From assembly GCA_963808235.1 (NCBI GenBank), contig CAWEEQ010000004.1, positions 32,001 to 96,000 on the forward strand: a stretch of 64,000 bases of DNA. The letters run 5' to 3'. Shown piece by piece: positions 1 to 64,000 of this stretch; positions within the stretch are counted from its first letter, which is position 1, and each line of letters starts with the position of its first letter. The notes below the pieces were generated by a model that was not told the origin of the DNA, ran no database searches, and saw nothing but the letters and a program-made list of their open reading frames with translations. The position numbers and the translations under genes were made by a program. This DNA is from an uncultured delta proteobacterium. GTDB taxonomy: Bacteria; Desulfobacterota; Binatia; Binatales; Binataceae.

Positions 1-7
1 TCTCCGT

Positions 8-1195
8 TTACAACCGTAGCGCTTTTAGTCGGTCCACCGCCTCGACCAACCGTTCGCTCGACACCGTAAGCGAAAAGCGAACGTATCCCTCACCACCCTT
101 GCCGAACCCGGAGCCGGGGGTGATTGCGACCCCGGCTTCCTTCAACACGCGCTCGGTAAACGACACCGAAGTGTAGCCACGTGGTACTTTTGTCCAGACG
201 TAGAAAGTTGCGCGCGGCATTTCGCATTCGAGGCCGAGCGCTCTGAGAGCGCCGACCAGCACGTCGCGACGCTCCTTGTAGATTGCGCAATACTCGGCGA
301 GCTTGTCGCCGTCGCCGGCCTCGAGCCCGGTGATCGCGGCCTCCTGCACCGCCTGGAAGACGCCCGAGTCCATGTTGGTTTTGACTTTGCCGAGCGCGCC
401 GATCAACTGCGCGTTGCCGATTGCGAATCCGACCCGCCACCCGGTCATCGAGAAAGTTTTGGACAACGAATGGAACTCGATCGCACAATCGCGCGAGCCT
501 TCGGCCTGGAACACACTCGGCGCGCGGTAACCGTCGTAGGCAATCTCCGAGTAAGCGCTGTCGTGGGCGAGGATGATGTCATTCTTCAGACAAAATTTGA
601 CCGCATTTTCAAAGAACGACAGCTCGACGGTCGCGGCGGTGGGATTGTTCGGATAGTTGAGCCAGAGCATCTTGGCCCGCCGCGCAACTTCCGGCGGAAT
701 CGAGGCGAGGTCGGGAACAAATCCGTTTTCTTTTTTGAGCGTCAGGAAATACGGCTCGCCGCCGTTGAAGACGCATCCCGAGTAATAGACCGGATAGCCG
801 GGATCGGGAATCAGCACGATATCGCCGGGATCGACGACCGCGGTGGAAAAATTCGCGATGCCTTCCTTCGATCCGATCAGCGCACAAACTTCGCGCTGAG
901 CATCGAAGCTCGCGCCGAAGCGGCGCTTGTACCAATCCGCGGCGGTCTGGCGAAACTGCGGCAGGCCTTCGTAGTCGGGGTAGCGATGATTTTCGGGATC
1001 GTCGGCGGTGCGCTTCAGACTCTCGACGATATGACGCGGGGTGGGCAAGTCCGGGTCGCCGATTCCGAGGCTGATTACGTCGACGCCTTTGCTCTGGACC
1101 TCCTTCTTCAGGCGGTCAAGCTCGGCGAACAGGTAGGGCGGCAAGAGACCCAGTCGGGAAGCTGTCTTAATTTGCACCTGTCCTAGCAGCCTCAA
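8..1195 (-). CDS. dapL: LL-diaminopimelate aminotransferase (class I/II PLP enzyme)
   Basis: LPPYLFAELD, LGIGDPD, NYPNNPT and PLP-lysine motif SLSKTFSMTGWRVG; true start may be slightly downstream. Confidence 0.8.
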   Translation of the reverse strand: MRLLGQVQIKTASRLGLLPPYLFAELDRLKKEVQSKGVDVISLGIGDPDLPTPRHIVESLKRTADDPENHRYPDYEGLPQFRQTAADWYKRRFGASFDAQREVCALIGSKEGIANFSTAVVDPGDIVLIPDPGYPVYYSGCVFNGGEPYFLTLKKENGFVPDLASIPPEVARRAKMLWLNYPNNPTAATVELSFFENAVKFCLKNDIILAHDSAYSEIAYDGYRAPSVFQAEGSRDCAIEFHSLSKTFSMTGWRVGFAIGNAQLIGALGKVKTNMDSGVFQAVQEAAITGLEAGDGDKLAEYCAIYKERRDVLVGALRALGLECEMPRATFYVWTKVPRGYTSVSFTERVLKEAGVAITPGSGFGKGGEGYVRFSLTVSSERLVEAVDRLKALRL

Positions 1196-1554
1196 AAGCC
1201 AGTAATCTTACGTAAGTACCATACTTTTTGCACAGTCGAAACTGCCTGCCGTTATAAATCGACGTTCTCCCCCAATGAGAATCCACAGGTGAACCATGTC
1301 AGAACGCGAGTGGTGCCATCATCGCCGGGCCCGTTAGCATTAAATTAACTTGATTAGCGATGGTTGTATTGTTAGAAATTTTAACTATCAAACGCTGGCG
1401 CTTGAGGCGCGTTCAGGTCTATTCAGGAAAAACGCTTTTCATTCTTTTGTGAGAAGCAGGGTCTCTGCGGATAGGTTTTGTTGCTCGGAGATGGGATTCC
1501 ATCTGCCGCGCGTTTCGATGAACTGTTCTCGGCGCCTGTAGTCGATCTTCTGTC

Positions 1555-2076
1555 GTGAGCATGAATCGCATAGTGCTTCCGCTCGCCCTGCTCCTGCTCA
1601 TCTTCGGGGGCGCCGTGATGGCATTCTCACAGCGGCCATGGGCGCCGCGCGCTGATGTCGTTCAGCCGATCCCGTTCAGCCATCGAATTCACGCCGGGGT
1701 CAACAAGATCCCGTGTCAGTACTGCCACGCCTATGCGAGCCGATCGTCGGAGCCCGGCGTTCCAGCGGTCGCGCGATGCGTCGGATGCCACGGCAGCGGA
1801 ATTGCGGGCGGCGGAATCCAGCCGGTGACCCGCCCGTGGACCGACGATGCTCAGCCGCCGTTCGAAATCCAGTGGAACCGGGTGTACACGCTGCCCGACT
1901 TCGTGCGCTTCACGCATCGGCCGCATATCCACGCCGGCATCGAATGCCAAAGTTGTCACGGCCCGGTCCAGACGATGGATCGAATCGTGCCAGTGGTCGA
2001 AATCAACATGGGCTTTTGCGTCGATTGTCATACCCAGCGCAGCGCCACGCTCGACTGCGTCGGATGTCATCACTGA
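1555..2076 (+). CDS. actA: pentaheme cytochrome c, alternative complex III subunit A
   Basis: N-terminal TM helix, QPIPFSHRIH, five CxxCH motifs, upstream of actB/actC. Confidence 0.85.
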   Translation: MSMNRIVLPLALLLLIFGGAVMAFSQRPWAPRADVVQPIPFSHRIHAGVNKIPCQYCHAYASRSSEPGVPAVARCVGCHGSGIAGGGIQPVTRPWTDDAQPPFEIQWNRVYTLPDFVRFTHRPHIHAGIECQSCHGPVQTMDRIVPVVEINMGFCVDCHTQRSATLDCVGCHH

Positions 2077-2079
2077 GGG

Positions 2080-5012
2080 ATGAATCGAATGCGAGACGGG
2101 TTATCCAGACGATCGTTCATCAAGCTGGCCGCAACCGCGGGCGCGGCGGCGGCGATCCCCGGATGCGAACCGGCCGCGCGCAAGCTGATTCCATACGTCG
2201 TGCCCGATGAGAATGTCGCCCCCGGCATCCCGAGTTTCTTTGCGACGACCTGTTCCGAGTGTCCCGCCGGATGCGGCGTCGTCGCGCGCATCAGGGAAGG
2301 CCGGGTCATCAAGCTGGAAGGAAATCCCGCCGATCCGATCGGAAGTGGAGCGTTGTGCGCTCGCGGTCAAGCCGCGCTGCAGGGCCTCTACAGTCCCGAC
2401 CGCGCCGCACATCCGCAAATTCGTGCTGAGCATAGCGCGCTGCGCACCGTCTCATGGGATGAAGCCGGGCAACTGCTGAGTCAGCGGCTCGCCGCGGCGT
2501 CGAAGGCGGGCAAGGACCGGGTCGCATTTCTAGGATCGCCGCAGGGCCCGACCTTCGCGAAAATCGTGCACGCTTTTCTCGGCGCGTACGGATCAGATCA
2601 TCGCGCGCGATATTTTATGAGCCAATAAATCACGAGGCGGCGCGAAGGGCCGCGAAGACACTCTTCGGCAGGCGCGATCTGCCGATCTATCGAATCGACC
2701 AGGCTGAGGTGCTGATTTCTTTCGGCGCGGACTTTCTCGAGACGTGGCAATCGCCGGTCGAGTACGCGCGCCAGTACTCGCTCTTCCGCACCCCGCAAAA
2801 GCGCCGCGGCAGTCTGACCATTGGTCGCGCGACCTACGTCGGTCCGCGGCTCAGCATGACCGCGTCGAAGTGCGACGACTGGATTTCGACCGCACCCGGC
2901 GGCGAGGCTGAGGTCGCGTGGAGCGTGCTGAATGTTGTCCTCAAGAGCCGGAGTCCCGCCGCGAACTCGGGATTCGATATGGCGGCACTTGGCAAGGCGG
3001 TCGCGAATCACGATCCCAGCGCGGTGAGCGCGCGAACCGGCATCCCGGCCGAGACAATTTCGCAACTGGGAGCGGCGATCCTCAACGCGAGCGGCGCGCT
3101 CGCAATCGCCGGCACTGATGATCCGTCGGCGCATCTTGCGGCGATGCTCTTAAACGCGGTCACCGGGAATTTCGGCAAGACCGCGATGTTCTTCGAAGAT
3201 GCTCCCGCCGAAGATGTCAGCACGCCCGACGACATTGACGCGGCGATGGCTGCGATGCTCGACGGCAAGATCGACGTGCTCGTCATCGCGGGCGGAAATC
3301 CGATTTTCACGATGCCCGCGTCGGCGGGGATGGCCGAGGCGATGCAGAAAGTTCCCTTCGTGGTGTGGACGGGTGGCGTGCCCGATGAGACCGCGGCGAT
3401 GGCGAATCTGATCTTGCCGGCGCATCATCCGCTCGAGTCGTGGCGTGACACCGCGCCGCGTGCGGGCGTGCGCGGACTCGGCCAGCCCGTGATGCAGCCA
3501 GTGTTCGACAGCAGGCCGGTCGGCGATATCCTGCTCACCGCGTCCGCCGCGTCGGGCGCGAAACTTCCGTTCGCCAACACTGCGGAGGCCATAAAAACCG
3601 AATGGCTCGGGTTGGCTCCCAAACCCGACGTGACTCAGGAAAGCGATGCTAACGATTTCTGGGTGAACGTTCGCCGCGAAGGAGGACTGTTCGAAGAGCA
3701 ACACGTTGCGCCACTCAAGCTCGATACCTCGACTCTCAAGCCGCCCGCGCCGAGCACTGCATCCACCGAACTTTCCATGTATGCGTACCCGCATATTTTT
3801 CTCTATGACGGGCGCGGCGCCGACAAGACGTGGCTGCAGGAATTGCCCGAGCCGGTCACGCAAATCGTGTGGGACAGTTGGGCCGAGATTCATCCCGACA
3901 CCGCGCGCAAGCTCGGCGTTGCCGAGAACGATATCCTCGAACTGAAGACCGAGCACGGCGCGATCGAAGCGCCGGTGCTGATCGCGAGCACGGTGCATCC
4001 CGGCGTGATCGCGGTGCCGCTCGGACAGGGGCATCGCGCGTATGGCCGCTACGCAAAGGACGTCGGCGCAAATCCATGGACGATTCTGCCCACCGGCAAA
4101 TCCAGTGTCGTGGTAACGGCGCGCGCGACGGCAGTGAAACGCGCGCTGGTCTCGCCACTCGGCAAGAGCGACATGATGGGCCGCTCGATTGTCGAAGCGA
4201 TGAGTATCGAGCAGCTCGCGCGCGGCGAAGTTCCCCGCACCGAGGCCGAAGAAGTCACCGGGCCGTCAGAATTCTATCCCGCGTGGAAATATCCGAAGCA
4301 CAAGTGGGGCATGACGATTGACGTGAACGCGTGCACCGGATGCAGCGCGTGCGTGACCGCATGCTACGCGGAAAACAATGTTCCGACGGTGGGCAAGGAG
4401 GGCGTCGACAACGGCCGAATCATGTCGTGGATTCGGATCGAGCGTTATTTTCCGTCGCCAGAGAAAGCTGCCGAAGCGCCGCAGCTGTACCTCGCGCCGA
4501 TGCTCTGCCAGCAGTGCGATCACGCGCCGTGCGAGCCGGTTTGCCCGGTCTTCGCGTCGTATCACACTGAAGAAGGTCTCAACGGCCAAGTCTACAATCG
4601 ATGCGTCGGCACGCGCTATTGCGAGAACAACTGCCCCTACAAAGTGCGCCGCTTCAACTGGTTCGTGCCCGAGTGGCCCGAGCCGCTTAACCTGCAGCTC
4701 AATCCCGACGTGACGGTGCGCGGCGCCGGCGTGATGGAGAAATGCACCTTCTGCATCCAGCGAATACAGTTCGGCGAGCTCAACGCGAAGACCGAGGATC
4801 GCCAACTGCGCGATGGCGAAATCGTCACCGCGTGCCAGCAGGCGTGTCCGACCCGCGCGATTACGTTTGGCGACATCAATGATCCCGCGAGCGCGATGAT
4901 GCGCCGGCGCGATGACAACAAGCTGCGCAACTATCGCGCGCTCGAAGAACTCAACACCCAACCCGCGATCACTTATCTGCGCGATCTCTATCGCGAGAAA
5001 GGAAAGGCGTGA
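2080..5012 (+). pseudogene. actB: alternative complex III subunit B (molybdopterin-oxidoreductase-like plus Fe-S domain), split by a frameshift near 2602-2609
   Basis: Tat motif SRRSFIK; the 2080..2628 ORF continues in another frame as YEPINHEAARRAAKTLFGRRDLPIYRID into 2709..5012; C-terminal ferredoxin motifs CTGCSAC, CQQC..PC, CENNCPY, KCTFC. Confidence 0.85.
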
Positions 5013-6370
5013 TGGCAGCAGCGCCGAAAGTACCGCTCGAGCCGAGTTACAGCGATATCGATCGCAGCGTACTCAGCATATTGCGGACGCCCGGCATGCT
5101 TTACTGGGCATGGGTCGGGTTCTGCTTCACGCTGGTTGGAATCGCCGGCGCTCTCTGGGCGCGGCAGATCTACTCAGGCCTCGGCGTGACGGGACTTCGC
5201 CAGCCCGTCATGTGGGCGATCTACATTACGAACTTCGTCTTCTGGGTCGGAATCGCGCACTCGGGAACGCTGATCTCGGCGATTCTGTTCTTGTTCCGCA
5301 CCAAGTGGAGGACCGCCGTCTATCGCGCCGCCGAGACGATGACTATCTTCGCGGTCGCTACCGCTGGACTCTTCCCGCTGATCCATCTTGGCCGCGTCTG
5401 GTTCTTCTACTGGCTGCTGCCCTATCCCAACGAGCGCTACCTGCAACCCGACTTCCGCTCGCCGCTGGTCTGGGACGCATTCGCAGTCAGCACTTATCTC
5501 ACTGTCAGCGCGCTGTTCTGGACGATGGGATTGATTCCAGACATCGCCAATGCGCGCGAGGCCGCGGTCGGCTGGCGCAAAACAATATTCACCGTGCTCG
5601 CGATGGGATGGCAGGGCACCGACCGCCAATGGCGTCACTACTCGATGGTCTACCTGCTGATGGCCGGGCTCGCGACTCCGCTCGTGCTCTCGGTCCATTC
5701 GGTGGTGTCATGGGATTTCGCGATGGCGATAAATCCGGGATGGCATAGCACGATCTTCGCGCCGTACTTCGTCGCCGGCGCGATTTTCTCCGGCGTCGCG
5801 ATGGTCATGACGCTGCTGATCCCGATGCGCAAGCTGCTCGGAATCGAAGACCTGCTGACCCCGTGGCATTTCGACAATCTCGCCAAAGTGGTGCTGCTCA
5901 CGTCGCTCGTCGTCTCCTATGCATACATCACCGAAGCCTTCATGACCTGGTACGCGGGCGATCCGATCGAGCAGATGACCTTTCACATGCGCTACTTCGG
6001 GCCGTGGGGCTGGATGTACTGGGTGATGGTGCTCTGCAACTGCGTCATACCGCTGTTGCTGTTCTCGCCGCGCATCCGGGTCAATCTGACGTTGCTCTGG
6101 ATAATCACGATTTTCGTGAACATCGGAATGTGGTTCGAGCGCTTCGTGATCATAGCGGGATCGCTGACCGCGAACTTCGAGCCGTCGCAGTGGGCCAGCT
6201 ATCGTCCGTCGATCACCGAAATAATGATCACGGTGGGCAGCTTCGCGTGGTTCGTCGGTTTGTTCTCGCTGTTCGTAAAATTTTTGCCGATCGTTTCGAT
6301 GACCGAATTGAAAGAGGGAATCGTCTGGCTGCGAAAAGCCCTGAGGAAAGGCTACTCCACCGCTGCATGA
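5009..6370 (+). CDS. actC: NrfD/PsrC-family membrane subunit, ACIII subunit C
   Basis: ITNFVFWVGIAHSGTLISAIL, DFRSPLVWD, WHSTIFAPYFVAGAIFSG. Confidence 0.9.
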   Translation: MMAAAPKVPLEPSYSDIDRSVLSILRTPGMLYWAWVGFCFTLVGIAGALWARQIYSGLGVTGLRQPVMWAIYITNFVFWVGIAHSGTLISAILFLFRTKWRTAVYRAAETMTIFAVATAGLFPLIHLGRVWFFYWLLPYPNERYLQPDFRSPLVWDAFAVSTYLTVSALFWTMGLIPDIANAREAAVGWRKTIFTVLAMGWQGTDRQWRHYSMVYLLMAGLATPLVLSVHSVVSWDFAMAINPGWHSTIFAPYFVAGAIFSGVAMVMTLLIPMRKLLGIEDLLTPWHFDNLAKVVLLTSLVVSYAYITEAFMTWYAGDPIEQMTFHMRYFGPWGWMYWVMVLCNCVIPLLLFSPRIRVNLTLLWIITIFVNIGMWFERFVIIAGSLTANFEPSQWASYRPSITEIMITVGSFAWFVGLFSLFVKFLPIVSMTELKEGIVWLRKALRKGYSTAA

Positions 6371-6885
6371 GTACGATCGCGATCATAGGTTCGTTTTCCG
6401 ATGACACTCGATGCGCGCGAGCGATTGAGGCTCTTCGCGCGGCGCAAATCGGCGACCTCAAAACCTTCTCGCCGATTCCGAGTCATAAAATCGAACACGC
6501 AATCGGCCGCAAAAAGAGCCCGGTGCGATGGATCGTGCTGGCGGGCGGAATCTCGGGTGTGCTTACCGGGCTCGCGATAACGATTGGAACGACTTACGAG
6601 TGGCGCCTCAATGCCGGTGGCAAACCGCTCATCTCGGGGCCGCCGTTTCTCATCATCTGCTTCGAGCTGATGATTCTGCTCGGCGGAATTTTCGGCTTTT
6701 TCGGAGTGCTGGGGCTTGCTGGTCTGCCCGCGACCGAGAGCGCGCCCGGGTACGACGGACGCTTCGGTGGAGATCGGTTTGGAATCGTAGTGCGATGCGA
6801 CGAGACGGACGCCGCGCACGTCGAGTCGATACTGAAGGAATCGAACGCCGAAGATGTCGTACGTGAAGAGGCGCCGCAGCCATGA
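6367..6885 (+). CDS. actD: ACIII subunit D (DUF3341)
   Basis: ATG 6367 overlaps actC stop (ATGA); FSPIP, GGKP, FELMIL motifs, two TM helices. Confidence 0.85.
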   Translation: MSTIAIIGSFSDDTRCARAIEALRAAQIGDLKTFSPIPSHKIEHAIGRKKSPVRWIVLAGGISGVLTGLAITIGTTYEWRLNAGGKPLISGPPFLIICFELMILLGGIFGFFGVLGLAGLPATESAPGYDGRFGGDRFGIVVRCDETDAAHVESILKESNAEDVVREEAPQP

Positions 6886-8099
6886 GCACGACGCTCAAAG
6901 CCGTTCGCGGCGATAGCGATTCCGCAGTGCGGCCAGTCGAGTCGGTCGCCGGCACTACCACGATGGCCGTGGGATGCGTGCTGGTCGCGCTCGGCGCGAT
7001 CGGATTCGCGATCGCGCTGCTGCGCGGCGACGCCGCGACGGCTTGGGAAGCCTACCTGGTCAATCTGCTGTTTTTCCTCGGCGTCGCGCAGGGCGCGGTG
7101 GTCGCGTCCGCGTCGTTCTACCTGACCCAGGCGAAGTGGGGTGGCTCGACGCCGTATCGCCTCGGCGAGGCCTTCGCGCCGTTCCTGTGGGTGGGAGTCA
7201 TTCTGTTCTTCGGCTTGTACTTCGGACGCGCCGCGATTTTTCCATGGGTGACGCATCCGATCGCGCAGAAGGCCGCATGGCTGAACGTTCCATTTCTATT
7301 CGCGCGCGACGGAATAGGACTCGCAGTGATGGCCATCGCGAGCAACGCGTTCGTTCGAATCTCGCGCCGCGACGATGCACGAGCATGGACGATCGCCACC
7401 GACGACATCGAGATGCCGCCGCATTCGATTCGCGTGATCGCTCCGCTGCTCGCCGTGCTGTACGCCGTCGTCTACACGCTCATCGCCTTCGACTTGGTCA
7501 TGTCGCTTGCGCCGGTTTGGAGGAGCACGCTGTTCGGCTGGTACTTTTTCGCGGGAGCGTTTTGGAGCGGTCTGACCGCAATGGCTCTCACAGCGGTCGT
7601 GCTCCGCAAGCAGTTGGGCGCGAACAACCTGTTCATGAATCCCGTTGTGACGCACGATCTCGGTAAAATGGTTTTTGCATTCTCAGTCTTCTGGGTTTAC
7701 CTGCTGTTCGCGCAATACATTGTGATCTGGTACGGCGACCTTCCGGTGGAAACTTTCTTTATCGTCCAGCGCGTCCATCACATGCCGTGGTCGCCGCTCT
7801 CGGTAGCATGCGTGATTCTGATCTGGGCAATTCCGTTTTGCGTGCTGATGAGCGTGCGCGCCAAGCAGACTCCGTGGGTGCTTGGGCCGGTCGCCGCGCT
7901 CGGCCTCATCGGGATGTGGCTTGAGCGATACGTTCTCGTGGTTCCGTCGCTGTCGCTCGACGCGATTCCGTTTGGCCCGACGCAATTTCTGATCACGATC
8001 GGTTTCCTCGGCGCGTTCTTGATTTGCGCAGTGCCTGGATTGAACCGCGTCGCCCAGGCCGCGACCTCGGGCGAACCGGCTGGAGACCTCGTCGAATGA
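6882..8099 (+). CDS. actF: ACIII subunit F (polytopic membrane protein)
   Basis: WLNVPF, DLVMSL.P.W.STLFG, HDLGK, FAQYIVIWYGDLP.E motifs. Confidence 0.8.
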   Translation: MSTTLKAVRGDSDSAVRPVESVAGTTTMAVGCVLVALGAIGFAIALLRGDAATAWEAYLVNLLFFLGVAQGAVVASASFYLTQAKWGGSTPYRLGEAFAPFLWVGVILFFGLYFGRAAIFPWVTHPIAQKAAWLNVPFLFARDGIGLAVMAIASNAFVRISRRDDARAWTIATDDIEMPPHSIRVIAPLLAVLYAVVYTLIAFDLVMSLAPVWRSTLFGWYFFAGAFWSGLTAMALTAVVLRKQLGANNLFMNPVVTHDLGKMVFAFSVFWVYLLFAQYIVIWYGDLPVETFFIVQRVHHMPWSPLSVACVILIWAIPFCVLMSVRAKQTPWVLGPVAALGLIGMWLERYVLVVPSLSLDAIPFGPTQFLITIGFLGAFLICAVPGLNRVAQAATSGEPAGDLVE

Positions 8100-9094
8100 T
8101 CCGCCGTAATTCATCGATACTCGCGGCGCTCGCTCTCGCGGGATGCTCCGCCAAGGGCCGTCCGATGACTACGCTCGCGCCAAAGTCGGACCTCGCCAAT
8201 TGGATCCAGGGCCTGTTCATCCAGGTGACGCTCTGGGACGCGCTGGTGTTTACTATCGTCGTCGTCGCGTTCATCCTCGCGGTGTTTGTCTTCTCGACGC
8301 GGGTCGGTGAAGCTGCGCCGGCCACCACCGCATCATCAGATCTCGGCCTCGAAATTGCCTGGACGCTCGGCCCCGCGCTCATCCTCTTGATGATCACGAT
8401 TCCTACGATACGCACGATCTTCCGCTCGCAACCCAACCTCGTGCCGGCCGGCGGATTACAAATCAAAGTCGTCGCGCATCAATGGTGGTGGGAATTTCAA
8501 TATCCCGACGGTCTCAAGACCAGCAACGAACTGCACATTCCGGTTAACCGCCCGATTCGGCTCGAACTTGAGTCCGGCGACATCATCCACAGCTTCTGGG
8601 TGCCTCAACTCGGCGGCAAGCGCGACGTCGTGCCGGGCCAAATCAATCAGCTTACGTTTATCGCGAACACCGCCGGAATGTATCCGGGACAATGCGCCGA
8701 GTTCTGCGGCCTGTCGCACGCGAACATGCGCTTTCGAGTCTTCGTCGATTCGCCGGATGATTTCGCCGCGTGGGATAAGGCTCAGCTCGCGGGACCAATG
8801 AGCGCGCCGCCGAACGATCTCGCGGCGATCGACGGCGCAAAAGTTTTCGCGAACAGCCCGTGTACCGCCTGTCACATGATCCAGGGCGTGTCGAAGGGAT
8901 ACATCGGCCCCGACTTGACGCATTTCGGCAGCCGCACGACGCTCGCGGCAGGCGTCCTAAAAAATACTCCGGATAACGTCGCCAAATGGATCGCGAATCC
9001 TGGCGAAATCAAGCCGGGCGCGAATATGCCGCCGCTACTGCTGCCCGGCCCGAAAATGAACGCGCTGGTCGCGTACCTCGAGAGTCTGAAGTAG
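8096..9094 (+). CDS. coxB: cytochrome c oxidase subunit II with C-terminal cytochrome c (caa3 type), lipoprotein
   Basis: lipobox LAGC, QWWW, CuA ligands HSF..CAEFCGLSHANM, heme motif CTACH; ATGA overlap with actF. Confidence 0.92.
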   Translation: MIRRNSSILAALALAGCSAKGRPMTTLAPKSDLANWIQGLFIQVTLWDALVFTIVVVAFILAVFVFSTRVGEAAPATTASSDLGLEIAWTLGPALILLMITIPTIRTIFRSQPNLVPAGGLQIKVVAHQWWWEFQYPDGLKTSNELHIPVNRPIRLELESGDIIHSFWVPQLGGKRDVVPGQINQLTFIANTAGMYPGQCAEFCGLSHANMRFRVFVDSPDDFAAWDKAQLAGPMSAPPNDLAAIDGAKVFANSPCTACHMIQGVSKGYIGPDLTHFGSRTTLAAGVLKNTPDNVAKWIANPGEIKPGANMPPLLLPGPKMNALVAYLESLK

Positions 9095-9105
9095 GGAGCA
9101 TCGCC

Positions 9106-11574
9106 ATGGCTGCCCAACCGAAACCAATACCGATAAATCAGCCGAGCTACCTCGAAGGTGGCGGAGTTTTGGGATGGCTCACGACCATCGATCACAAGCG
9201 CGTCGCCGTGATGTATGGCGTGACCGCGCTGGTATTCATGGCCGCCGGCGGAATCGAGGCGATGGCGATTCGCGTGCAGTTGTGGAGTCCCGACAATCAC
9301 GCGTTGTCCGCGGCAACCTACAACGCATTCTTCACGATGCACGGGACGACCATGATTTTCCTGGTCGTGATGCCCTTGCTGCTCGGTTTCCTCGGCAACT
9401 TTCTGATTCCGCTGCAGATCGGCGCGCGCGACGTCGCCTTTCCCCGTCTCAATGCGGCGAGCTTCTGGATGGCTCTGACAGCCGGCGTCCTGCTCCACCT
9501 CGGCGTGATTCGCGGCGGACTCCCCGATGCGGGGTGGTTCGGCTACGCGAATCTCACCGAGCGCTACTTCTCGCCCGGACTCGGACTCGACTGGTGGGTC
9601 GTCGGACTCCTGGTCTCGGGAACTTCGACGGTTCTGACCGGCCTCAACTTCCTGACCACCATCATCGCGATGCGCGCGCCCGGCATGACCTACATGCGGA
9701 TGCCGATGTTCATCTGGTCGCTTATGGTGACCTCGGTGCTGATCCTGATCGCGTTTCCCCCTCTGACGATCGGACTAGTCTTCCTGCTCTTCGATCGATT
9801 TTTCGACACTCACTTTTACGTCGCGTCGGCCGGCGCAACTCCGATCCTCTGGCAGCACCTTTTCTGGCTGTTCGGACATCCTGAAGTTTACATCATGGCG
9901 CTGCCGGGATTCGGAATCATTTCCGAAGTTTTGCCGACCCATGCGCGCAAGCCGCTGTTCGGATATCCGATGATGGCTTACTCGATGGTCCTGATCGCGT
10001 TCCTGTCGTATGGCGTATGGGGCCATCACATGTTCGCGACCGGCATGGGTCCGGTGGCGGACTCGGCGTTCGCGATCACCTCGATGCTGATCGCGATACC
10101 GACCGGAATCAAAATTTTCAGCTGGATTGCGACCGTCTGGGGCGGTTCGCTCCGCATGACCACCGCATTCTATTTCGCGCTCGGCATGTTGCTCGAGTTC
10201 ACAATCGGCGGACTGAGCGGAATCATGCATGCGGCCGCGCCGGTCGATTTGCAGCAGACCGATTCATACTTCGTGGTCGCGCATTTCCACTACGTGCTGT
10301 TCGGCGGCGTGATGTTCGCGATTCTGGCCGCCTTCTACTACTGGTGGCCGAAAATTACCGGCCGCATGCTCGGCGAGACGCTCGGCAAGTGGCAATTCTG
10401 GCTGACCGTGATTGGCTTCAACACGACATTTTTTCCAATGCATTTTCTCGGGATGTGGGGGATGCCGCGGCGCACTTACACTTACGCCGCCGACATGGGC
10501 TGGACCCATCTGAATCAGCTCGAGACGGTCGGCGCGTTCATCCTCGGAATCGCGTTCCTGCTCTTCTACATAAATATTTTCAAAAGCCTCGCAAGCGGCG
10601 ACCCCGCTCCAGGTGACCCGTGGGACGGACGCAGCCTCGAGTGGTCGACGGCGTCGCCGCCGCCCGCCTACAACTTCGCCACGATTCCGCAAATTCGCGG
10701 CCGCGACGCGTGGTGGATTCTAAAGTACGGCCGCGCCGGTTCGCGCGGCGTCGCCGCGTACATGTCGGGGAAGGCGCCGGCGAATCCACAAGGCGATCAA
10801 CCGGTTGCGCACATACACATGCCGGCGCCCTCGATTTTTCCGCTGATGCTGAGCCTCGGCGTCGGCACGATGGGCCTCGGGCTCATCATCGATTGGTATC
10901 GCATCGTTCTGATCGGCGCCGCGGTCCTCGTCCTTTCCGTAATCGGAATGGGATTCGAATACCCGGACTTCGGCGAAGAGTCGCACGACCCCGAGCACGC
11001 GCCATCGGCGAGCGGAATCGACGTGCGCAAAATCGGCGTCTGGTCGTTCATCGGCTCGGAGTGCGTATTCTTCGCGAGCCTGATTTCCACCTTCATCGTT
11101 TACAAGTCGCGCAGTCTCGCCGGCCCCGGCCCCGAAATTCTCAACATCCCGCTCACCTCGTTCAGCACCTTCATCCTGCTGATGAGTTCGTTGTTGATGG
11201 TCCTCGCACTCGCCGCCACCCAGCGCGGAGACCGGCTCTGGGAGCGAATCTGGCTCGCTGGCACCGTCGCATTCGGACTGATTTTCCTGGGCGGCCAGGT
11301 TTACGAGTTCACCAGCTTCTACCGCGAGGGTATGGGCCTGACGACCAACCTGTTTTCACAGTCCTTCTTCGTGTTGGTCGGATTCCACGGCGCACACGTC
11401 GCGATCGGCGTGCTCTGGCTCTCCGTGCTGCTGGTCGCCGCGATGATGGGCAAGCTCGGCAAGTCGCGCGCGCTGTCGGTCGAGTTGGCGGGACTCTACT
11501 GGCATTTCGTTGATGTGGTTTGGATCATCATTTTTACTCTCGTCTACCTGATGCAAACGGTGAGCGGAGCATGA
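9106..11574 (+). CDS. coxA: cytochrome c oxidase subunit I fused to subunit III (A1 type)
   Basis: TTIDHK, GHPEVY, WGHH, HFHY, then subunit III motifs GFHGAHV and YWHFVDVVW in one frame. Confidence 0.92.
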   Translation: MAAQPKPIPINQPSYLEGGGVLGWLTTIDHKRVAVMYGVTALVFMAAGGIEAMAIRVQLWSPDNHALSAATYNAFFTMHGTTMIFLVVMPLLLGFLGNFLIPLQIGARDVAFPRLNAASFWMALTAGVLLHLGVIRGGLPDAGWFGYANLTERYFSPGLGLDWWVVGLLVSGTSTVLTGLNFLTTIIAMRAPGMTYMRMPMFIWSLMVTSVLILIAFPPLTIGLVFLLFDRFFDTHFYVASAGATPILWQHLFWLFGHPEVYIMALPGFGIISEVLPTHARKPLFGYPMMAYSMVLIAFLSYGVWGHHMFATGMGPVADSAFAITSMLIAIPTGIKIFSWIATVWGGSLRMTTAFYFALGMLLEFTIGGLSGIMHAAAPVDLQQTDSYFVVAHFHYVLFGGVMFAILAAFYYWWPKITGRMLGETLGKWQFWLTVIGFNTTFFPMHFLGMWGMPRRTYTYAADMGWTHLNQLETVGAFILGIAFLLFYINIFKSLASGDPAPGDPWDGRSLEWSTASPPPAYNFATIPQIRGRDAWWILKYGRAGSRGVAAYMSGKAPANPQGDQPVAHIHMPAPSIFPLMLSLGVGTMGLGLIIDWYRIVLIGAAVLVLSVIGMGFEYPDFGEESHDPEHAPSASGIDVRKIGVWSFIGSECVFFASLISTFIVYKSRSLAGPGPEILNIPLTSFSTFILLMSSLLMVLALAATQRGDRLWERIWLAGTVAFGLIFLGGQVYEFTSFYREGMGLTTNLFSQSFFVLVGFHGAHVAIGVLWLSVLLVAAMMGKLGKSRALSVELAGLYWHFVDVVWIIIFTLVYLMQTVSGA

Positions 11575-11900
11575 GCGAAGCAATCGAGACTCACGAGGGC
11601 GCGGTTCGCCATCCGGGTGCAGCGACTTACCTGATCATCGCCGCGTTCCTGGTCGTGCTGACGGCGATGGAGATCACCGTCTTCTACGTACATCCGCTGC
11701 GGCCGGTGCTGGTGCCGGTGTTGCTGGTGCTCGCGGCGGCGAAGTTCGCGCTGGTCGCGATGTTCTACATGCATCTCAAGTACGACGGATGGCTGCTGAC
11801 CGGAGTGTTCGTGTTCCCGCTGCTGGTCGCGACGGTGCTGCTGGCGGCGCTGCTGATGCTCTTCGCATACCTGTCGCATCACATGGCGCCGATCGGATAG
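11571..11900 (+). CDS. cytochrome c oxidase subunit IV
   Basis: three TM helices, KFALVAMFYMHLKYD; ATGA overlap. Confidence 0.8.
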   Translation: MSEAIETHEGAVRHPGAATYLIIAAFLVVLTAMEITVFYVHPLRPVLVPVLLVLAAAKFALVAMFYMHLKYDGWLLTGVFVFPLLVATVLLAALLMLFAYLSHHMAPIG

Positions 11901-11915
11901 GCGCACATCATCAAT

Positions 11916-12734
11916 ATGTTCATTTTCGGCGAACATCCGAGCATACCGATTGGCGTCGCGAGCTTGATCGCGATCTATCTCGGCGCGTGCTGGATGATCG
12001 GCCGCAGACCTTCGCGCCGGCAGGCGATGTGGTTCGCATTGGCGATGGCCGCGATACTCTACGCGCACACCGAACTCGACGAACTCGCCGACGCCCGCAT
12101 TTTCTCGATGCACATGCTGCAGCATCTGATCGAGACCTTCGTGATCCCGCCGCTGCTGCTGCTCGGGACGCCGGGCTGGATGCTCCGGCCCTGGGTGCTG
12201 AGTCGTCCGATCAAACCGATTGCGCGCGTGTTCACTAATCCGTTGGTCGCGTTCCTGATCTTCTCTGCGGTCTTCGTCACCGCGCACTTCCCGCCGATCT
12301 TCGAACACATGTGCCGCGACGAAAATTTCCACATCGCGCTCCACCTCCTCTTCATAACGGCGGGAGTCCTGCTCTGGTGGCCGATCTTGAGCCCGATGCC
12401 CGAATTGCCGCGGCTCTCCTATCCGGCGCAAATTCTCTACTTGTTCCTCCTCATGATCCCGATGACCGCGGTCGCGGCGCCGATCACACTCGCGACCCGC
12501 GTCATCTATCCGTGGTACACCGAGGGCCCGCACGGATGGGGCCTCGCGCCAATCGACGACCAGGTCCTCGGCGGCCTCATAATGTGGATAGGGCAGGGCA
12601 CCTACCTGATGTTCATATTCACCTTCATCTTCTACAAATGGTCACAACGCGAAGACCGCGACATCCCGGCAATATCCGAGCCGACCCCGCCCGACCTCCG
12701 CGTCCTCCGCTCGCATCGCAGCCCCAGCTCCTGA
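11916..12734 (+). CDS. ctaG: caa3-type cytochrome c oxidase assembly factor CtaG
   Basis: FSMHMLQH, PPLLLLG, DQVLGGLIMWI. Confidence 0.85.
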   Translation: MFIFGEHPSIPIGVASLIAIYLGACWMIGRRPSRRQAMWFALAMAAILYAHTELDELADARIFSMHMLQHLIETFVIPPLLLLGTPGWMLRPWVLSRPIKPIARVFTNPLVAFLIFSAVFVTAHFPPIFEHMCRDENFHIALHLLFITAGVLLWWPILSPMPELPRLSYPAQILYLFLLMIPMTAVAAPITLATRVIYPWYTEGPHGWGLAPIDDQVLGGLIMWIGQGTYLMFIFTFIFYKWSQREDRDIPAISEPTPPDLRVLRSHRSPSS

Positions 12735-12825
12735 GCGCCGCGAAGGGCCCGACTCCGCGTCCGCAAAACCGCAAAGAATTCGTGATACTTGCCGACTGTT
12801 CTTCTTATGCGTTACTACTTGATCG

Positions 12826-13860
12826 ATGGTGCACTCGCGAACCCGAATCGTCATCGACGGAGCGGTGGCGGGAATCGTAGGCGCAGTCGTTGTCGCCCTA
12901 TGGTTTCTGATCTTCGACACGATTCGCGGGCACCCGTTTGAAACTCCCGCCCTGCTCGCCGCCACGCTTCTGCATGGAACGCACAGCGGCCAGGTCCATC
13001 ACGCTCTCGGTTTGCTGACGCTCGAATACTCGCTGATTCACTTCGGCGCGTTCATCGTGTTCGGCATCGCCGGAGGCCTGCTGCTCGAGACTTGCGAGAC
13101 CGAATCGTCGCTGCTCTTCTCACTGGCGATTTTTTTCGCCGCGTTCGAAGTCTTTTTCATCGCCGTGGTCCTCTTCCTCGGACCCAACGTGATGGCCGAG
13201 CTGACCTGGTGGGGCATCATCGTCGGCAACCTGCTCGCGACGACCGCGATGCTCTCCTATTTCTTCTGGCGGCATCCCGCGCTCGCCTGGAACCTGCTCG
13301 GCGGATGGATCGCCATCGCGCGCGAGGGAGTCGCCGCGGGATTGGTCGGCGCAGGCGTGGTCGCGCTGTGGTTTATGGCTTACGATTTCGCCGCGCGCGA
13401 GCCCTTCCACACCCCGGCGATTCTCGGCGCGATGGTATTTCAAAACGCCAATGTTGCCGACGGCATCAAGGCGACTCTGCCGCTCGTGCTCGGCTACACG
13501 ATCCTTCACTTCTTCGCGTTCATGATGTTCGGACTCGCACTCGCGATTTTGCTCGCCGCCTCCGAATGGGAGCCCTTCATGGCCCTGGGAGCGATGCTGC
13601 TGCTCGCGGTCTTCGAAGTCTTCTTCGTCGGCTTCGTCTCGCTGATCGATCAGTCAGCGCTCGAAGTGCTCGGATGGTGGAAGATCATAGCGGGAAACAT
13701 CCTCGCCCTGATCGCGATGACAACTTACTTCCTGAGCCGCCATCGCGGCCTCCACATCAAGGTAGTCGAACGCTGGGCAATGCTCGACAGCGAGGGCGAA
13801 GAAATGGGCGACGTCCGCGAACTCCCCCCAACCCGCAAAGACCTGCACCTGAGCGACTAG
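12826..13860 (+). CDS. uncharacterised polytopic membrane protein with internal tandem duplication
   Basis: two homologous halves (GAVAGIVGAVVVALWF..PFETPALL vs GVAAGLVGAGVVALWF..PFHTPAIL). Confidence 0.75.
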   Translation: MVHSRTRIVIDGAVAGIVGAVVVALWFLIFDTIRGHPFETPALLAATLLHGTHSGQVHHALGLLTLEYSLIHFGAFIVFGIAGGLLLETCETESSLLFSLAIFFAAFEVFFIAVVLFLGPNVMAELTWWGIIVGNLLATTAMLSYFFWRHPALAWNLLGGWIAIAREGVAAGLVGAGVVALWFMAYDFAAREPFHTPAILGAMVFQNANVADGIKATLPLVLGYTILHFFAFMMFGLALAILLAASEWEPFMALGAMLLLAVFEVFFVGFVSLIDQSALEVLGWWKIIAGNILALIAMTTYFLSRHRGLHIKVVERWAMLDSEGEEMGDVRELPPTRKDLHLSD

Positions 13861-13896
13861 CCGCGCGCCCGCGCGCATTTCTAATCGACGATCCGT

Positions 13897-14478
13897 TCAG
13901 CGCAGGACCGTCGAGAAGATCAAATGATTGAAACGCTCGAGGGGGACCGCATTACGCTGCGTCTTCGACTGAAGGATCGCGCCCTGCAATGACGCGATCA
14001 GGAAGCCAGCGAGCTCATCGCATTCGGTCTTCCGCGGCAGCTCGCCACTCTTCACCGCGGCTTTCAAGCAATACGCGACCGCCTGGCGCATCTCTTCGAA
14101 TATTCCAACCAGCCGCTTCCTGATCACTTCGCTGTGCTCGCTCGCTTCGGCGCTGAAGTTGCCGATCAGACAGCCGTTTCGCCAACCGGTCTTATGTAAA
14201 TACTTGCTCTGTGCATCGACGAAGGCGCGCAGGCGCTTGAGCGGCGCAAGCGCGTCGTTGCGAAGAGTCCGCTCGATCATGGCGCGGACGTCTTTGAAAT
14301 AGAGATCGAGTATTTCAAGGCAGAAGGCTTCTTTCGAAGCGAAGTGATTGGTGAACGACCCATGCGGCACTCCCGCCGCCTCGACGATGTCGCGAACGCT
14401 CGCGCCTGCAAAGCCCCGCTCGTGCACGACGCGAAGACCTTCGGTCAGTATTTTTTCGCGGTTTGAAGGCTTGGGCAC
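13897..14478 (-). CDS. TetR/AcrR family regulator (NemR-like)
   Basis: N-terminal HTH (GASVRDIVEAAGVPHGSFTNHFASKE), GCLIGN motif; GTG start chosen. Confidence 0.88.
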   Translation of the reverse strand: MPKPSNREKILTEGLRVVHERGFAGASVRDIVEAAGVPHGSFTNHFASKEAFCLEILDLYFKDVRAMIERTLRNDALAPLKRLRAFVDAQSKYLHKTGWRNGCLIGNFSAEASEHSEVIRKRLVGIFEEMRQAVAYCLKAAVKSGELPRKTECDELAGFLIASLQGAILQSKTQRNAVPLERFNHLIFSTVLR

Positions 14479-14485
14479 TAGTCGC

Positions 14486-14504
14486 AATATGTACGTTCGT
14501 ATTA
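14486..14504. promoter_or_regulatory. candidate TetR operator AATATGTACGTTCGTATTA
   Basis: imperfect palindrome just upstream of tetR; 17/19 identical to 20001..20019. Confidence 0.6.
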
Positions 14505-14526
14505 AGAGCGTCAAGGAACCGAGGAT

Positions 14527-14973
14527 TCAGAGGAGCGATCGGAGCGGCTCCAGGACGAGCACGGGGATTTCACGGCCTGCACGGGCCCGGTAAGCAGGGA
14601 AATTCGGATAGGCGGCATCCGCCCGCTTCCACCACTCCTGCTTTTCTTCGCCGAAGACCTCGCGGACCCGCATCTCTCGCTTGACCGCGCCATCCTGCAA
14701 CTCGACCAGCGGATCGGCGACGATGTTGTAATACCATAAGGGGTGCGTCGGAGCGCCGGCGTTGGAGGCAACCACAGCGTAAGTTCCGTTGTGCTCGATC
14801 CTCATAAGCGGTTTCTTGCGAATCTTGCCGGACTTGGCGCCCTTGTAGGTCAGCACAATGACCGGTTTTCCTTTCAGTGTGCCTCCCTCTACGCCATTGG
14901 TCGCTTCATACAGTTCGACCTGTTCGCGGGTTCGGTCGTTCCGGCTGGGTTGGTACTCGCCATTTAAGGGCAT
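14527..14973 (-). CDS. deazaflavin (F420)-dependent nitroreductase family protein
   Basis: GAKSGKIRKKPL, VVASNAGAPTHPLWYYN, REIPVLVLE. Confidence 0.85.
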   Translation of the reverse strand: MPLNGEYQPSRNDRTREQVELYEATNGVEGGTLKGKPVIVLTYKGAKSGKIRKKPLMRIEHNGTYAVVASNAGAPTHPLWYYNIVADPLVELQDGAVKREMRVREVFGEEKQEWWKRADAAYPNFPAYRARAGREIPVLVLEPLRSLL

Positions 14974-15002
14974 GGTGAAAGCTCTCCTGTCGATTTCCGC
15001 AA

Positions 15003-15293
15003 CTAGGAAATCGGCAATTTGTTGAGCAGTGTCAGGATCTGGTCTTCGACTATCTCGCCAAAGCGCGAGGCGAGTTTCGCCACCTCCGAATCAGACAGCG
15101 CCGCTTGAATTGCTGCTTCGTTCGGCAGCTCCCAAAAATCGACGACCGTGTTCAGGCGGCCTACGACGGTGGCGTAGCTTCCCAGCAGCTTCCAACCGTG
15201 TTTGCCCACTACCGGTGTCAAGCCATTGAGTAGCGAAACAAAATCCTGCAGCCTGCCAGCCCGCAGCTTGATCGAATATTCCAGGTAAACCAT
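15003..15293 (-). CDS. NIPSNAP-like dimeric alpha-beta barrel protein
   Basis: 96 aa, GWKLLGSY..VVGRLNTVVDFW pattern. Confidence 0.6.
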   Translation of the reverse strand: MVYLEYSIKLRAGRLQDFVSLLNGLTPVVGKHGWKLLGSYATVVGRLNTVVDFWELPNEAAIQAALSDSEVAKLASRFGEIVEDQILTLLNKLPIS

Positions 15294-15340
15294 CGGAACA
15301 TCTCCTCAGTTTTCGCGTGGAAATTGACCGAGCGCGTCGA

Positions 15341-16102
15341 TCATTTGGGTAGATTGCCTGCCATCGTATCGTTGAATTGCGTCACCAAGGCATGCTCCGA
15401 AGCTCCGGGATTGTTGCGCAGCGCTTTCGCGCTTTCGACCAGCACTTCTTCGTCGTCCGTGCCGAGTGCCTTCATCGTCTCATCGATGAATTGCTTGAGA
15501 GGCATGGCCTGCGGTGCGTCGTTGCTGTTCATCAGGTCGGTCCGCACCCACGGTGGCGCGATCTCCTGCACCTGAACCGATGTGCCGCGCAGCTTAAAAC
15601 GCAGAGAAAGCGTGTAGGAATGCAGAGCCGCCTTGGTGGAAGAATAGACCGCGGTCATCGCCAGCGGCACGAACCCCAGCACCGACGACATATTGATTAC
15701 CGCCGCATAGGGCTGCCTCTTGAAGTGTTCAATCAATCCCGAGGTCATACGGATCGGCCCGAGCAGATTCGTCGTGACCGTCGAAACCAGGAGTTCTTCA
15801 TCGATGGCACCTGCAGCATCGTCAGGCAGCATGATGCCCGCATTGTTGATGAGTACGTTCGTCTTCGGAAATTCTGCGATCAGCTTTTTCGTGACAGCCG
15901 CGATGTTCGATGGATCGGTGACATCCAACTCGACCGAACGCATTCCCGGGTTAGCGTCTATCGTTGCTGCAAGATGCCCTCTGCGCCTACCGGAGATGAT
16001 GACTTGATTGTCGAGTCTGTGTAGCGCTTCAGCGAGTCCCCGTCCGATGCCCGAGCCGCCGCCTGTTATGAGTATCGTGTTTCCGCTGAGTTTCATTCTC
16101 AT
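15341..16102 (-). CDS. short-chain dehydrogenase (DltE-like)
   Basis: TGGGSGIG, NNAG, YSSTK, EIAPPWV. Confidence 0.9.
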   Translation of the reverse strand: MRMKLSGNTILITGGGSGIGRGLAEALHRLDNQVIISGRRRGHLAATIDANPGMRSVELDVTDPSNIAAVTKKLIAEFPKTNVLINNAGIMLPDDAAGAIDEELLVSTVTTNLLGPIRMTSGLIEHFKRQPYAAVINMSSVLGFVPLAMTAVYSSTKAALHSYTLSLRFKLRGTSVQVQEIAPPWVRTDLMNSNDAPQAMPLKQFIDETMKALGTDDEEVLVESAKALRNNPGASEHALVTQFNDTMAGNLPK

Positions 16103-16172
16103 GCCTCCGAGTCTAAGTGTCGTGGCTGGCTGGCCACTGCGAGGTCATTCGCTCCGTTCCTCTAAGGACTGT

Positions 16173-16577
16173 CTACGCGGGAAACGTCTTGCCGAACATC
16201 GGCAACCCGCTTTGTGACTCGTTCTTGGTCGCTTCGTCTTGCAAGACGTCCCAGTGCTCGACGAGTACGCCGTCGGCGATGCGCACGATGTCAGCCGCGA
16301 TCCAGCTGCGTGGCGATAGCCCATGGCCCGAAAATCGCCCGTGGACGATCACATATTCCTTATCAGCGAGGATCACGCTGTGTTCGTATCGCAACGATGC
16401 CGGTGCGTTTTTGATCAGATTGAAAAGCCCCTCGCGTCCCGGGGCGATGTGCGCACTGTGCTGAATATATTTGGGCGACCAAAATCGCTCGGCGGCTTTG
16501 TAGTCCCGCTTGTTGAAGAGCGTATCGAATGCTTCCAGGACAAGCGCCTTATTCTTCTCCGCATCTAAATCGCTCAT
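16173..16577 (-). CDS. SnoaL/NTF2-like protein
   Basis: NKALVLEAFDTLFN..YIQH..EHWDV; start at internal ATG. Confidence 0.8.
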   Translation of the reverse strand: MSDLDAEKNKALVLEAFDTLFNKRDYKAAERFWSPKYIQHSAHIAPGREGLFNLIKNAPASLRYEHSVILADKEYVIVHGRFSGHGLSPRSWIAADIVRIADGVLVEHWDVLQDEATKNESQSGLPMFGKTFPA

Positions 16578-16620
16578 GGTTCTTCCTCTCTTACAAATCG
16601 ACCCGCGCGGCGGCTCTCGA

Positions 16621-17358
16621 TCAGACTTGCGCTCTGCCGCCATCAACGAACAGTTCGATGCCTGTGACAAAACTCGAGTCATCCGACGCCAGAAATAGCG
16701 CAGCCTTGGCGATCTCGTCGGATTCCCCCATCCGGCCCATCGGAATGGTGGACGCAATCCGCGCAATAGCCTCCGTAGGTAGTCCATCGAGAACCGGGGT
16801 GTCGGTCGGACCGGGGCTAACGACATTTGAGCGAATGTGCCGATCCTTGAGATCCGAGGTCCAGGTCCGCGCGAAGGAACGCAGCGCGGCCTTCGTCGCG
16901 CCGTAGACACCGAAGGCCGGAGTACCTTTGACGCCTGCGGCGGAGCCCGTGAGGATGATCGAGCCACCATCCTTCAGCAGCGGCAAGGCTTTCTGCACGG
17001 TGAACAGCGCTCCCTTGACGTTGATGTCGAAGAGTTTGTCGAAATGTTCCTCAGTGATTTTGCCGAGAGGAGAAAATTCCGCGATGCCGGCATTGGCGAA
17101 GACGATGTCAAGTTTGCCTTTTGCTTTGACGGCCGCATAAAGACGATCGAGGTCGGCCAATTTGGCAACGTCTCCCTGAACGCCAGTAACGTTGCTGCCG
17201 ATCGCCTTTACGGCCGCGTCGAGCTCTTTCTGACGCCGGCCGGTGATGAAGACGTAGGCACCCTCTTCGACGAAGAGCTTCGCCGCAGCGAAGCCTATTC
17301 CTGTGCTGCCACCGGTGATGACGGCCACTTTTCCTTGCAGCTTCCTATTTTCGGTCAT
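16621..17358 (-). CDS. short-chain dehydrogenase/reductase
   Basis: [17 protein letters not shown]. Confidence 0.92.
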
Positions 17359-17388
17359 CGGATGTAGTTCTCCTCACTCTCAATTGCC

Positions 17389-17931
17389 TCACGAGGTCGC
17401 GCCGGCGCCGAGCATCACGAAAGCGATCGTCGCCGGGCGCGCGCCCTTGTTGCGCCAGCCATGGCGCGTCGCCTGCTGGACGACAACGTCGCCCGCAACA
17501 AGATGCACCGTCGCGCCGTCGTCGAGTTCCAGCCACAACTCGCCGTCCAGCAGGATCGCGTAGTCGACAGTCTGTGTTACGTGCATTTGCGATCCGTCGT
17601 GCTCGAATGTATCCGCGAGTCCGGGCAGGCGCGCGAGAAATTCCTGGGCGACCTGCGACGCATCCGATTCTGAAGAAGCGGCGGCCGCGGGCGGGAACGT
17701 CACAATATGGAGCAGCGAGCCATTGGCGGGCGGCAGCGCCGATTTCGGCAGCTCCCGCTCGATCCTGTTGGGGTCGGACTCGAGGCTGCCATCGGTCGCC
17801 CACATATAAGTGTGCTCAAAGCCGGCGACCGTCTTGAATTTGTAAGGCTCGCGACGCTGATCGCTCAGCACCACGGATCTTCCGCCGCGATGTCCCGTGA
17901 CGACGCGGCGATGACCCTTGCCTGTGAGCAT
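17389..17931 (-). CDS. cupin domain protein
   Basis: RRVVTGH, MHVTQTVDY, GDVVVQQATRHGWRN. Confidence 0.85.
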   Translation of the reverse strand: MLTGKGHRRVVTGHRGGRSVVLSDQRREPYKFKTVAGFEHTYMWATDGSLESDPNRIERELPKSALPPANGSLLHIVTFPPAAAASSESDASQVAQEFLARLPGLADTFEHDGSQMHVTQTVDYAILLDGELWLELDDGATVHLVAGDVVVQQATRHGWRNKGARPATIAFVMLGAGATS

Positions 17932-17952
17932 ATGGTCATTCTCCCAACGCTT

Positions 17953-18699
17953 TTAGGCAGCCAGCATTCCGCCGTCCACCGCGACCGACGCACCGGTCAT
18001 ATACGAGGCGTTTGCGGATGCTACAAACACGATCACGTGAGCGATCTCCTCCGGCGTCGCGAGACGTTTGAATGGCACCGTAGAGACGAGCGCCGCCTTA
18101 TTCTCATCCGTATTGGTGAAGCGCGAGAGCATCCCGGTATCCGTAGTGCCCGGAGCCACCACGTTTACGCGCACGCCGGTCCCCGCGGTTTCCAGTGCGG
18201 CGGACTTTGTCATCCCTTCCACCGCATGCTTACTCGCCACGTAAACCGATGCTCCCGGCGCTCCTATGCTTCCGTATGCCGATGAAACATTGACGATGCT
18301 CCCACTGCCCTGCGCAAGCATCGCGCGCAACTCATGCTTCATGCTGAGCAACACGCCGAGCACATTGGTATCGAACGTGGCCGCGTAGCTCTCGGCTGTC
18401 TGCTCGGTTACGAGACCGCGCACTCCCTCAGTCGCGGCGTTGTTTACGGCAATATCCAGACGACCGAAGCGCGCGACGGTCTTGTCGACCAGCTTTTGTA
18501 CCTCTTCCTCGTGGCGCACGTCGGCATGCACGTATTCCGCGTCGGCGTTGAGGCCGCGGATCTCAGCCAGCAGTTTTTGGCCAACTTCGTCGCGCCGGCC
18601 CGCGATTACGATGCGCGCACCCTCTTTCGCGAAGAGCAGCGCAGTCGCTCGTCCAATGCCCGTCAGGGCGCCAGTGATCAAAACAACGGGGGTCTTCAT
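17953..18699 (-). CDS. short-chain dehydrogenase/reductase (paralog 1)
   Basis: TGALTGIG, NNAA, YVASK. Confidence 0.9.
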   Translation of the reverse strand: MKTPVVLITGALTGIGRATALLFAKEGARIVIAGRRDEVGQKLLAEIRGLNADAEYVHADVRHEEEVQKLVDKTVARFGRLDIAVNNAATEGVRGLVTEQTAESYAATFDTNVLGVLLSMKHELRAMLAQGSGSIVNVSSAYGSIGAPGASVYVASKHAVEGMTKSAALETAGTGVRVNVVAPGTTDTGMLSRFTNTDENKAALVSTVPFKRLATPEEIAHVIVFVASANASYMTGASVAVDGGMLAA

Positions 18700-18748
18700 A
18701 GTGAACTCCTTTGAGCGCAATTTGTGGATCAGTTGAGGCTAATGAATC

Positions 18749-19177
18749 TCAAGTTCGCGGCGGCACGTATGCGAACTCAAACTTCAGCCCGTCAGGATCG
18801 GTGAAATAAACTGCGAAGTATCCCGGCGCGTATGGATATTCCGCGGGCGCGTCGAGTACTGTCGCTCCCATTTCTTTCAAGAGCGCATACATCTTCTCAA
18901 TGTCCGATCGATCCTCGGCACTGAATGCTATGTGATTGGATCCGGGCGCATTTCGATCGTGCACGCGATGCGCAAACTCGCCCTTCGACGGCCGGATCGA
19001 TATCGAGTAACCCGGTCCGACCCACGCCACGAGGCGCGTCTTCATCGCATCCTGAGTCGATTCCGGAACTTCGACGCGTTTGAAGCCGATGAATCCGAAC
19101 ACTCGGTCGTAAAATGCTGTCGAGCGCTCCAGGTCGCTAACCGCGAGCGCAATATGACTGATATTTCCGCGAGCCAT
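18749..19177 (-). CDS. VOC/glyoxalase family protein
   Basis: HIALAVSDLERS..FY, HIAF, YFTDPDGLKFE. Confidence 0.88.
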   Translation of the reverse strand: MARGNISHIALAVSDLERSTAFYDRVFGFIGFKRVEVPESTQDAMKTRLVAWVGPGYSISIRPSKGEFAHRVHDRNAPGSNHIAFSAEDRSDIEKMYALLKEMGATVLDAPAEYPYAPGYFAVYFTDPDGLKFEFAYVPPRT

Positions 19178-19194
19178 GGCTGTATCCTCCTGAA

Positions 19195-19941
19195 CTATTG
19201 CGCAGTCTTACCGCCATCAACGGCGAATGACGCGCCAGTGATGAAGGGCGCCTTGTCCGAGGCGAGAAACACGATTGTCTCGGCGATTTCTTCGGGCGTC
19301 CCTACGCGCTTGAGCGGCACTCCCGCGACCAGGCCGGCCTTTCTTTCCTCGTTACCGGTGAACCGGTTCAGCATCCCGGTCTCGATCGGCCCCGGCGCGA
19401 CCACATTGACGCGCACTCCGAACGCCGCGGCCTCGAGCGCTGCCGACTTCGTCAAGCCTTCAACCGCGTGCTTGCTCGCCACGTAGACTGACGCGCCCGC
19501 GGTGCCAATCCGTCCGTAGGTCGACGATACATTGACGATGCTGCCGTGACCCTGCGCCTGCATCACGCGCAGCTCATGCTTCATGCTCAGCAATGTGCCA
19601 AGGACGTTGGTGTCGAAAGTCGCCGCGTAGCTCTCGGCAGTCTGCTCCGTAACTGGACCGGGCTTGCCTTCGGTGCCGGCGTTGTTGACGGCCACATCGA
19701 GGCGCCCGAAGCGCGCGACAGTCTTATCGACCAGCGCGCGCACGTCGTCTTCGTGACGCACGTCAGTCCGCCAATATTCCGCTTCCGCGCCAAGACCGCG
19801 CAGTTCGGCGAGCAACTTTTGGCCGGCGTCGTCGCGTCGACCCGCGACCACGATGCGCGCGCCATCTTTCGCGAATGCCATCGCAGTGGCTTGTCCAATG
19901 CCCGTGAGGGCGCCAGTGATCAAAACAACGGGGGTATCCAT
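19195..19941 (-). CDS. short-chain dehydrogenase/reductase (paralog 2)
   Basis: TGALTGIG, NNAG, YVASK; highly similar to 17953..18699. Confidence 0.9.
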   Translation of the reverse strand: MDTPVVLITGALTGIGQATAMAFAKDGARIVVAGRRDDAGQKLLAELRGLGAEAEYWRTDVRHEDDVRALVDKTVARFGRLDVAVNNAGTEGKPGPVTEQTAESYAATFDTNVLGTLLSMKHELRVMQAQGHGSIVNVSSTYGRIGTAGASVYVASKHAVEGLTKSAALEAAAFGVRVNVVAPGPIETGMLNRFTGNEERKAGLVAGVPLKRVGTPEEIAETIVFLASDKAPFITGASFAVDGGKTAQ

Positions 19942-20000
19942 AGTGAACTCCGTAGAGCGCAATTTATGGTCAGTTTGCGGCTGACCCGTTTAAAAGTTTA

Positions 20001-20019
20001 AATATGGACGTACGTATTA
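20001..20019. promoter_or_regulatory. candidate TetR operator AATATGGACGTACGTATTA
   Basis: imperfect palindrome upstream of first gene of the minus-strand cluster; second copy at 14486. Confidence 0.6.
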
Positions 20020-20330
20020 TTTCAGTCAAGCATCTCTCTTCACGCGGCAAAGCGTGCTTTCGGGCAGCTTCACCACACATCGAGCTGAGTCTCCAATTCC
20101 GCGGCGCTCGAGTTGCTTCGCAAATCGCAACTGACTTGGCCGTTCGCGAATTGGTCACACTTGTTTTCAAGAGGGTTATTCATTTTTCCGCCGCTTACTG
20201 CTTGTATATACAAGAGCCGGGCCAAAAAACTCAGAGAAAAAAGCTCAGCGATAATAGAAGAGTGACAGAGACGAGAAAGAAAGAGCGAAGGGCAGAGCGC
20301 GGACGACCGAGGAAAGACTTCTTCGCCCAG

Positions 20331-20358
20331 TTAAAAGTTAAAAGTTAAAAGTTAAAAG
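20331..20358. repeat. heptamer tandem repeat (TTAAAAG)x4
   Basis: four exact units abutting the dapB stop codon. Confidence 0.9.
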
Positions 20359-21156
20359 CTAGATTCCCAGCACGTCGCGCATCGTGTACAGCCCGGGCTT
20401 GCGTCCGACGATCCATACCGCCGCGCGGAGCGCGCCGCGTGCGAGCGAGTCGCGGCTCTGCGCGCGATGTATCAGCTCGAGCCGCTCGCCTTGTCCGCCA
20501 AATATCACCGTGTGATCGCCGACCGCGTCGCCCGCGCGAATCGCGAGCACCGCGATCTTGCCGTCCGGCCTGACCCCCGTGATTCCTTCGCGTCCGTGCA
20601 CCACGTTCGAGGCGAAATCTACTCCGCGCGCCGCCGCGATCGCTTTGCCAAGCGAAATCGCGGTGCCGCTCGGCGCGTCGATCTTGGTCCGATGATGGAT
20701 CTCGATCACTTCGGCATCGAAGTCGGGCAGAATCGCCGCGACCTCCGCGACGATCTTCGCGAGCACGTTCACGCCAATACTCATGTTAGGCGCGATCACA
20801 GTCCGCGTCTTGCCCGCGAGAGCGCGCGCGCGAGCTTCCATCTCCGGCGTGAATCCCGTCGATCCGATAACGATCGCCGCTCCCGCTTTCGACGCCACCT
20901 CGAGATGCTCCATCGAAGCGACTGCGGTCGTGAAGTCCAAAGTGACGGTGTCCGGCCGCGCGAGCCCCGCGTAGTCCTCGGAGATTTTCACTCCGATCGA
21001 GCCAACGCCCGCAAGTTCCCCGGCATCGGATCCAATCGCAGAATTGCCGCGCGCTTCGAGCGCACCGACAATCTTGTGCGCCGGATCGCGCCCCGCCAGC
21101 GCGATCAACAGCCGTCCCATCCGGCCCGCCGCACCCGCCACAATTAAGTTAGCCAT
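20359..21156 (-). CDS. dapB: 4-hydroxy-tetrahydrodipicolinate reductase
   Basis: GAAGRMG, DFT, GSTG, EIHHRTKIDAPSGTA. Confidence 0.95.
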   Translation of the reverse strand: MANLIVAGAAGRMGRLLIALAGRDPAHKIVGALEARGNSAIGSDAGELAGVGSIGVKISEDYAGLARPDTVTLDFTTAVASMEHLEVASKAGAAIVIGSTGFTPEMEARARALAGKTRTVIAPNMSIGVNVLAKIVAEVAAILPDFDAEVIEIHHRTKIDAPSGTAISLGKAIAAARGVDFASNVVHGREGITGVRPDGKIAVLAIRAGDAVGDHTVIFGGQGERLELIHRAQSRDSLARGALRAAVWIVGRKPGLYTMRDVLGI

Positions 21157-21212
21157 CGGAATTCATTTGCCCGCGCATATTCGCGGACGGTGACGTCGAC
21201 TGGTCGCGACTA

Positions 21213-21494
21213 TCAGGATGCGGGAGGCGCGGCAGGAGTCTCAGCCGCGGCGGCTTCAGGTGCGGCACCCGCAGACGCGCCGGCGCCCGCCTTGCCGTGC
21301 TTCGCCTTGAAATGTTCTTCGCACAGGCTGCTCGTGCCCGAGCGTATCTTGTGACACTTCTCGAAAGTGCACGTCTTGTACCGAGGCTTGGGCATCTCGC
21401 CCGCTTTCCAGAGCCGAAAATGCATCCGGCAATAGCCTTTGCCGACGGCCTCGCGGCTGCAATCTTTATGTTTGCAATTTCCTTTGTTCGCCAT
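21213..21494 (-). CDS. small basic protein with two CCCH-type zinc-finger repeats (myxobacterial vegetative-protein-like)
   Basis: C-x4-C-x9-C-x2-H and C-x4-C-x10-C-x2-H, Ala/Pro tail. Confidence 0.65.
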   Translation of the reverse strand: MANKGNCKHKDCSREAVGKGYCRMHFRLWKAGEMPKPRYKTCTFEKCHKIRSGTSSLCEEHFKAKHGKAGAGASAGAAPEAAAAETPAAPPAS

Positions 21495-21574
21495 GAATCC
21501 CTTCTTGGAGGCCGCAACCCGTGCGCCTCAATCGAACTACAATAGTGTTTGCCGTCCGCGCTTCATAGAGGTGA

Positions 21575-22216
21575 CTATGCGATCGAAACCGACCGCAACA
21601 CGCCGTAGAGAGGTCCAAGCTCGCCGAATGCGTCGAGCACTTCATTCACGTCGAGCCGGATTGCCTCGCGCCACGGCCATCCGAAGCCGACGTCGATCGC
21701 GCCGCTTTTACTCTCGAGTGCCGTGCCGAGTGCGACGAACAGCTCCGCGTTGGCGGGAACCGGCCTTGGGATATTGATACAGTCCCATTTTTCGTAGCGC
21801 TGAATCCTGGTGCCGCGAAACGATTTTTCCAGCGCACTCGACTTCGACTTCAGCATCCGCCCCATCTCGGCCCGTCCGTCGGCCTCGGTCCTTACGATCG
21901 CGCGCGCATGAATTCCCGCGCCCGAGATACATAGCGCGAGATATCCATAACCCTTGTACCCGTTCGCCGAGGGCCCCCACGCGGTCCAGCTCTCTGCCGG
22001 AAGATTTATCGCGCGCCGATTTGCCGTCGGCCGCGGATGCTTTGCGAGATGCGGAAAAAACTCCATCTGCAGTCTTCGCGATAGCTCCGGCGCCAGCTCA
22101 CCTCCGAGCCGCACCAGCCGCGGCCTGATGCGCTCATATATTTTTTCCATCCGCGCGCTGAAACTGTCGATCGAAAACACTTCGAAGTCTGCGCGCGAAA
22201 AACCAAGCGTCGCCAT
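21575..22216 (-). CDS. DUF1054/YktB-like protein
   Basis: FSRADFEVFSID..RMEKI, FFPHLAKH, ESWTAW, GYK. Confidence 0.7.
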   Translation of the reverse strand: MATLGFSRADFEVFSIDSFSARMEKIYERIRPRLVRLGGELAPELSRRLQMEFFPHLAKHPRPTANRRAINLPAESWTAWGPSANGYKGYGYLALCISGAGIHARAIVRTEADGRAEMGRMLKSKSSALEKSFRGTRIQRYEKWDCINIPRPVPANAELFVALGTALESKSGAIDVGFGWPWREAIRLDVNEVLDAFGELGPLYGVLRSVSIA

Positions 22217-22222
22217 CAGTCC

Positions 22223-22672
22223 TCATTTCTCGATTGAGCTGCGCTCGAACGACGGCTTGCGTCCCGCCATCGCCTTTTCCCAGTCGCGTCCGTCAAAATG
22301 TTCGAGCTCGAGCTTGCCCACGTTCACGTGTTCGAGGCATCGCACATTGACGTCGATGCCGTCGGGGTCTGAGCGCGGAATATAAAACGATGCGACCCCG
22401 CAATTTGGGCAGAACAGATGCTTGGCGACTTTCGTGTTGAACGCGTAGGCCGCGATATTATCCGACGGCGTTATCAGCCGGAACGCGCTGCGCGGCACGA
22501 TCCAGTGTAGGTATCCTTTCTTCGTGCAGATCGAGCAGTTGCATTCCGAGACGCGCTCGAGCGTGCCCTTCACCTCGAAGCGAATCCGCCCACAATGGCA
22601 TCCGCCGCGATAGGTCTTTTGATAACGATCCTTTTGATCGCGACTAGCTTCTGCAGTCTGTTTTTTCTTCAT
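22223..22672 (-). CDS. GFA/CENP-V family zinc protein
   Basis: GGCHCG, CNCSIC, FCPNCG. Confidence 0.9.
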   Translation of the reverse strand: MKKKQTAEASRDQKDRYQKTYRGGCHCGRIRFEVKGTLERVSECNCSICTKKGYLHWIVPRSAFRLITPSDNIAAYAFNTKVAKHLFCPNCGVASFYIPRSDPDGIDVNVRCLEHVNVGKLELEHFDGRDWEKAMAGRKPSFERSSIEK

Positions 22673-22767
22673 TGCTAGTGGTTTTAGCCCAATGCGGGCC
22701 GCGAATAAATGAAAAGTCGCACCGTCGATTTGTTGCTGCCACCCGTGCATCGGCGTGTTAGGATCGG

Positions 22768-23751
22768 GTGATGGCCGCCGCAGCCGAATCTTTTTCCGCA
22801 CCGCACTTCGCCGCGACCCTCACGCGCCACGGCATCGACGCGCTCAGCCGCAAGTCTGTCGCCACGCTTCAGGTCAACGTCGGCAAGCTATGCAACCAGG
22901 CCTGCCATCACTGCCATGTCGATGCGGGCCCGCGCCGGACCGAGCGCATGACGCGCGCGACCGCGGATCGCGTGATCGAAATTCTCGCCGCGAGTCCCGC
23001 GGTCAGCACTCTCGACATCACCGGCGGCGCACCTGAGCTGAATCCGAACTTCGCGATGCTTGTCGAGCGTGCCCGCGAACTCGGCCGCACCGTGATCGTT
23101 CGATGCAACCTTACCGTGACCCTGGAACCCGGGATGGAATGGCTCGTCGATTTTTATCGACGTTCGCGCGTCGAGCTCGTCTGCTCGCTGCCTTGCTACA
23201 CCGCTGAGAATGTCGATCAACAGCGCGGCGCCGGTGTCTTCGACAAGAGCATCGTCGCGATGCGCCGTCTGAACGCGGCCGGATTCGGGCGCGGCGCGAT
23301 GCGCCTCGATCTGGTCTACAACCCAATCGGCCCGTCGTTACCGCCGCCGCAAGCGGAACTGGAAGCCCGCTTTCGCGACGAACTCGAGCGCAACTTCGGC
23401 GTCGTCTTCGATCGCCTGCTTACCATCACCAACATGCCGATCGCGCGCTTCGCGAATCAGCTCGCCTCGACCGGCAATCACGCGAGCTACATGAGCCTGC
23501 TGGTGAATCATTTCAATCCGGCGACGGTGGACGCGCTGATGTGCCGCAGCCTCGTCAGCGTCGGATACGACGGACGCCTCTACGATTGCGATTTCAACCA
23601 GATGCTGGAAATCCCGCTTGGCAGTCGCGCCCGAACCATCTGGGACATCGACGACGTAGCGACCCTCGCAAACGAACCAATAGCAACCGCCTCGCACTGC
23701 TTCGGATGCACCGCCGGCGCCGGCTCGAGCTGCGGCGGCGCAATCGCCTGA
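22768..23751 (+). CDS. arsS: radical SAM protein, ArsS/DUF3641 type
   Basis: CNQACHHCH, DCDFNQ, C-terminal HCFGCTAGAGSSCGG. Confidence 0.8.
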   Translation: MMAAAAESFSAPHFAATLTRHGIDALSRKSVATLQVNVGKLCNQACHHCHVDAGPRRTERMTRATADRVIEILAASPAVSTLDITGGAPELNPNFAMLVERARELGRTVIVRCNLTVTLEPGMEWLVDFYRRSRVELVCSLPCYTAENVDQQRGAGVFDKSIVAMRRLNAAGFGRGAMRLDLVYNPIGPSLPPPQAELEARFRDELERNFGVVFDRLLTITNMPIARFANQLASTGNHASYMSLLVNHFNPATVDALMCRSLVSVGYDGRLYDCDFNQMLEIPLGSRARTIWDIDDVATLANEPIATASHCFGCTAGAGSSCGGAIA

Positions 23752-23769
23752 CCGCTCTTAAATCCTTAG

Positions 23770-23791
23770 TGGCACGGGCGTCCCTGCCCGT
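23770..23791. repeat. single REP-like palindrome GTGGCACGGGCGTCCCTGCCCGTG
   Basis: short stem-loop just downstream of arsS; end coordinate approximate. Confidence 0.45.
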
Positions 23792-23892
23792 GATTGATTG
23801 AACCAGTGCCCCGAAATCAATTGGGTTTCCAGCCCGACCGTTTCGTATTATCTTTCTCCTGAATTAAACAACCTGCCGGAGAAGCAAAATTC

Positions 23893-25059
23893 ATGTCTGT
23901 GAAAGTGAAAATCGAGGGCATTTGCGATCCAAAATTTAATCGCGTCAAAGACGCGTTCACCGAAAATTTCGAAAAGCGAAACGAAGTCGGCGCAGCCGCC
24001 GCGGTCACTCTAGACGGCAAGCCGGTCGTCGACATATGGGCCGGGCACGCCGACAAGGCCGGGACCCGCCCATGGACCCGCGACCAACTCGTCAACGTCT
24101 ACTCGACCACCAAGGGCGTCACCGCGATCTGCGCCCATCGGCTCGTCGATCAGGGCAAGCTCGATCTCGACGCTCCAGTTGCGAAGTATTGGCCCGAGTT
24201 CGCGCACGCCGGCAAGGAAAAGATGCCGGTGCGCTTTCTGCTGAGTCATCGCGCCGGATTGCCTGCCGTGCGCAAGCCGCTCGACGACGACGCGCTCTTC
24301 AACTGGAACACGATGACCTCGGCGCTCGCCGAGCAGGAGCCATGGTGGGAGCCCGGCACTCGGCACGGCTATCACGCGGTCACGTTCGGATACCTGGTCG
24401 GTGAAGTGATTCGGCGAATCACCGGCAAGACGGTGGGCACATATTTTCGCGACGAGCTGGCCGGCCCGCTCGCGCTCGATTTCCACATCGGCCTCGACGC
24501 GAAGCACGACTCGCGCGTCGCGAGCCTGATCGCGGCGCCCGCGCCCGCGCCGGGCGAGCCGAATATTTTTGCCGAGGTCATGAAGGATCCGGAGTCGATG
24601 ATCGCGAAGGCCTTCATGAATCCACCCCTGATGGGCAAGCCGGGACTGGTCAATTCGCGCGAATGGCGCGGCGCGGAAATTCCCGCCGCCAACGGCCACG
24701 GCACCGCGATGTCTCTGGCGCGGCTATACGGCGCGCTCGCCCGCGGCGGCGAGCTCGACGGCGTTCGCGTGATGTCTCCGAAGGAGATCGCGCGATGCGC
24801 CGACGAGCAATCGATCGGCTCCGACGCGGTACTCTTCATCAACACTCGCTTCTCACTCGGCTTCATGATGTCGCAGCCGGGCGCCTCGCTCGGCCCCAAT
24901 CCAAAATCATTCGGCCATCCAGGCGCCGGCGGCTCACTAGGTTACGCCGACCCCGAAGCAAAAATCGGCTTCGGCTACACAATGAACAAAATGCAAACCA
25001 GCTTGCTAATCGATCCCCGCGCCACCGCGCTGATCGACGCAATCTACGCGTCGCTATAA
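23893..25059 (+). CDS. serine hydrolase, beta-lactamase class C/EstA-like (paralog 1)
   Basis: STTK, LLSHRAGL, GYH, FGHPGAGG. Confidence 0.9.
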   Translation: MSVKVKIEGICDPKFNRVKDAFTENFEKRNEVGAAAAVTLDGKPVVDIWAGHADKAGTRPWTRDQLVNVYSTTKGVTAICAHRLVDQGKLDLDAPVAKYWPEFAHAGKEKMPVRFLLSHRAGLPAVRKPLDDDALFNWNTMTSALAEQEPWWEPGTRHGYHAVTFGYLVGEVIRRITGKTVGTYFRDELAGPLALDFHIGLDAKHDSRVASLIAAPAPAPGEPNIFAEVMKDPESMIAKAFMNPPLMGKPGLVNSREWRGAEIPAANGHGTAMSLARLYGALARGGELDGVRVMSPKEIARCADEQSIGSDAVLFINTRFSLGFMMSQPGASLGPNPKSFGHPGAGGSLGYADPEAKIGFGYTMNKMQTSLLIDPRATALIDAIYASL

Positions 25060-25061
25060 AT

Positions 25062-25249
25062 GCAAATCACCTGCGCGGTGGGCGCAACGGGTGACCCCTT
25101 GACCCAGTGAAAAGTGAACCAGACGAAAATCTGCGCAGCGCATATTTTCGGAAGATTAATCTTTCAGACAAACCGAGAGCAAAAGACCGTCCGCGGGCTT
25201 TTGCGCTTGAGTTTTGCAATGGACCCCGGGTGCAGGGGTCACCCCTGCC
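25062..25249. mobile_element. MITE-like element, copy 1 (one end degenerate)
   Basis: about 190 bp, reverse-complement homolog of 27119..27324. Confidence 0.7.
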
Positions 25250-25480
25250 GCCAGCCGCGTAGGCGAGACTAAGATTCCTACGTTCCCGCACTCCCGCGCC
25301 GTGAAACTCCCCGCCACCTGATTCGTACTACCACCTGAGCGCCGCGGGCTGCCGCGCGGCCAGTTGCAGATTGCACGATGTCTTTTTACAAAATCTTTGC
25401 CGAGTTGTGGTGAGGCGCACAGTTTCTTCCAGCCTTTCACAGACGCGAATTATCGATCGCGCGTCTGAAGGAAAGCGGAA

Positions 25481-27112
25481 ATGAAAAAACGCGACGCCTG
25501 GATGGCGGCGGTGGGCGGGTTCGTTTTCCTGATCGTCCTGGCGCTCGCAGTCGCTGCGATCCTTTGGAAGAGAGGCGGTCAGCTAACCGTAGATCTGAGG
25601 CACGGATTCTCGTTTCATCGCAACCGCGATGCGTCCGTGAGCGTCTTCGGCCGACTCAAGAGCGCCTCATTCGGCGACCAGCTAGGCGGTCCGCAAGTGC
25701 TGCCGGCCGAGCACCCCGTCCCGCCCGGTAGTCCCAATATCGTTTTCATCTTGACCGACGATCTGTCCGCAAACCTGCTCCGGTTCATGCCCCACGTACT
25801 CGCGATGCAGCACGATGGCGTCAGCTTCGCCAATTCCTTCGTCACCGATTCGCTATGCTGCCCGTCGCGCGCGTCGATCTTCACCGGCGAGTTCCCGCAC
25901 GACACCGGCGTATTCCGCAACCTCGAGCCCGACGGCGGCTACCGCGTCTTCAACGCACTGGGCAACGAATCCCACACCTTTGCGGTTGCGCTCCAACGCG
26001 TCGGTTACAAGACCGCGATGCTCGGCAAATATTTGAACGGCTACCTCCCGAGCCAGAACGGCGCCGCGATAGGATGGAACGAATGGGATGTCGCCGGCAA
26101 AGCTTATGCCGAGTTCAACTACCTGATGAATCAAAACGGTAAGGTCGTCCACTACGGCGCCCAGCCCGCGGATTACTTGACCGATGTCCTCGCGCGCATC
26201 GCCGTGAAGTTCATCAGACAATCGGCGCGCACACCCTTCTTCATCGAGGTCGCGACCTTCGCCCCGCACAATCCTTATGTCCCGGCCCCGCGCGATTCGG
26301 GCGCGTTCCCGGGGCTGCACGCGCCGCGCACACCGGCCTTCGATGCGCCCCCGGATGCCAACGCGGCCAAGTGGCTTAGCGAGTTACCGCCGCTCTCGGA
26401 TGACGACATGGCGTCGATCGACCGCCACTTCCGCCAGCGCGCCCAATCGGTGCTCGCGATCGACAAGATGATTGGCGATATCCAGGCCGCGGTCGCCGCG
26501 ATCGGCCAGGAGAAAAACACCTACTTCGTGTTCAGCTCCGACAACAGCCTTCACATGGGCGAGCACCGCCTGATGCCGGGAAAAGAGACTGCCTTCGACA
26601 CTGATATCCACGTCCCCCTCATCGTCACCGGTCCTTCGGTAGCACCAGGGCGCACCCTGGATGAGATCGTCGAAAATACCGATCTCTGCCCGACCTTCGC
26701 CGAGCTTGCCGGTGCAGCTATCCCGGCCACCACCGACGGCCGCAGCCTGACCCCGCTTCTGCGCGGCGAACCCGTTGCCAAGTGGCGCACGATCGCACTG
26801 GTCGAGCACCACGGGCCGGGCGTCAGGGAGAACGAAGCCGGTGATCCGGACGCGCCCGAAAGCCGCAGCGGCAATCCGCCGAGCTACGAGGCGATCCGCA
26901 CGCTCAAGTCGCTCTACGTCGAATACGCCGACGGGTCGCACGAATATCACGACCGCGTACGCGATCCCGACGAGTTGCGAAATACGTTCTCATCGCTCTC
27001 GAAAACCGCCGTCAAGTCGCTCCACGCGCAAGTAGTCGCACTCCACGGATGCCACGGGGCGCAATCCTGCTGGCACGCCTCGCATCCCGCCCCCGTCCCG
27101 CCGCAAAGATAA
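25481..27112 (+). CDS. sulfatase (N-acetylglucosamine-6-sulfatase-like), N-terminal TM anchor
   Basis: PNIVFILTDD, formylglycine motif CCPSR, GKYLN, SDN. Confidence 0.9.
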   Translation: MKKRDAWMAAVGGFVFLIVLALAVAAILWKRGGQLTVDLRHGFSFHRNRDASVSVFGRLKSASFGDQLGGPQVLPAEHPVPPGSPNIVFILTDDLSANLLRFMPHVLAMQHDGVSFANSFVTDSLCCPSRASIFTGEFPHDTGVFRNLEPDGGYRVFNALGNESHTFAVALQRVGYKTAMLGKYLNGYLPSQNGAAIGWNEWDVAGKAYAEFNYLMNQNGKVVHYGAQPADYLTDVLARIAVKFIRQSARTPFFIEVATFAPHNPYVPAPRDSGAFPGLHAPRTPAFDAPPDANAAKWLSELPPLSDDDMASIDRHFRQRAQSVLAIDKMIGDIQAAVAAIGQEKNTYFVFSSDNSLHMGEHRLMPGKETAFDTDIHVPLIVTGPSVAPGRTLDEIVENTDLCPTFAELAGAAIPATTDGRSLTPLLRGEPVAKWRTIALVEHHGPGVRENEAGDPDAPESRSGNPPSYEAIRTLKSLYVEYADGSHEYHDRVRDPDELRNTFSSLSKTAVKSLHAQVVALHGCHGAQSCWHASHPAPVPPQR

Positions 27113-27118
27113 ACCAGA

Positions 27119-27324
27119 AGCAAATCACCTGCGCGGTGAGCGCAAGGGGCTGACCCCTTGACCCAGTGTCCATTGCAAACTCCAGCGCAAAAGCCCGCAG
27201 ACGGTCTTTTGCTCTCGGCTTGTCTGAAAGATTAACCCTTCGAAAATATGCGCTGCGCAGATTTTCGTTCTGCTTCACTGGGTCAAGGGGTCACCCCTTG
27301 CGCCCACCGCGCAGGTGATTTGCT
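27119..27324. mobile_element. MITE-like element, copy 2, with about 50-bp terminal inverted repeats
   Basis: AGCAAATCACCTGCGCGGTG..CCCAGTG (27119-27168) mirrors CACTGGG..CACCGCGCAGGTGATTTGCT (27276-27324). Confidence 0.8.
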
Positions 27325-27328
27325 CCGC

Positions 27329-28570
27329 CTAAAACACCAGCGGCAACGCCTGCAACCCGCGCAAACTCATCGCCGGCCGCCACTTCGGATTCGCATTCGC
27401 CAGCGCCAACTTCGGCATCCGGCGCAAAATCGTCTCGAACGCCACCCGTCCCTCCACGCGCGCGAGCACCTCGCCGATACATCGATGCGGTCCGGCGGCG
27501 AACGACAGATGATGGTTGTCCTTACGCGCGATATCGAGCTTATCGGGATCGACAAACCGCTCCGGATCGCGATTCGCCGCGCCCAGGAACACGACCACAT
27601 GCTCACCCTTCGGAACGGTTTTGCCCGCGACTTCGATATCCTCAGTCGCGGTACGAAACGTCACCTGCACCGGACTGTCGTAGCGCAAAAACTCGTCGAG
27701 CGCGGAGTCAATCAGTGACGGGTCGCTCTTGAGCCGCGCGAGCGATTCCGGATCGCGCAGCAACGCGAGCATCCCGTTGCCGATCATGTTCATCGTGGTT
27801 TCATGCCCCGCCAGCAGCGTGAACATCGCGCTGAACACCAGTTCCTCTTCAGTCGCGAAGTCGCCGCGTTCTTCGGCCGACACCATGATACTGATCAGAT
27901 CCTCCCGCGGATGCTTCCGGCGCTCGGCCGCCAATTCCGAAAAATAGCGCCGGACTGCCGCGACGGCCTGGCGCACTTCGACTCCCGGATCGTTCGCGCT
28001 GATCACCGGATCGAGCGGCACCCCAAGCGTCCGCATCCAGTCGCGGAAAATCGGCTTGTCCTCTTCCGAAGCGCCCATGACCTCGGCGAGCACGTCGATC
28101 GGAAACGGAAACGCAAGGTCCTTGATCATGTCGAGTGTGCCGCTCGCGGTCGACCCGCGCTCCTGCACCTTATCGAGCAAATTGTCGAAAATTCTCTGGA
28201 TCGTAGGCTCGAGCCCGGCACAGACCGCCGGCGAGAAAAACGTATTCATCAATTTCCGCAGCCGCGTATGGTCAGGCGGATTGCGAAACACAATCGCATG
28301 CTGCAGCGCCTCGCGCATCGACTTAAGCCCGTCATCAGGCGGAAACGCATCGAGCGCATTCAGGTCGAACGCCGCAAATCTCTTATCCCGCAAAATCCCA
28401 ACGCAGTTGTCGTACCGGGTAGAAATCCAAAACCCAATCGGCGTCCGCAGGAGCGGGTAATGTACGCGCAAAAACTTGTAGAGCGGATACGGATTAGAAG
28501 AAAACACCCGCCCATAAAGGCGGCTAACAACCCGACTAACCTTGGCAAAAGTCTCCTGCGATGGCATCAA
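27329..28570 (-). CDS. cytochrome P450
   Basis: PPDHTRLR, AGHETT, EFLR, heme motif FAAGPHRCIG. Confidence 0.95.
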   Translation of the reverse strand: MMPSQETFAKVSRVVSRLYGRVFSSNPYPLYKFLRVHYPLLRTPIGFWISTRYDNCVGILRDKRFAAFDLNALDAFPPDDGLKSMREALQHAIVFRNPPDHTRLRKLMNTFFSPAVCAGLEPTIQRIFDNLLDKVQERGSTASGTLDMIKDLAFPFPIDVLAEVMGASEEDKPIFRDWMRTLGVPLDPVISANDPGVEVRQAVAAVRRYFSELAAERRKHPREDLISIMVSAEERGDFATEEELVFSAMFTLLAGHETTMNMIGNGMLALLRDPESLARLKSDPSLIDSALDEFLRYDSPVQVTFRTATEDIEVAGKTVPKGEHVVVFLGAANRDPERFVDPDKLDIARKDNHHLSFAAGPHRCIGEVLARVEGRVAFETILRRMPKLALANANPKWRPAMSLRGLQALPLVF

Positions 28571-28671
28571 TAAACCCCGCTGTTAGCGGGCCCGAACGCG
28601 CCCGAAGTATAGACGCTCCCCTCAACTCTCGGCAACGCACCCTGATTTTCTTTCTCCTTCGGTGATCCCCC

Positions 28672-29080
28672 TCTGTCGTCCTGAGCGAAGTCGAAGGACC
28701 TCCGCGAAGCGATGCTCCTTCTTTTCTCCTTCCGTAATCCGCTTTCCGTCATCCCGACCGAAGCGCAAGGAACTTCCGCGAAGCGACAGTTCTTTTCTCT
28801 TTCCGTCATCCCCTCTGTCGTCCTGAGCGAAGTCGAAGGGGGCTTCCCGCGAAGCGATGCTCCTTTTTTTCTTTCCGTCATCTTCCCCTCCGTCATCCCG
28901 ACCGAAGCGGAGGGATCTCCGCGAAGCGACGCTCCTTCCTTTCCTCTCTCCGTCATCCCCACCGAAGTCGAGGGACCGGAGCCTGCCCTGAGTATTCTCG
29001 AAGGGCGAAGCGACGCTCTCTCTTCTATCCACACTCTTTCCTTGTGTCACCCTGAGCGAAGCCGAAGGGCCCCGGATCTT
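28672..29080 (+). repeat. cluster of about 6-7 REP-like units (GTCATCCCGACCGAAG / GTCGTCCTGAGCGAAGTCGAAGG..GCGAAGCGA)
   Basis: degenerate tandem units separated by pyrimidine-rich linkers. Confidence 0.8.
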
Positions 29081-29131
29081 TTACAGCGTGCGCCACACCG
29101 ACACCATGCAGATTCACCACCACCGTCCTCG

Positions 29132-29272
29132 ATGTCCGACCTGCCTGAAATCGGCACCCAGGGCGTAGTCGCAGAAGTGCCACGCGGAAAATGCCAACTC
29201 AACGCACGCCAGATCAAAGAAATAGCAGCCCGCTTCCACGTCTCCCCAGCAGCATTCCTGCCCAACCCCTAG
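29132..29272 (+). pseudogene. C-terminal remnant of HigA-like HTH antitoxin
   Basis: SDLPEIGTQGVVAEV..GK.QLNARQIKEIAARFHVSPAAF matches the HigA C-terminal pattern; N-terminus absent. Confidence 0.65.
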
Positions 29273-29337
29273 ACACGATAGAATCCGCGCTTGGCAGCGC
29301 GCACCCAGTTTCCACTAATGGGTCAGATTGGGAGTCG

Positions 29338-30297
29338 TCAATGGAGCCTGGCCCAAAGACCGGACAGCCACGTTAGCAGAGAGTCGCGACGGGAGCGCAC
29401 ATCATCGTCCTGCGTAGTACGAGGGAAAGAGCCTGATGGTGGCGACGAGGGAACGGAACTCTGACTTTCTGGAATCGCGGGGTCCGCCTCGATTTTTTCT
29501 TTAACGTCGCTGTGCGCGAGAGGGGGGAAGTTGGGTTCCATCTTCGTTACCACCAAGTTGCCGATGTAGGTCCAGGTATAAACGAACCTGTTGACCTTGG
29601 GCTCGAAGTACGCACGGATTAGCTCCAAGTTTAGGAGGCAAGCCACGGCAGCCGCCGTCCAGCCCCCGCCAGCCCTCACATTTTCGTCGGCATTCCAGAA
29701 ATATGCGTAATTTCTATGGTGTTCTATGAAGTGAAGGGCCTGCGGTGTCAGTCTACTGATCGCATCTTCGACGGCCTCATGCGGGCTTCCCATCACCATG
29801 CGGATCGCCATTTGGAGCTGACCGGACAGATACTCTCTGGCCTTCAGGACGTCTTCAGGGTTCTCGCCTTTCAGCTCGTAGCAGATGGGCCACCGCCGCT
29901 GCCGGATGTCGAAGATCTGTTCCTCCACAGGACCATAGGCGGTATTCATCACGCAGATGATGCGATCCCAACCGATGCTTCGAGCCGCATACCCCAGCTC
30001 TAAAAGCACGTTCGGGTTCGGCAGCAACTTCTTGTCACCATCATGGAGGTCGGCTGCCCCTATAAACGTGAGGTCCGCTATAAAGGCCCCGCTCTCTTGG
30101 ATCTTCCTGAAGATGGTGCCCGCGATTTGGGGTGTCCCCGGCACATCCTTTGTGTCGTGGTCAAGCCGTGGCGAATCTTCGACGCTGGCATCCTTGCCGA
30201 TCCGCTTCACCGCCTCCTTGGCTGCGTCACGGATCAGATACCTGTGCGTATTCTGAGAGCGATCACTCTGCCAAGCGTAGAAGATAGTGAAGTCCAT
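29338..30297 (-). CDS. TIR-like / nucleoside deoxyribosyltransferase-fold protein
   Basis: IFYAWQSD, IFRKI..S..FIADLT, PNPNVLLELGYA, FDI. Confidence 0.65.
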   Translation of the reverse strand: MDFTIFYAWQSDRSQNTHRYLIRDAAKEAVKRIGKDASVEDSPRLDHDTKDVPGTPQIAGTIFRKIQESGAFIADLTFIGAADLHDGDKKLLPNPNVLLELGYAARSIGWDRIICVMNTAYGPVEEQIFDIRQRRWPICYELKGENPEDVLKAREYLSGQLQMAIRMVMGSPHEAVEDAISRLTPQALHFIEHHRNYAYFWNADENVRAGGGWTAAAVACLLNLELIRAYFEPKVNRFVYTWTYIGNLVVTKMEPNFPPLAHSDVKEKIEADPAIPESQSSVPSSPPSGSFPRTTQDDDVRSRRDSLLTWLSGLWARLH

Positions 30298-30310
30298 GGT
30301 CGGCCATCCA

Positions 30311-30400
30311 TTACTTTTTGGCTTCCCAAGCCTCTAGCACGTTCACGATATCACGAATCTGCCAATGCCGATCGCTGACGCCAGTGACAACGCGGAGTGT
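30311..30400 (-). pseudogene. 3-prime remnant of a DDE (IS1-like) transposase
   Basis: TLRV..GVSDRHWQIRDIVNVLEAWE resembles the TLRVTPAMAAGxxDxxW C-terminus. Confidence 0.5.
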
Positions 30401-30470
30401 TACGCGTGTGGGTTCGCTGACAGGTCGTGATTGGCACAGCGTCTCGAGTTTCGGGTACTGTTTGGAAACG

Positions 30471-30911
30471 ATGGTTGCGATTACGGTAGCGCTTATCAGT
30501 CTGGGTGGCGTTCTCTTAAGCATCATCGCCAATAGCGTGCTTGCTGCCAGGCGCGAGAAGCGCCGTCACTACACTGATGTTAAAACAGCGTCGAGGCTGA
30601 TTAGCGACGAACTATTCAAGGCTTGCGCCGCCGCGCGTATATGTGTTGAGAAGAAGCATTGGTGGGGCGCCGACATTCGACTGACGACGGACGCATGGCA
30701 GAGGTACGGGAATGTCATCGCTCCCGAATTATCCCACACCGATTGGACGAAGGTGGTAATAGCATTCGAAGCTGTGGACAATCTTCGAGTGATAGGTGGT
30801 GCTCAGCCAGGCACAGACACGATCCTAGACGCAACGGCAGACCAGATCGCTCCTCTCCTTCGGGACATCACCAGGGGCCTCGACGCGCTCGCTCCCTATT
30901 TTCGCGGATGA
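30471..30911 (+). CDS. hypothetical protein with N-terminal TM helix
   Basis: hydrophobic N-terminus then basic RREKRR; lower GC than flanks. Confidence 0.55.
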   Translation: MVAITVALISLGGVLLSIIANSVLAARREKRRHYTDVKTASRLISDELFKACAAARICVEKKHWWGADIRLTTDAWQRYGNVIAPELSHTDWTKVVIAFEAVDNLRVIGGAQPGTDTILDATADQIAPLLRDITRGLDALAPYFRG

Positions 30912-31150
30912 CGAATGAGGAGTTGCGATCTGAGCTTCACGGAAAGAGAGGAAGATTGCGATTGCCGTGACGTAAAAACGTTTCCAGTCCTATCAAGAAG
31001 GGAAGTTTGAAACCTCGCGAGGTTTCAGGAGGGAACAGCGGCCGAGATTATCGCGGCTACTCCGCCGGATTGCCGCGTTAGTTCAGAGTTGAACACCTTT
31101 CCTCTTTCACACCTTCTAACAGGCGCTCCGCGCCGCATCCTCGCCTGGAA

Positions 31151-31176
31151 CACTGGGTGCAGGGGTCACCCCTGCC
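31151..31176. repeat. isolated end motif of the MITE family (CACTGGGTGCAGGGGTCACCCCTGCC)
   Basis: matches right end of 25062..25249 and TIR core of 27119..27324. Confidence 0.6.
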
Positions 31177-31430
31177 CAAGGAAGCCGTGAAAAATGGAAC
31201 CCACGGCGGGTTTCACATTAGATTAAGTTGCCCGCCTCTCTCTTCCCGCGTCCATCCCCCACTCTCCCAACGACTATGAGAAACGCTACTTCATCAGATA
31301 GCCACGAAAGTTCAGGGATGAACTGTTCAGCCTTACGCGATCGCCCGAGCTTCGAGTAAACTAGCGCAGAAGTGAGACTCATGCGCATCCCTCATCACAA
31401 ATTCTCCAATCAAATCCAAGGCACTAGGGC

Positions 31431-32591
31431 ATGACCGTGAAGATCGAAGGTACCTCCGATCCCTGCTTCAAGCGCGTCAAGGAAGTCTTCGCGGACAGCT
31501 TCACAAACGGCATCGAGGTCGGCGCGGCTGTCGCCGCAACCATCGATGGCAAGTCTGTCATCGATTTGTGGGGCGGTCATGCGGACAAGGCGAAGACGCG
31601 GCCATGGACTCGCGACACCTTGGTCAACGTGTACTCGACGACCAAGGGTCTCGCCGCTATCTGCGCGCATCGCCTGGTCGATCAAGGGATGCTCGATCTC
31701 GACGCGCCGGTCGCGAAGTACTGGCCCGAGTTCGCGCAGGCCGGCAAGGAAAAGATCCCGGTAAATTATCTGCTCAGTCATCGCGCGGGATTACCTGCGG
31801 TGCGAAAGCAACTCCCGATGGACGCGTACTTCAACTGGTCCGCGATGTGCTCCGCGATCGCTGCGCAAGAACCGTGGTGGGAGCCGGGCACCAGGCACGG
31901 CTATCACGCGATCACTTTCGGATATTTGATCGGCGAAGTGATTCGCCGCATCACCGGCAAAACTATCGGCGCCTATCTGCGCGACGAGATCGCCCGCCCG
32001 CTAAACCTCGATATGCATATCGGCGTCGATGCGAGCTTCGACGCGCGCATCGCGGAACTGATCGGCGCGCCGCCTCCGCCGCCGGGCAAGCCGGATCAAA
32101 TCGCCGAGATGGCTCGCGATCCCGAGTCCGTCACTTTCAAGGCGATCGCGAATCCGCGACCGGTCATCGATCCCGCGCTGGTGAACAGCCGCGAATGGCG
32201 CAGTGCCGAGATTCCCGCCGCCAACGGCCATGCAACCGCGCGTTCGCTCGCGGCGCTATACGGCGCGCTGGCAAGCGACGGCAAGGTGAAAGATTTTCGG
32301 GTCCTGACCAAAAACAGCATCAGCCGCGCTCATACCGAGCAGGCTTTCGGACCCGACGTAGTGCTCGGCGTGGTCTCGCGATGGGGTCTCGGGTTTGCGC
32401 TGAATCAGCCCGCGGCGCCACTCGGACCGAACCCGCGGACGTTTGGCCATCCGGGCGCCGGCGGCTCGATCGGATTTGCGGATCCCGACGCGCGCCTGGG
32501 ATTCGGCTACGTGATGAATCAGATGGGTTCCGACGCCTTGATCGACGGACGCGCGGCGAGTCTTTTCAATACCTTGTTCGCGGCGCTTTGA
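31431..32591 (+). CDS. serine hydrolase, beta-lactamase class C/EstA-like (paralog 2)
   Basis: STTK, LLSHRAGL, FGHPGAGG; closely similar to 23893..25059. Confidence 0.9.
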   Translation: MTVKIEGTSDPCFKRVKEVFADSFTNGIEVGAAVAATIDGKSVIDLWGGHADKAKTRPWTRDTLVNVYSTTKGLAAICAHRLVDQGMLDLDAPVAKYWPEFAQAGKEKIPVNYLLSHRAGLPAVRKQLPMDAYFNWSAMCSAIAAQEPWWEPGTRHGYHAITFGYLIGEVIRRITGKTIGAYLRDEIARPLNLDMHIGVDASFDARIAELIGAPPPPPGKPDQIAEMARDPESVTFKAIANPRPVIDPALVNSREWRSAEIPAANGHATARSLAALYGALASDGKVKDFRVLTKNSISRAHTEQAFGPDVVLGVVSRWGLGFALNQPAAPLGPNPRTFGHPGAGGSIGFADPDARLGFGYVMNQMGSDALIDGRAASLFNTLFAAL

Positions 32592-32608
32592 GTTTCGCCT
32601 AAAACGAA

Positions 32609-32648
32609 GCCGCCTCGAAATTCGGGCGGCCGTTTTGTCCCCTTTTTG
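32609..32648. terminator. hairpin between convergent genes, probable terminator
   Basis: GCCGCCTCGAAATTCGGGCGGC followed by T-rich tract. Confidence 0.5.
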
Positions 32649-32659
32649 CGGAACTCAGA

Positions 32660-33565
32660 TCAGATGCCGGCTGACTTATGCAGCGCGTAACGAAGTTTCA
32701 GGAAGTGCGCCATCGAGGTCAGGTAGCGCACCCGCCATGCCGCTTGCATCTTACCCTTGGTCAGATCGAGATTGTAGCGCGGCCCAAGCATCTTGTACGC
32801 CGACTTGATCCGGTTGAAAAGATCGTCCGCCGACCCGGGCTTTAGCTGCGCGATACCTTCGAGGCTGCCGAGCGTGTCGCTTCCGTAAGCGCCGAGCGCA
32901 ACCAAGCTGTCAGCGAACAACTCGTCCTCTTCGACCAGGTGGTTGGCGAACGCGCCTTCCATGAACGCCGTGTGCTCAGCTTTTTCGCCGACCAACGAGC
33001 CGTATATATAGTGTCCGAGTTCATGGCCGAGCGTCGCGGCGACTGCGCCCGGATGATGCGCGGTGTTTACGAAAATTACGAACTTGCTCTTCGGGCCGAC
33101 GTCGGCACGGCAGTAAAAGCCGCGCAGCGACAGTCCCGCCCCGGTGCGATACGGCTCGGCGCGAAGCTCTAGCTCGCGCGGGCCGAAAAGATTCTCGAGG
33201 TGAGACATCAGTTTCGGATTGCCGAGATCGGCCAGGCTTTCGTATGACCCCGTGTGCTGCTTGATGTCGGTTTCGACGATGCGCGCGAGTTCCTTGAGCA
33301 GGGGCTTGGGCGGAAGCGCAGGAACTTCCATGTAGTCGGTGGAAAGAATCTTCTTGAGATCGGTCAACTGATTGAGAACCCGGGTTCCGAGCGAGGCGAA
33401 GGGGACGTGAATCTCGCCGAGCAGTTTGGAAACGAGGAGGTCTACCTCGCGAGTTACGAGTGCGTCCGGACCGCGCGAGGGCATCGGTTTTGGGGCCGCG
33501 TGCGAAGAGCCAACCGAGGCACTCACGGGACCGCTACGAAGGCGCATTGCCGAGCTTATTGGCAT
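32660..33565 (-). CDS. ImmA/IrrE (M78) family zinc metallopeptidase
   Basis: IFVN..ATLGHELGH and downstream EDELFAD; start uncertain. Confidence 0.75.
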   Translation of the reverse strand: MPISSAMRLRSGPVSASVGSSHAAPKPMPSRGPDALVTREVDLLVSKLLGEIHVPFASLGTRVLNQLTDLKKILSTDYMEVPALPPKPLLKELARIVETDIKQHTGSYESLADLGNPKLMSHLENLFGPRELELRAEPYRTGAGLSLRGFYCRADVGPKSKFVIFVNTAHHPGAVAATLGHELGHYIYGSLVGEKAEHTAFMEGAFANHLVEEDELFADSLVALGAYGSDTLGSLEGIAQLKPGSADDLFNRIKSAYKMLGPRYNLDLTKGKMQAAWRVRYLTSMAHFLKLRYALHKSAGI

Positions 33566-33928
33566 AATGGACGAGTTATCTTAAGTGACACCCGGTTTAG
33601 TTCAAAGACCTACGTCTACTCTTGTCTATTGCAGCAAATCATAGGCCACACAACCTATGGTTGCCTTCATGCCACCTCATACCAGCTGTAGGGTTCCAGC
33701 TCTCCTCATGGTGCGATCGTGCAACATAATGCGCGCTTTCGAAGGCGCTTCGAATTGACAGCGAACCAGCCGGAGAGGTCCAACTCCCGGCTGGCCGCGC
33801 CGTCGCATCGAGTCCCGTGCGATGCAGACGCGCGACTTCGATGGGCGTCGGGGTCCAATCCGACGTTAGAAGAGAATCTCGAAGTCAGCGGCCTCCCCTG
33901 CATCAAAGTAAAGTCCAAAAAATCGCGC

Positions 33929-34354
33929 TCAGGAAATCAAAGCCTGGCGCACGGTATTGAGAACGTAGATAAAGTCGCGCGAGCTTCTCACCTGGCCCAT
34001 CAGCGCGACCTGCGAGAGCATGTTCATTTCCTTGGCGTTGATGTTGTGAATGCGGCGGATTTTTTCGTCGCGGCGGAATTCATCCCACGCGGAATTGCCC
34101 TTGACCGGTTCCGCGGGATGCAAGAGTTCCTTGGCCCTGGGATTGGCGAGAAAGAAAAGTTCGCGACGATCGAAGCCCAGCGCATCGGCGAGGCGCGTCA
34201 CGATCTCATCGGAAGGATGCCGCTTGCCGGACTCGAGATGGCCGACGTAAGGAGTCGAGGTCCCGACTCTACGCGCGACCTGTTGCTGGGTCAGTTCACT
34301 CTGACGCCTGCGGTCTCGAATCACCTGCCCAAATTTTACGTTCGACATCGACAT
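33929..34354 (-). CDS. XRE-family HTH repressor with DdrO-like C-terminal domain
   Basis: LTQQQVARRVGTSTPYVGHLESGKRHPS; RBS GGAGG upstream; DdrO likeness is from a remembered alignment. Confidence 0.85.
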   Translation of the reverse strand: MSMSNVKFGQVIRDRRRQSELTQQQVARRVGTSTPYVGHLESGKRHPSDEIVTRLADALGFDRRELFFLANPRAKELLHPAEPVKGNSAWDEFRRDEKIRRIHNINAKEMNMLSQVALMGQVRSSRDFIYVLNTVRQALIS

Positions 34355-34407
34355 GGAAGCCTCCTATGGCCTCCCCCCGAATAGAAGCCCTTCAGGTTAC
34401 GGACGTT

Positions 34408-34902
34408 TCAGAAACCCTCACTCGAAGAATCAATCTGCAAAAGTTCCGACTTCTTTCTGTTGCCAATATTGTTTGAGGCGTTTTGCGCGCGCTTCAGCAC
34501 TACGCGGCCGAAGCCCGCGACGACGTTGCTTGCGCGCAGCCGGCCGAGCCGACGCGTCTGCGCCTTGCGGCATTTCGAGGCGCCGACTTGCTGCTCGAGT
34601 TTGCGCCGCTGCCGATCGATCGCGTCAGCCATGGATTGATACATGCGAATCTGCGCGCCCAATTCGACCCACAAGCATGGGCCGCACAACGGCGCGCATT
34701 CACCAGTCGAATCAGGACCGGCGCATCGATAGTCGTCACCACAGATGACGCATCGATGGCCGTGCGGACGGCGAGCCTCGCGCGCCGACATCCCGGCGCT
34801 TGGCCATGGCAAAGGCAGGTTCTCGAGCGCGTCGTTGCGACGCTCTTCGATAGAGGCGAGGCGAGTCTTGCCGCGCAATGTGGATGTGCCAGACGCTGCC
34901 AT
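34408..34902 (-). CDS. hypothetical Cys-rich putative zinc-binding coiled-coil protein
   Basis: HRCVICGDDYRC..ECAPLCGPC followed by helical charged segment. Confidence 0.6.
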   Translation of the reverse strand: MAASGTSTLRGKTRLASIEERRNDALENLPLPWPSAGMSAREARRPHGHRCVICGDDYRCAGPDSTGECAPLCGPCLWVELGAQIRMYQSMADAIDRQRRKLEQQVGASKCRKAQTRRLGRLRASNVVAGFGRVVLKRAQNASNNIGNRKKSELLQIDSSSEGF

Positions 34903-35070
34903 GCGCCGGATTGTGCAACGTTGCCTACAATCAGTCAAGTGTTTCACTACGAACTGTAGGATGGTTTTCATGCCGCTTTGACACATTGAGGCTGGCGCGC
35001 GCCCTCCACGCCCGCGACCCATCGCGGCGTCCATTTCGTGGGAAAGTGCCGTATTCCGTAGATAATTCGG

Positions 35071-35694
35071 CTAGGGCGCGCGCTTAAGCCATCGTTCGAC
35101 GAAGTCGAGGCGGTCCTTGCCCCAGAACATTTCATCGCCGACGAAAAAAGTTGGGGCGCCGAAGACTCCGCGCGCGATGGCGCGATCGGTGATCGCGGCG
35201 AGCTCGTCGCGAATCGGGGCTGAGTTCGCGGCGTTGATGATGCGAGTTCCGTCAAAGCCGGCACCCGCCGCGATCGCCGCAATCACATCAGGATCGGCGA
35301 TATTTTCATCGCGCTCCCAGTATGCGCGCATGATCGCCTGAGTAAGCGCGCCCTTCGCGCGCTCGCGCGATTCGTCGCCGCTCTCGGCGCCGGAGTCAGC
35401 GCCCGCGGCCAGGACGGCGCGCAGCGTAGTCGAAGTCTTCATCGGGAAGCGGCTCGGCCTTTTGAATGGCAAGCCGGTGAGTTCCGCGTAGCGCGCATGA
35501 TCGCGCCAAAGATAACGCGCCTTTTGTGGCGACATCGCCATCACGTCGAAACCGGTGCCGCGAAACAGCGCGGCAAAATGCGTCGGCATCCAGTTCAGGC
35601 GGGCGTCGGTCCGAGCGCAGATTTCCGCAAGCAAGAAGGCGGCGAAGTAGCTATTGGTACTGGAAAAATCGAAATAGAAATCGACCGAGCGCAT
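35071..35694 (-). CDS. DsbA-like / 2-hydroxychromene-2-carboxylate isomerase family
   Basis: DFYFDFSS.NSY, GVFGAPTFFVGDEMFWGKDRL. Confidence 0.88.
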   Translation of the reverse strand: MRSVDFYFDFSSTNSYFAAFLLAEICARTDARLNWMPTHFAALFRGTGFDVMAMSPQKARYLWRDHARYAELTGLPFKRPSRFPMKTSTTLRAVLAAGADSGAESGDESRERAKGALTQAIMRAYWERDENIADPDVIAAIAAGAGFDGTRIINAANSAPIRDELAAITDRAIARGVFGAPTFFVGDEMFWGKDRLDFVERWLKRAP

Positions 35695-35855
35695 CGCTGA
35701 TGTCTCCGAGCCGCATCCTAGCGCGATTATCAGGGACGTCGGTAATCGACGGCCAATGACTGTTTTCGAGACGGCCAATGGTTGCGACGGCTCGAATGGC
35801 TTGCCATTAGTTTCATTCCCGTTGGCGCTCGGGAGCGGTCGCGCAATTTACCTGG

Positions 35856-37991
35856 ATGGCGAAAACCAAATCTCAAATCCTGCCCGGCGCTCCGTATCCG
35901 CTCGGCGCGAACTTCGACGGTACGGGAACGAATTTCGCGCTGTTCTCCGAGCATGCGACTGGGGTCGTGCTTTGCCTGTTCGACGGCGCGACCGGCAATG
36001 ACGAAACCGCGCGAATACCGCTCGTCGAGCGCACCGAGCATTTGTGGCATGCGTACATCGGCGGAGTCGGTCCGGGACGGCGCTATGGGTATCGCGTCGT
36101 CGGCCGATACGATCCGCCCGCGGGGCATCACTTCAATTCCGCAAAGCTGCTGCTCGATCCGTATGCCCGCGCGATCGATCGCGCGCCGGTCTGGGATGAC
36201 TCGATGATGGGCTATCGCGCCCGCACTGCAACCGGTCCGTTTCGCGCCGATCGGCGCAACAGCGCGCTCGTTATGCCCAAGTGCGTGGTTGTCGATTCCG
36301 TATACGACTGGGGCGGGGACCGCAAGCCGGCAATAGCGTCGGAGGACCTGGTAATCTACGAAGCTCACGTGAAAGGGATGACCGCACTGCGCCCGGAAGT
36401 CGCCGAGCCGATTCGTGGCACCTACGCCGCGCTCGCATCGCCGGCCGTGATTGGGCATCTGACCTCACTCGGGGTGAATGCAATCGAACTGATGCCGGTG
36501 CATCAGACGGCCCCTGAGCACCGGCTATACAGACAGGGTCTGAGTAACTATTGGGGATACAACACGATTGGCTATTTTGCGCCGGACATAAGATTCGCCT
36601 CGAAGGGCGCGCTCGGGGCCCAAGTCGCCGAATTCAAGCACATGGTCAGAGAGTTTCACTCGGCCGGAATCGAGGTGATCCTCGACGTCGTTTACAACCA
36701 TACGGGAGAGGGAGGAGATGGCGGGCCGACGGTTTGCTTCCGCGGCATCGACAATGCTTCCTACTACCGTCTTTTGGCCGACGGCAGCGGCCGATGCGAG
36801 GATTTCACCGGCACCGGCAACTCGCTGAATATGATGAATCCGCGTGTGCTGCAGTTAGTAATGGACAGCTTGCGCTACTGGGTAATCGAAATGCACGTGG
36901 ACGGATTCCGCTTCGACCTTGCGACCACGCTGGCACGCGGCCCGCGCGGAGAATTCGCGACCAGTCCATTTTTCGCTGCGATTGCGCAGGACCCGCAGCT
37001 GGCCGGGGTCAAGCTAATCGCGGAGCCGTGGGATGTCGGAGAACACGGCTATCGGGTCGCGAATTTTCCGGTCAACTGGAAGGAATGGAACGGCAGGTAT
37101 CGCGATAGCGTGCGCGATTTCTGGCGCAGCGCGAGCGATTCGATGGGCGAGTTCGCGTCGCGCATCACGGGCAGCTCGGATTTGTACCGCGCCTCAGGTC
37201 GCGCGCCGCTCGCGAGCATCAACTTCGTTACCGCGCACGATGGCTTCACGCTTTCCGACCTGGTCTCGTACAACGAGAAACACAACGCGGCGAACGACGA
37301 GGGCAATCGCGACGGCGAAAGCCACAACCGTTCATGGAATTGCGGCGTGGAAGGTCCGAGCGACGATCCTGCGATTCGCGCGATCCGCGACCGGCAAAAA
37401 CGCAACTTCCTGGCGACTCTCATTCTCTCGCAGGGAATACCGATGCTGCTCGCGGGCGATGAGCTTGGACGAACGCAGGGCGGCAACAATAACGCCTACT
37501 GTCAGGACAACCCGCTTTCATGGATCGACTGGACGAACGCGGACACGACACTGGTCGAATTCACGCGGCGGTTGCTTCAGCTCCGTCGCGAGCATCCGAT
37601 CTTTCATCGCCGCGGATGGTTCACCGGGATTACGCGGAAGACTGGATGGCCGAAGGATCTGGAGTGGTTCAGGCCGGACGGCGTCGAGATGAATTCCGGG
37701 GATTGGGGAGTCGGATATGCGAAAACGCTGGGAGCGTTTCTGAACGGACGCACTATTTCGGAGCGGAACCGCGCCGGCGATCAAATCAGCGACGATAGTT
37801 TCTTTTTGATCTTCAACGCGTACCAGGAGCCGATGGAATTCAAGCTGCCGGGCAGAAATTGGGGGCGCACGTGGAGCGTCGTCGTCGACACGGGCGATGC
37901 AACTACGCCGGCAAGCACGCGATCGTACTCATTCAAAGAGAGGGTGCACGTGAGCGGGCGCGCGATGGTCGTGTTGCGGCGCCGTACTTGA
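35856..37991 (+). CDS. glgX: glycogen debranching enzyme
   Basis: NYWGY, DVVYNH, DGFRFDLA, AEPWD, GNNNAYCQDN. Confidence 0.95.
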   Translation: MAKTKSQILPGAPYPLGANFDGTGTNFALFSEHATGVVLCLFDGATGNDETARIPLVERTEHLWHAYIGGVGPGRRYGYRVVGRYDPPAGHHFNSAKLLLDPYARAIDRAPVWDDSMMGYRARTATGPFRADRRNSALVMPKCVVVDSVYDWGGDRKPAIASEDLVIYEAHVKGMTALRPEVAEPIRGTYAALASPAVIGHLTSLGVNAIELMPVHQTAPEHRLYRQGLSNYWGYNTIGYFAPDIRFASKGALGAQVAEFKHMVREFHSAGIEVILDVVYNHTGEGGDGGPTVCFRGIDNASYYRLLADGSGRCEDFTGTGNSLNMMNPRVLQLVMDSLRYWVIEMHVDGFRFDLATTLARGPRGEFATSPFFAAIAQDPQLAGVKLIAEPWDVGEHGYRVANFPVNWKEWNGRYRDSVRDFWRSASDSMGEFASRITGSSDLYRASGRAPLASINFVTAHDGFTLSDLVSYNEKHNAANDEGNRDGESHNRSWNCGVEGPSDDPAIRAIRDRQKRNFLATLILSQGIPMLLAGDELGRTQGGNNNAYCQDNPLSWIDWTNADTTLVEFTRRLLQLRREHPIFHRRGWFTGITRKTGWPKDLEWFRPDGVEMNSGDWGVGYAKTLGAFLNGRTISERNRAGDQISDDSFFLIFNAYQEPMEFKLPGRNWGRTWSVVVDTGDATTPASTRSYSFKERVHVSGRAMVVLRRRT

Positions 37992-37998
37992 GCATCGG

Positions 37999-38403
37999 CT
38001 ATCGCCAAGTGAGTTGATTCTTCACCGTGACGACGCCCTCGATGTTCTGCGCAAGTAAAGTCGCCCGCTTTGCATCGTTCGCCGATGCTACGACTCCGCT
38101 CAATTGCACGGTGCCGTGGTCGCAGTCGACGACGACTGGATATTTATCCGAGATGCCCTTGTCGGCCAGTGAAGTCTTCACCTCGGTTATTATCAGGTCA
38201 TCGTGCGCGCGCTCGGCGGGAGAATTATAGTGATGCTCAGCCGACGATTGTACGGTGTCGTGCTCGAGGTTTATCGACTTGGTCGTGGCTATTTCGTTAT
38301 GCGAGGGCGCCGGCGAGTCCTGTTGCGCGTGAACTCGAAGCGCCAGTGCGAGTCCTACTACCACACCGCACAGCACAGTGGAGATTAATTTTTTGTGTCT
38401 CAT
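37999..38403 (-). CDS. secreted BON-domain protein
   Basis: signal peptide; D..IT.EVK..L, G.V.LSG.V, GVVTVKNQL. Confidence 0.8.
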   Translation of the reverse strand: MRHKKLISTVLCGVVVGLALALRVHAQQDSPAPSHNEIATTKSINLEHDTVQSSAEHHYNSPAERAHDDLIITEVKTSLADKGISDKYPVVVDCDHGTVQLSGVVASANDAKRATLLAQNIEGVVTVKNQLTWR

Positions 38404-38453
38404 GATTTGGATGCCTGGTGCACGAGGAATCGATTCCCCGTGCACCCCTGTTC

Positions 38454-38825
38454 TTAGTCAGTGCTCTCGTTGTAGGTCTTCTTCTGATAAGTCTGAGTCT
38501 CCGCAGTCGGCGCCATTGGGGCTGGCGCGACCACTACAGGAGCCGGCGTCACCGTGGTCGACTCGCTGTGATACGCATTGACACTTTCCGCACTCGAGTT
38601 GTCGCCGGTCTCAGTGGAGTGCGACGCGCTCTTTTCCTCGGTGGTATTGATCCTCGAAGGAGGTGAAGTCACCACGGTCACCGGCGCTGGCGCGGGCTGC
38701 ACGTAGGAAGTGCTGGTACTGGTAGTTTCTTTGACGCGGTCAGTTGATTCGCCGCATCCACTCACAAATGGAATGATGACCGCGCTCAATGCGGAGAGCG
38801 CAATCAAACGTCCTGCTTTGTTCAT
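38454..38825 (-). CDS. Thr/Ser/Pro-rich lipoprotein
   Basis: lipobox VSGC, RBS AGGAGG, low-complexity body. Confidence 0.7.
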   Translation of the reverse strand: MNKAGRLIALSALSAVIIPFVSGCGESTDRVKETTSTSTSYVQPAPAPVTVVTSPPSRINTTEEKSASHSTETGDNSSAESVNAYHSESTTVTPAPVVVAPAPMAPTAETQTYQKKTYNESTD

Positions 38826-38907
38826 TTCCGATAGCCTCCTTGGCTCTGTCGACGGTTAACTGGCGGTCGAGACTGATGCCCGCGGGCTCCCGCCACGTTA
38901 AGAGGAG

Positions 38908-38923
38908 AGCAAAACCGGGACCA
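38908..38923 (-). promoter_or_regulatory. sigma54 promoter TGGTCC-CGGTT-TTGCT
   Basis: GG-N10-GC upstream of 38825. Confidence 0.65.
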
Positions 38924-39142
38924 CATAGGTGCGATTAACTTACTGACTTATAGTAACGACGATTTATCGACGCGGGTTAAACTCAGGCGGGTAATTGCTT
39001 CCCTATGGTTCCGCGAGTACCCACTAACCCCGATTCCTCGGCTGCGAATCGCTTACGAGATGCCGACGAAGCTCTCGTTCCGCGCTCAGCCAATCTTCCT
39101 GTATTGGCCGTGGCGACGACCTCGAGAATGAATTCGTGCATT

Positions 39143-39442
39143 TCAGTCATTACTCAGTGGAAATATCGATACTTCGTTATTGACTATCTGCACATCGGCC
39201 AGGCTGTCGGCCACAAATTCCGCGTGCTCAGCTGCGTCCCATGAGTCAGCTCGACCCGGAAGCGTAATCACTCCACGATCGGTGTGAACCTTAATCACGT
39301 TTTGGGCGGCTACCTGCCCTTGCTTCTCCCAAGTTTCGCCGTGGCGCCTGCTCGACGAATTAATCACGCAAAGAGCGGAGCCCACGATAATGAGACTGCC
39401 GAATATTCCGATTGCCAAGATCGCTGGATAGTTTCGCTTCAT
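39143..39442 (-). CDS. small BON-domain protein (possibly degenerate)
   Basis: TM/signal then IKVHTDRGVITL.G.ADSW..V..VNNEV. Confidence 0.6.
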   Translation of the reverse strand: MKRNYPAILAIGIFGSLIIVGSALCVINSSSRRHGETWEKQGQVAAQNVIKVHTDRGVITLPGRADSWDAAEHAEFVADSLADVQIVNNEVSIFPLSND

Positions 39443-39494
39443 TTTTGCTCACTCCTGGTTAGGCGGTCGAAGGCCCAGGCACGAGGATAAGAGG

Positions 39495-39510
39495 AGCAAC
39501 GGCCATACCA
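39495..39510 (-). promoter_or_regulatory. sigma54 promoter TGGTAT-GGCCG-TTGCT
   Basis: GG-N10-GC upstream of 39442. Confidence 0.7.
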
Positions 39511-39679
39511 TCCGTGAAAGCGGTTTAATGGAGCATTTCTTTACAGCAGTTGTGAAATATTTTCCTGAATACCGACCGAAAGAACCCCATTTGGCAAGAA
39601 GTACCGAAGGCGCAGAAATGCCTCGATTCTGTGCGGAACGCGCGAAAATAGGCGCTTATTGCAGCATCGCGCTCCCGCG

Positions 39680-39695
39680 TGGCTCAAATGTTGCG
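39680..39695 (+). promoter_or_regulatory. sigma54 promoter TGGCTC-AAATG-TTGCG
   Basis: GG-N10-GC upstream of 39763. Confidence 0.65.
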
Positions 39696-39762
39696 TTTTC
39701 TCGAAGTACGCAGACTGCCGTTTCGATCTTCAAGCGGCGTCGATGAGAAGGAGGTAAATTCC

Positions 39763-39993
39763 ATGAAGAGCATCGTAGTATTCGGCGCAATCATCGCATT
39801 GCTCGGACTGATCGCGTTCGCGATACCTTCATTCAATACGCACAAAACCGAAGACGTTGCCAAGCTCGGCGATCTGAAGCTCGAAGCCAACACCGAGGAG
39901 ACCCACTTCATTCCTCCTCTACTTAGTGAAGGCGCGATATTACTCGGGGTACTGATTATCGGCGCAGGAGTACTGACTAATCGCCAGTCCTGA
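39763..39993 (+). CDS. small two-TM protein (DUF3185-like)
   Basis: RBS AAGGAGGT; TM - DVAKLGDLKL..IPP - TM. Confidence 0.7.
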   Translation: MKSIVVFGAIIALLGLIAFAIPSFNTHKTEDVAKLGDLKLEANTEETHFIPPLLSEGAILLGVLIIGAGVLTNRQS

Positions 39994-40062
39994 GCCAGCG
40001 AATACTCGGGAGGGTCTTCAAATAGCAAGTCGAAGCAGCGTTCGGAGGAAAGACTTACTAAT

Positions 40063-40215
40063 CTAGACCCTGCCCAGCAACGCCAGGACCAGCACTATAA
40101 CGAGAACCGTTCCAAGCGCTCCGCTCGGGAAATAACCCCAGTTAGCGCTGTAGGGCCACGCAGGCAACGCGCCGAGAAGCAGGACAACTAGTATGACCAA
40201 TAGTATCAAGTTCAT
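40063..40215 (-). CDS. DUF3309 family small membrane protein
   Basis: LLGALPAWPYSANWGYFPSG. Confidence 0.85.
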   Translation of the reverse strand: MNLILLVILVVLLLGALPAWPYSANWGYFPSGALGTVLVIVLVLALLGRV

Positions 40216-40367
40216 TTTGTTCTCCTGAAGTTTGGGACCGCACCCGGGTTTACATCGTGTGAGCAACCAGGTACCAAATCACGATCAGCGAGAGAGGAAC
40301 GCCGAGAATCCATGCTACTGCGTAACGCATTTGCTATCTCCTTAAAGTACTGAACTCAAAGAAGTAA

Positions 40368-40383
40368 AGCAGAAACCCTGCCA
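40368..40383 (-). promoter_or_regulatory. sigma54 promoter TGGCAG-GGTTT-CTGCT
   Basis: GG-N10-GC about 150 bp upstream of DUF3309 gene. Confidence 0.5.
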
Positions 40384-40754
40384 CTGACTACTGCGCCTTA
40401 GCGCGTACTCAGTTGATCTGATATCACCCTGCGTCTTGTACTCACGGATTTATTACCGGGCGTGGAAGTCCCAAAAGTGTACTTGAACTCGCATGTGGCA
40501 GGGGTCGAATGGCTATTGCGGTCGAATAGCTATTGCGGTCTTCGAAGGATGTGCGTGCACAGACTATTCGGGCGATGCTATTCGTGCCGGCGCCTGGGTC
40601 AGCATCGCGGCAACAGATTCAGATAGGACGGAGACCGATTCGAAGTTGAGTCGGGGAATTGGCGGCAGGACCGAGTCGCGGACGCGTCTCAGCCGTGTTG
40701 GGGCTGAGTCGGGGAGTGTGGTCCGCGACGCCGGCCACTGCCGGGAAACCGTAG

Positions 40755-40838
40755 TCAGGCGTTCTTTCCGCAGCAGTCCTTGTACATCTTGCCGGAACCG
40801 CACGGACACGGGGCGGACGGATTAGGTGTGCTCGCCAT
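40755..40838 (-). CDS. 27-aa stand-alone SEC-C motif peptide MASTPNPSAPCPCGSGKMYKDCCGKNA
   Basis: not in ORF track; RBS AAGGAGGT; CPCGSGKxYKxCC motif. Confidence 0.85.
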   Translation of the reverse strand: MASTPNPSAPCPCGSGKMYKDCCGKNA

Positions 40839-40881
40839 ATATATAGCACCTCCTTCTTAGTCGAGAGCGTAATTAAATCGA

Positions 40882-40897
40882 CGCAATCGGCATGCCA
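40882..40897 (-). promoter_or_regulatory. sigma54 promoter TGGCAT-GCCGA-TTGCG
   Basis: GG-N10-GC upstream of SEC-C peptide. Confidence 0.75.
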
Positions 40898-41101
40898 TCG
40901 TCGTCGAGGATTCGGCGATTGAGTATCGCAGGGACTACGGGCATTCAGTTAGCGATTCGAGCTCGCGACCGCAAAACAATCGGTAAGTATGTAAAACTGA
41001 CCGCCAGTTCTATAGCCATTTCTTTCCGCAGACGTTCAGAAGGCGTCGTCGATATGGCGGTGGCGAAGGAAAGCGAGCGCGGAGTGCGACTATCGGCGGC
41101 G

Positions 41102-41776
41102 CTAGCGTCGCGAGCGCGCCGCTACGCGAGCTTGTGCCTGACTGTCGTTCTGGAGCAGGTAGACTTTGGCCGCGGGCGCGGCGCGAATGACTTCGCTTGC
41201 GAAGTTCAAGCCGTTCGCACCCAGAATTTCTGAATCGCAAATGATATTGTCGAAGTCAGCTTCGGTCTCCAGGGCCTGGAGTCCCTCGGCCACCGACGCC
41301 GCGACGATCACGTCGCAACCGCTGCGCTCGAGCCCGCTTCTCATCGATGAGTCTGCAGTGACCTCGGTCTGTTCCTTTCCGATCAGCAGGACTCTCGTTC
41401 GCGGCCGGTCTTCACGAATCTGCGCGGTTGCGTTGGCCTCTGCGATTTCACGCTCGATGAGCGCGGTGCGGATCGCCCCGACGAGCTGTTCCGCGCGTAT
41501 GTAGTCCTGAAGATTCCGCACGCAGTCCACCGCCTTTTCGACCAGGTCCGCGAGACGGTCCATGTTTCCGGTCGACGGCGGCAACGGGTTCTGATGATGG
41601 CGCAGCAAGGCCACCCGCAGTCCGAGCGCGTTCAGAATGTCGTTCAGGTCGATAGCGGCCTGAAGGGCTACCAGACCGATCGGCGCGGGTATTCGCGCCG
41701 AGGTCTGGGAGCCCATAGCAGCAACTTCAGGATGTCGATCGGAAGCTACTTTTGCCGCATCGCCCAAAAGCATCAC
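41102..41776 (-). CDS. atypical receiver-domain protein with degenerate HisKA-like N-terminus
   Basis: AAIDLNDILNALGLRVALL helix pair; C-terminal REC-like FDNIICD..GANG. Confidence 0.55.
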   Translation of the reverse strand: MMLLGDAAKVASDRHPEVAAMGSQTSARIPAPIGLVALQAAIDLNDILNALGLRVALLRHHQNPLPPSTGNMDRLADLVEKAVDCVRNLQDYIRAEQLVGAIRTALIEREIAEANATAQIREDRPRTRVLLIGKEQTEVTADSSMRSGLERSGCDVIVAASVAEGLQALETEADFDNIICDSEILGANGLNFASEVIRAAPAAKVYLLQNDSQAQARVAARSRR

Positions 41777-41791
41777 ATCACGAGAGAACTA

Positions 41792-42205
41792 TCAGTCCGT
41801 GCGCGAAGCGCTCACGACGGTCAAATTGTTCTTCACCCGCCGGACGCCTTCGGTATGCTCGGCAATGTCGCGCGCGCGGTCAGCCGCCTCGCGCGAGGAC
41901 ACTTGTCCCTGCAGCGTGACCACTCCGGCCCTTGTGTACACGTTAATCGAGGCCGCGCCGAGGGCCGGATCATTGTGCAGCGCCTTTTTGACCCTCATGT
42001 TGACGGTCGTGTCCTTCACCTCGATCTTGGTGCCATGATACACGTCCTCGGCGGCGGCGGCGGTATCGGAACCGGCCTGCTTGAGGTTAGATCCCGCCGC
42101 GTGCATCGCGTCGCCGGCGGACTCCTGCGCGAACGCCGGCATCGCCATCGCGAGGCCCAGCAATACGGCTGGTGCAACGAATTTCAACGAGTGGTTTCTT
42201 TTCAT
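41792..42205 (-). CDS. secreted BON-domain (OsmY-like) protein
   Basis: signal peptide AFA; GVVTLQGQV, EGVRRVKNNL. Confidence 0.85.
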   Translation of the reverse strand: MKRNHSLKFVAPAVLLGLAMAMPAFAQESAGDAMHAAGSNLKQAGSDTAAAAEDVYHGTKIEVKDTTVNMRVKKALHNDPALGAASINVYTRAGVVTLQGQVSSREAADRARDIAEHTEGVRRVKNNLTVVSASRTD

Positions 42206-42233
42206 AATTGGTCTCCCTTTTGACGGGATTTCC

Positions 42234-42428
42234 TTATTCAACGCCTTGCGACTTGAACCATTTCTCGATCGCTTCGCGCTGGTCGCCGGAGCGCTCCTGG
42301 ATCTTTCCGACCAGCTTTTCCATGCTGCCCTGCGCCTGGCGAAGATCATCGTCGGTAATCTGTCCCCATTTGCGTTTGATTTCGCCAGTCAACTGCTTCA
42401 GTTTTCCCTTTGCCTGATCGGTGTTCAT
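42234..42428 (-). CDS. CsbD family stress protein
   Basis: MNTDQAKGK.KQL.GEIKRKWGQITDDDL. Confidence 0.9.
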   Translation of the reverse strand: MNTDQAKGKLKQLTGEIKRKWGQITDDDLRQAQGSMEKLVGKIQERSGDQREAIEKWFKSQGVE

Positions 42429-42489
42429 TACAAACCTCTCCAGTCCTGTTTGATTAATCAGACCAACTCCGGTCTGACACAGATTATCA

Positions 42490-42505
42490 AGCAATGGTGA
42501 GGCCA
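42490..42505 (-). promoter_or_regulatory. sigma54 promoter TGGCCT-CACCA-TTGCT
   Basis: GG-N10-GC upstream of csbD-like gene. Confidence 0.75.
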
Positions 42506-42602
42506 GTAGAATAAAGCCCCGAATTACAAGGCTTTTCTTGCGGTACCGGTAGTAATTTCTTCACGCTTCAGGGCGAAAAACAGAACGGCGGGCGGAAGTT
42601 CC

Positions 42603-43430
42603 TCAGCGCATCGAGTTTGTGGAGGTCCCGGCGATTTTGGGCAGTGGATCGAGCAGGGTCGAAGCTTTGCTTGCGAGGCTGGTCGCGGCGACGTTGTCAC
42701 GATCGGCCAGCGCTTTCTTGGCATCCTGGAGGAGTCGTTGCGCGAGGACGTCGCGCGCGGTTTCGTCAGCGCTCAGGTCGTTGCGATCGATTCGCTTTTC
42801 GATCTTGTCGACCTCATCGATTAACTTTGCGGCGTTCGCAGGATCAGGTCCGCTCGAAGATCCTATCGCCGGAAGACTCGCAGTAGCTACGCTGGCGCTC
42901 TCCAAACCGGGCGTGCCTTTGGCGTGCGCCGCCGGAGTCGATCCGGAAGCGCCTGCTGCGAACGCTGCTCCTGGAGTTCCGGCCAAGGAAGCAACCGGGT
43001 TCGCTTCCAGACTGACGACATTTTTGCCGGCGCCCTCACCTTCGACTTGCGATGCTGCATTCGCGGCCTGGCGCGCTTGCTTTGAGGCTTGCAGCGCTTT
43101 TTCCGACGCCTGGGCCGCGCTCTCGGAAGCCTGCGATGCCTTCTCGACCGCGATATGCGCTTCGTTTGCGGATTTCTTGTGACCGCGCGCCTGTCCGGCC
43201 ACCGGCGTCGGTGTCGGCGACGATGTTGCGGACTCGGCTGGTGTAGCTACGGACGCCTCCGATCGAGGCGGCTCAGCCCTGGAGCCAAAGAAACGCCCAA
43301 CGCTCGAGGTTCCGCCCGCGCAACCGGAGAACAAAATCGGCTGCGCTGAAAGCAGACCAAACAGCAACCACAAGGCGAGCCGAGCAGCCTGCCTATGCGG
43401 CGCTGGAGACCGACGTTTTGGCGGGCGCAT
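42603..43430 (-). CDS. Ala/Ser-rich lipoprotein with helical C-terminal domain
   Basis: lipobox FSGC; overlaps kinase 3-prime end. Confidence 0.65.
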   Translation of the reverse strand: MRPPKRRSPAPHRQAARLALWLLFGLLSAQPILFSGCAGGTSSVGRFFGSRAEPPRSEASVATPAESATSSPTPTPVAGQARGHKKSANEAHIAVEKASQASESAAQASEKALQASKQARQAANAASQVEGEGAGKNVVSLEANPVASLAGTPGAAFAAGASGSTPAAHAKGTPGLESASVATASLPAIGSSSGPDPANAAKLIDEVDKIEKRIDRNDLSADETARDVLAQRLLQDAKKALADRDNVAATSLASKASTLLDPLPKIAGTSTNSMR

Positions 43431-45207
43431 TAGCAGCAATCGGAAAAGTGACCGTGCATACCGTACCCTGGCCGACTTGCGAGTCTATAGAAATCTTTCC
43501 GCCGTTCAACTCGATCGCGCGCATCGCAAACGGCAAGCCAAGACCGCTGCCGTTGCTCTTGGTCGTGTAATACAGATCGAAGATTCTATCCAATTGCTCT
43601 TTCGGAATTCCATGCCCCTGGTCGGCGATGCTTACCTCGACCGACGATCCGCCCGTCTTGCTCGACAACTTGATGGCGCCGCCATCGCGCATCGCCTGGT
43701 CGGCGTTGGTTATCACATTGGTCAGCGCCTCGTAAATCATGCCGCGGTCTGCGCGGATGGGCGGCATCGGCGAGTCCAGTTGATATTCGACTTTGATTCG
43801 ATCGCCGATCACATGAGAGCCGAGTTCCTTCAGAAGCTCATTCATGTCGAAATCAGTGACCTTCAAATCCTCGGGGCGCATAAATCGCAGCAAGGCTTCA
43901 ACCGCCTCGTCAAGACGGGTCACTTCGCGCCGCAACCTTTCGACATGCCTTGCGCCTAGCTCGCCTGCTTCACGGCTCAGGAGTTCGAGCCGCATGTTCA
44001 TTCCATGCAAAGGACTGCGCAGTTGATGAGCCAGGCCCGAAATCAGCGTGCCCAGCCGGGCCAGCCGGTTGGAAGCGTCGAGCGCGGTTTCGAGCTCGAT
44101 AACCGGCTGCAGATCGCGCAGAACGATCAGCAGGCCGGCCGGAATTCGTTCGTGGCCGAGGCGGAAAAACGAAACCAGAAAACTGCTGGAATCCCCAAGC
44201 GTCAGCGGGACATCATGAGCTTCGGTGCCCGCGACCGTTGACTGTACGAGCGCGAGGACCGGATGCGAACTGTCGAGAACCGCGGTGAGCGGGCCGCCTT
44301 CAAGCGTGTCTTTCCCCTTCTTCGGTGCAAGCAGTGCTTGCGCTATCTCGTTCACGAACAGCACAACTCCATTGGCATCGAGCAGCACGACGCCGTCCTG
44401 AATCGATCGAATCGCGTCGAAGAGGCCGGTCTGATCGTTGTCCAAGCGAGATCGATCGGCCCTGACCTGGCGCGACAATTCGTTGAATTTCTCCGCCAGG
44501 GTGCTTAGTTCGCCGCCGCCCGCGACTTTGACTTCGGCGGGATTCGCGCCGGCCTTGAGCTGGTCGAAGCCGCGAGCCAACACCGCGAACTGTTCGAGGA
44601 TTCGGTTGGCAATCAGCGACACCACCAGCAAGGCGCCGGCGATGACCAATCCCGCGGTGGTGACGATCACAATCAACAAGTGGCGAACCTTGTCGGCGAT
44701 CAGCGCCGTGGTCACGCCGATCGAAATGGTCGCGACAGGCCGGTTGTTGATTTCCACCCGGCGGCGCGCTTCGAACACCTTGGAGGTCATAAGGTTGGGC
44801 AGCGATGCGAACAGCATCCATCGTCCCGCATCCGCATCGAGTTCCGCGATGGACGCCATGTTGAGCGCCGGCCTTCCCTCACCTTCCCCGTGCGCCGCGA
44901 CGACGATGGTGCCGTCGGCTCCGACAATCGCCGCATTCACGACTCCGGGGCCGAAGGCGACAGTGGAATCGAGCACTTTCCTGACTGGTTCGCTATTCTT
45001 CAGCTTCTCGGTGACGTTGGCGCCGTTGCCTTGTTCCAGCGCGAGGCGCACCTGTTCGAAGATCTGCTCGATCATGAAGTCGGTGGACCGGGACATGTCC
45101 TCGATCATCGTGTCGATTCTGGAATCGAGCGAGATGAGGCTCAGCGCGATGATCGGAACGAGCATCAATGCGAGAGCGATGAGGGCCAGTCTTGCTCGCA
45201 GTTGCAT
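43393..45207 (-). CDS. sensor histidine kinase (TM, HAMP, PAS, HisKA, HATPase)
   Basis: LAHQLRSPL, NVITNA, DQGHG, GSGLGL. Confidence 0.93.
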   Translation of the reverse strand: MQLRARLALIALALMLVPIIALSLISLDSRIDTMIEDMSRSTDFMIEQIFEQVRLALEQGNGANVTEKLKNSEPVRKVLDSTVAFGPGVVNAAIVGADGTIVVAAHGEGEGRPALNMASIAELDADAGRWMLFASLPNLMTSKVFEARRRVEINNRPVATISIGVTTALIADKVRHLLIVIVTTAGLVIAGALLVVSLIANRILEQFAVLARGFDQLKAGANPAEVKVAGGGELSTLAEKFNELSRQVRADRSRLDNDQTGLFDAIRSIQDGVVLLDANGVVLFVNEIAQALLAPKKGKDTLEGGPLTAVLDSSHPVLALVQSTVAGTEAHDVPLTLGDSSSFLVSFFRLGHERIPAGLLIVLRDLQPVIELETALDASNRLARLGTLISGLAHQLRSPLHGMNMRLELLSREAGELGARHVERLRREVTRLDEAVEALLRFMRPEDLKVTDFDMNELLKELGSHVIGDRIKVEYQLDSPMPPIRADRGMIYEALTNVITNADQAMRDGGAIKLSSKTGGSSVEVSIADQGHGIPKEQLDRIFDLYYTTKSNGSGLGLPFAMRAIELNGGKISIDSQVGQGTVCTVTFPIAANAPAKTSVSSAA

Positions 45208-45489
45208 TAATTACCCGCGTCAATTTTGGTCCGGCTCAGAATGTCGTCGCAAGGCCAAACCGCGAGAGACGACTAACGCTCCGAGGGCCGAGTCGTTCAA
45301 GCTTGTTGTACAGAGTTCTCGCGCCGAGGCCAAGAACCTCGGCGCGCGACTTTTATTCGTACCGTGAATTCGATTGTGCGCGCGATCATTTCATTCTCGA
45401 CCGTTCTCCATAAATGCGATTCAAAATCAGGTTGGGAAATGGCGGTCCCTTAACCAGTAAGCTAGTGAATTGCACGCGTCTGGCGTAGC

Positions 45490-46251
45490 ATGCAGACCGA
45501 TGCGTCGGTCACGATGAAAAGGTCCCCGCGATCAGATAGAACGAGAAGTCTCAAGGGACTCGCCAACATTTCCTGGCTCGCGGCGGAACAACTGGAGAAA
45601 CTTGCCGACGCACTGACGGTGACCCGTCACGAAAAGCGGAGCACTATTTTCTCTGACAAACATTCCTCCGAAGCCGCTTTCATTTTGCTTTCTGGTGTTG
45701 CTCGCATTACCTGCGTCAATCGCAAGGGCCGGCGAACAATGGCGATCTTGTTGTCGCCCGGACTGATTCCGGAGTTCCCGTTAGCCGTAGCCGGCATCAC
45801 GTACAGCTTTCGCTGCGAAGCCGTTACCAGTTGCCAGGTTGGAACCACTGGATTCGATAACTTCATGAAAATCTGCCTAGGGATCGGATCGGCAAGCTTC
45901 CGGAAGATGGCCGCCGGTCTTTTAGGACGTTGGGACCGGGTGCACCTGCGCTGCTCCAACTTGATGGCATGCACGATTGAGGAACGCCTGGCGCTCACGC
46001 TGCTCGATTTGACCGAGAATTTCGGTGTTCGCAGACTGCACGGGGGAGTGCTGCTGGGCGAGCTGATCCGGCAAGGCGATTTGGCTGAGCTAGTCGGAGC
46101 CTCGCGACCTCGAGTAACGGAACATTTGCGCAAGCTTACGCAGAAACACCTGATTTCCCGGAACAGTCAGGGCATGGTGGTAGACGACAAAGGACTGAGA
46201 AGCTTTCTGCTGGAAAGAGATCGCGAAGGGTTCTCTGGGGAACTCCGTTAG
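45490..46251 (+). CDS. Crp/Fnr family transcriptional regulator
   Basis: cNMP-like barrel (ILLSGVARI), EERLALTLLDL, LAELVGASRPRVT. Confidence 0.88.
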   Translation: MQTDASVTMKRSPRSDRTRSLKGLANISWLAAEQLEKLADALTVTRHEKRSTIFSDKHSSEAAFILLSGVARITCVNRKGRRTMAILLSPGLIPEFPLAVAGITYSFRCEAVTSCQVGTTGFDNFMKICLGIGSASFRKMAAGLLGRWDRVHLRCSNLMACTIEERLALTLLDLTENFGVRRLHGGVLLGELIRQGDLAELVGASRPRVTEHLRKLTQKHLISRNSQGMVVDDKGLRSFLLERDREGFSGELR

Positions 46252-46476
46252 TTCGATTTTCCTTACATTGCTACGTATACGCATGAGATGCTGATCCGGA
46301 CAGCATCGGCGCGGATTTTGCCCGCCGGAAAGATTCCACCACGCGCTTGATAATTTGTCCGTGGAATCCGAAACACCTTGGTGCTTCGTCCGCACTTTAT
46401 TGGTTCAGATAAACTATGAGCGAATGGACTCTCAACGCGCAGTCGATCAAGGGCAAGATTCCCCAGGGGTACCGCC

Positions 46477-47460
46477 ATGCCAAGTGAAATATTGCGAGAG
46501 CTCATTCTTGAGCTTAGCGAATCCGATCGTACCGAGATCATCCGCGAGGCAGGGATACCTGACGACCGGCCGGCGCTCCTGCGCGGAGGCGCAGAGGATG
46601 GACCTGTGGAGGAGGCCGATTCCTGGGTAACTCAGAATGGCGCCAAGATACTTCCGCATCTCTTACGAAGGATCGATCCTTCAGACAGTGAGATGGTCCA
46701 GCTCGTTCAAAGCGGAATGTTGCCTTTCGACCCAAACTTGCTGGAACCGCGCGAATTTATTGTTCGATTCAACCATCCCGCGATGCGCAGTGCGCCCGAT
46801 GGCGGGCTGCCGCTCTCCGAAGTCGCGGCCACCTCATTAGCGCTGACTGAACTCGTTACCTCGCTGTTGTCCGCGAATCGCTCGTTTGGCGCGGACACCG
46901 TGATGCCGACGGTACGGGTTGCCGCTGGCTCGGTGGACTTTTCCGCAATGGGCACGGGTTTGATCGCGGCCGGGTTGGGTCTGCTCGCTGCGTGCGGGAT
47001 CGGTGTGATTTCTGCCCCTGTTATCGCAGGCACGGCGGTCCTCTCCAGTGCTATCGATCTGACGCTGAATTGGCAGAAGCGAAGTTCCGAAAAGGGAAGA
47101 AGCGACGGAGAGAAGGCAGGAGCCGTTGCCGAGAGGGAGAGGGCCGATGCCGACCGGGCAAGAGCCGATGACAAAAAAATCGAAGTGGAGACAATAGGCC
47201 AGGAACTGGAGAATGAGATCAAGCGGGTTCGATTGGGCAACTTGCCGGTTCAGGCGGAAGCCCATAAGGCGGAGAAGTCCGAAACGCGTCCACCGTCATT
47301 CTTCGTACCTTTTGCGCTAATCGAGCAAACCGCGCAAGAAAATGGTTTGGCGGCGGCGCACGGTGTCCATCTCGTCAATCGAGGATTGCCGTCCCTATTC
47401 GCGATTCTGCGCGTGATGCCCGGACTGCTGATTACCGTCGAGAATAGAGTGCTGCAATAG
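46477..47460 (+). CDS. hypothetical protein with Gly/Ala-rich hydrophobic hairpin and charged coiled segment
   Basis: 327-aa ORF filling the gap between Crp and response regulator genes. Confidence 0.55.
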   Translation: MPSEILRELILELSESDRTEIIREAGIPDDRPALLRGGAEDGPVEEADSWVTQNGAKILPHLLRRIDPSDSEMVQLVQSGMLPFDPNLLEPREFIVRFNHPAMRSAPDGGLPLSEVAATSLALTELVTSLLSANRSFGADTVMPTVRVAAGSVDFSAMGTGLIAAGLGLLAACGIGVISAPVIAGTAVLSSAIDLTLNWQKRSSEKGRSDGEKAGAVAERERADADRARADDKKIEVETIGQELENEIKRVRLGNLPVQAEAHKAEKSETRPPSFFVPFALIEQTAQENGLAAAHGVHLVNRGLPSLFAILRVMPGLLITVENRVLQ

Positions 47461-47497
47461 ACCGCGGCGGCCGGTTGCGTTTCTCCGGCGGGCGCGA

Positions 47498-48859
47498 CTA
47501 ACGCTCCGGGCCGAACCGTTCCAACTTGTTGTACAAGGTCTTCGCGCTGACGCCGAGAATCTCCGCCGCGCGAGTTTTGTTCCCGCCGGTGAATTCGATG
47601 GTTCGCGAGATCATTTCCTTCTCGACATCCTCCAGCGACGATCCGATTGGGATCTTGATAAAGCTGCCGTCGTTGGTGCTCGCGGCGCGGAAGTCGTCGG
47701 GCAAATCCGACTTGCGGATCATCCGCCCATCGCAAACGATCAGCGCGCGCTCGAGAACGTTGCGGAGTTGGCGCACGTTTCCCGGCCACGGATGCGCCAT
47801 CAGCGCCTTCATGCATTCCTCGTCCACCCCGACCACATCTTTCTTGTTCTGCTCGGCGTAATGACCGACGAACATTTGAATGAGCTGCGGCATGTCGTCG
47901 GCGCGCTCGCGCAGCGGGGGAAGCTGGATCGTGAAAACATTTAATCGGTAATACAGATCGGAGCGGAGCTTGCCGTCGCGAACTGCCTGCTCCACGTCCC
48001 GATTCGAGGCCGCCAGCACGCGCACATCCAGCGGTATCTCGGCCGTGCCGCCGACCCGGCGCACGCGGCCTTCCTCGATCACGCGCAGCAGCTTGGCCTG
48101 CAACTCGACTTTCATCTCGGTAATCTCGTCGAGCAGCAAAGTGCCGCCGTTGGCAACTTCGAAGCATCCTTCCTTGCGCCGATCCGCTCCGGTAAACGAG
48201 CCGCGCTCGTGGCCGAACAGCTCGCTCTCCATCAGAGTCTCTGGAATCGCGGCGCAGTTCACCGGCACGTAGGCCGCATCGCGACGCGGCGATAGCTCGT
48301 GAATGGTGCGAGCCACCAGCTCCTTGCCGGTGCCGCTATCGCCGGTTATCACCACTGACGCTGACGACTGTGCGAGCCGTTCGATGGCCGAGATCACGCG
48401 GCGCATCGCGAGCGAGCGCCCGAACAGCGGCCCGAGTTCACCGACGTTGGCCAGTCTTCGCCGCAGGGTCGTATTTTCCTCGCGAATGGAAATATTGTCG
48501 GCGATGTTTCGCAACACTCGCTCCAAATGCGCAGGGTCGACGGGCTTGCGCAGATAGTCGATGGCGCCGAGCTTGAGCGCCTCGACGGCGTCGGGAATCT
48601 CGCCTTGTCCGGAGATCATTATGGCCGGGAGGCGGATTCCGAGCTCCTGGATATCGCGCAGCAGCTCGAGGCCGTTTTTGCGCGGCATCCTCAAGTCCGA
48701 GACAAGGATGTGGGGATTGAAGCTGCTGATCAGCTCCAGCGCCTTGATGCCATCTTCCGCTATTTCGATGCGGAAGCCCCAGGCCGCCAGGGACTCGCCC
48801 CATTCCTCGTGGGTGTTTACGTCGTCCTCAGCAATCAGAACTCGAATTTCGTTGGTCAT
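47498..48859 (-). CDS. sigma54-dependent response regulator (NtrC/AtoC family)
   Basis: REC (EDD, SDLRMP, KP), GDSGTGKE, GSFTGA, DEITE, WPGNVRQL, Fis HTH. Confidence 0.95.
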   Translation of the reverse strand: MTNEIRVLIAEDDVNTHEEWGESLAAWGFRIEIAEDGIKALELISSFNPHILVSDLRMPRKNGLELLRDIQELGIRLPAIMISGQGEIPDAVEALKLGAIDYLRKPVDPAHLERVLRNIADNISIREENTTLRRRLANVGELGPLFGRSLAMRRVISAIERLAQSSASVVITGDSGTGKELVARTIHELSPRRDAAYVPVNCAAIPETLMESELFGHERGSFTGADRRKEGCFEVANGGTLLLDEITEMKVELQAKLLRVIEEGRVRRVGGTAEIPLDVRVLAASNRDVEQAVRDGKLRSDLYYRLNVFTIQLPPLRERADDMPQLIQMFVGHYAEQNKKDVVGVDEECMKALMAHPWPGNVRQLRNVLERALIVCDGRMIRKSDLPDDFRAASTNDGSFIKIPIGSSLEDVEKEMISRTIEFTGGNKTRAAEILGVSAKTLYNKLERFGPER

Positions 48860-48951
48860 AGGTTTGAGCGGGAGAAGTTCGTCTCGGATGATTTCAATAG
48901 TCGAAGTCGTTTCGTGACCGAGCGCATCGGCGCCGCATGTGCACCAGATAC

Positions 48952-48967
48952 AGCAATACTAGGACCG
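48952..48967 (-). promoter_or_regulatory. sigma54 promoter CGGTCC-TAGTA-TTGCT
   Basis: GG-N10-GC upstream of the response regulator. Confidence 0.55.
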
Positions 48968-49079
48968 AATGCCGGTGGTGCTCAAGGACATGTCAAAGAG
49001 AGCTAAAGCATATTGAAGCTATTGCTTTCTGCAAGGTCGATCGGCAATTTTTACCGCATTCGCCTCTACGTTATCGAAC

Positions 49080-49092
49080 TATCAAACATTTG
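49080..49092 (+). promoter_or_regulatory. IHF binding site TATCAA-ACAT-TTG
   Basis: exact match to WATCAA-N4-TTR, between candidate enhancer 49042..49056 and promoter 49106. Confidence 0.65.
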
Positions 49093-49105
49093 CAGCGCCG
49101 TACAG

Positions 49106-49121
49106 TGGCAGATGACTTGCT
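49106..49121 (+). promoter_or_regulatory. sigma54 promoter TGGCAG-ATGAC-TTGCT
   Basis: GG-N10-GC upstream of 49187. Confidence 0.75.
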
Positions 49122-49186
49122 TCTTAAATCCCGAGGCGGCCGGATTCACAATTTCAATTATGCGACCGGCGTCCAGGGAGAGCAAA

Positions 49187-49435
49187 ATGGCCAGCGACAA
49201 CCTTTCCAATAGCGCGGGACGGATCGTGGACGAGGGCCGCGAAAAACTGGGCGAGTACGCCGACAAGGGCCGTGACATGCTGAACGACTATGCCGACAAG
49301 GGGATGGATTACGTCTCGTCGGCGAATTCGGCGATGACGACGTTCATTCGCGAAGAGCCTCTGCTCGCGATGGCAACGGTGTTCGCCGCCGGATACCTCG
49401 CCGCGCGCATCCTCAATCAATTGACGCGGCGATAG
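49187..49435 (+). CDS. ElaB/YqjD-like tail-anchored protein
   Basis: repeated YADKG helix, FIREEPLLAMATVFAAGYL C-terminal anchor. Confidence 0.7.
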   Translation: MASDNLSNSAGRIVDEGREKLGEYADKGRDMLNDYADKGMDYVSSANSAMTTFIREEPLLAMATVFAAGYLAARILNQLTRR

Positions 49436-49441
49436 CAGGCG

Positions 49442-49708
49442 ATGGCAAACCAGAAGGCTCAACCCGGTCAAACGCTGCGCGAGCTGATCGTCGAATACCC
49501 GGAGCGCTCGTTTGCTATTGCGGCGCTCAGCGGATTTGCCGTCGGCGGGGGCCTCAGCAGCCGGACCTCGTTTCAAATCATCTTGATGGCTCTGGAAGCC
49601 GTGGTCGGAGACCGTCTGATACCGACGATGAGGTCGGGTAACGGCGCGCATTCATCCGGCAACGGCAAGGACTCAAATGAACGACGACGCTCCCGAAATA
49701 AAAAATGA
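49442..49708 (+). CDS. small hypothetical membrane protein
   Basis: operonic; P..S.AIAALSGFAVGGGL. Confidence 0.55.
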   Translation: MANQKAQPGQTLRELIVEYPERSFAIAALSGFAVGGGLSSRTSFQIILMALEAVVGDRLIPTMRSGNGAHSSGNGKDSNERRRSRNKK

Positions 49709-49976
49709 AATCGAGGACGCGACAGAGGACCTTCGCGACGCACTGAACGAAGTCAACGACCGCGTCGGCGAAGGCATCGCGCGAGTCGAAAGCGGGTTCG
49801 CAAACCTGAATCCGCAGCGGAGCATCCAACGGCGGCCAATGGCGGCGGCATGCCTGGCGGGCGCCGTCGGCGCCACCTTCGGCTCGAGAACACTTCAAGC
49901 TTCGATATTGGGCCTGGCATTGTTTGGAGTTGCCGTCGCGCTAATCGCAAAAGATGGAATCGTCGAGGAAGAATGA
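49677..49976 (+). CDS. small DUF3618/ElaB-like membrane protein
   Basis: EIKNEIE.ATEDL..AL, RPMAAACLAGAVG. Confidence 0.55.
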   Translation: MNDDAPEIKNEIEDATEDLRDALNEVNDRVGEGIARVESGFANLNPQRSIQRRPMAAACLAGAVGATFGSRTLQASILGLALFGVAVALIAKDGIVEEE

Positions 49977-50359
49977 AGCGCGCGGAAACCGAAATTGCGG
50001 CGAGCGGCAACCGCGTCGGTAAAGAGACAGACCTCCCCGACCTGGGAGTTCGCATCCTCTCCGATTTTGGACGAATCGTCGCGGCCGAAGCCCGCTTGCT
50101 CGAAATAAACCTGCTCGGGGGCGCACAGGCCGTAGTCGACAGGATTTATCTCGCGTCGGTGCTGGTCGTAATCTCCGCCATCGGCGTTATCGCAATTATC
50201 GGCAGCATGACTCTTTTGCTGCATCAGTGGATGCCCTGGTGGCAAGTGCTGGGAATCGTGGGAATTGTTTCGTTACTGCTCGCCGAGATTCTGCGCCGTA
50301 CATTGATGCCCGCCAACGTTCCCATCTACCAAGTTTCTACGCCGCGCGACAATCAGTAA
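49973..50359 (+). CDS. YqjE/phage-holin-like two-TM protein
   Basis: ATGA overlap; DFGRIVAAEARLLE then two TM helices. Confidence 0.6.
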   Translation: MKRAETEIAASGNRVGKETDLPDLGVRILSDFGRIVAAEARLLEINLLGGAQAVVDRIYLASVLVVISAIGVIAIIGSMTLLLHQWMPWWQVLGIVGIVSLLLAEILRRTLMPANVPIYQVSTPRDNQ

Positions 50360-50463
50360 CCGTACCGACCGGTTTTGAAACGTTATTTCTGAAAACGTTA
50401 TATAGTTCACGCATGCCGGCTGGAAATACTGCATTTCGCAGAACCGATCTTTATACTTGGTAA

Positions 50464-50479
50464 TGGCATAGTAGTTGCT
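50464..50479 (+). promoter_or_regulatory. sigma54 promoter TGGCAT-AGTAG-TTGCT
   Basis: GG-N10-GC upstream of DUF1328 gene. Confidence 0.78.
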
Positions 50480-50513
50480 CGATACTACATCAGGTGTTGG
50501 AGGCCATACTCAT

Positions 50514-50675
50514 ATGCTATACTACGCCTTAGTATTTTTGCTGATTTCTCTGGTCGCAGCGGCATTCGGTTTCGGCGGCATCGCGGGAGTATCAGCGGAG
50601 TTTGCCAGAGTGCTGTTCTTCGTCTTTCTGGTACTGTTTATCGTGTCTCTGGTCGCAGGACGAGTCATCATATAG
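50514..50675 (+). CDS. DUF1328 (YtjA-like) small membrane protein
   Basis: [25 protein letters not shown]. Confidence 0.9.
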
Positions 50676-50786
50676 TCGCACACAAGAGCGATCACTCTGC
50701 TGATCGCCAGCGAAGGCCCACGGTGCGAGATAACTCGCACTGTGGGTCCTCTCGCAAATCACTCTACCCACACGCTCCCAATATGT

Positions 50787-51139
50787 TCATAGTCGATCAG
50801 TCTCGTTCGATAGAGCGGTCGGCATCGCGAGTCGAAGCTGATTCGCCTGCACCCCGAAGCTTACCTTGACGTTATGCTTGCGCCGGTCGGCAACCCGCGA
50901 GATCGAATCGCCATTGCCTACATGACCATCGACGCTCGCTGTGATAGCACCTTTGCCGCCGGCACCATTCAAGACAATGTGGTAGATGCTATTACCAAAT
51001 CGATAGCCAATCGTGAACGATTTCCATTCCCGCGGAACGCACGGCGCGATATTCAATCTGCCATCGATTAGTCCAGACCAAGTAGTGACTCTAATATAGC
51101 CCGATACCTCCATCCCGCAGAACCTGTATACCAAGTCCA
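50787..51139 (-). pseudogene. C-terminal relic of a GH94 glycoside phosphorylase (NdvB/Cgs-like)
   Basis: WTWYTGSAGW.YRAILESLLGL then, in another frame, LNIAPCVPREWKSF.I.YRFG. Confidence 0.7.
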
Positions 51140-51349
51140 GCTTCGTTGATCTGGATACCAAAGAAGAAGGGACCGGAAAATTCTCCACGGAGGGAGTACT
51201 CGGGGCAGATCGAGCGCCACTACCAGGTAGAAAACTTGACCTCTGAATTCGTCTGAATCCGCCGTTGCAGGTGAGACGCATATAGAAGAGTCACCCTTAG
51301 TTCGAGAGCATCGCTGGATGAACGATGCGGTGAGCTGTCTGCCATACGA

Positions 51350-51365
51350 TGGCACGCGCGTTGCT
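51350..51365 (+). promoter_or_regulatory. sigma54 promoter TGGCAC-GCGCG-TTGCT (consensus)
   Basis: perfect TGGCAC-N5-TTGCW upstream of 51441. Confidence 0.85.
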
Positions 51366-51440
51366 CAGAATTAGATGAAGGCCGACGCAAGTTCCCTTGA
51401 TTGTCGGCCGCCAAATGCTGAATTCCGGAGGTCAGTAAAC

Positions 51441-51842
51441 ATGAGAACTCAGGCGTTGCTGTTCTCCGCATCGCTTATCGCGAGCGCCATGATTGTTCCG
51501 GTCGGAATCGGATCTGCCCACGCGCAGACTGCCGCGGAAAACGTCGCCGTGGACAACAGCGCTCGAAATCAACGTGACCGCGATCGTCAGAATCTCACTC
51601 CCTTCGATCAATCCAACAAGCCAGCGGATCTGGAGCTCAGCAGAAATATTCGCCGCGCGCTGATGAAGGAAGACCATCTTTCTACCGAGGCGAAGAATAT
51701 CAAGATCATCACGATAGACGGCGCGGTAACCTTGCGCGGGCCGGTCAAGACCGATCAGGAGAAAGCCGCGATCATGTCCAGGGCGGTTGAGGTCGCCGGG
51801 ACCTCCAATGTTCACAACGAGCTACAGGTCGAAGGGCAATAG
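51441..51842 (+). CDS. secreted BON-domain protein
   Basis: DNSARNQRDR, LTPFDQS, AKNIKIIT..G.VTLRGPV. Confidence 0.88.
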   Translation: MRTQALLFSASLIASAMIVPVGIGSAHAQTAAENVAVDNSARNQRDRDRQNLTPFDQSNKPADLELSRNIRRALMKEDHLSTEAKNIKIITIDGAVTLRGPVKTDQEKAAIMSRAVEVAGTSNVHNELQVEGQ

Positions 51843-51878
51843 TCAGTACGGCGCTGGCAGCACTACGGAGATACTCAC

Positions 51879-52394
51879 ATGGTCAAAGCAGTTATCTGTA
51901 TCGCGAAGAATGAAGATCAGGCAGTAAGAATAGTCGATCAACTGAAGGCGGCTGGTTTTTCGAACAATGACGTATCGGTGCTGCTGCCGGATCGCGCGGG
52001 CACTCGGGACTTCGCGCACGAACAGCATACCAAGGCGCCCGAAGGTGCGACGGCTGGAGCAGTCGTCGGCGGACTGGCGGCTGGGGCCCTTGGATGGTTG
52101 GTAGGTATTGGAACGCTGGCGATTCCGGGCGTCGGCCCGTTCATCGCTGCGGGTCCGATCATGGCGGCGCTCGGCGGAGCGGCTGCCGGCGGCGCGGTCG
52201 GTGGAGTCGCAGGCGCGCTGATTGGTTTCGGAATCCCTGAATACGAAGCCAAGCAATACGAAGGCAAGGTCAAGAACGGAAATATACTGATTTCTGTTCA
52301 TACCGAAGATAGCAGGCAGCGCAACACCGCCAAGGATATTTTCGAGCGCTCGCAAGCGACCGATATTTCCTATACCGGCGAAGCGCGCGTTTAA
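51879..52394 (+). CDS. general stress protein (YflT-like, glycine-zipper membrane segment)
   Basis: L..AGFSNNDVSVL, IPGVGPFIAAGPI, GIPEYEAKQYE. Confidence 0.8.
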   Translation: MVKAVICIAKNEDQAVRIVDQLKAAGFSNNDVSVLLPDRAGTRDFAHEQHTKAPEGATAGAVVGGLAAGALGWLVGIGTLAIPGVGPFIAAGPIMAALGGAAAGGAVGGVAGALIGFGIPEYEAKQYEGKVKNGNILISVHTEDSRQRNTAKDIFERSQATDISYTGEARV

Positions 52395-52506
52395 TGCGAT
52401 TCGTTCGCAACACCGCTACTTCGATTGCTCTCGGTCGCCGGACAAACACCGTCGCCTGAGAGCACTTTCCTATCATCCTTGATTGCGTCGGTGCCGGAGA
52501 GGCTCT

Positions 52507-54402
52507 ATGGAAGAAGTCACCGAAACCGACAAGCAGGGCGCAGAGACCGACGCGAAGTCAGTTCCGATCGACGCAGAGGGGGAAGCTCAGTTCGCGCTGA
52601 TCTGGGCAGCCGCACCGATCGTCGCATTCCTGATCGCGACCGCGGCGCTCTATGCGGGACGGGAGGTGCTTCTGCCGTTGGCGATGGCAGTCATTCTCGG
52701 AGTCATTTTCAGCCCGGTCGCGACTCGTCTCGAACGTTATGTCGGCCCCCTGCTGAGCGCGGCGATTGTAGTATTCCTGGTGGTCGGGCTACTGGCCGCA
52801 ATGGTCTATTTTCTAACTATTGAGCTGACTACTGTCGCGGATCACGTCGCTGGATACTCAGACAACATAGGCAATAAGCTGGCGGCACTGGAAAAGACCA
52901 CGCCAGCGTGGCTGCAGCACATACAAGGTGCGGTCGCCGACGTAGAGCGGCGACTGAACCGTGCGAATCCGCCGCAACGTCCCGCGAAAGGAGTGGTGCA
53001 GGCACTACCGATGCCCGCATCGCTCAGCGAAAATCTGAAACCAGTTTTTCCGGTGCTCGGCGGGATCGTTAATTTTCTGCTGGTCGTCACGCTGCTGTTT
53101 TTTTTGCTTTACAGCAGGCGCGATCTTCGCGATCGAATCGTCAGATTGGCTGCCAGAGCGCGTATCACTCTTGCGGCAGAGGCTATCGAAACCGCTGGAC
53201 AGACCGTCGGCCGCTACCTCCTGCTTTTCTCGCTGACCAACCTTGCGTTCGGTATCGCAACTGGAACCGTGGTCTGGCTGATCGGCCTGCCGAGCGCGGA
53301 GCTATGGGGACTGCTCGCATTTCTGCTCCGATTCATCCCCTACGTGGGCGCGATGACCTCGGCGGTTTTGCCTGCGCTCGTTGCGTTCGCGCTGTTTCCC
53401 GGGTGGACAAAGTCACTTGAGATTCTGGGAGCGTTTCTGATTCTGGATCAGCTTGCGTCCCAACTTGTCGAACCATTTGTAATTGGCCGTGGGGTCGGCG
53501 TGTCGCCAGTGGCCCTGCTGATTTCCGCTATGTACTGGTCATGGCTATGGGGATTGCCGGGATTACTACTCGCAACACCATTGACTGCGTGCCTTAAAGT
53601 AGCGGGCGACTACATTCCCGCATTAGGGTTTCTGGCTATTCTGCTCGGCGCCGATAGAGTACTTGATGACTATAACGACTTTTATCGCATGCTGCTGGAG
53701 CTCGATCCGGAGGGCGCGCGTAAGCTTGCGATTCGATATTGCGATGAACATGGTCTGGAATCGACGTTCGACGACGTCCTGGTTCCGGCGCTGCTCCTGA
53801 TGGGCAAGGAACGCGCCGAGGATCATATCAGCCAGGAAAACCAGCAGCTCATCGTTGACACCGCCTGTGCGCTGGTTGCGGAGTTGGGAAATCGACTCGA
53901 GCGTCCGCGCCATCCGCCGAGCGCGCGTGTGCTGGGCGTGGTCGCTCCGGGAGAAATCCACACTTTCGGATTGTTGATGGTTCTCGAGTTGTTGCGTCGC
54001 GATGGAGTCGCGGCAAACTTCGCCGGTACAGACAAACCAGTCGCCGAGCTGTGCGATCTCGTGAAGCGTTTCACGCCAGATTTCATTTTCATTTCGTGCA
54101 CGACGCTCGAACAGTTGCCCGCCGCGCTGGAATTTGCCGGTTGGGTGAAGACCAATTCATCGCGGGTAACGATGCTTGCCGGCGGCCCGGGCGCACTTTC
54201 GGAACCCGCGCAGCTAATCGCAGCCGGATGCGCCGAAGTCTGCGCGGGTCGTGGCGCAGGCCTGCGTGCGGTAAGGCGGTACGTTTTGCGACGGGCGCGT
54301 TCGCGATTTCCCGGGGCGCGGTTGATTCCCGGCTTCGCGCTGGAGCCCGGGGTCGGAGTGTCCGAGACCGATACTGCGAGCGGCGCCGGTCCCCGCGCCT
54401 AG
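52507..54402 (+). CDS. AI-2E family transporter fused to C-terminal cobalamin-binding-like domain
   Basis: LRFIPYVG, LWGLPGLLLATPLT; C-terminal GEIHTFG (E/DxHxxG) and Rossmann-like segment. Confidence 0.8.
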   Translation: MEEVTETDKQGAETDAKSVPIDAEGEAQFALIWAAAPIVAFLIATAALYAGREVLLPLAMAVILGVIFSPVATRLERYVGPLLSAAIVVFLVVGLLAAMVYFLTIELTTVADHVAGYSDNIGNKLAALEKTTPAWLQHIQGAVADVERRLNRANPPQRPAKGVVQALPMPASLSENLKPVFPVLGGIVNFLLVVTLLFFLLYSRRDLRDRIVRLAARARITLAAEAIETAGQTVGRYLLLFSLTNLAFGIATGTVVWLIGLPSAELWGLLAFLLRFIPYVGAMTSAVLPALVAFALFPGWTKSLEILGAFLILDQLASQLVEPFVIGRGVGVSPVALLISAMYWSWLWGLPGLLLATPLTACLKVAGDYIPALGFLAILLGADRVLDDYNDFYRMLLELDPEGARKLAIRYCDEHGLESTFDDVLVPALLLMGKERAEDHISQENQQLIVDTACALVAELGNRLERPRHPPSARVLGVVAPGEIHTFGLLMVLELLRRDGVAANFAGTDKPVAELCDLVKRFTPDFIFISCTTLEQLPAALEFAGWVKTNSSRVTMLAGGPGALSEPAQLIAAGCAEVCAGRGAGLRAVRRYVLRRARSRFPGARLIPGFALEPGVGVSETDTASGAGPRA

Positions 54403-54442
54403 ACTCCTTACCCTTTCCAGCTACGGTTGACACGATCTCCAT

Positions 54443-54458
54443 GTGCATTATATTGCAC
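54443..54458. promoter_or_regulatory. BzdR/BoxR-type operator TGCA-N6-TGCA over sigma70 -10 of boxR
   Basis: GTGCATTATATTGCAC; TTGACA at 54427. Confidence 0.7.
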
Positions 54459-54471
54459 CTTGGGCGAAACA

Positions 54472-55383
54472 ATGACACGCGGTTCAAAAGTTGGCGGACT
54501 ACTGGCCGAAGACCGTGGCCGGCGCACGATCGCTCCCGCCAACTACTTGAAGATGCTTGGCGAGCGAGTGCGCAATGCTCGTTCCCGGCATGGGATGACA
54601 CGGCGAATGCTGGCGCGGGACTCGGGAATTTCGGAGCGATACCTTGCGGAGCTGGAGAGCGGCCGCGGCAATTTTTCGATTGCGCTGCTGCGAAAAGTTG
54701 CCAGTGCGATCGATGTGCCAGTCTCGGATCTGGTCACCGACGATTCGCCACGACCGGTCGAGTATTCGTTGCTGGTCGAACGGCTCCGGCGTTTCGAGGC
54801 TCGAGAACTCGCCGAAGCTTCGAGGATGCTCGCCGAGCGTTTCGGCGATCGCAGCCGCCGGATGGACCGGGTCGCTCTGATCGGGCTTCGCGGCGCCGGC
54901 AAGAGTACGCTCGGAACGCTGCTGGCACGGCATCTTGGCTGGTCGTTTGTCGAGCTGAGCCGCGAAATCGAAATCGAAGCGGGCGTCAAAGTGGACGAAA
55001 TCTTCGACCTCTGGGGGCAGGCGGCTTACCGGCGCTACGAGCGCCGCGCGCTCGAACGTATCGCTCGATCGCGGACCAAAGTTGTGTTGGCGACTGGAGG
55101 CGGACTGGTTTCCGAGCCGGCTACATTCGAACGATTGCTGGATTCATTTTACACGGTGTGGTTGCAGGCTTCGCCCAAGGAGCATTGGGATCGGGTGATT
55201 GGCCAGGGCGATCATCGCGTCGAGGGCAGTGGCGATACCGAAGCTCTGGTGGACATGCGCCGGATACTTGCCCAGCGCGACGCGCTCTATAAGAAGGCGA
55301 ATGCAAGGCTGAACACGAGCGCCAGAACCCCGCGGCAAGCGCTCGCGGGTCTGATCGCGATCGTCGACAAGCGCCAGAATTAG
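54472..55383 (+). CDS. boxR: BzdR/BoxR family regulator (XRE HTH plus shikimate-kinase-like domain)
   Basis: SGISERYLAELESG, GLRGAGKST. Confidence 0.88.
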   Translation: MTRGSKVGGLLAEDRGRRTIAPANYLKMLGERVRNARSRHGMTRRMLARDSGISERYLAELESGRGNFSIALLRKVASAIDVPVSDLVTDDSPRPVEYSLLVERLRRFEARELAEASRMLAERFGDRSRRMDRVALIGLRGAGKSTLGTLLARHLGWSFVELSREIEIEAGVKVDEIFDLWGQAAYRRYERRALERIARSRTKVVLATGGGLVSEPATFERLLDSFYTVWLQASPKEHWDRVIGQGDHRVEGSGDTEALVDMRRILAQRDALYKKANARLNTSARTPRQALAGLIAIVDKRQN

Positions 55384-55412
55384 AGTCGTAATCCGGCTTG
55401 AACTTTCCCTTA

Positions 55413-55430
55413 TATGCATTATAATGCATA
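55413..55430. promoter_or_regulatory. BzdR/BoxR-type operator, perfect palindrome TATGCATTATAATGCATA
   Basis: TGCA-N6-TGCA covering TATAAT upstream of boxC. Confidence 0.78.
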
Positions 55431-55449
55431 CGTTGACAGGTTGCGTAAG

Positions 55450-57088
55450 ATGATCGATTTTCGCACCGAACCCTCCAGGTATCGCCATTGGAAGCTTAAC
55501 TTTTCCGGGCCGGTGGCAACGCTCGCAATGGACGTCGATGAAAACGCGACGCTCAATCCAGGCTATGAGCTCAAGCTGAATTCCTATGATCTGGGTGTTG
55601 ATATCGAGCTGAATGATGCGGTCCAGCGCTTGCGCTTCGAGCATCCCGAGATCGAGAGCGTGATCATCGCCTCTGGCAAAGAACGCGTTTTCTGCGCCGG
55701 TGCCAATATCCGGATGCTCGGCCAGTCGAGCCATCCATTCAAAGTGAACTTCTGCAAGTTTACCAATGAAACTCGCAACGCGATCGAAGATGCGACCCGC
55801 AACTCCGGCCAGTTTTACCTGAGCGCTATCAGCGGAGCGTGCGCCGGCGGAGGCTACGAGCTCGCGCTGGCGACCGATTACATAATTATGGCCGACGATG
55901 GCTCGACCAGCGTGTCGATGCCGGAAGTGCCGCTGCTCGCGGTGCTGCCCGCCACCGGTGGATTGACGCGGCTGGTCGATAAGCGACGGGTGCGGCGCGA
56001 CCGCGCTGATTTTTTCTGCACCACCGAGGAAGGACTCAAGGGCAAACGGGCCGCTGACTGGGGCCTGGTCGATGAGATCGTTCCGCGCACGCAACTGATG
56101 GAAGTTGCGACGCGCCGGGCGCTCGAGCGAAAGCGGTCGTCTCGGCCGGCGCAGCGCGGGATTCCATTCTCTACGCTTTCGCGAACGATTGACGAACATC
56201 GTATTACCTATAGTCACTTGACGGTTGAAATCGATCGCGACAGCGCGACTGCATCGCTGACGATCGATGGTCCCCGGATTGGGCCGCCTTCCAGTTTGGA
56301 AGACGGACTTGGCGAGGACTTCTGGCCGTTGACGCTGGCCCGCGAACTCGAAGACGCGATCCTGCATCTGAGATTCAACGAGGAAACGACGAGAACGTGG
56401 ATCTTTCGCAGCCGCGGAGACTCGTCAATCGTGAAATCGTACGACGCATTTCTCACCGCGAATGCAGATGACCGGCTGGTCCGGGAGATAACGCTATACC
56501 TCAAACGGACGCTCAAGCGGCTCGACGTTAGCTCGCGCTCGCTGTTCACGCTGATTGAGCCGGGCTCATGCTTTTGCGGAACTATCCTCGAGCTTGCGTT
56601 GGCATCGGATCGCATATTCATGCTGCGCGGTTCGCGCAGCGGGAAATGAATCGGCCGCGGCTAGCATTTGTCTTACTGATATGAACTTTGGCCCGTTGCC
56701 GATGTGTAACGGCCTGACCCGCCTGGAAAGCAGATTTCTCGGCCAGCCCGAGCGGGTAGGCGAACTGCGCGGGCGAATCGGCAGCTCGATAGATTCGATA
56801 GTCGCGGAGCAACTCGGCCTGGTAACTTTCACTCCCGACGAGATCGATTGGGACGACGAAGTTCGCCTCGCGATCGAGGAACGCGCCGTATTCTCGTCCG
56901 ATGCGCTGACCGGTATGGAAGCGTCGCTGAGATTCGGCGGCCCGGAAACGATCGAATCGAAAATTTTTGCTCGCTTGTCAGCGTGGCAGAACTGGATTTT
57001 CCAGCGCCCCAACGCGGTAGGTGAAAAGGGCGCGCTGAAACTTTACGGCACCGGGGTTCGGCCGGAATTCGACCCGAGGAGAGTCTAG
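55450..57088 (+). pseudogene. boxC: 2,3-epoxybenzoyl-CoA dihydrolase, split by a frameshift near 56641
   Basis: YRHWKL, KLNSYDLGVDIEL, KVNFCKFTNETRN; C-terminal AWQNWIFQRPNA in the next frame. Confidence 0.88.
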
Positions 57089-58512
57089 TGTCGATCAACT
57101 ATTCCGAACGAATCCCCAACAACGTGAGTCTTGCCGACGACCGCCGCCTGCAACGGGCGCTGGAAGCCTGGCAGCCGGGCTTCCTCCAATGGTGGAGCGA
57201 AATGGGGCCGGAGAGTTTTCAAAGTTGCGATGTATATTTGCGCACAGCGACCTCGACCGACGCGCAGGGCTGGGCGACATTTGGATACGTGAAGATGCCG
57301 GATTACAGATGGGGCATTTTCCTCGCCGAACCCGAACCGGACCGGCGCATTCCGTTCGGTGAGCATCAGGGCGAGCCGGTATGGCGCGAAGTTCCCGGCG
57401 AGCATCGTGGAGTACTCCGGCGGCTGATCGTAACCCAGGGCGATACCGAGCCGGCCTCGGTCGAGCAGCAGCGTCATCTGGGGAAGACCTGTCCATCGCT
57501 GTACGATCTGCGCAATCTATTTCAGGTGAACGTGGAAGAAGGGCGCCATCTGTGGGCCATGGTCTATCTGCTGCACGCCTACTTCGGGCGTGACGGGCGC
57601 GAAGAGGCCGACGGATTGCTGCAACGCCGTTCGGGAAACGCGGACAACCCGCGGATTTTGGGCGCCTTCAACGAGAAGACCCCCGATTGGCTGTCGTACT
57701 TCATGTTCGCGCACTTTACCGACCGTGACGGAAAGTACCAGCTCGCGAGCCTGGCGGAATCCGGCTTCGATCCGCTGGCACGGACTTGTCGTTTCATGCT
57801 GACCGAAGAGGCGCACCACCTTTTTGTCGGCGAATCGGGCGTGGGCAGAATAGTCGCCCGCACTTGCCAGCTGATGCGCGCTCACGACTGCCTGGAAGTG
57901 GGTAAATACGGCGGGATCGATCTCTCAATCATACAAAAGTATATAAACTTTCATTACTCAGTATCGCTCGATCTGTTCGGCTCCGAACTCTCGACCAACG
58001 CGGCAAATTACTTCAGCGCGGGCCTGAAAGGCCGCTTCAAGGAAGCCGATCGAGCAGACGATCACCGGCTCAAGGACAGTAGCTACTCGCTATTGAGACC
58101 CGAACGCGGATCAATTGTCTCCACCGAGCAGCCCGCGCTGCTCGCATTGAACGAGACGCTTCGCGACTCCTACATAGCCGATTGCGAACGTGCACTGGCG
58201 CGATGGAACAAGATCGTCAAAGAGGCGGAGCTTGACATCGAGCTGAAGCTGCCGCATCGGGGATTCCGGCGTTCGATCGGCGAGTTCGCCCAGGTCAGCG
58301 TGACGCCCGATGGGCAAATCATCGCGGCCGAGGAATGGCAGCGGCGCAAATCCGAGTGGATACCGAGTAAGACCGATCGCGAATTCGTCGCATCGCTGAT
58401 GAAGCCGGTGAAGACTCCGGGCGAGTTCGCCAGTTGGATCGCGCCGCCGCTACGCGGAATCAATCATCAACCGCTAGACTTCGAATTTGTAGCCGGCCTG
58501 CCCAGCGCGTAG
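57088..58512 (+). CDS. boxB: benzoyl-CoA 2,3-epoxidase subunit B (di-iron)
   Basis: IPNNV, QGDTEPASVEQQ, EEGRH, EEAHH. Confidence 0.95.
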   Translation: MSINYSERIPNNVSLADDRRLQRALEAWQPGFLQWWSEMGPESFQSCDVYLRTATSTDAQGWATFGYVKMPDYRWGIFLAEPEPDRRIPFGEHQGEPVWREVPGEHRGVLRRLIVTQGDTEPASVEQQRHLGKTCPSLYDLRNLFQVNVEEGRHLWAMVYLLHAYFGRDGREEADGLLQRRSGNADNPRILGAFNEKTPDWLSYFMFAHFTDRDGKYQLASLAESGFDPLARTCRFMLTEEAHHLFVGESGVGRIVARTCQLMRAHDCLEVGKYGGIDLSIIQKYINFHYSVSLDLFGSELSTNAANYFSAGLKGRFKEADRADDHRLKDSSYSLLRPERGSIVSTEQPALLALNETLRDSYIADCERALARWNKIVKEAELDIELKLPHRGFRRSIGEFAQVSVTPDGQIIAAEEWQRRKSEWIPSKTDREFVASLMKPVKTPGEFASWIAPPLRGINHQPLDFEFVAGLPSA

Positions 58513-58539
58513 ATAAGCCGGAGTTCGGAGTTCAGGTAG

Positions 58540-58983
58540 CTACGACTTCGGGCCGCCATATACGTTGAGGACTTTTTGGAGGCTTGCCAAAGTTGCGCGG
58601 CTTTGCGCTAGTTGCTGCTCGATTGTTTTGCGGGTCGCGGGCAGAAAATCGTGCGCGAGAGCTTTTTCGTACTCCGCGATCACTTTCTCTTCGTCCTCGC
58701 GGCACCAATCGACTACGCCTGTATCTCCCATGCTCATGACGACGCTCAGGTCCATCGCAGTCCGATCGGCGAGACCGCTCCAGGAGCCCGACTCGTCTCC
58801 GTTTCCACCGAGCCGCTTCCGCTCGAAGGTGAGTTCATCGGCCGAGCGTTTGCGTGCAGCGGCTTGGCGATTGAAAAACTGCTCGAGCGTCGCTTTTCCA
58901 ACGTCGCTGGCCGCGCTTTGATATCGTTTTTCGCTGTCAACGCAAACTTCAATGAGATGGTCCAGGATTTCCGCAGTATTCAT
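58540..58983 (-). CDS. PA2169/DUF2383 four-helix-bundle (ferritin-like) protein
   Basis: LDHLIEVCVDSEKRY, ESGSWSG, EKVIAEYEKAL. Confidence 0.75.
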   Translation of the reverse strand: MNTAEILDHLIEVCVDSEKRYQSAASDVGKATLEQFFNRQAAARKRSADELTFERKRLGGNGDESGSWSGLADRTAMDLSVVMSMGDTGVVDWCREDEEKVIAEYEKALAHDFLPATRKTIEQQLAQSRATLASLQKVLNVYGGPKS

Positions 58984-59095
58984 CAGGTAGGCCTCTAAAT
59001 GGAGCTTACCCCAGATCGGCGGTCGAGGCCCGCACAATCAACCTTGACTATTCTCGGCGAACGACTTGAGCATCTCGCCGACAAATGCGGGGATA

Positions 59096-59136
59096 GCTGC
59101 TACGTGCCGTTCGTGCGCAGAACGCGACCGTGACGT
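59096..59136 (+). repeat. diverged direct repeat of 62900..62941
   Basis: GCTGCTACGTGCCGTTCG..CAGAACGCGACCGTGACGT vs GCTGCCACGTGCCGTTCG..CAGAACGCGACCGTTACGT. Confidence 0.8.
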
Positions 59137-59392
59137 GAAAGTAAGAGATAGTTGGACACTGTCCTACACAGTGGTTACTATTCACACTTAGTCCTAGCCA
59201 GCCCTTGCATTTGTTACCAAGGATCATATAAATTTCAGTGCAGTATCACGTGTGGATTTCGGGGGGTATACCGAATCCGCCGAGAAGGTGCGTGAGCGTC
59301 CGGGGCCGGGGAGTTACGGTAGAGGGGGGACGACCGTACCGTCTTGAGCAGATTCGGTTTTTGCTTTTGGAGGAGTGCTTGGGGAGTAGGGA

Positions 59393-59563
59393 TTGACAGA
59401 GCTTGGGGAAAAACTTCTGGCGCGATCTCAGGTCGCAGAAATCTTAGGTCTGAGTCTCTGCACTATCGACGCGTGGCGTGAGTCGCAGAGGGGACCTACG
59501 TTTATCCGATTCTCGCGCCGAGCGGTGCGCTATCGGTTGACCGAGGTTGAGAAGTTTATCTAA
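59393..59563 (+). CDS. 56-aa AlpA/excisionase-like HTH protein
   Basis: not in ORF track; TTG start; LLARSQVAEILGLSLCTIDAWR..RGPTFIRFSRRAVRY. Confidence 0.7.
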   Translation: MTELGEKLLARSQVAEILGLSLCTIDAWRESQRGPTFIRFSRRAVRYRLTEVEKFI

Positions 59564-59959
59564 GCACATGAGGTGAGCCGACAAGAAAATAGCTGAGAAA
59601 AGATAAGCAGAAAAGACAAGGCCTTGGCCGTTTTGGACGGACGACCAAGGCGCTTGTCAAGGAAATCGGATGCCTAGAACTAGGCATGCCGCCACCACAG
59701 GGCAGCAAGTCTAGTCCCACACAGGGCCATTCGTCAACCAGCGGGCGCGGTCCGGGCGCAACCGCCACGGGAGACGTACGGCCATGACGATCGATACCTC
59801 ATAAGACAGGGCGTGTTCTATGTTGGGCAGATCAGTTCTGTCACGGCTGATCTGCCCGTAAGCAGTCTTGCGACGTTCACTGATTGTCAGGTATGTGGAC
59901 AGGATCAGAAGCGGAGAAACTTATGCCAGCAAATTGTCTTTCGTTAGCGAAATAACTCA

Positions 59960-60749
59960 GTGCTCGACCTAGAAGAATGGCGCATCCTGCTAGCGAACTG
60001 TACGTCGTGTGTTCGCAACTCAAATCTGTCCTCGCTAGACAACGTTCCCGACGCTTGGACTTTCAACCGCGCGACGAACACACACTCGGGGCCAGCTTTG
60101 ATGGGATGCTCCGATGGAAAAGAATATTGGCTTAAGGGTCGCCCCGACCAACTACGGGAAATCTTCATAGAGCAAATTGTCGGTTCTCTAGGAATTAGAC
60201 TAGGTGCGCCAGTTCCGCCCATTACACTTGTCAAGCTTCCTGAGATCGATCCGCGACCGCGAAGCTCGGATAAGCCATTTCGATGTCGGTTACGTGCACG
60301 GATCGCAGAACCAAACCGACTGCACCGATAGAATGGCTATCGCTTACGCCGATCAGCCGGAGAATCGGCCACGGTTCGCTGCAATTGCGGTGCTTTATAC
60401 GTGGACCCAAGCCAGTGACCATCAGTTTATTTACAAGAAACAAGCGCCTAATTTAGCGTTCTCGTATGACCATGGACTGTTCTGCGGTGGCGGCAACTGG
60501 AACGCCGCATCACTTGCCGCCACGCCACCGATAACGGCTCTTGACCCCGTCTTCGGGATGGTTAAACTCACCCCCGATGAGCTCTTGCCCTTTTTCGACG
60601 CATTGGAAACAATCGAATTGGTCGAACTCGCCGCTGTTATCGCGGCACCGCCCGAGTCTTGGCGTGTCTCGACGGTTGATCGAGCCGCCCTCTGCCAATA
60701 CCTGGAACGGCGACGAGAAGAACTCCTGGCAGCTGAAGCCGATCACCAA
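59960..60749 (+). pseudogene. HipA-like kinase, frameshifted near 60245
   Basis: SGPALMGCSDGKEYWLK, E.IVG.LG..LGAPVP; second frame has SD..F and YDHG.F motifs. Confidence 0.65.
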
Positions 60750-61553
60750 ATGACTGTTCTTAATTATTCTGTTGTGCGATACGTTCCCGATCCAAATCGG
60801 GAAGAGTTCATCAATATAGGTCTCATACTGGCCGGTGAGGACGGCAGTTTTGCCAAGTGCAAATTCACCGAAGATTGGAGACGGGCACGGTGGTTTGGAT
60901 CGGAAAATCTCTCGTTCCTGAGAGATGTTCGGAAAGAACTCGAAATCTTTGGCACTAGCCAAGCTGAATTCTTTGAGAGGGAATCGCTCGCTCATCATTT
61001 GAACGAGCTAGCTAAGAACTGGCAGAACTCAATTCAGTTTTCTCAGCCGCGCGCGTCGATTAACCCAAATCCACTCGCGTTGTTTGATAGGCTCTTCGAG
61101 CAATACGTGCAGAGAACCGAAGTGCGTCGAAAACACCGGTTGGGCAAACGAGTCGCGTTGTCCAATGTATACGAAGACTTGAGTGAATCTCTCTTTGAGA
61201 AATTTCCCAAGCCGCCTGATATTCTCCGCCGACAAACATTGAGCGGAGACGTTGCAGAACATCAGTTCGATTTAATGGTACAAAACGGCTCTCCACAACT
61301 GTGTATTGATGCGCTAGCTCCCCATGAAGACGACGTGTTCGAGCTAGATCAGAACGCGAGGGCTATTGCCTTCGATATCGAAGACACGAAGAAGAAGCAT
61401 CGACACCTTGTGCTTTGCGTCGTCGTCGCGGGAGCTTCCAATAAGCAATACAACGAAGCCAAACGGATATACGGAAAGTTGGGCGCCGATGTGACCAAAG
61501 ACGATTCGTTTCGCCACTGGGCCAAGGACGCCGTCAAAGAACTCTCGAAATAG
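60750..61553 (+). CDS. DUF3037 domain protein (in frame with the kinase C-terminal part as sequenced)
   Basis: YSVVRYVPDPNREEFINIGLIL, NSIQFSQPR, LFEQYV. Confidence 0.8.
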   Translation: MTVLNYSVVRYVPDPNREEFINIGLILAGEDGSFAKCKFTEDWRRARWFGSENLSFLRDVRKELEIFGTSQAEFFERESLAHHLNELAKNWQNSIQFSQPRASINPNPLALFDRLFEQYVQRTEVRRKHRLGKRVALSNVYEDLSESLFEKFPKPPDILRRQTLSGDVAEHQFDLMVQNGSPQLCIDALAPHEDDVFELDQNARAIAFDIEDTKKKHRHLVLCVVVAGASNKQYNEAKRIYGKLGADVTKDDSFRHWAKDAVKELSK

Positions 61554-61631
61554 ATTCCCCACCAAATTCGACCTGTCACGTCCGCTCCAGAATGCGCGCC
61601 TCGGGCCGAGGTGTCGACATTCTAGTAATCT

Positions 61632-61770
61632 CCATCGTCTGAGGGTTGGGTTCCACTCGCGGCGGCGCTCGCGCCCATCGTTTAAATCTTGCAGCTTGGT
61701 ACGCCGAAAATTTTACCCGGATCTTGGAAGGATCGTCGCGCCGGTTCAGGACTGATAGTTTCGCTTATTC
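61632..61770 (+). repeat. diverged direct repeat of 62970..63107
   Basis: includes ACGCCGAAAATTTTAC(C/G)CGGAT, 21/22 identical, and TGATAGTTTC. Confidence 0.75.
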
Positions 61771-61880
61771 CGCGGCGGTGCTCAAATCCCGCAGTTAAAC
61801 AGTCGCGCCTCCTGACCGCCGAGGTAATACTCGGAAGCCCGGAATGCGCGCCGCACCAGGCAATCGCGGCGCGCAGATGT

Positions 61881-61918
61881 CCCTCACCCTGACTCTCTCC
61901 CGACGAACGGGCGAGGGA
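61881..61918. repeat. REP-like palindrome CCCTCACCC..CTCTCCC..GGGCGAGGG
   Basis: stem-loop in intergenic DNA. Confidence 0.55.
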
Positions 61919-61929
61919 AATCAGAAAGA

Positions 61930-62200
61930 GCATCGCTTCGTCCTTCGGGAATACTCAGGGCAGGCTCCGAGCATTTTACTTCGGTCGGGATGACGGAGGG
62001 GGAGCAGCGGGACGACTGAAAGAGAATCGCTCCGCCCCATGGGAATACTCGGGGCAGGTTCTTCGGGAATACTCAGGGCAGGGTTATCGAAAAAGAAATC
62101 GCTTCGCCCTTCGGGAATACTCAGGGCAGGCTCCGAGCACTTTGTTTCGGTCGGGACGACGGAGGGGACGATCCGGGAAAAAGGCATCGCTTCGCTCTTC
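61930..62200 (-). repeat. second cluster of the REP-like family seen at 28672..29080, inverted
   Basis: TTCGGTCGGGATGACGG and GGGAATACTCAGGGCAGG units. Confidence 0.75.
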
Positions 62201-62223
62201 GAGAATAGCGAAACTGGTCGAGA

Positions 62224-62703
62224 TCAATGTTTCATCACTTGCTCGACGATACGCATCATCTCCGCATACCTGTTCACAGCTGATGGCTGATGGACTACCT
62301 CGAACTTCAGTCCATCCGGTCCGAGAAAGTACACCGCATACCAGCCTTCCGGATCGTACGGGAACTCGCCGGGACCATCGAGGACCTTTGCACCGAGGCG
62401 CTTGGCCAGATCGCATGCCTGATCAACCTGCTCGCGCGTGTCGGTGTAGAAGGCGATGTGATGCAGCCCTACCTCGTAAACCTCGAATGGATGCTTGGCA
62501 AACTCAGGCTTTGCTTCCCAGAGATTCAACACCGCGCCGTTTCCATGGTTGACCGCTATCCTAACGCGCTGCCCATTCGGATTCCGGATCTCATCCCAAA
62601 TCTCATAGCCGAGGAACTCCAAGAACGGCTTGAAGAACTCCATAGCGTCAGTGAGATCGCTGACCGTGATACCAACGTGGCACATTGCTCCAAGCAGCGG
62701 CAT
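62224..62703 (-). CDS. VOC/glyoxalase family protein
   Basis: HVGITVSDL, GLHHIAF, YAVYFLGPDGLKFEVV. Confidence 0.85.
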   Translation of the reverse strand: MPLLGAMCHVGITVSDLTDAMEFFKPFLEFLGYEIWDEIRNPNGQRVRIAVNHGNGAVLNLWEAKPEFAKHPFEVYEVGLHHIAFYTDTREQVDQACDLAKRLGAKVLDGPGEFPYDPEGWYAVYFLGPDGLKFEVVHQPSAVNRYAEMMRIVEQVMKH

Positions 62704-62829
62704 AACTGAGCGTTGCCTCCGAGGATCAGTTCTTACCACGTCATACTGCGGCGAGATCAAGTCCCCGGCCTCCGCCACAGGGCGGCGAGGGGGGATCCCC
62801 TCGCGATCCCCCTGCTCAGAGCCCGCCAA

Positions 62830-62893
62830 GGTGGGTCAGTTTTACTTCGGCGACCTCGCGAATAGGTGGGTCAACATTCGACCGGCGTTGACA
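62830..62893. mobile_element. isolated IS21-family terminal region
   Basis: two GGTGGGTCA repeats ending ..GGCGTTGACA; no istA/istB nearby. Confidence 0.6.
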
Positions 62894-63122
62894 GGAATCG
62901 CTGCCACGTGCCGTTCGCGGCACAGAACGCGACCGTTACGTTGAGTGGCGCAAGAGGACGGGCCATATGCCAACGCCTGAAGATTGCGCTCCAATCGAGG
63001 CGGCCTCGCGTCGGTCGTTACGTCTTACTGGTTTGAAACGCCGAAAATTTTACGCGGATGATAGAGAGGTCGGCGTGCTGGTTTCACGATTGATAGTTTC
63101 ACTTTTCATGCAATCCGCCGAA

Positions 63123-63138
63123 TGGCAGGGGACTTGCA
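63123..63138 (+). promoter_or_regulatory. sigma54 promoter TGGCAG-GGGAC-TTGCA
   Basis: GG-N10-GC upstream of 63204. Confidence 0.75.
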
Positions 63139-63203
63139 CATTCATTGAACGGCATCAGGTTCGCCGAAGTCACGAGACGTTCAAAAATTTCGAGAGAAAA
63201 TTT

Positions 63204-63365
63204 ATGAAGTGCCGACATCAGGCCTGCAGCTGCAAAGCAGCGGCGGGTCGCGACTATTGCTCCAATGAATGCGAATCCGACACGCGCGATGAAGGCGCGA
63301 CGGACTGTCATTGCGGTCATGAAGAGTGTCGCGCGTCGAACGAGTCGCATCGCGACAGTACGTAA
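63204..63365 (+). CDS. bacterial metallothionein-like peptide
   Basis: CRHQACSC..YCSNEC..CHCGHEEC. Confidence 0.75.
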   Translation: MKCRHQACSCKAAAGRDYCSNECESDTRDEGATDCHCGHEECRASNESHRDST

Positions 63366-63461
63366 AATCCGTCCGCGTCAATAAGAAAATCACGCGGCGT
63401 CGGCTGCACGCTCGTTAAGGAAAAGGAGTCAACAACAATCCGCGAAAGGAGAAGGAGTGCC

Positions 63462-64000
63462 ATGAAAGGAAATGCGAAAGACAAGAACGGTTCGAAGAAA
63501 GCTCATGCGTCCTCCGCATCGAAGCGAACAGGCGAGAAGACCAACTCCCGGCAACCACGCAGTGGCGCCGGGGCGAATGCGATCGATCTCTTGATGAAGG
63601 ATCACGAAACTGTCCAGAACTTATTCGCTCAATTCGAGCGGGCTCGCGAAGATGCTCAGAAGAAGGCGATGCTGTTTGAAAAAATCAAAGACGAACTGCT
63701 GGTTCATACCAGGATCGAAGAGGAGATCTTCTATCCCGCTGTAAAGGAGATTGGTACCGGACAAGCGGTAAACGATATCGAACATTGCCGCGAGGACCAC
63801 GAGGAAGTCGACGAACTCCTCAACCAGTTGCAGTCGCTCAGTCCCGATGATTCCGATTTCGAAGAGAAGATGACGGACCTGATGGAAGCGGTGGCCAAGC
63901 ACATCGAGCTCGAGCAGAACGAAGTTTTCAAAGAGGCGCGCACCGGCTTGGCTGACGACAGGATCGAAGAACTGGGTCGCGAGATGAAAGAGCTCAAACA
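63462..64000 (+). CDS. hemerythrin (HHE) domain protein, runs off window end
   Basis: RBS AAGGAG; AIDLLMKDH, HTRIEEEIFYPA, EDHEEV, HIELEQ. Confidence 0.85.
   Translation, partial: MKGNAKDKNGSKKAHASSASKRTGEKTNSRQPRSGAGANAIDLLMKDHETVQNLFAQFERAREDAQKKAMLFEKIKDELLVHTRIEEEIFYPAVKEIGTGQAVNDIEHCREDHEEVDELLNQLQSLSPDDSDFEEKMTDLMEAVAKHIELEQNEVFKEARTGLADDRIEELGREMKELK

Follow-up and report, generated by a model that had tools for sequence, protein, structure and literature searches.

A probable sigma-54 stress and envelope regulon linked to a local two-component activator in an uncultured soil bacterium

Introduction

Two enterobacterial envelope-stress systems, ZraSR-ZraP and PspF-psp, combine sigma-54 with a dedicated activator. 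The general stress regulons are those of RpoS in E. coli, SigB in Bacillus and EcfG-PhyR in the Alphaproteobacteria; osmY, csbD, ytjA, elaB/yqjD and yflT are among their members. Here, we describe a locus in a 64,000-nucleotide stretch of DNA (the window) that resembles both groups in part. Like ZraSR-ZraP and PspF-psp, it joins a sensor and an NtrC-family activator to what are predicted to be sigma-54 promoters of small envelope-protecting proteins. Unlike these systems, which possess one or two promoters, it carries ten or more, its genes are of the kinds seen in RpoS/SigB-type regulons, and its regulator genes lack a preceding sigma-54 site. BON/OsmY-like proteins, CsbD, DUF1328/YtjA and YflT and, past the window, Ku and DUF4142 are held in common with the RpoS, SigB and EcfG-PhyR regulons, whereas the promoters here are of the −24/−12 type and would depend on an ATPase activator. 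As such promoters occur in a genome in which no RpoS, SigB or PhyR match passes its cut-off, the locus falls outside all three general-stress types, and by analogy it may work like a regulon of that kind.

Among the sigma-54 activator regulons of Desulfovibrio vulgaris, that of DVU3305 is annotated as ‘general stress response’ and those of DVU1419 and DVU3381 as ‘envelope stress response’ (PMC4641369). The likeness lies in two-component sigma-54 activators being tied to stress in a bacterium labelled deltaproteobacterial; the stress regulons given there comprise one to three operons each, unlike the one proposed here, and neither CsbD nor BON appears in the main text of that paper (PMC4641369). 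In outline, the Borrelia Rrp2-RpoN-RpoS cascade likewise places a sigma-54 activator atop a stress or adaptation programme. There, sigma-54 drives rpoS and RpoS then reads the target genes; here, in contrast, the sigma-54 boxes lie directly on the stress genes, and rpoS was not found.

Results

Sigma-54 elements in the window

The sigma-54 promoter consensus is TGGCAC-N5-TTGCW, with GG and GC exactly 10 nt apart. An initial annotation had described eleven correctly oriented GG-N10-GC elements in the 38–64 kb stretch, ten of them with TTGC, and had read them as −24/−12 promoters. All eleven were recovered to within 1–2 nt, with TTGC as the −12 box in ten and CTGC in the one at 40369, and each faces a co-oriented ORF with a start 33–151 nt downstream and Shine-Dalgarno-like sequence; accepted sites were intergenic and lay at this distance 5′ of such a start codon. 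We scored the elements with a 21-nt matrix trained on 38 intergenic sites; because all of these lie outside C4:60,000–120,000, the claimed sites are absent from the training set. The promoter reading holds for seven sites, at 15.4–21.7 bits, and for 40369 as a conserved variant at 11.5, but the elements at 38909 and 39680 are weak and that at 48953 is at chance level (Table 1). In upstream regions with a full 200 nt, taken from 2000 sampled gene calls, scores of at least 13, 11, 9 and 6 occur in 1.1%, 1.7%, 3.7% and 10.2%, respectively.

Enrichment over background depended on how the motif was defined. The bare GG-N10-GC pattern is not enriched across the whole window (914 versus 879.5 ± 27.9 in shuffled sequence; 10 of 100 shuffles reached 914 or more), but TGGC-N8-TGC is (19 versus 9.96 ± 2.95; none of 100 shuffles reached 19), with 12 of the 19 matches located at or beyond 39680. 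The matrix sites are enriched as well: the 26-kb stretch, 0.57% of the genome, holds 8 of the 180 genome-wide matches scoring at least 13 (expected 1.02, Poisson 1.2e-5) and 7 of the 83 scoring at least 15 (expected 0.47, Poisson 6.7e-7). Spacing controls gave 14 matches in the stretch and 620 in the genome for TGG-N8-TTGC, against 1 and 417 for the N7 spacing and 3 and 741 for N9.

Four further sigma-54 sites lie just beyond the window end, preceding genes for Ku, DUF4142 and unnamed products. With the matrix, classical targets of sigma-54 were recovered elsewhere in the genome: an ammonium transporter, Flp pilin/Tad genes, and genes encoding kinases and activators. A scan with an E. coli-type consensus, which may miss promoters of this lineage, found few sigma-70-consensus promoters in 37900–52600 (2 versus 6.2 ± 2.7 shuffled). 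The approximately 10 kb at 52.5–63 kb, with transporter, CoA-metabolism, HipA-like and glyoxalase genes, contains no sigma-54 site; the ‘island’ is therefore not continuous.

Table 1 Predicted promoters, upstream elements and genes, in window coordinates. Unlabelled scores are from the sigma-54 matrix for promoters and from the element matrix for AT-rich elements.
Feature	Position	Strand	Score or evidence
BON-domain protein BON148 (37999–38445) and 123-aa putative lipoprotein (38454–38825)	37999..38825	−	8 nt apart
Weak −24/−12 element before the lipoprotein and BON148 genes	38909..38923	−	9.3
Strong promoter of BON99 gene (39143–39442)	39496..39510	−	19.6
AT-rich element between divergent BON99 and 76-aa membrane protein genes	39550..39564		20.5; other-genomes-only matrix 22.0
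Weak −24/−12 element before 76-aa membrane protein gene (39763–39993)	39680..39694	+	5.4
DUF3309 gene	40063–40215	−	Pfam 79.9 bits
−24/−12 element with CTGC box, before 26-aa peptide (40250–40330) and DUF3309 genes	40369..40383	−	11.5
Strong promoter of 27-aa SEC-C-motif peptide gene (40755–40838)	40883..40897	−	19.6
CsbD unit: CsbD (42234–42428), BON149 (41792–42241), REC-domain protein (41102–41776)		−	Pfam
Promoter of CsbD unit	42491..42505	−	15.4
AT-rich element of CsbD promoter	42552..42566	−	20.7; leave-window-out 23.5
Regulator unit: activator, kinase, third gene	42603..48859	−	
Low-complexity putative lipoprotein (third gene)	42603–43439	−	
Membrane histidine kinase	43393–45207	−	Pfam HisKA, HATPase_c
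NtrC/AtoC-type activator	47498–48859	−	PF00072 84, PF00158 232, PF25601 92, PF02954 55 bits
GG-N10-GC before activator gene	48953..48966	−	1.3, chance level
AT-rich element of 49106 promoter	49044..49058		14.2; leave-window-out <12
Promoter of four-gene unit (49187–50359)	49106..49120	+	15.6
Strong promoter of DUF1328 (YtjA-type) gene (50514–50675)	50464..50478	+	21.7
Strong promoter of BON133 (51441–51842) and YflT-domain stress protein (51879–52394) genes	51350..51364	+	20.0
AT-rich element about 65 nt before 63123 promoter	63043..63057		15.8; other-genomes/other-genes matrix 12.2
Promoter of 53-aa Cys/His-rich peptide (63204–63365) and hemerythrin genes	63123..63137	+	15.7

Conservation of the promoters and identity of the genes

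Alignments of related loci revealed that the −24/−12 boxes are retained at orthologous positions although the spacers have diverged; no other intergenic block is as well conserved as these boxes, whose distance from the start codon is constant in the genus and in the class. No conserved ECF-like or −35/−10-like block stood out in these promoter alignments. For DUF1328, a site scoring at least 13 lies 47–55 nt from the match in 16 of 18 genus loci, and beyond the genus 12 of 27 loci in this class, including loci of other families, also have one in the co-oriented 255 nt upstream; there, the upstream density is 1.74 per kb versus 0.039 per strand-kb over the remainder of these loci (approximately 45-fold). 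All 12 orthologous genus loci possess TGGC[CT]..TTGC 63–76 nt upstream of the CsbD Pfam match. The site is kept for the four-gene unit in 5/5 related loci (scores 17.2–20.4), for BON133/YflT in 4/4 and for the SEC-C peptide in 5/6; for BON99 it is directly upstream in 11 of the 12 related loci having the gene, with TGGTA..TTGC conserved in the alignment. The TGGC-N7-CTGC variant at 40369 is retained 60–61 nt upstream in the three orthologous loci examined. Scores from a matrix trained elsewhere, the exact spacing, the orientation and the orthologous conservation together support the view that the sites have the properties of genuine sigma-54 promoters.

The weak elements have a sparser record. 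An orthologue of the 76-aa membrane protein has a site scoring 15.2 directly upstream, with the TGGCTC start in common, and for two other orthologues the nearest site is approximately 700 nt away. The putative lipoprotein/BON148 pair has its own site (15.1) in a single related locus; elsewhere it follows BON99 without one. Beyond the window, a second hemerythrin gene (C1:363024–363545) carries a site scoring 24.0, among the best in the genome. The bases of the 40369 element double as a weak terminator-like hairpin.

Most gene labels of the initial annotation (four BON proteins, DUF3309, SEC-C, CsbD, DUF1328, YflT and the activator) were recovered by Pfam, as was a further BON protein at 39143–39442, but ‘ElaB-like’ returned no match even at E ≤ 1, and ‘metallothionein’, a peptide rich in Cys and His, had no Pfam match either. 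Scores were 50.6 bits for BON148, 31.5 for the SEC-C peptide and 70.2 for the hemerythrin, whose gene starts at 63462 and extends past the window end. The four-gene unit encodes an 82-aa tail-anchored protein without a Pfam family, two small ORFs and a holin-X-like membrane protein (PF07332, 20.7 bits, below cut-off). The putative lipoprotein at 38454–38825 matches no Pfam family and is so named only from a signal peptide and Cys seen in the translation. A scan of the 38 ORFs of the stretch returned no families beyond those assigned to these parts.

A local activator and histidine kinase

RpoN and a local two-component activator, as the annotation had envisaged, are both present: the genome has one rpoN (Sigma54_DBD 211 bits, RpoN box present), and the NtrC-type activator gene is accompanied by an adjoining histidine kinase gene. 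The activator combines REC, Sigma54_activat, AAA lid and HTH_8 domains and, as read from the translation, possesses a GSFTGA loop at residue 220, a form of the GAFTGA loop by which such activators contact sigma-54; this variant is also given for DVU3220 (PMC4641369). Its best NCBIfam matches, AtoC (428 bits, cut-off 714) and ZraR (376 bits, cut-off 760), as well as NtrC (390, cut-off 559) and PspF (274, cut-off 444), all score below the equivalog cut-offs, and we rejected its naming as any of these; the best kinase matches, AtoS and ZraS, are likewise below theirs.

The order activator-kinase-third gene is preserved in 15 of 20 related loci, and stress genes adjoin the activator’s orthologues or near-identical copies in all 20 fetched loci. 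Among the 19 strong Sigma54_activat matches in the genome, the local activator is the sole one within C4:60–120 kb. DUF1328 was found in 17 of 29 genus genomes with an activator orthologue (at least 79% identity) and in 0 of 12 without, a co-occurrence test that overstates the association because related genomes are not independent. The local activator may serve fewer than all of the promoters: some genus genomes carry a second activator, 49% identical, beside the DUF1328/YflT part. That it serves all of them is a proposal drawn from linkage, co-occurrence and the common upstream element described below. Positive autoregulation of the activator, also proposed initially, was not borne out; given the score of the 48953 element and a best upstream score of at most 10 in 19 of 20 related loci, we rejected this element as the activator promoter.

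An AT-rich element upstream of several promoters

Several promoters have in common an AT-rich element, G-W-A-R-N3-T-T-W-C, approximately 70–85 nt upstream of the inferred start. The CsbD element is at a fixed distance in 15/15 aligned loci, and the block at the 49106 promoter is conserved in 6/6. Scores of at least 14 were obtained upstream of 3 of 40 intergenic sigma-54 sites elsewhere, at 0 of 110 sites within coding sequence and at 6 of 12 intergenic sites in the region, an enrichment that is partly circular because this first element matrix was trained on the island’s own promoters. A matrix built from other genomes only returned 5 matches of at least 14 across 38000–73200 versus 0.64 expected and, at 12 or more, marked two promoters outside its training families: 63123 and the 72459/72654 pair. 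The DUF1328 (10.0), SEC-C (9.2) and BON133 (0.6) promoters of the window have a poor element or none, and carry other conserved upstream blocks. At 11 bp and centred near −75, such a dyad is small and promoter-close for a typical enhancer and could bind a different protein.

Sigma factors of the genome and class

The annotation had called for a look at rpoS, sigB and ecfG. In this genome, whose 93% completeness means that an absent sigma factor could be an assembly gap, none of the RpoS, SigB/F/G and PhyR models reaches its cut-off. The RpoS cut-off is passed by 0 of 151 class genomes, and here the model matches RpoD alone strongly, at a score short of that cut-off; the SigB/F/G models are passed by 1 of 151, not this one, with no match here at 1e-40; the best PhyR match in this genome reaches 56 bits versus a cut-off of 240. 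Of the 16 Sigma70_r2 matches, 14 are neither RpoD nor RpoH-like: five of these were scanned and match ECF-type models only, and the other nine have open frames of ECF size (188–234 aa). Many class members outside this family possess at least two RpoD-like genes, possible stress sigmas.

Discussion

We consider it likely that the locus represents a real sigma-54 stress and envelope regulon of at least nine or ten promoters, whose control lies most probably with the adjacent kinase and NtrC/AtoC-type activator. Each promoter would control a short unit encoding small envelope or stress proteins. The predicted regulon comprises five BON proteins, CsbD, DUF1328, DUF3309, the SEC-C peptide and the YflT-domain protein, together with the tail-anchored protein and its holin-X-like partner and the Cys-rich peptide with hemerythrin. 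As the sigma-54 holoenzyme is unable to open a promoter alone and needs an ATP-hydrolysing activator, the units would be expected to remain silent until one becomes active. The best candidate for this role is the response regulator at 47498–48859, which would be phosphorylated by the adjoining membrane kinase and may bind the AT-rich element. From gene content, we guess the stimulus to be envelope, osmotic or drying stress and infer that the regulon takes the place of a general stress response. For an uncultured soil bacterium in which no usual stress sigma was found, such sigma-54 units suggest an unusual wiring of the stress response.

The sites could also be real without forming one regulon, with several of the 19 activators serving separate subsets under different signals and the clustering reflecting gene neighbourhood. 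In keeping with this, the AT-rich element stands out at no more than about half of the promoters, related genomes carry two near-identical activator copies, each with its own subset, as well as the 49% paralogue beside the DUF1328/YflT part, and the kinship of the genes downstream of the sites beyond the window (Ku, DUF4142 and unnamed ones) is less obvious. We nevertheless regard it as unlikely, given the single activator gene within C4:60–120 kb, the linkage to its orthologues in every fetched locus and the detection of DUF1328 only in genomes with an orthologue.

Compared to this, it is decidedly less probable that the sigma-54 sites are secondary and the genes are read mainly from sigma-70/ECF-type promoters, with one of approximately 13 ECF sigmas running the stress response. 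The many Sigma70_r2 proteins unlike RpoD or RpoH would supply candidates, and the E. coli-type scan may be blind to this lineage’s promoters; however, it is the −24/−12 boxes that are most conserved and fixed relative to the start codon, and the alignments lack an outstanding ECF-like or −35/−10-like block. Least credible, indeed very improbable, is that the matches are chance or repeats, operators and hairpins with no sigma-54 transcription. The unenriched bare pattern, the hairpin at 40369 and the chance-level site before the activator would fit such a reading, which is contradicted for seven to eight sites by enrichment, spacing specificity and the independent matrix, and also by box conservation at orthologous positions and the density of sites upstream of DUF1328 genes.

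Predicted sigma-54 promoters cluster in the island

As judged from its sequence, the 26-kb island most likely represents a regulon in which sigma-54 promoters drive genes for small envelope and stress proteins, under a neighbouring kinase–activator pair. In this model, the regulon units would stay silent until the membrane kinase phosphorylates the adjacent NtrC/AtoC-type activator. The eleven GG-N10-GC elements that the initial annotation had read as sigma-54 promoters are all present; each aims at an open reading frame with a ribosome-binding-site-like sequence 33–151 nt downstream, and ten carry TTGC, the exception being the CTGC of site 40369. The bare GG-N10-GC pattern is not informative alone (914 matches in the window vs 880 ± 28 in shuffles). 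The longer TGGC-N8-TGC pattern occurs 19 times in the window vs 10 ± 3 times in shuffled sequence, a count reached by no shuffle, and 12 of these 19 matches lie at 39680 or further along. Genome-wide, TGG-N8-TTGC is found 620 times, 14 of them within the 26-kb stretch, where the spacing controls N7 and N9 return one and three matches; of the 30 genomic occurrences of the strict form TGGYAB-N5-TTGCW, five fall in the stretch.

Sites were scored with a 21-nt matrix trained on 38 intergenic co-oriented sites outside C4:60,000–120,000 (C4 being the contig whose positions 32001–96000 make up the window), with all claimed sites excluded. A first matrix iteration at a 9-bit threshold was discarded, as its site set kept growing (80, 158, 217, 272). 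At a threshold of at least 15 bits, the stretch holds seven sites vs 0.47 expected (Poisson 6.7e-7; 83 sites in the genome and 34 in the block-shuffled genome); at 13 bits or more, there were eight sites vs 1.02 expected (1.2e-5; 180 and 115). Given that 1.1% of sampled gene-upstream regions score at least 13 and 10% score at least 6, the eleven sites divide into seven strong ones, one moderate, two weak and one at chance level. Four further sites lie beyond the window end. The last of these precedes a member of a ~116-aa family with the N-terminus ...LPxIFQG..ILP.QY... and without a Pfam family, which has a strong site here and beside the activator orthologue of another genome (16.4; locus L011, from ~11891 downward).

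Predicted sigma-54 sites and other features of the island and related loci (window positions unless a contig or locus is named; positions beyond 64000 are window-equivalent)
Feature	Position	Matrix score	Genes served or remarks
Site	38909	9.3	putative lipoprotein, BON
Site	39496	19.6	BON99
Site	39680	5.4	76-aa membrane protein
Site	40369	11.5	DUF3309
Site	40883	19.6	SEC-C peptide
Site	42491	15.4	CsbD/BON149/REC
Site	48953	1.3	before activator gene; chance-level match
Site	49106	15.6	four-gene unit
Site	50464	21.7	DUF1328
Site	51350	20.0	BON133/YflT
Site	63123	15.7	Cys-rich peptide, hemerythrin
Site	64646	20.9	unnamed 114-aa gene; beyond window end
Site	66390	13.9	DUF4142; beyond window end
Site	72459	14.4	Ku; beyond window end
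Site	72654	18.9	unnamed 116-aa gene; beyond window end
~116-aa family member	L009:8751-9101 (72751-73101)
BON domains	37999-38445, 39143-39442, 41792-42241, 51441-51842		Pfam-confirmed
DUF3309; 27-aa SEC-C peptide; CsbD; DUF1328; YflT-domain protein; hemerythrin			Pfam-confirmed
Receiver-domain protein	41102-41776		224 aa
Kinase	43393-45207		HAMP/HisKA/HATPase; adjoins activator, followed by low-complexity putative lipoprotein
Activator	47498-48859		REC, sigma-54 interaction domain, HTH_8
TGCA block region	48860-48950
AI-2E/B12-binding ORF	52483-54402
HipA_2-like fragment, DUF3037	59960-61553
AT-rich element copy	61706-61720		element score 15.5
GlgX-type gene	35856-37991		adjoins island
GlgX-type paralogue	C4:913256-916850		sigma-54 sites; AT-rich element (19.3)
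Tail-anchored peptide, 57-59 aa	C2:60475-60654	24.5	genome's best site
Tail-anchored peptide, 57-59 aa	C4:211364-211537	19.3	paralogue of the preceding
79-aa protein	C4:2382302-2382541	22.3

The genome is a bin of 4.59 Mb in four contigs (60% G+C, 93% completeness, 1.9% contamination). Genes were called by a Markov model (4160 genes, 85% coding), which replaced a GC3-based picking that was too blunt; the model missed the 27-aa SEC-C peptide and the 53-aa Cys-rich peptide. The initial gene labels held by Pfam for the BON, DUF3309, SEC-C, CsbD, DUF1328, YflT and activator genes, with "ElaB-like" and "metallothionein" left unconfirmed: the 82-aa protein bearing the former label draws no Pfam match at a threshold as loose as E ≤ 1, with holin-X (PF07332) scoring below its cut-off in the neighbouring protein, and the latter is a 53-aa Cys/His-rich peptide that matches no Pfam family. 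Gene spacing suggests that about ten promoters serve roughly 22 genes.

No sigma-54 site was found across 52.5–63 kb of the window, which holds an AI-2E transporter fused to a B12-binding domain, CoA-metabolism genes, DUF2383, HipA-like/DUF3037 and glyoxalase genes. The transporter is a single ORF with the B12-binding domain at its C-terminus; lying directly 3' of the YflT gene, it may be transcribed by read-through from promoter 51350. The HipA_2-like kinase fragment and the DUF3037 protein are encoded in overlapping ORFs without a sigma-54 site. The CsbD unit ends in a gene for a 224-aa protein in which nothing is recognisable except a C-terminal receiver domain, scoring just under the Pfam cut-off; this protein is kept within the cluster throughout the genus and may exert feedback on the kinase.

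Promoter conservation across the genus and class

Conservation is the strongest evidence for the sigma-54 sites, as read from sequence comparison. The motif TGGC[CT]-N-TTGC stands 63–76 nt before the CsbD Pfam match in 12 of 12 orthologous genus loci, this genome counted (scores 9.7–17.5), with 4.2 the best score at the seven loci of a second CsbD paralogue. We compared 20 loci of ~20 kb around activator orthologues or near-identical copies, in which the same gene families recur. Sites lie directly upstream of BON99 (11/12), the SEC-C peptide (5/6), the four-gene unit (5/5), DUF1328 (4/4), BON133/YflT (4/4) and CsbD (5/5), counts that are not independent across related genomes, and in loci without CsbD the same promoter precedes the next gene. 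In alignments, both boxes are conserved islands amid diverged spacers.

A site scoring at least 13 was found 47–55 nt upstream of DUF1328 in 16 of 18 loci of a wider genus sample. Among DUF1328 loci from other genera and families of the class, 12 of 27 have a site of this strength in the co-oriented upstream sequence, where matches number 1.74 per kb vs 0.039 per strand-kb in the remainder of these loci. At three DUF1328 loci from other families of the class (L204, L217, L224), TGGCA-N-TCTCGCT recurs upstream with CGC replacing TGC at -12 (scores 11–13), which may be a lineage-specific -12 form under-scored by the matrix. The CTGC variant of site 40369 recurs 60–61 nt upstream in 3/3 orthologous loci, and the weak sites 39680 and 38909 each have one strong orthologous counterpart (15.2 at L138 and 15.1 at L125, respectively).

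The activator and its linkage to the predicted regulon

Besides a single rpoN that carries an RpoN box, the genome encodes 19 activators with strong matches; the local activator carries a GSFTGA motif and is the only strong Sigma54_activat match within C4:60–120 kb. Its nearest relatives in named records are "delta proteobacterium" metagenome bins (86%, 63% and 59% identity), followed by Acidobacteriota bins at ~50%. Orthologues (at least 79% identity) are present in 29 of 41 genus genomes. DUF1328 was found in 17 of these 29 genomes vs 0 of the 12 others, a contrast that the Fisher value of 3.8e-4 overstates, given the non-independence of related genomes; leaving out two genomes flagged as unpublished (G018 and G023), the counts are 17/28 vs 0/11. 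The sigma-54-type CsbD was seen only in genomes with an activator orthologue.

Several genus genomes hold two activator copies at ~87% identity (locus pairs L123/L137, L125/L138, L122/L139), each with part of the gene set: the kinase and the CsbD/BON part accompany one copy, and the four-gene unit, DUF1328 and YflT the other. A 49% activator paralogue adjoins the DUF1328/YflT part in the two-copy genomes. The present genome has one activator copy and one merged cluster. Among 79 loci of distant activator homologues (L012–L090; 39–63% identity; Acidobacteriota, Nitrospirota and others), CsbD with a site was found only in L013 (59%), and one other locus has a YflT-like gene, without a site. The stress-gene neighbourhood is therefore not general to the activator family.

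Positive sigma-54 autoregulation of the activator, as initially proposed, was not borne out: the element before its gene scores only 1.3, and the best co-oriented score in the 300 nt upstream is at most 10 in 19 of 20 related loci. Conserved 42–54 nt before the activator start codon in most related loci (here and in L122–L139) is a TGCA-N7-TGCA-like block (e.g. TGCATGGTTGTTGCA) with no GG at -24, which may serve as an operator or as a sigma-70-type promoter for the activator gene itself. As a shared enhancer, TGCA-N5-9-TGCA was rejected (1/49 orthologous promoter regions, 0/15 regions of this genome).

A candidate enhancer element

Upstream of 15 promoters, a comparison of exact palindromes and k-mers yielded no dyad common to at least five, and weak 6-mers only (best ATAACG, in 6/15). 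An expectation-maximisation search of regions upstream of the window's promoters and their orthologues returned an AT-rich imperfect dyad, G-W-A-R-N3-T-T-W-C, in either orientation, at the CsbD, BON99 and four-gene-unit promoters, where it precedes the 21-nt promoter window by 34–43 nt; on this sequence evidence it is a candidate enhancer. The element, at a score of at least 14, accompanies 6/12 intergenic sigma-54 sites in C4:60–120 kb vs 3/40 elsewhere and 0/110 within coding sequence, and thus is not a general part of sigma-54 promoters here. The first matrix for the element had seen the island; a second, trained only on the CsbD, BON99 and four-gene-unit loci of other genomes, gave five matches of at least 14 in window 38000–73200 vs 0.64 expected. 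It also marks 63123 (12.2) and 72459/72654 (15.9), families outside its training. The DUF1328, SEC-C and BON133 promoters of the window have a poor copy of the element or none.

The element-bearing sites outside are a divergent pair before genes for a GlgX-type debranching enzyme and a sugar nucleotidyltransferase (C4:913–917 kb) and a third before a 91-aa gene. Since the GlgX paralogue and the divergent nucleotidyltransferase carry both sigma-54 sites and the element, there is a hint that glycogen or trehalose metabolism is part of the same regulon. Another GlgX-type gene adjoins the island. A good copy of the element at 61706–61720, near-identical to that at 63043, has no sigma-54 site of at least 8 within reach.

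Relation to known stress regulons

General stress responses are the textbook case of sigma-factor swapping inside the sigma-70 family (RpoS, SigB, EcfG), and we take the island's gene content to resemble the regulons of these three factors. With sigma-54, the closed complex is stable and yields no transcript before an ATPase opens it, an arrangement that affords tight off-states and direct kinase control. A broader reading, which we regard as rather unlikely, is that sigma-54 and one dedicated two-component activator came to fill the role of a general stress sigma factor in this lineage, and perhaps in much of the class. On this reading, the genes for CsbD, OsmY-like BON, YtjA and YflT proteins would be completely shut down until ATP-driven promoter opening switched them on, and those for Ku and for glycogen or trehalose enzymes would join from other sites; if true, this would be a further, mechanistically distinct architecture of the bacterial general stress response. 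Of 16 Sigma70_r2 matches, the seven with open frames >300 aa were compared with NCBIfam, yielding one RpoD, one RpoH subfamily member (272 bits, cut-off 241) and five that match ECF-type models only; the remaining nine are ECF-sized (188–234 aa) and were covered by whole-genome model searches. In these, the RpoS model matched RpoD only, below cut-off, SigB/F/G had no match at 1e-40, and PhyR reached 56 bits at best vs a cut-off of 240, a model that passes in just 1 of 14 control genomes. No RpoS, SigB/F/G or PhyR model passes its cut-off in this genome, which is 93% complete. Because these defining factors were not found, the island regulon is not a member of the RpoS, SigB or EcfG systems. 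Across 151 class genomes, RpoS passes its cut-off in none and SigB/F/G in one; two to four RpoD-like genes are common in the class's other families.

In mechanism, the island regulon comes closest to the envelope-stress circuits Zra and Psp, from which it differs in size and gene set; the same holds for the stress-labelled activator regulons of Desulfovibrio vulgaris, as far as the consulted part of their description goes (PMC4641369). Should the island be merely a local envelope-stress circuit, it would be a large yet ordinary relative of the Zra and Psp systems. In the main text of the openly available articles searched, CsbD, BON/OsmY or DUF1328 genes were nowhere described as carrying sigma-54 promoters. 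Sigma-54 has been proposed to govern the cell exterior (PMC3162934), a proposal that the predicted island regulon would extend. If a standard stress gene set rides sigma-54 in a widespread soil lineage, this would show that the same programme can be rebuilt on another transcription mechanism, and an uncultured group would gain a concrete, testable regulon with some ten short promoters, a single activator and a candidate element for it to bind.

Other predicted sigma-54 targets in the genome

The remaining predicted targets are ordinary, comprising an ammonium transporter, Flp/Tad pilus genes, kinases and activators, CoA metabolism, a second hemerythrin and small membrane peptides. High-scoring sites also precede two paralogous tail-anchored peptides and a 79-aa protein that resembles the transglycosylase-associated family.
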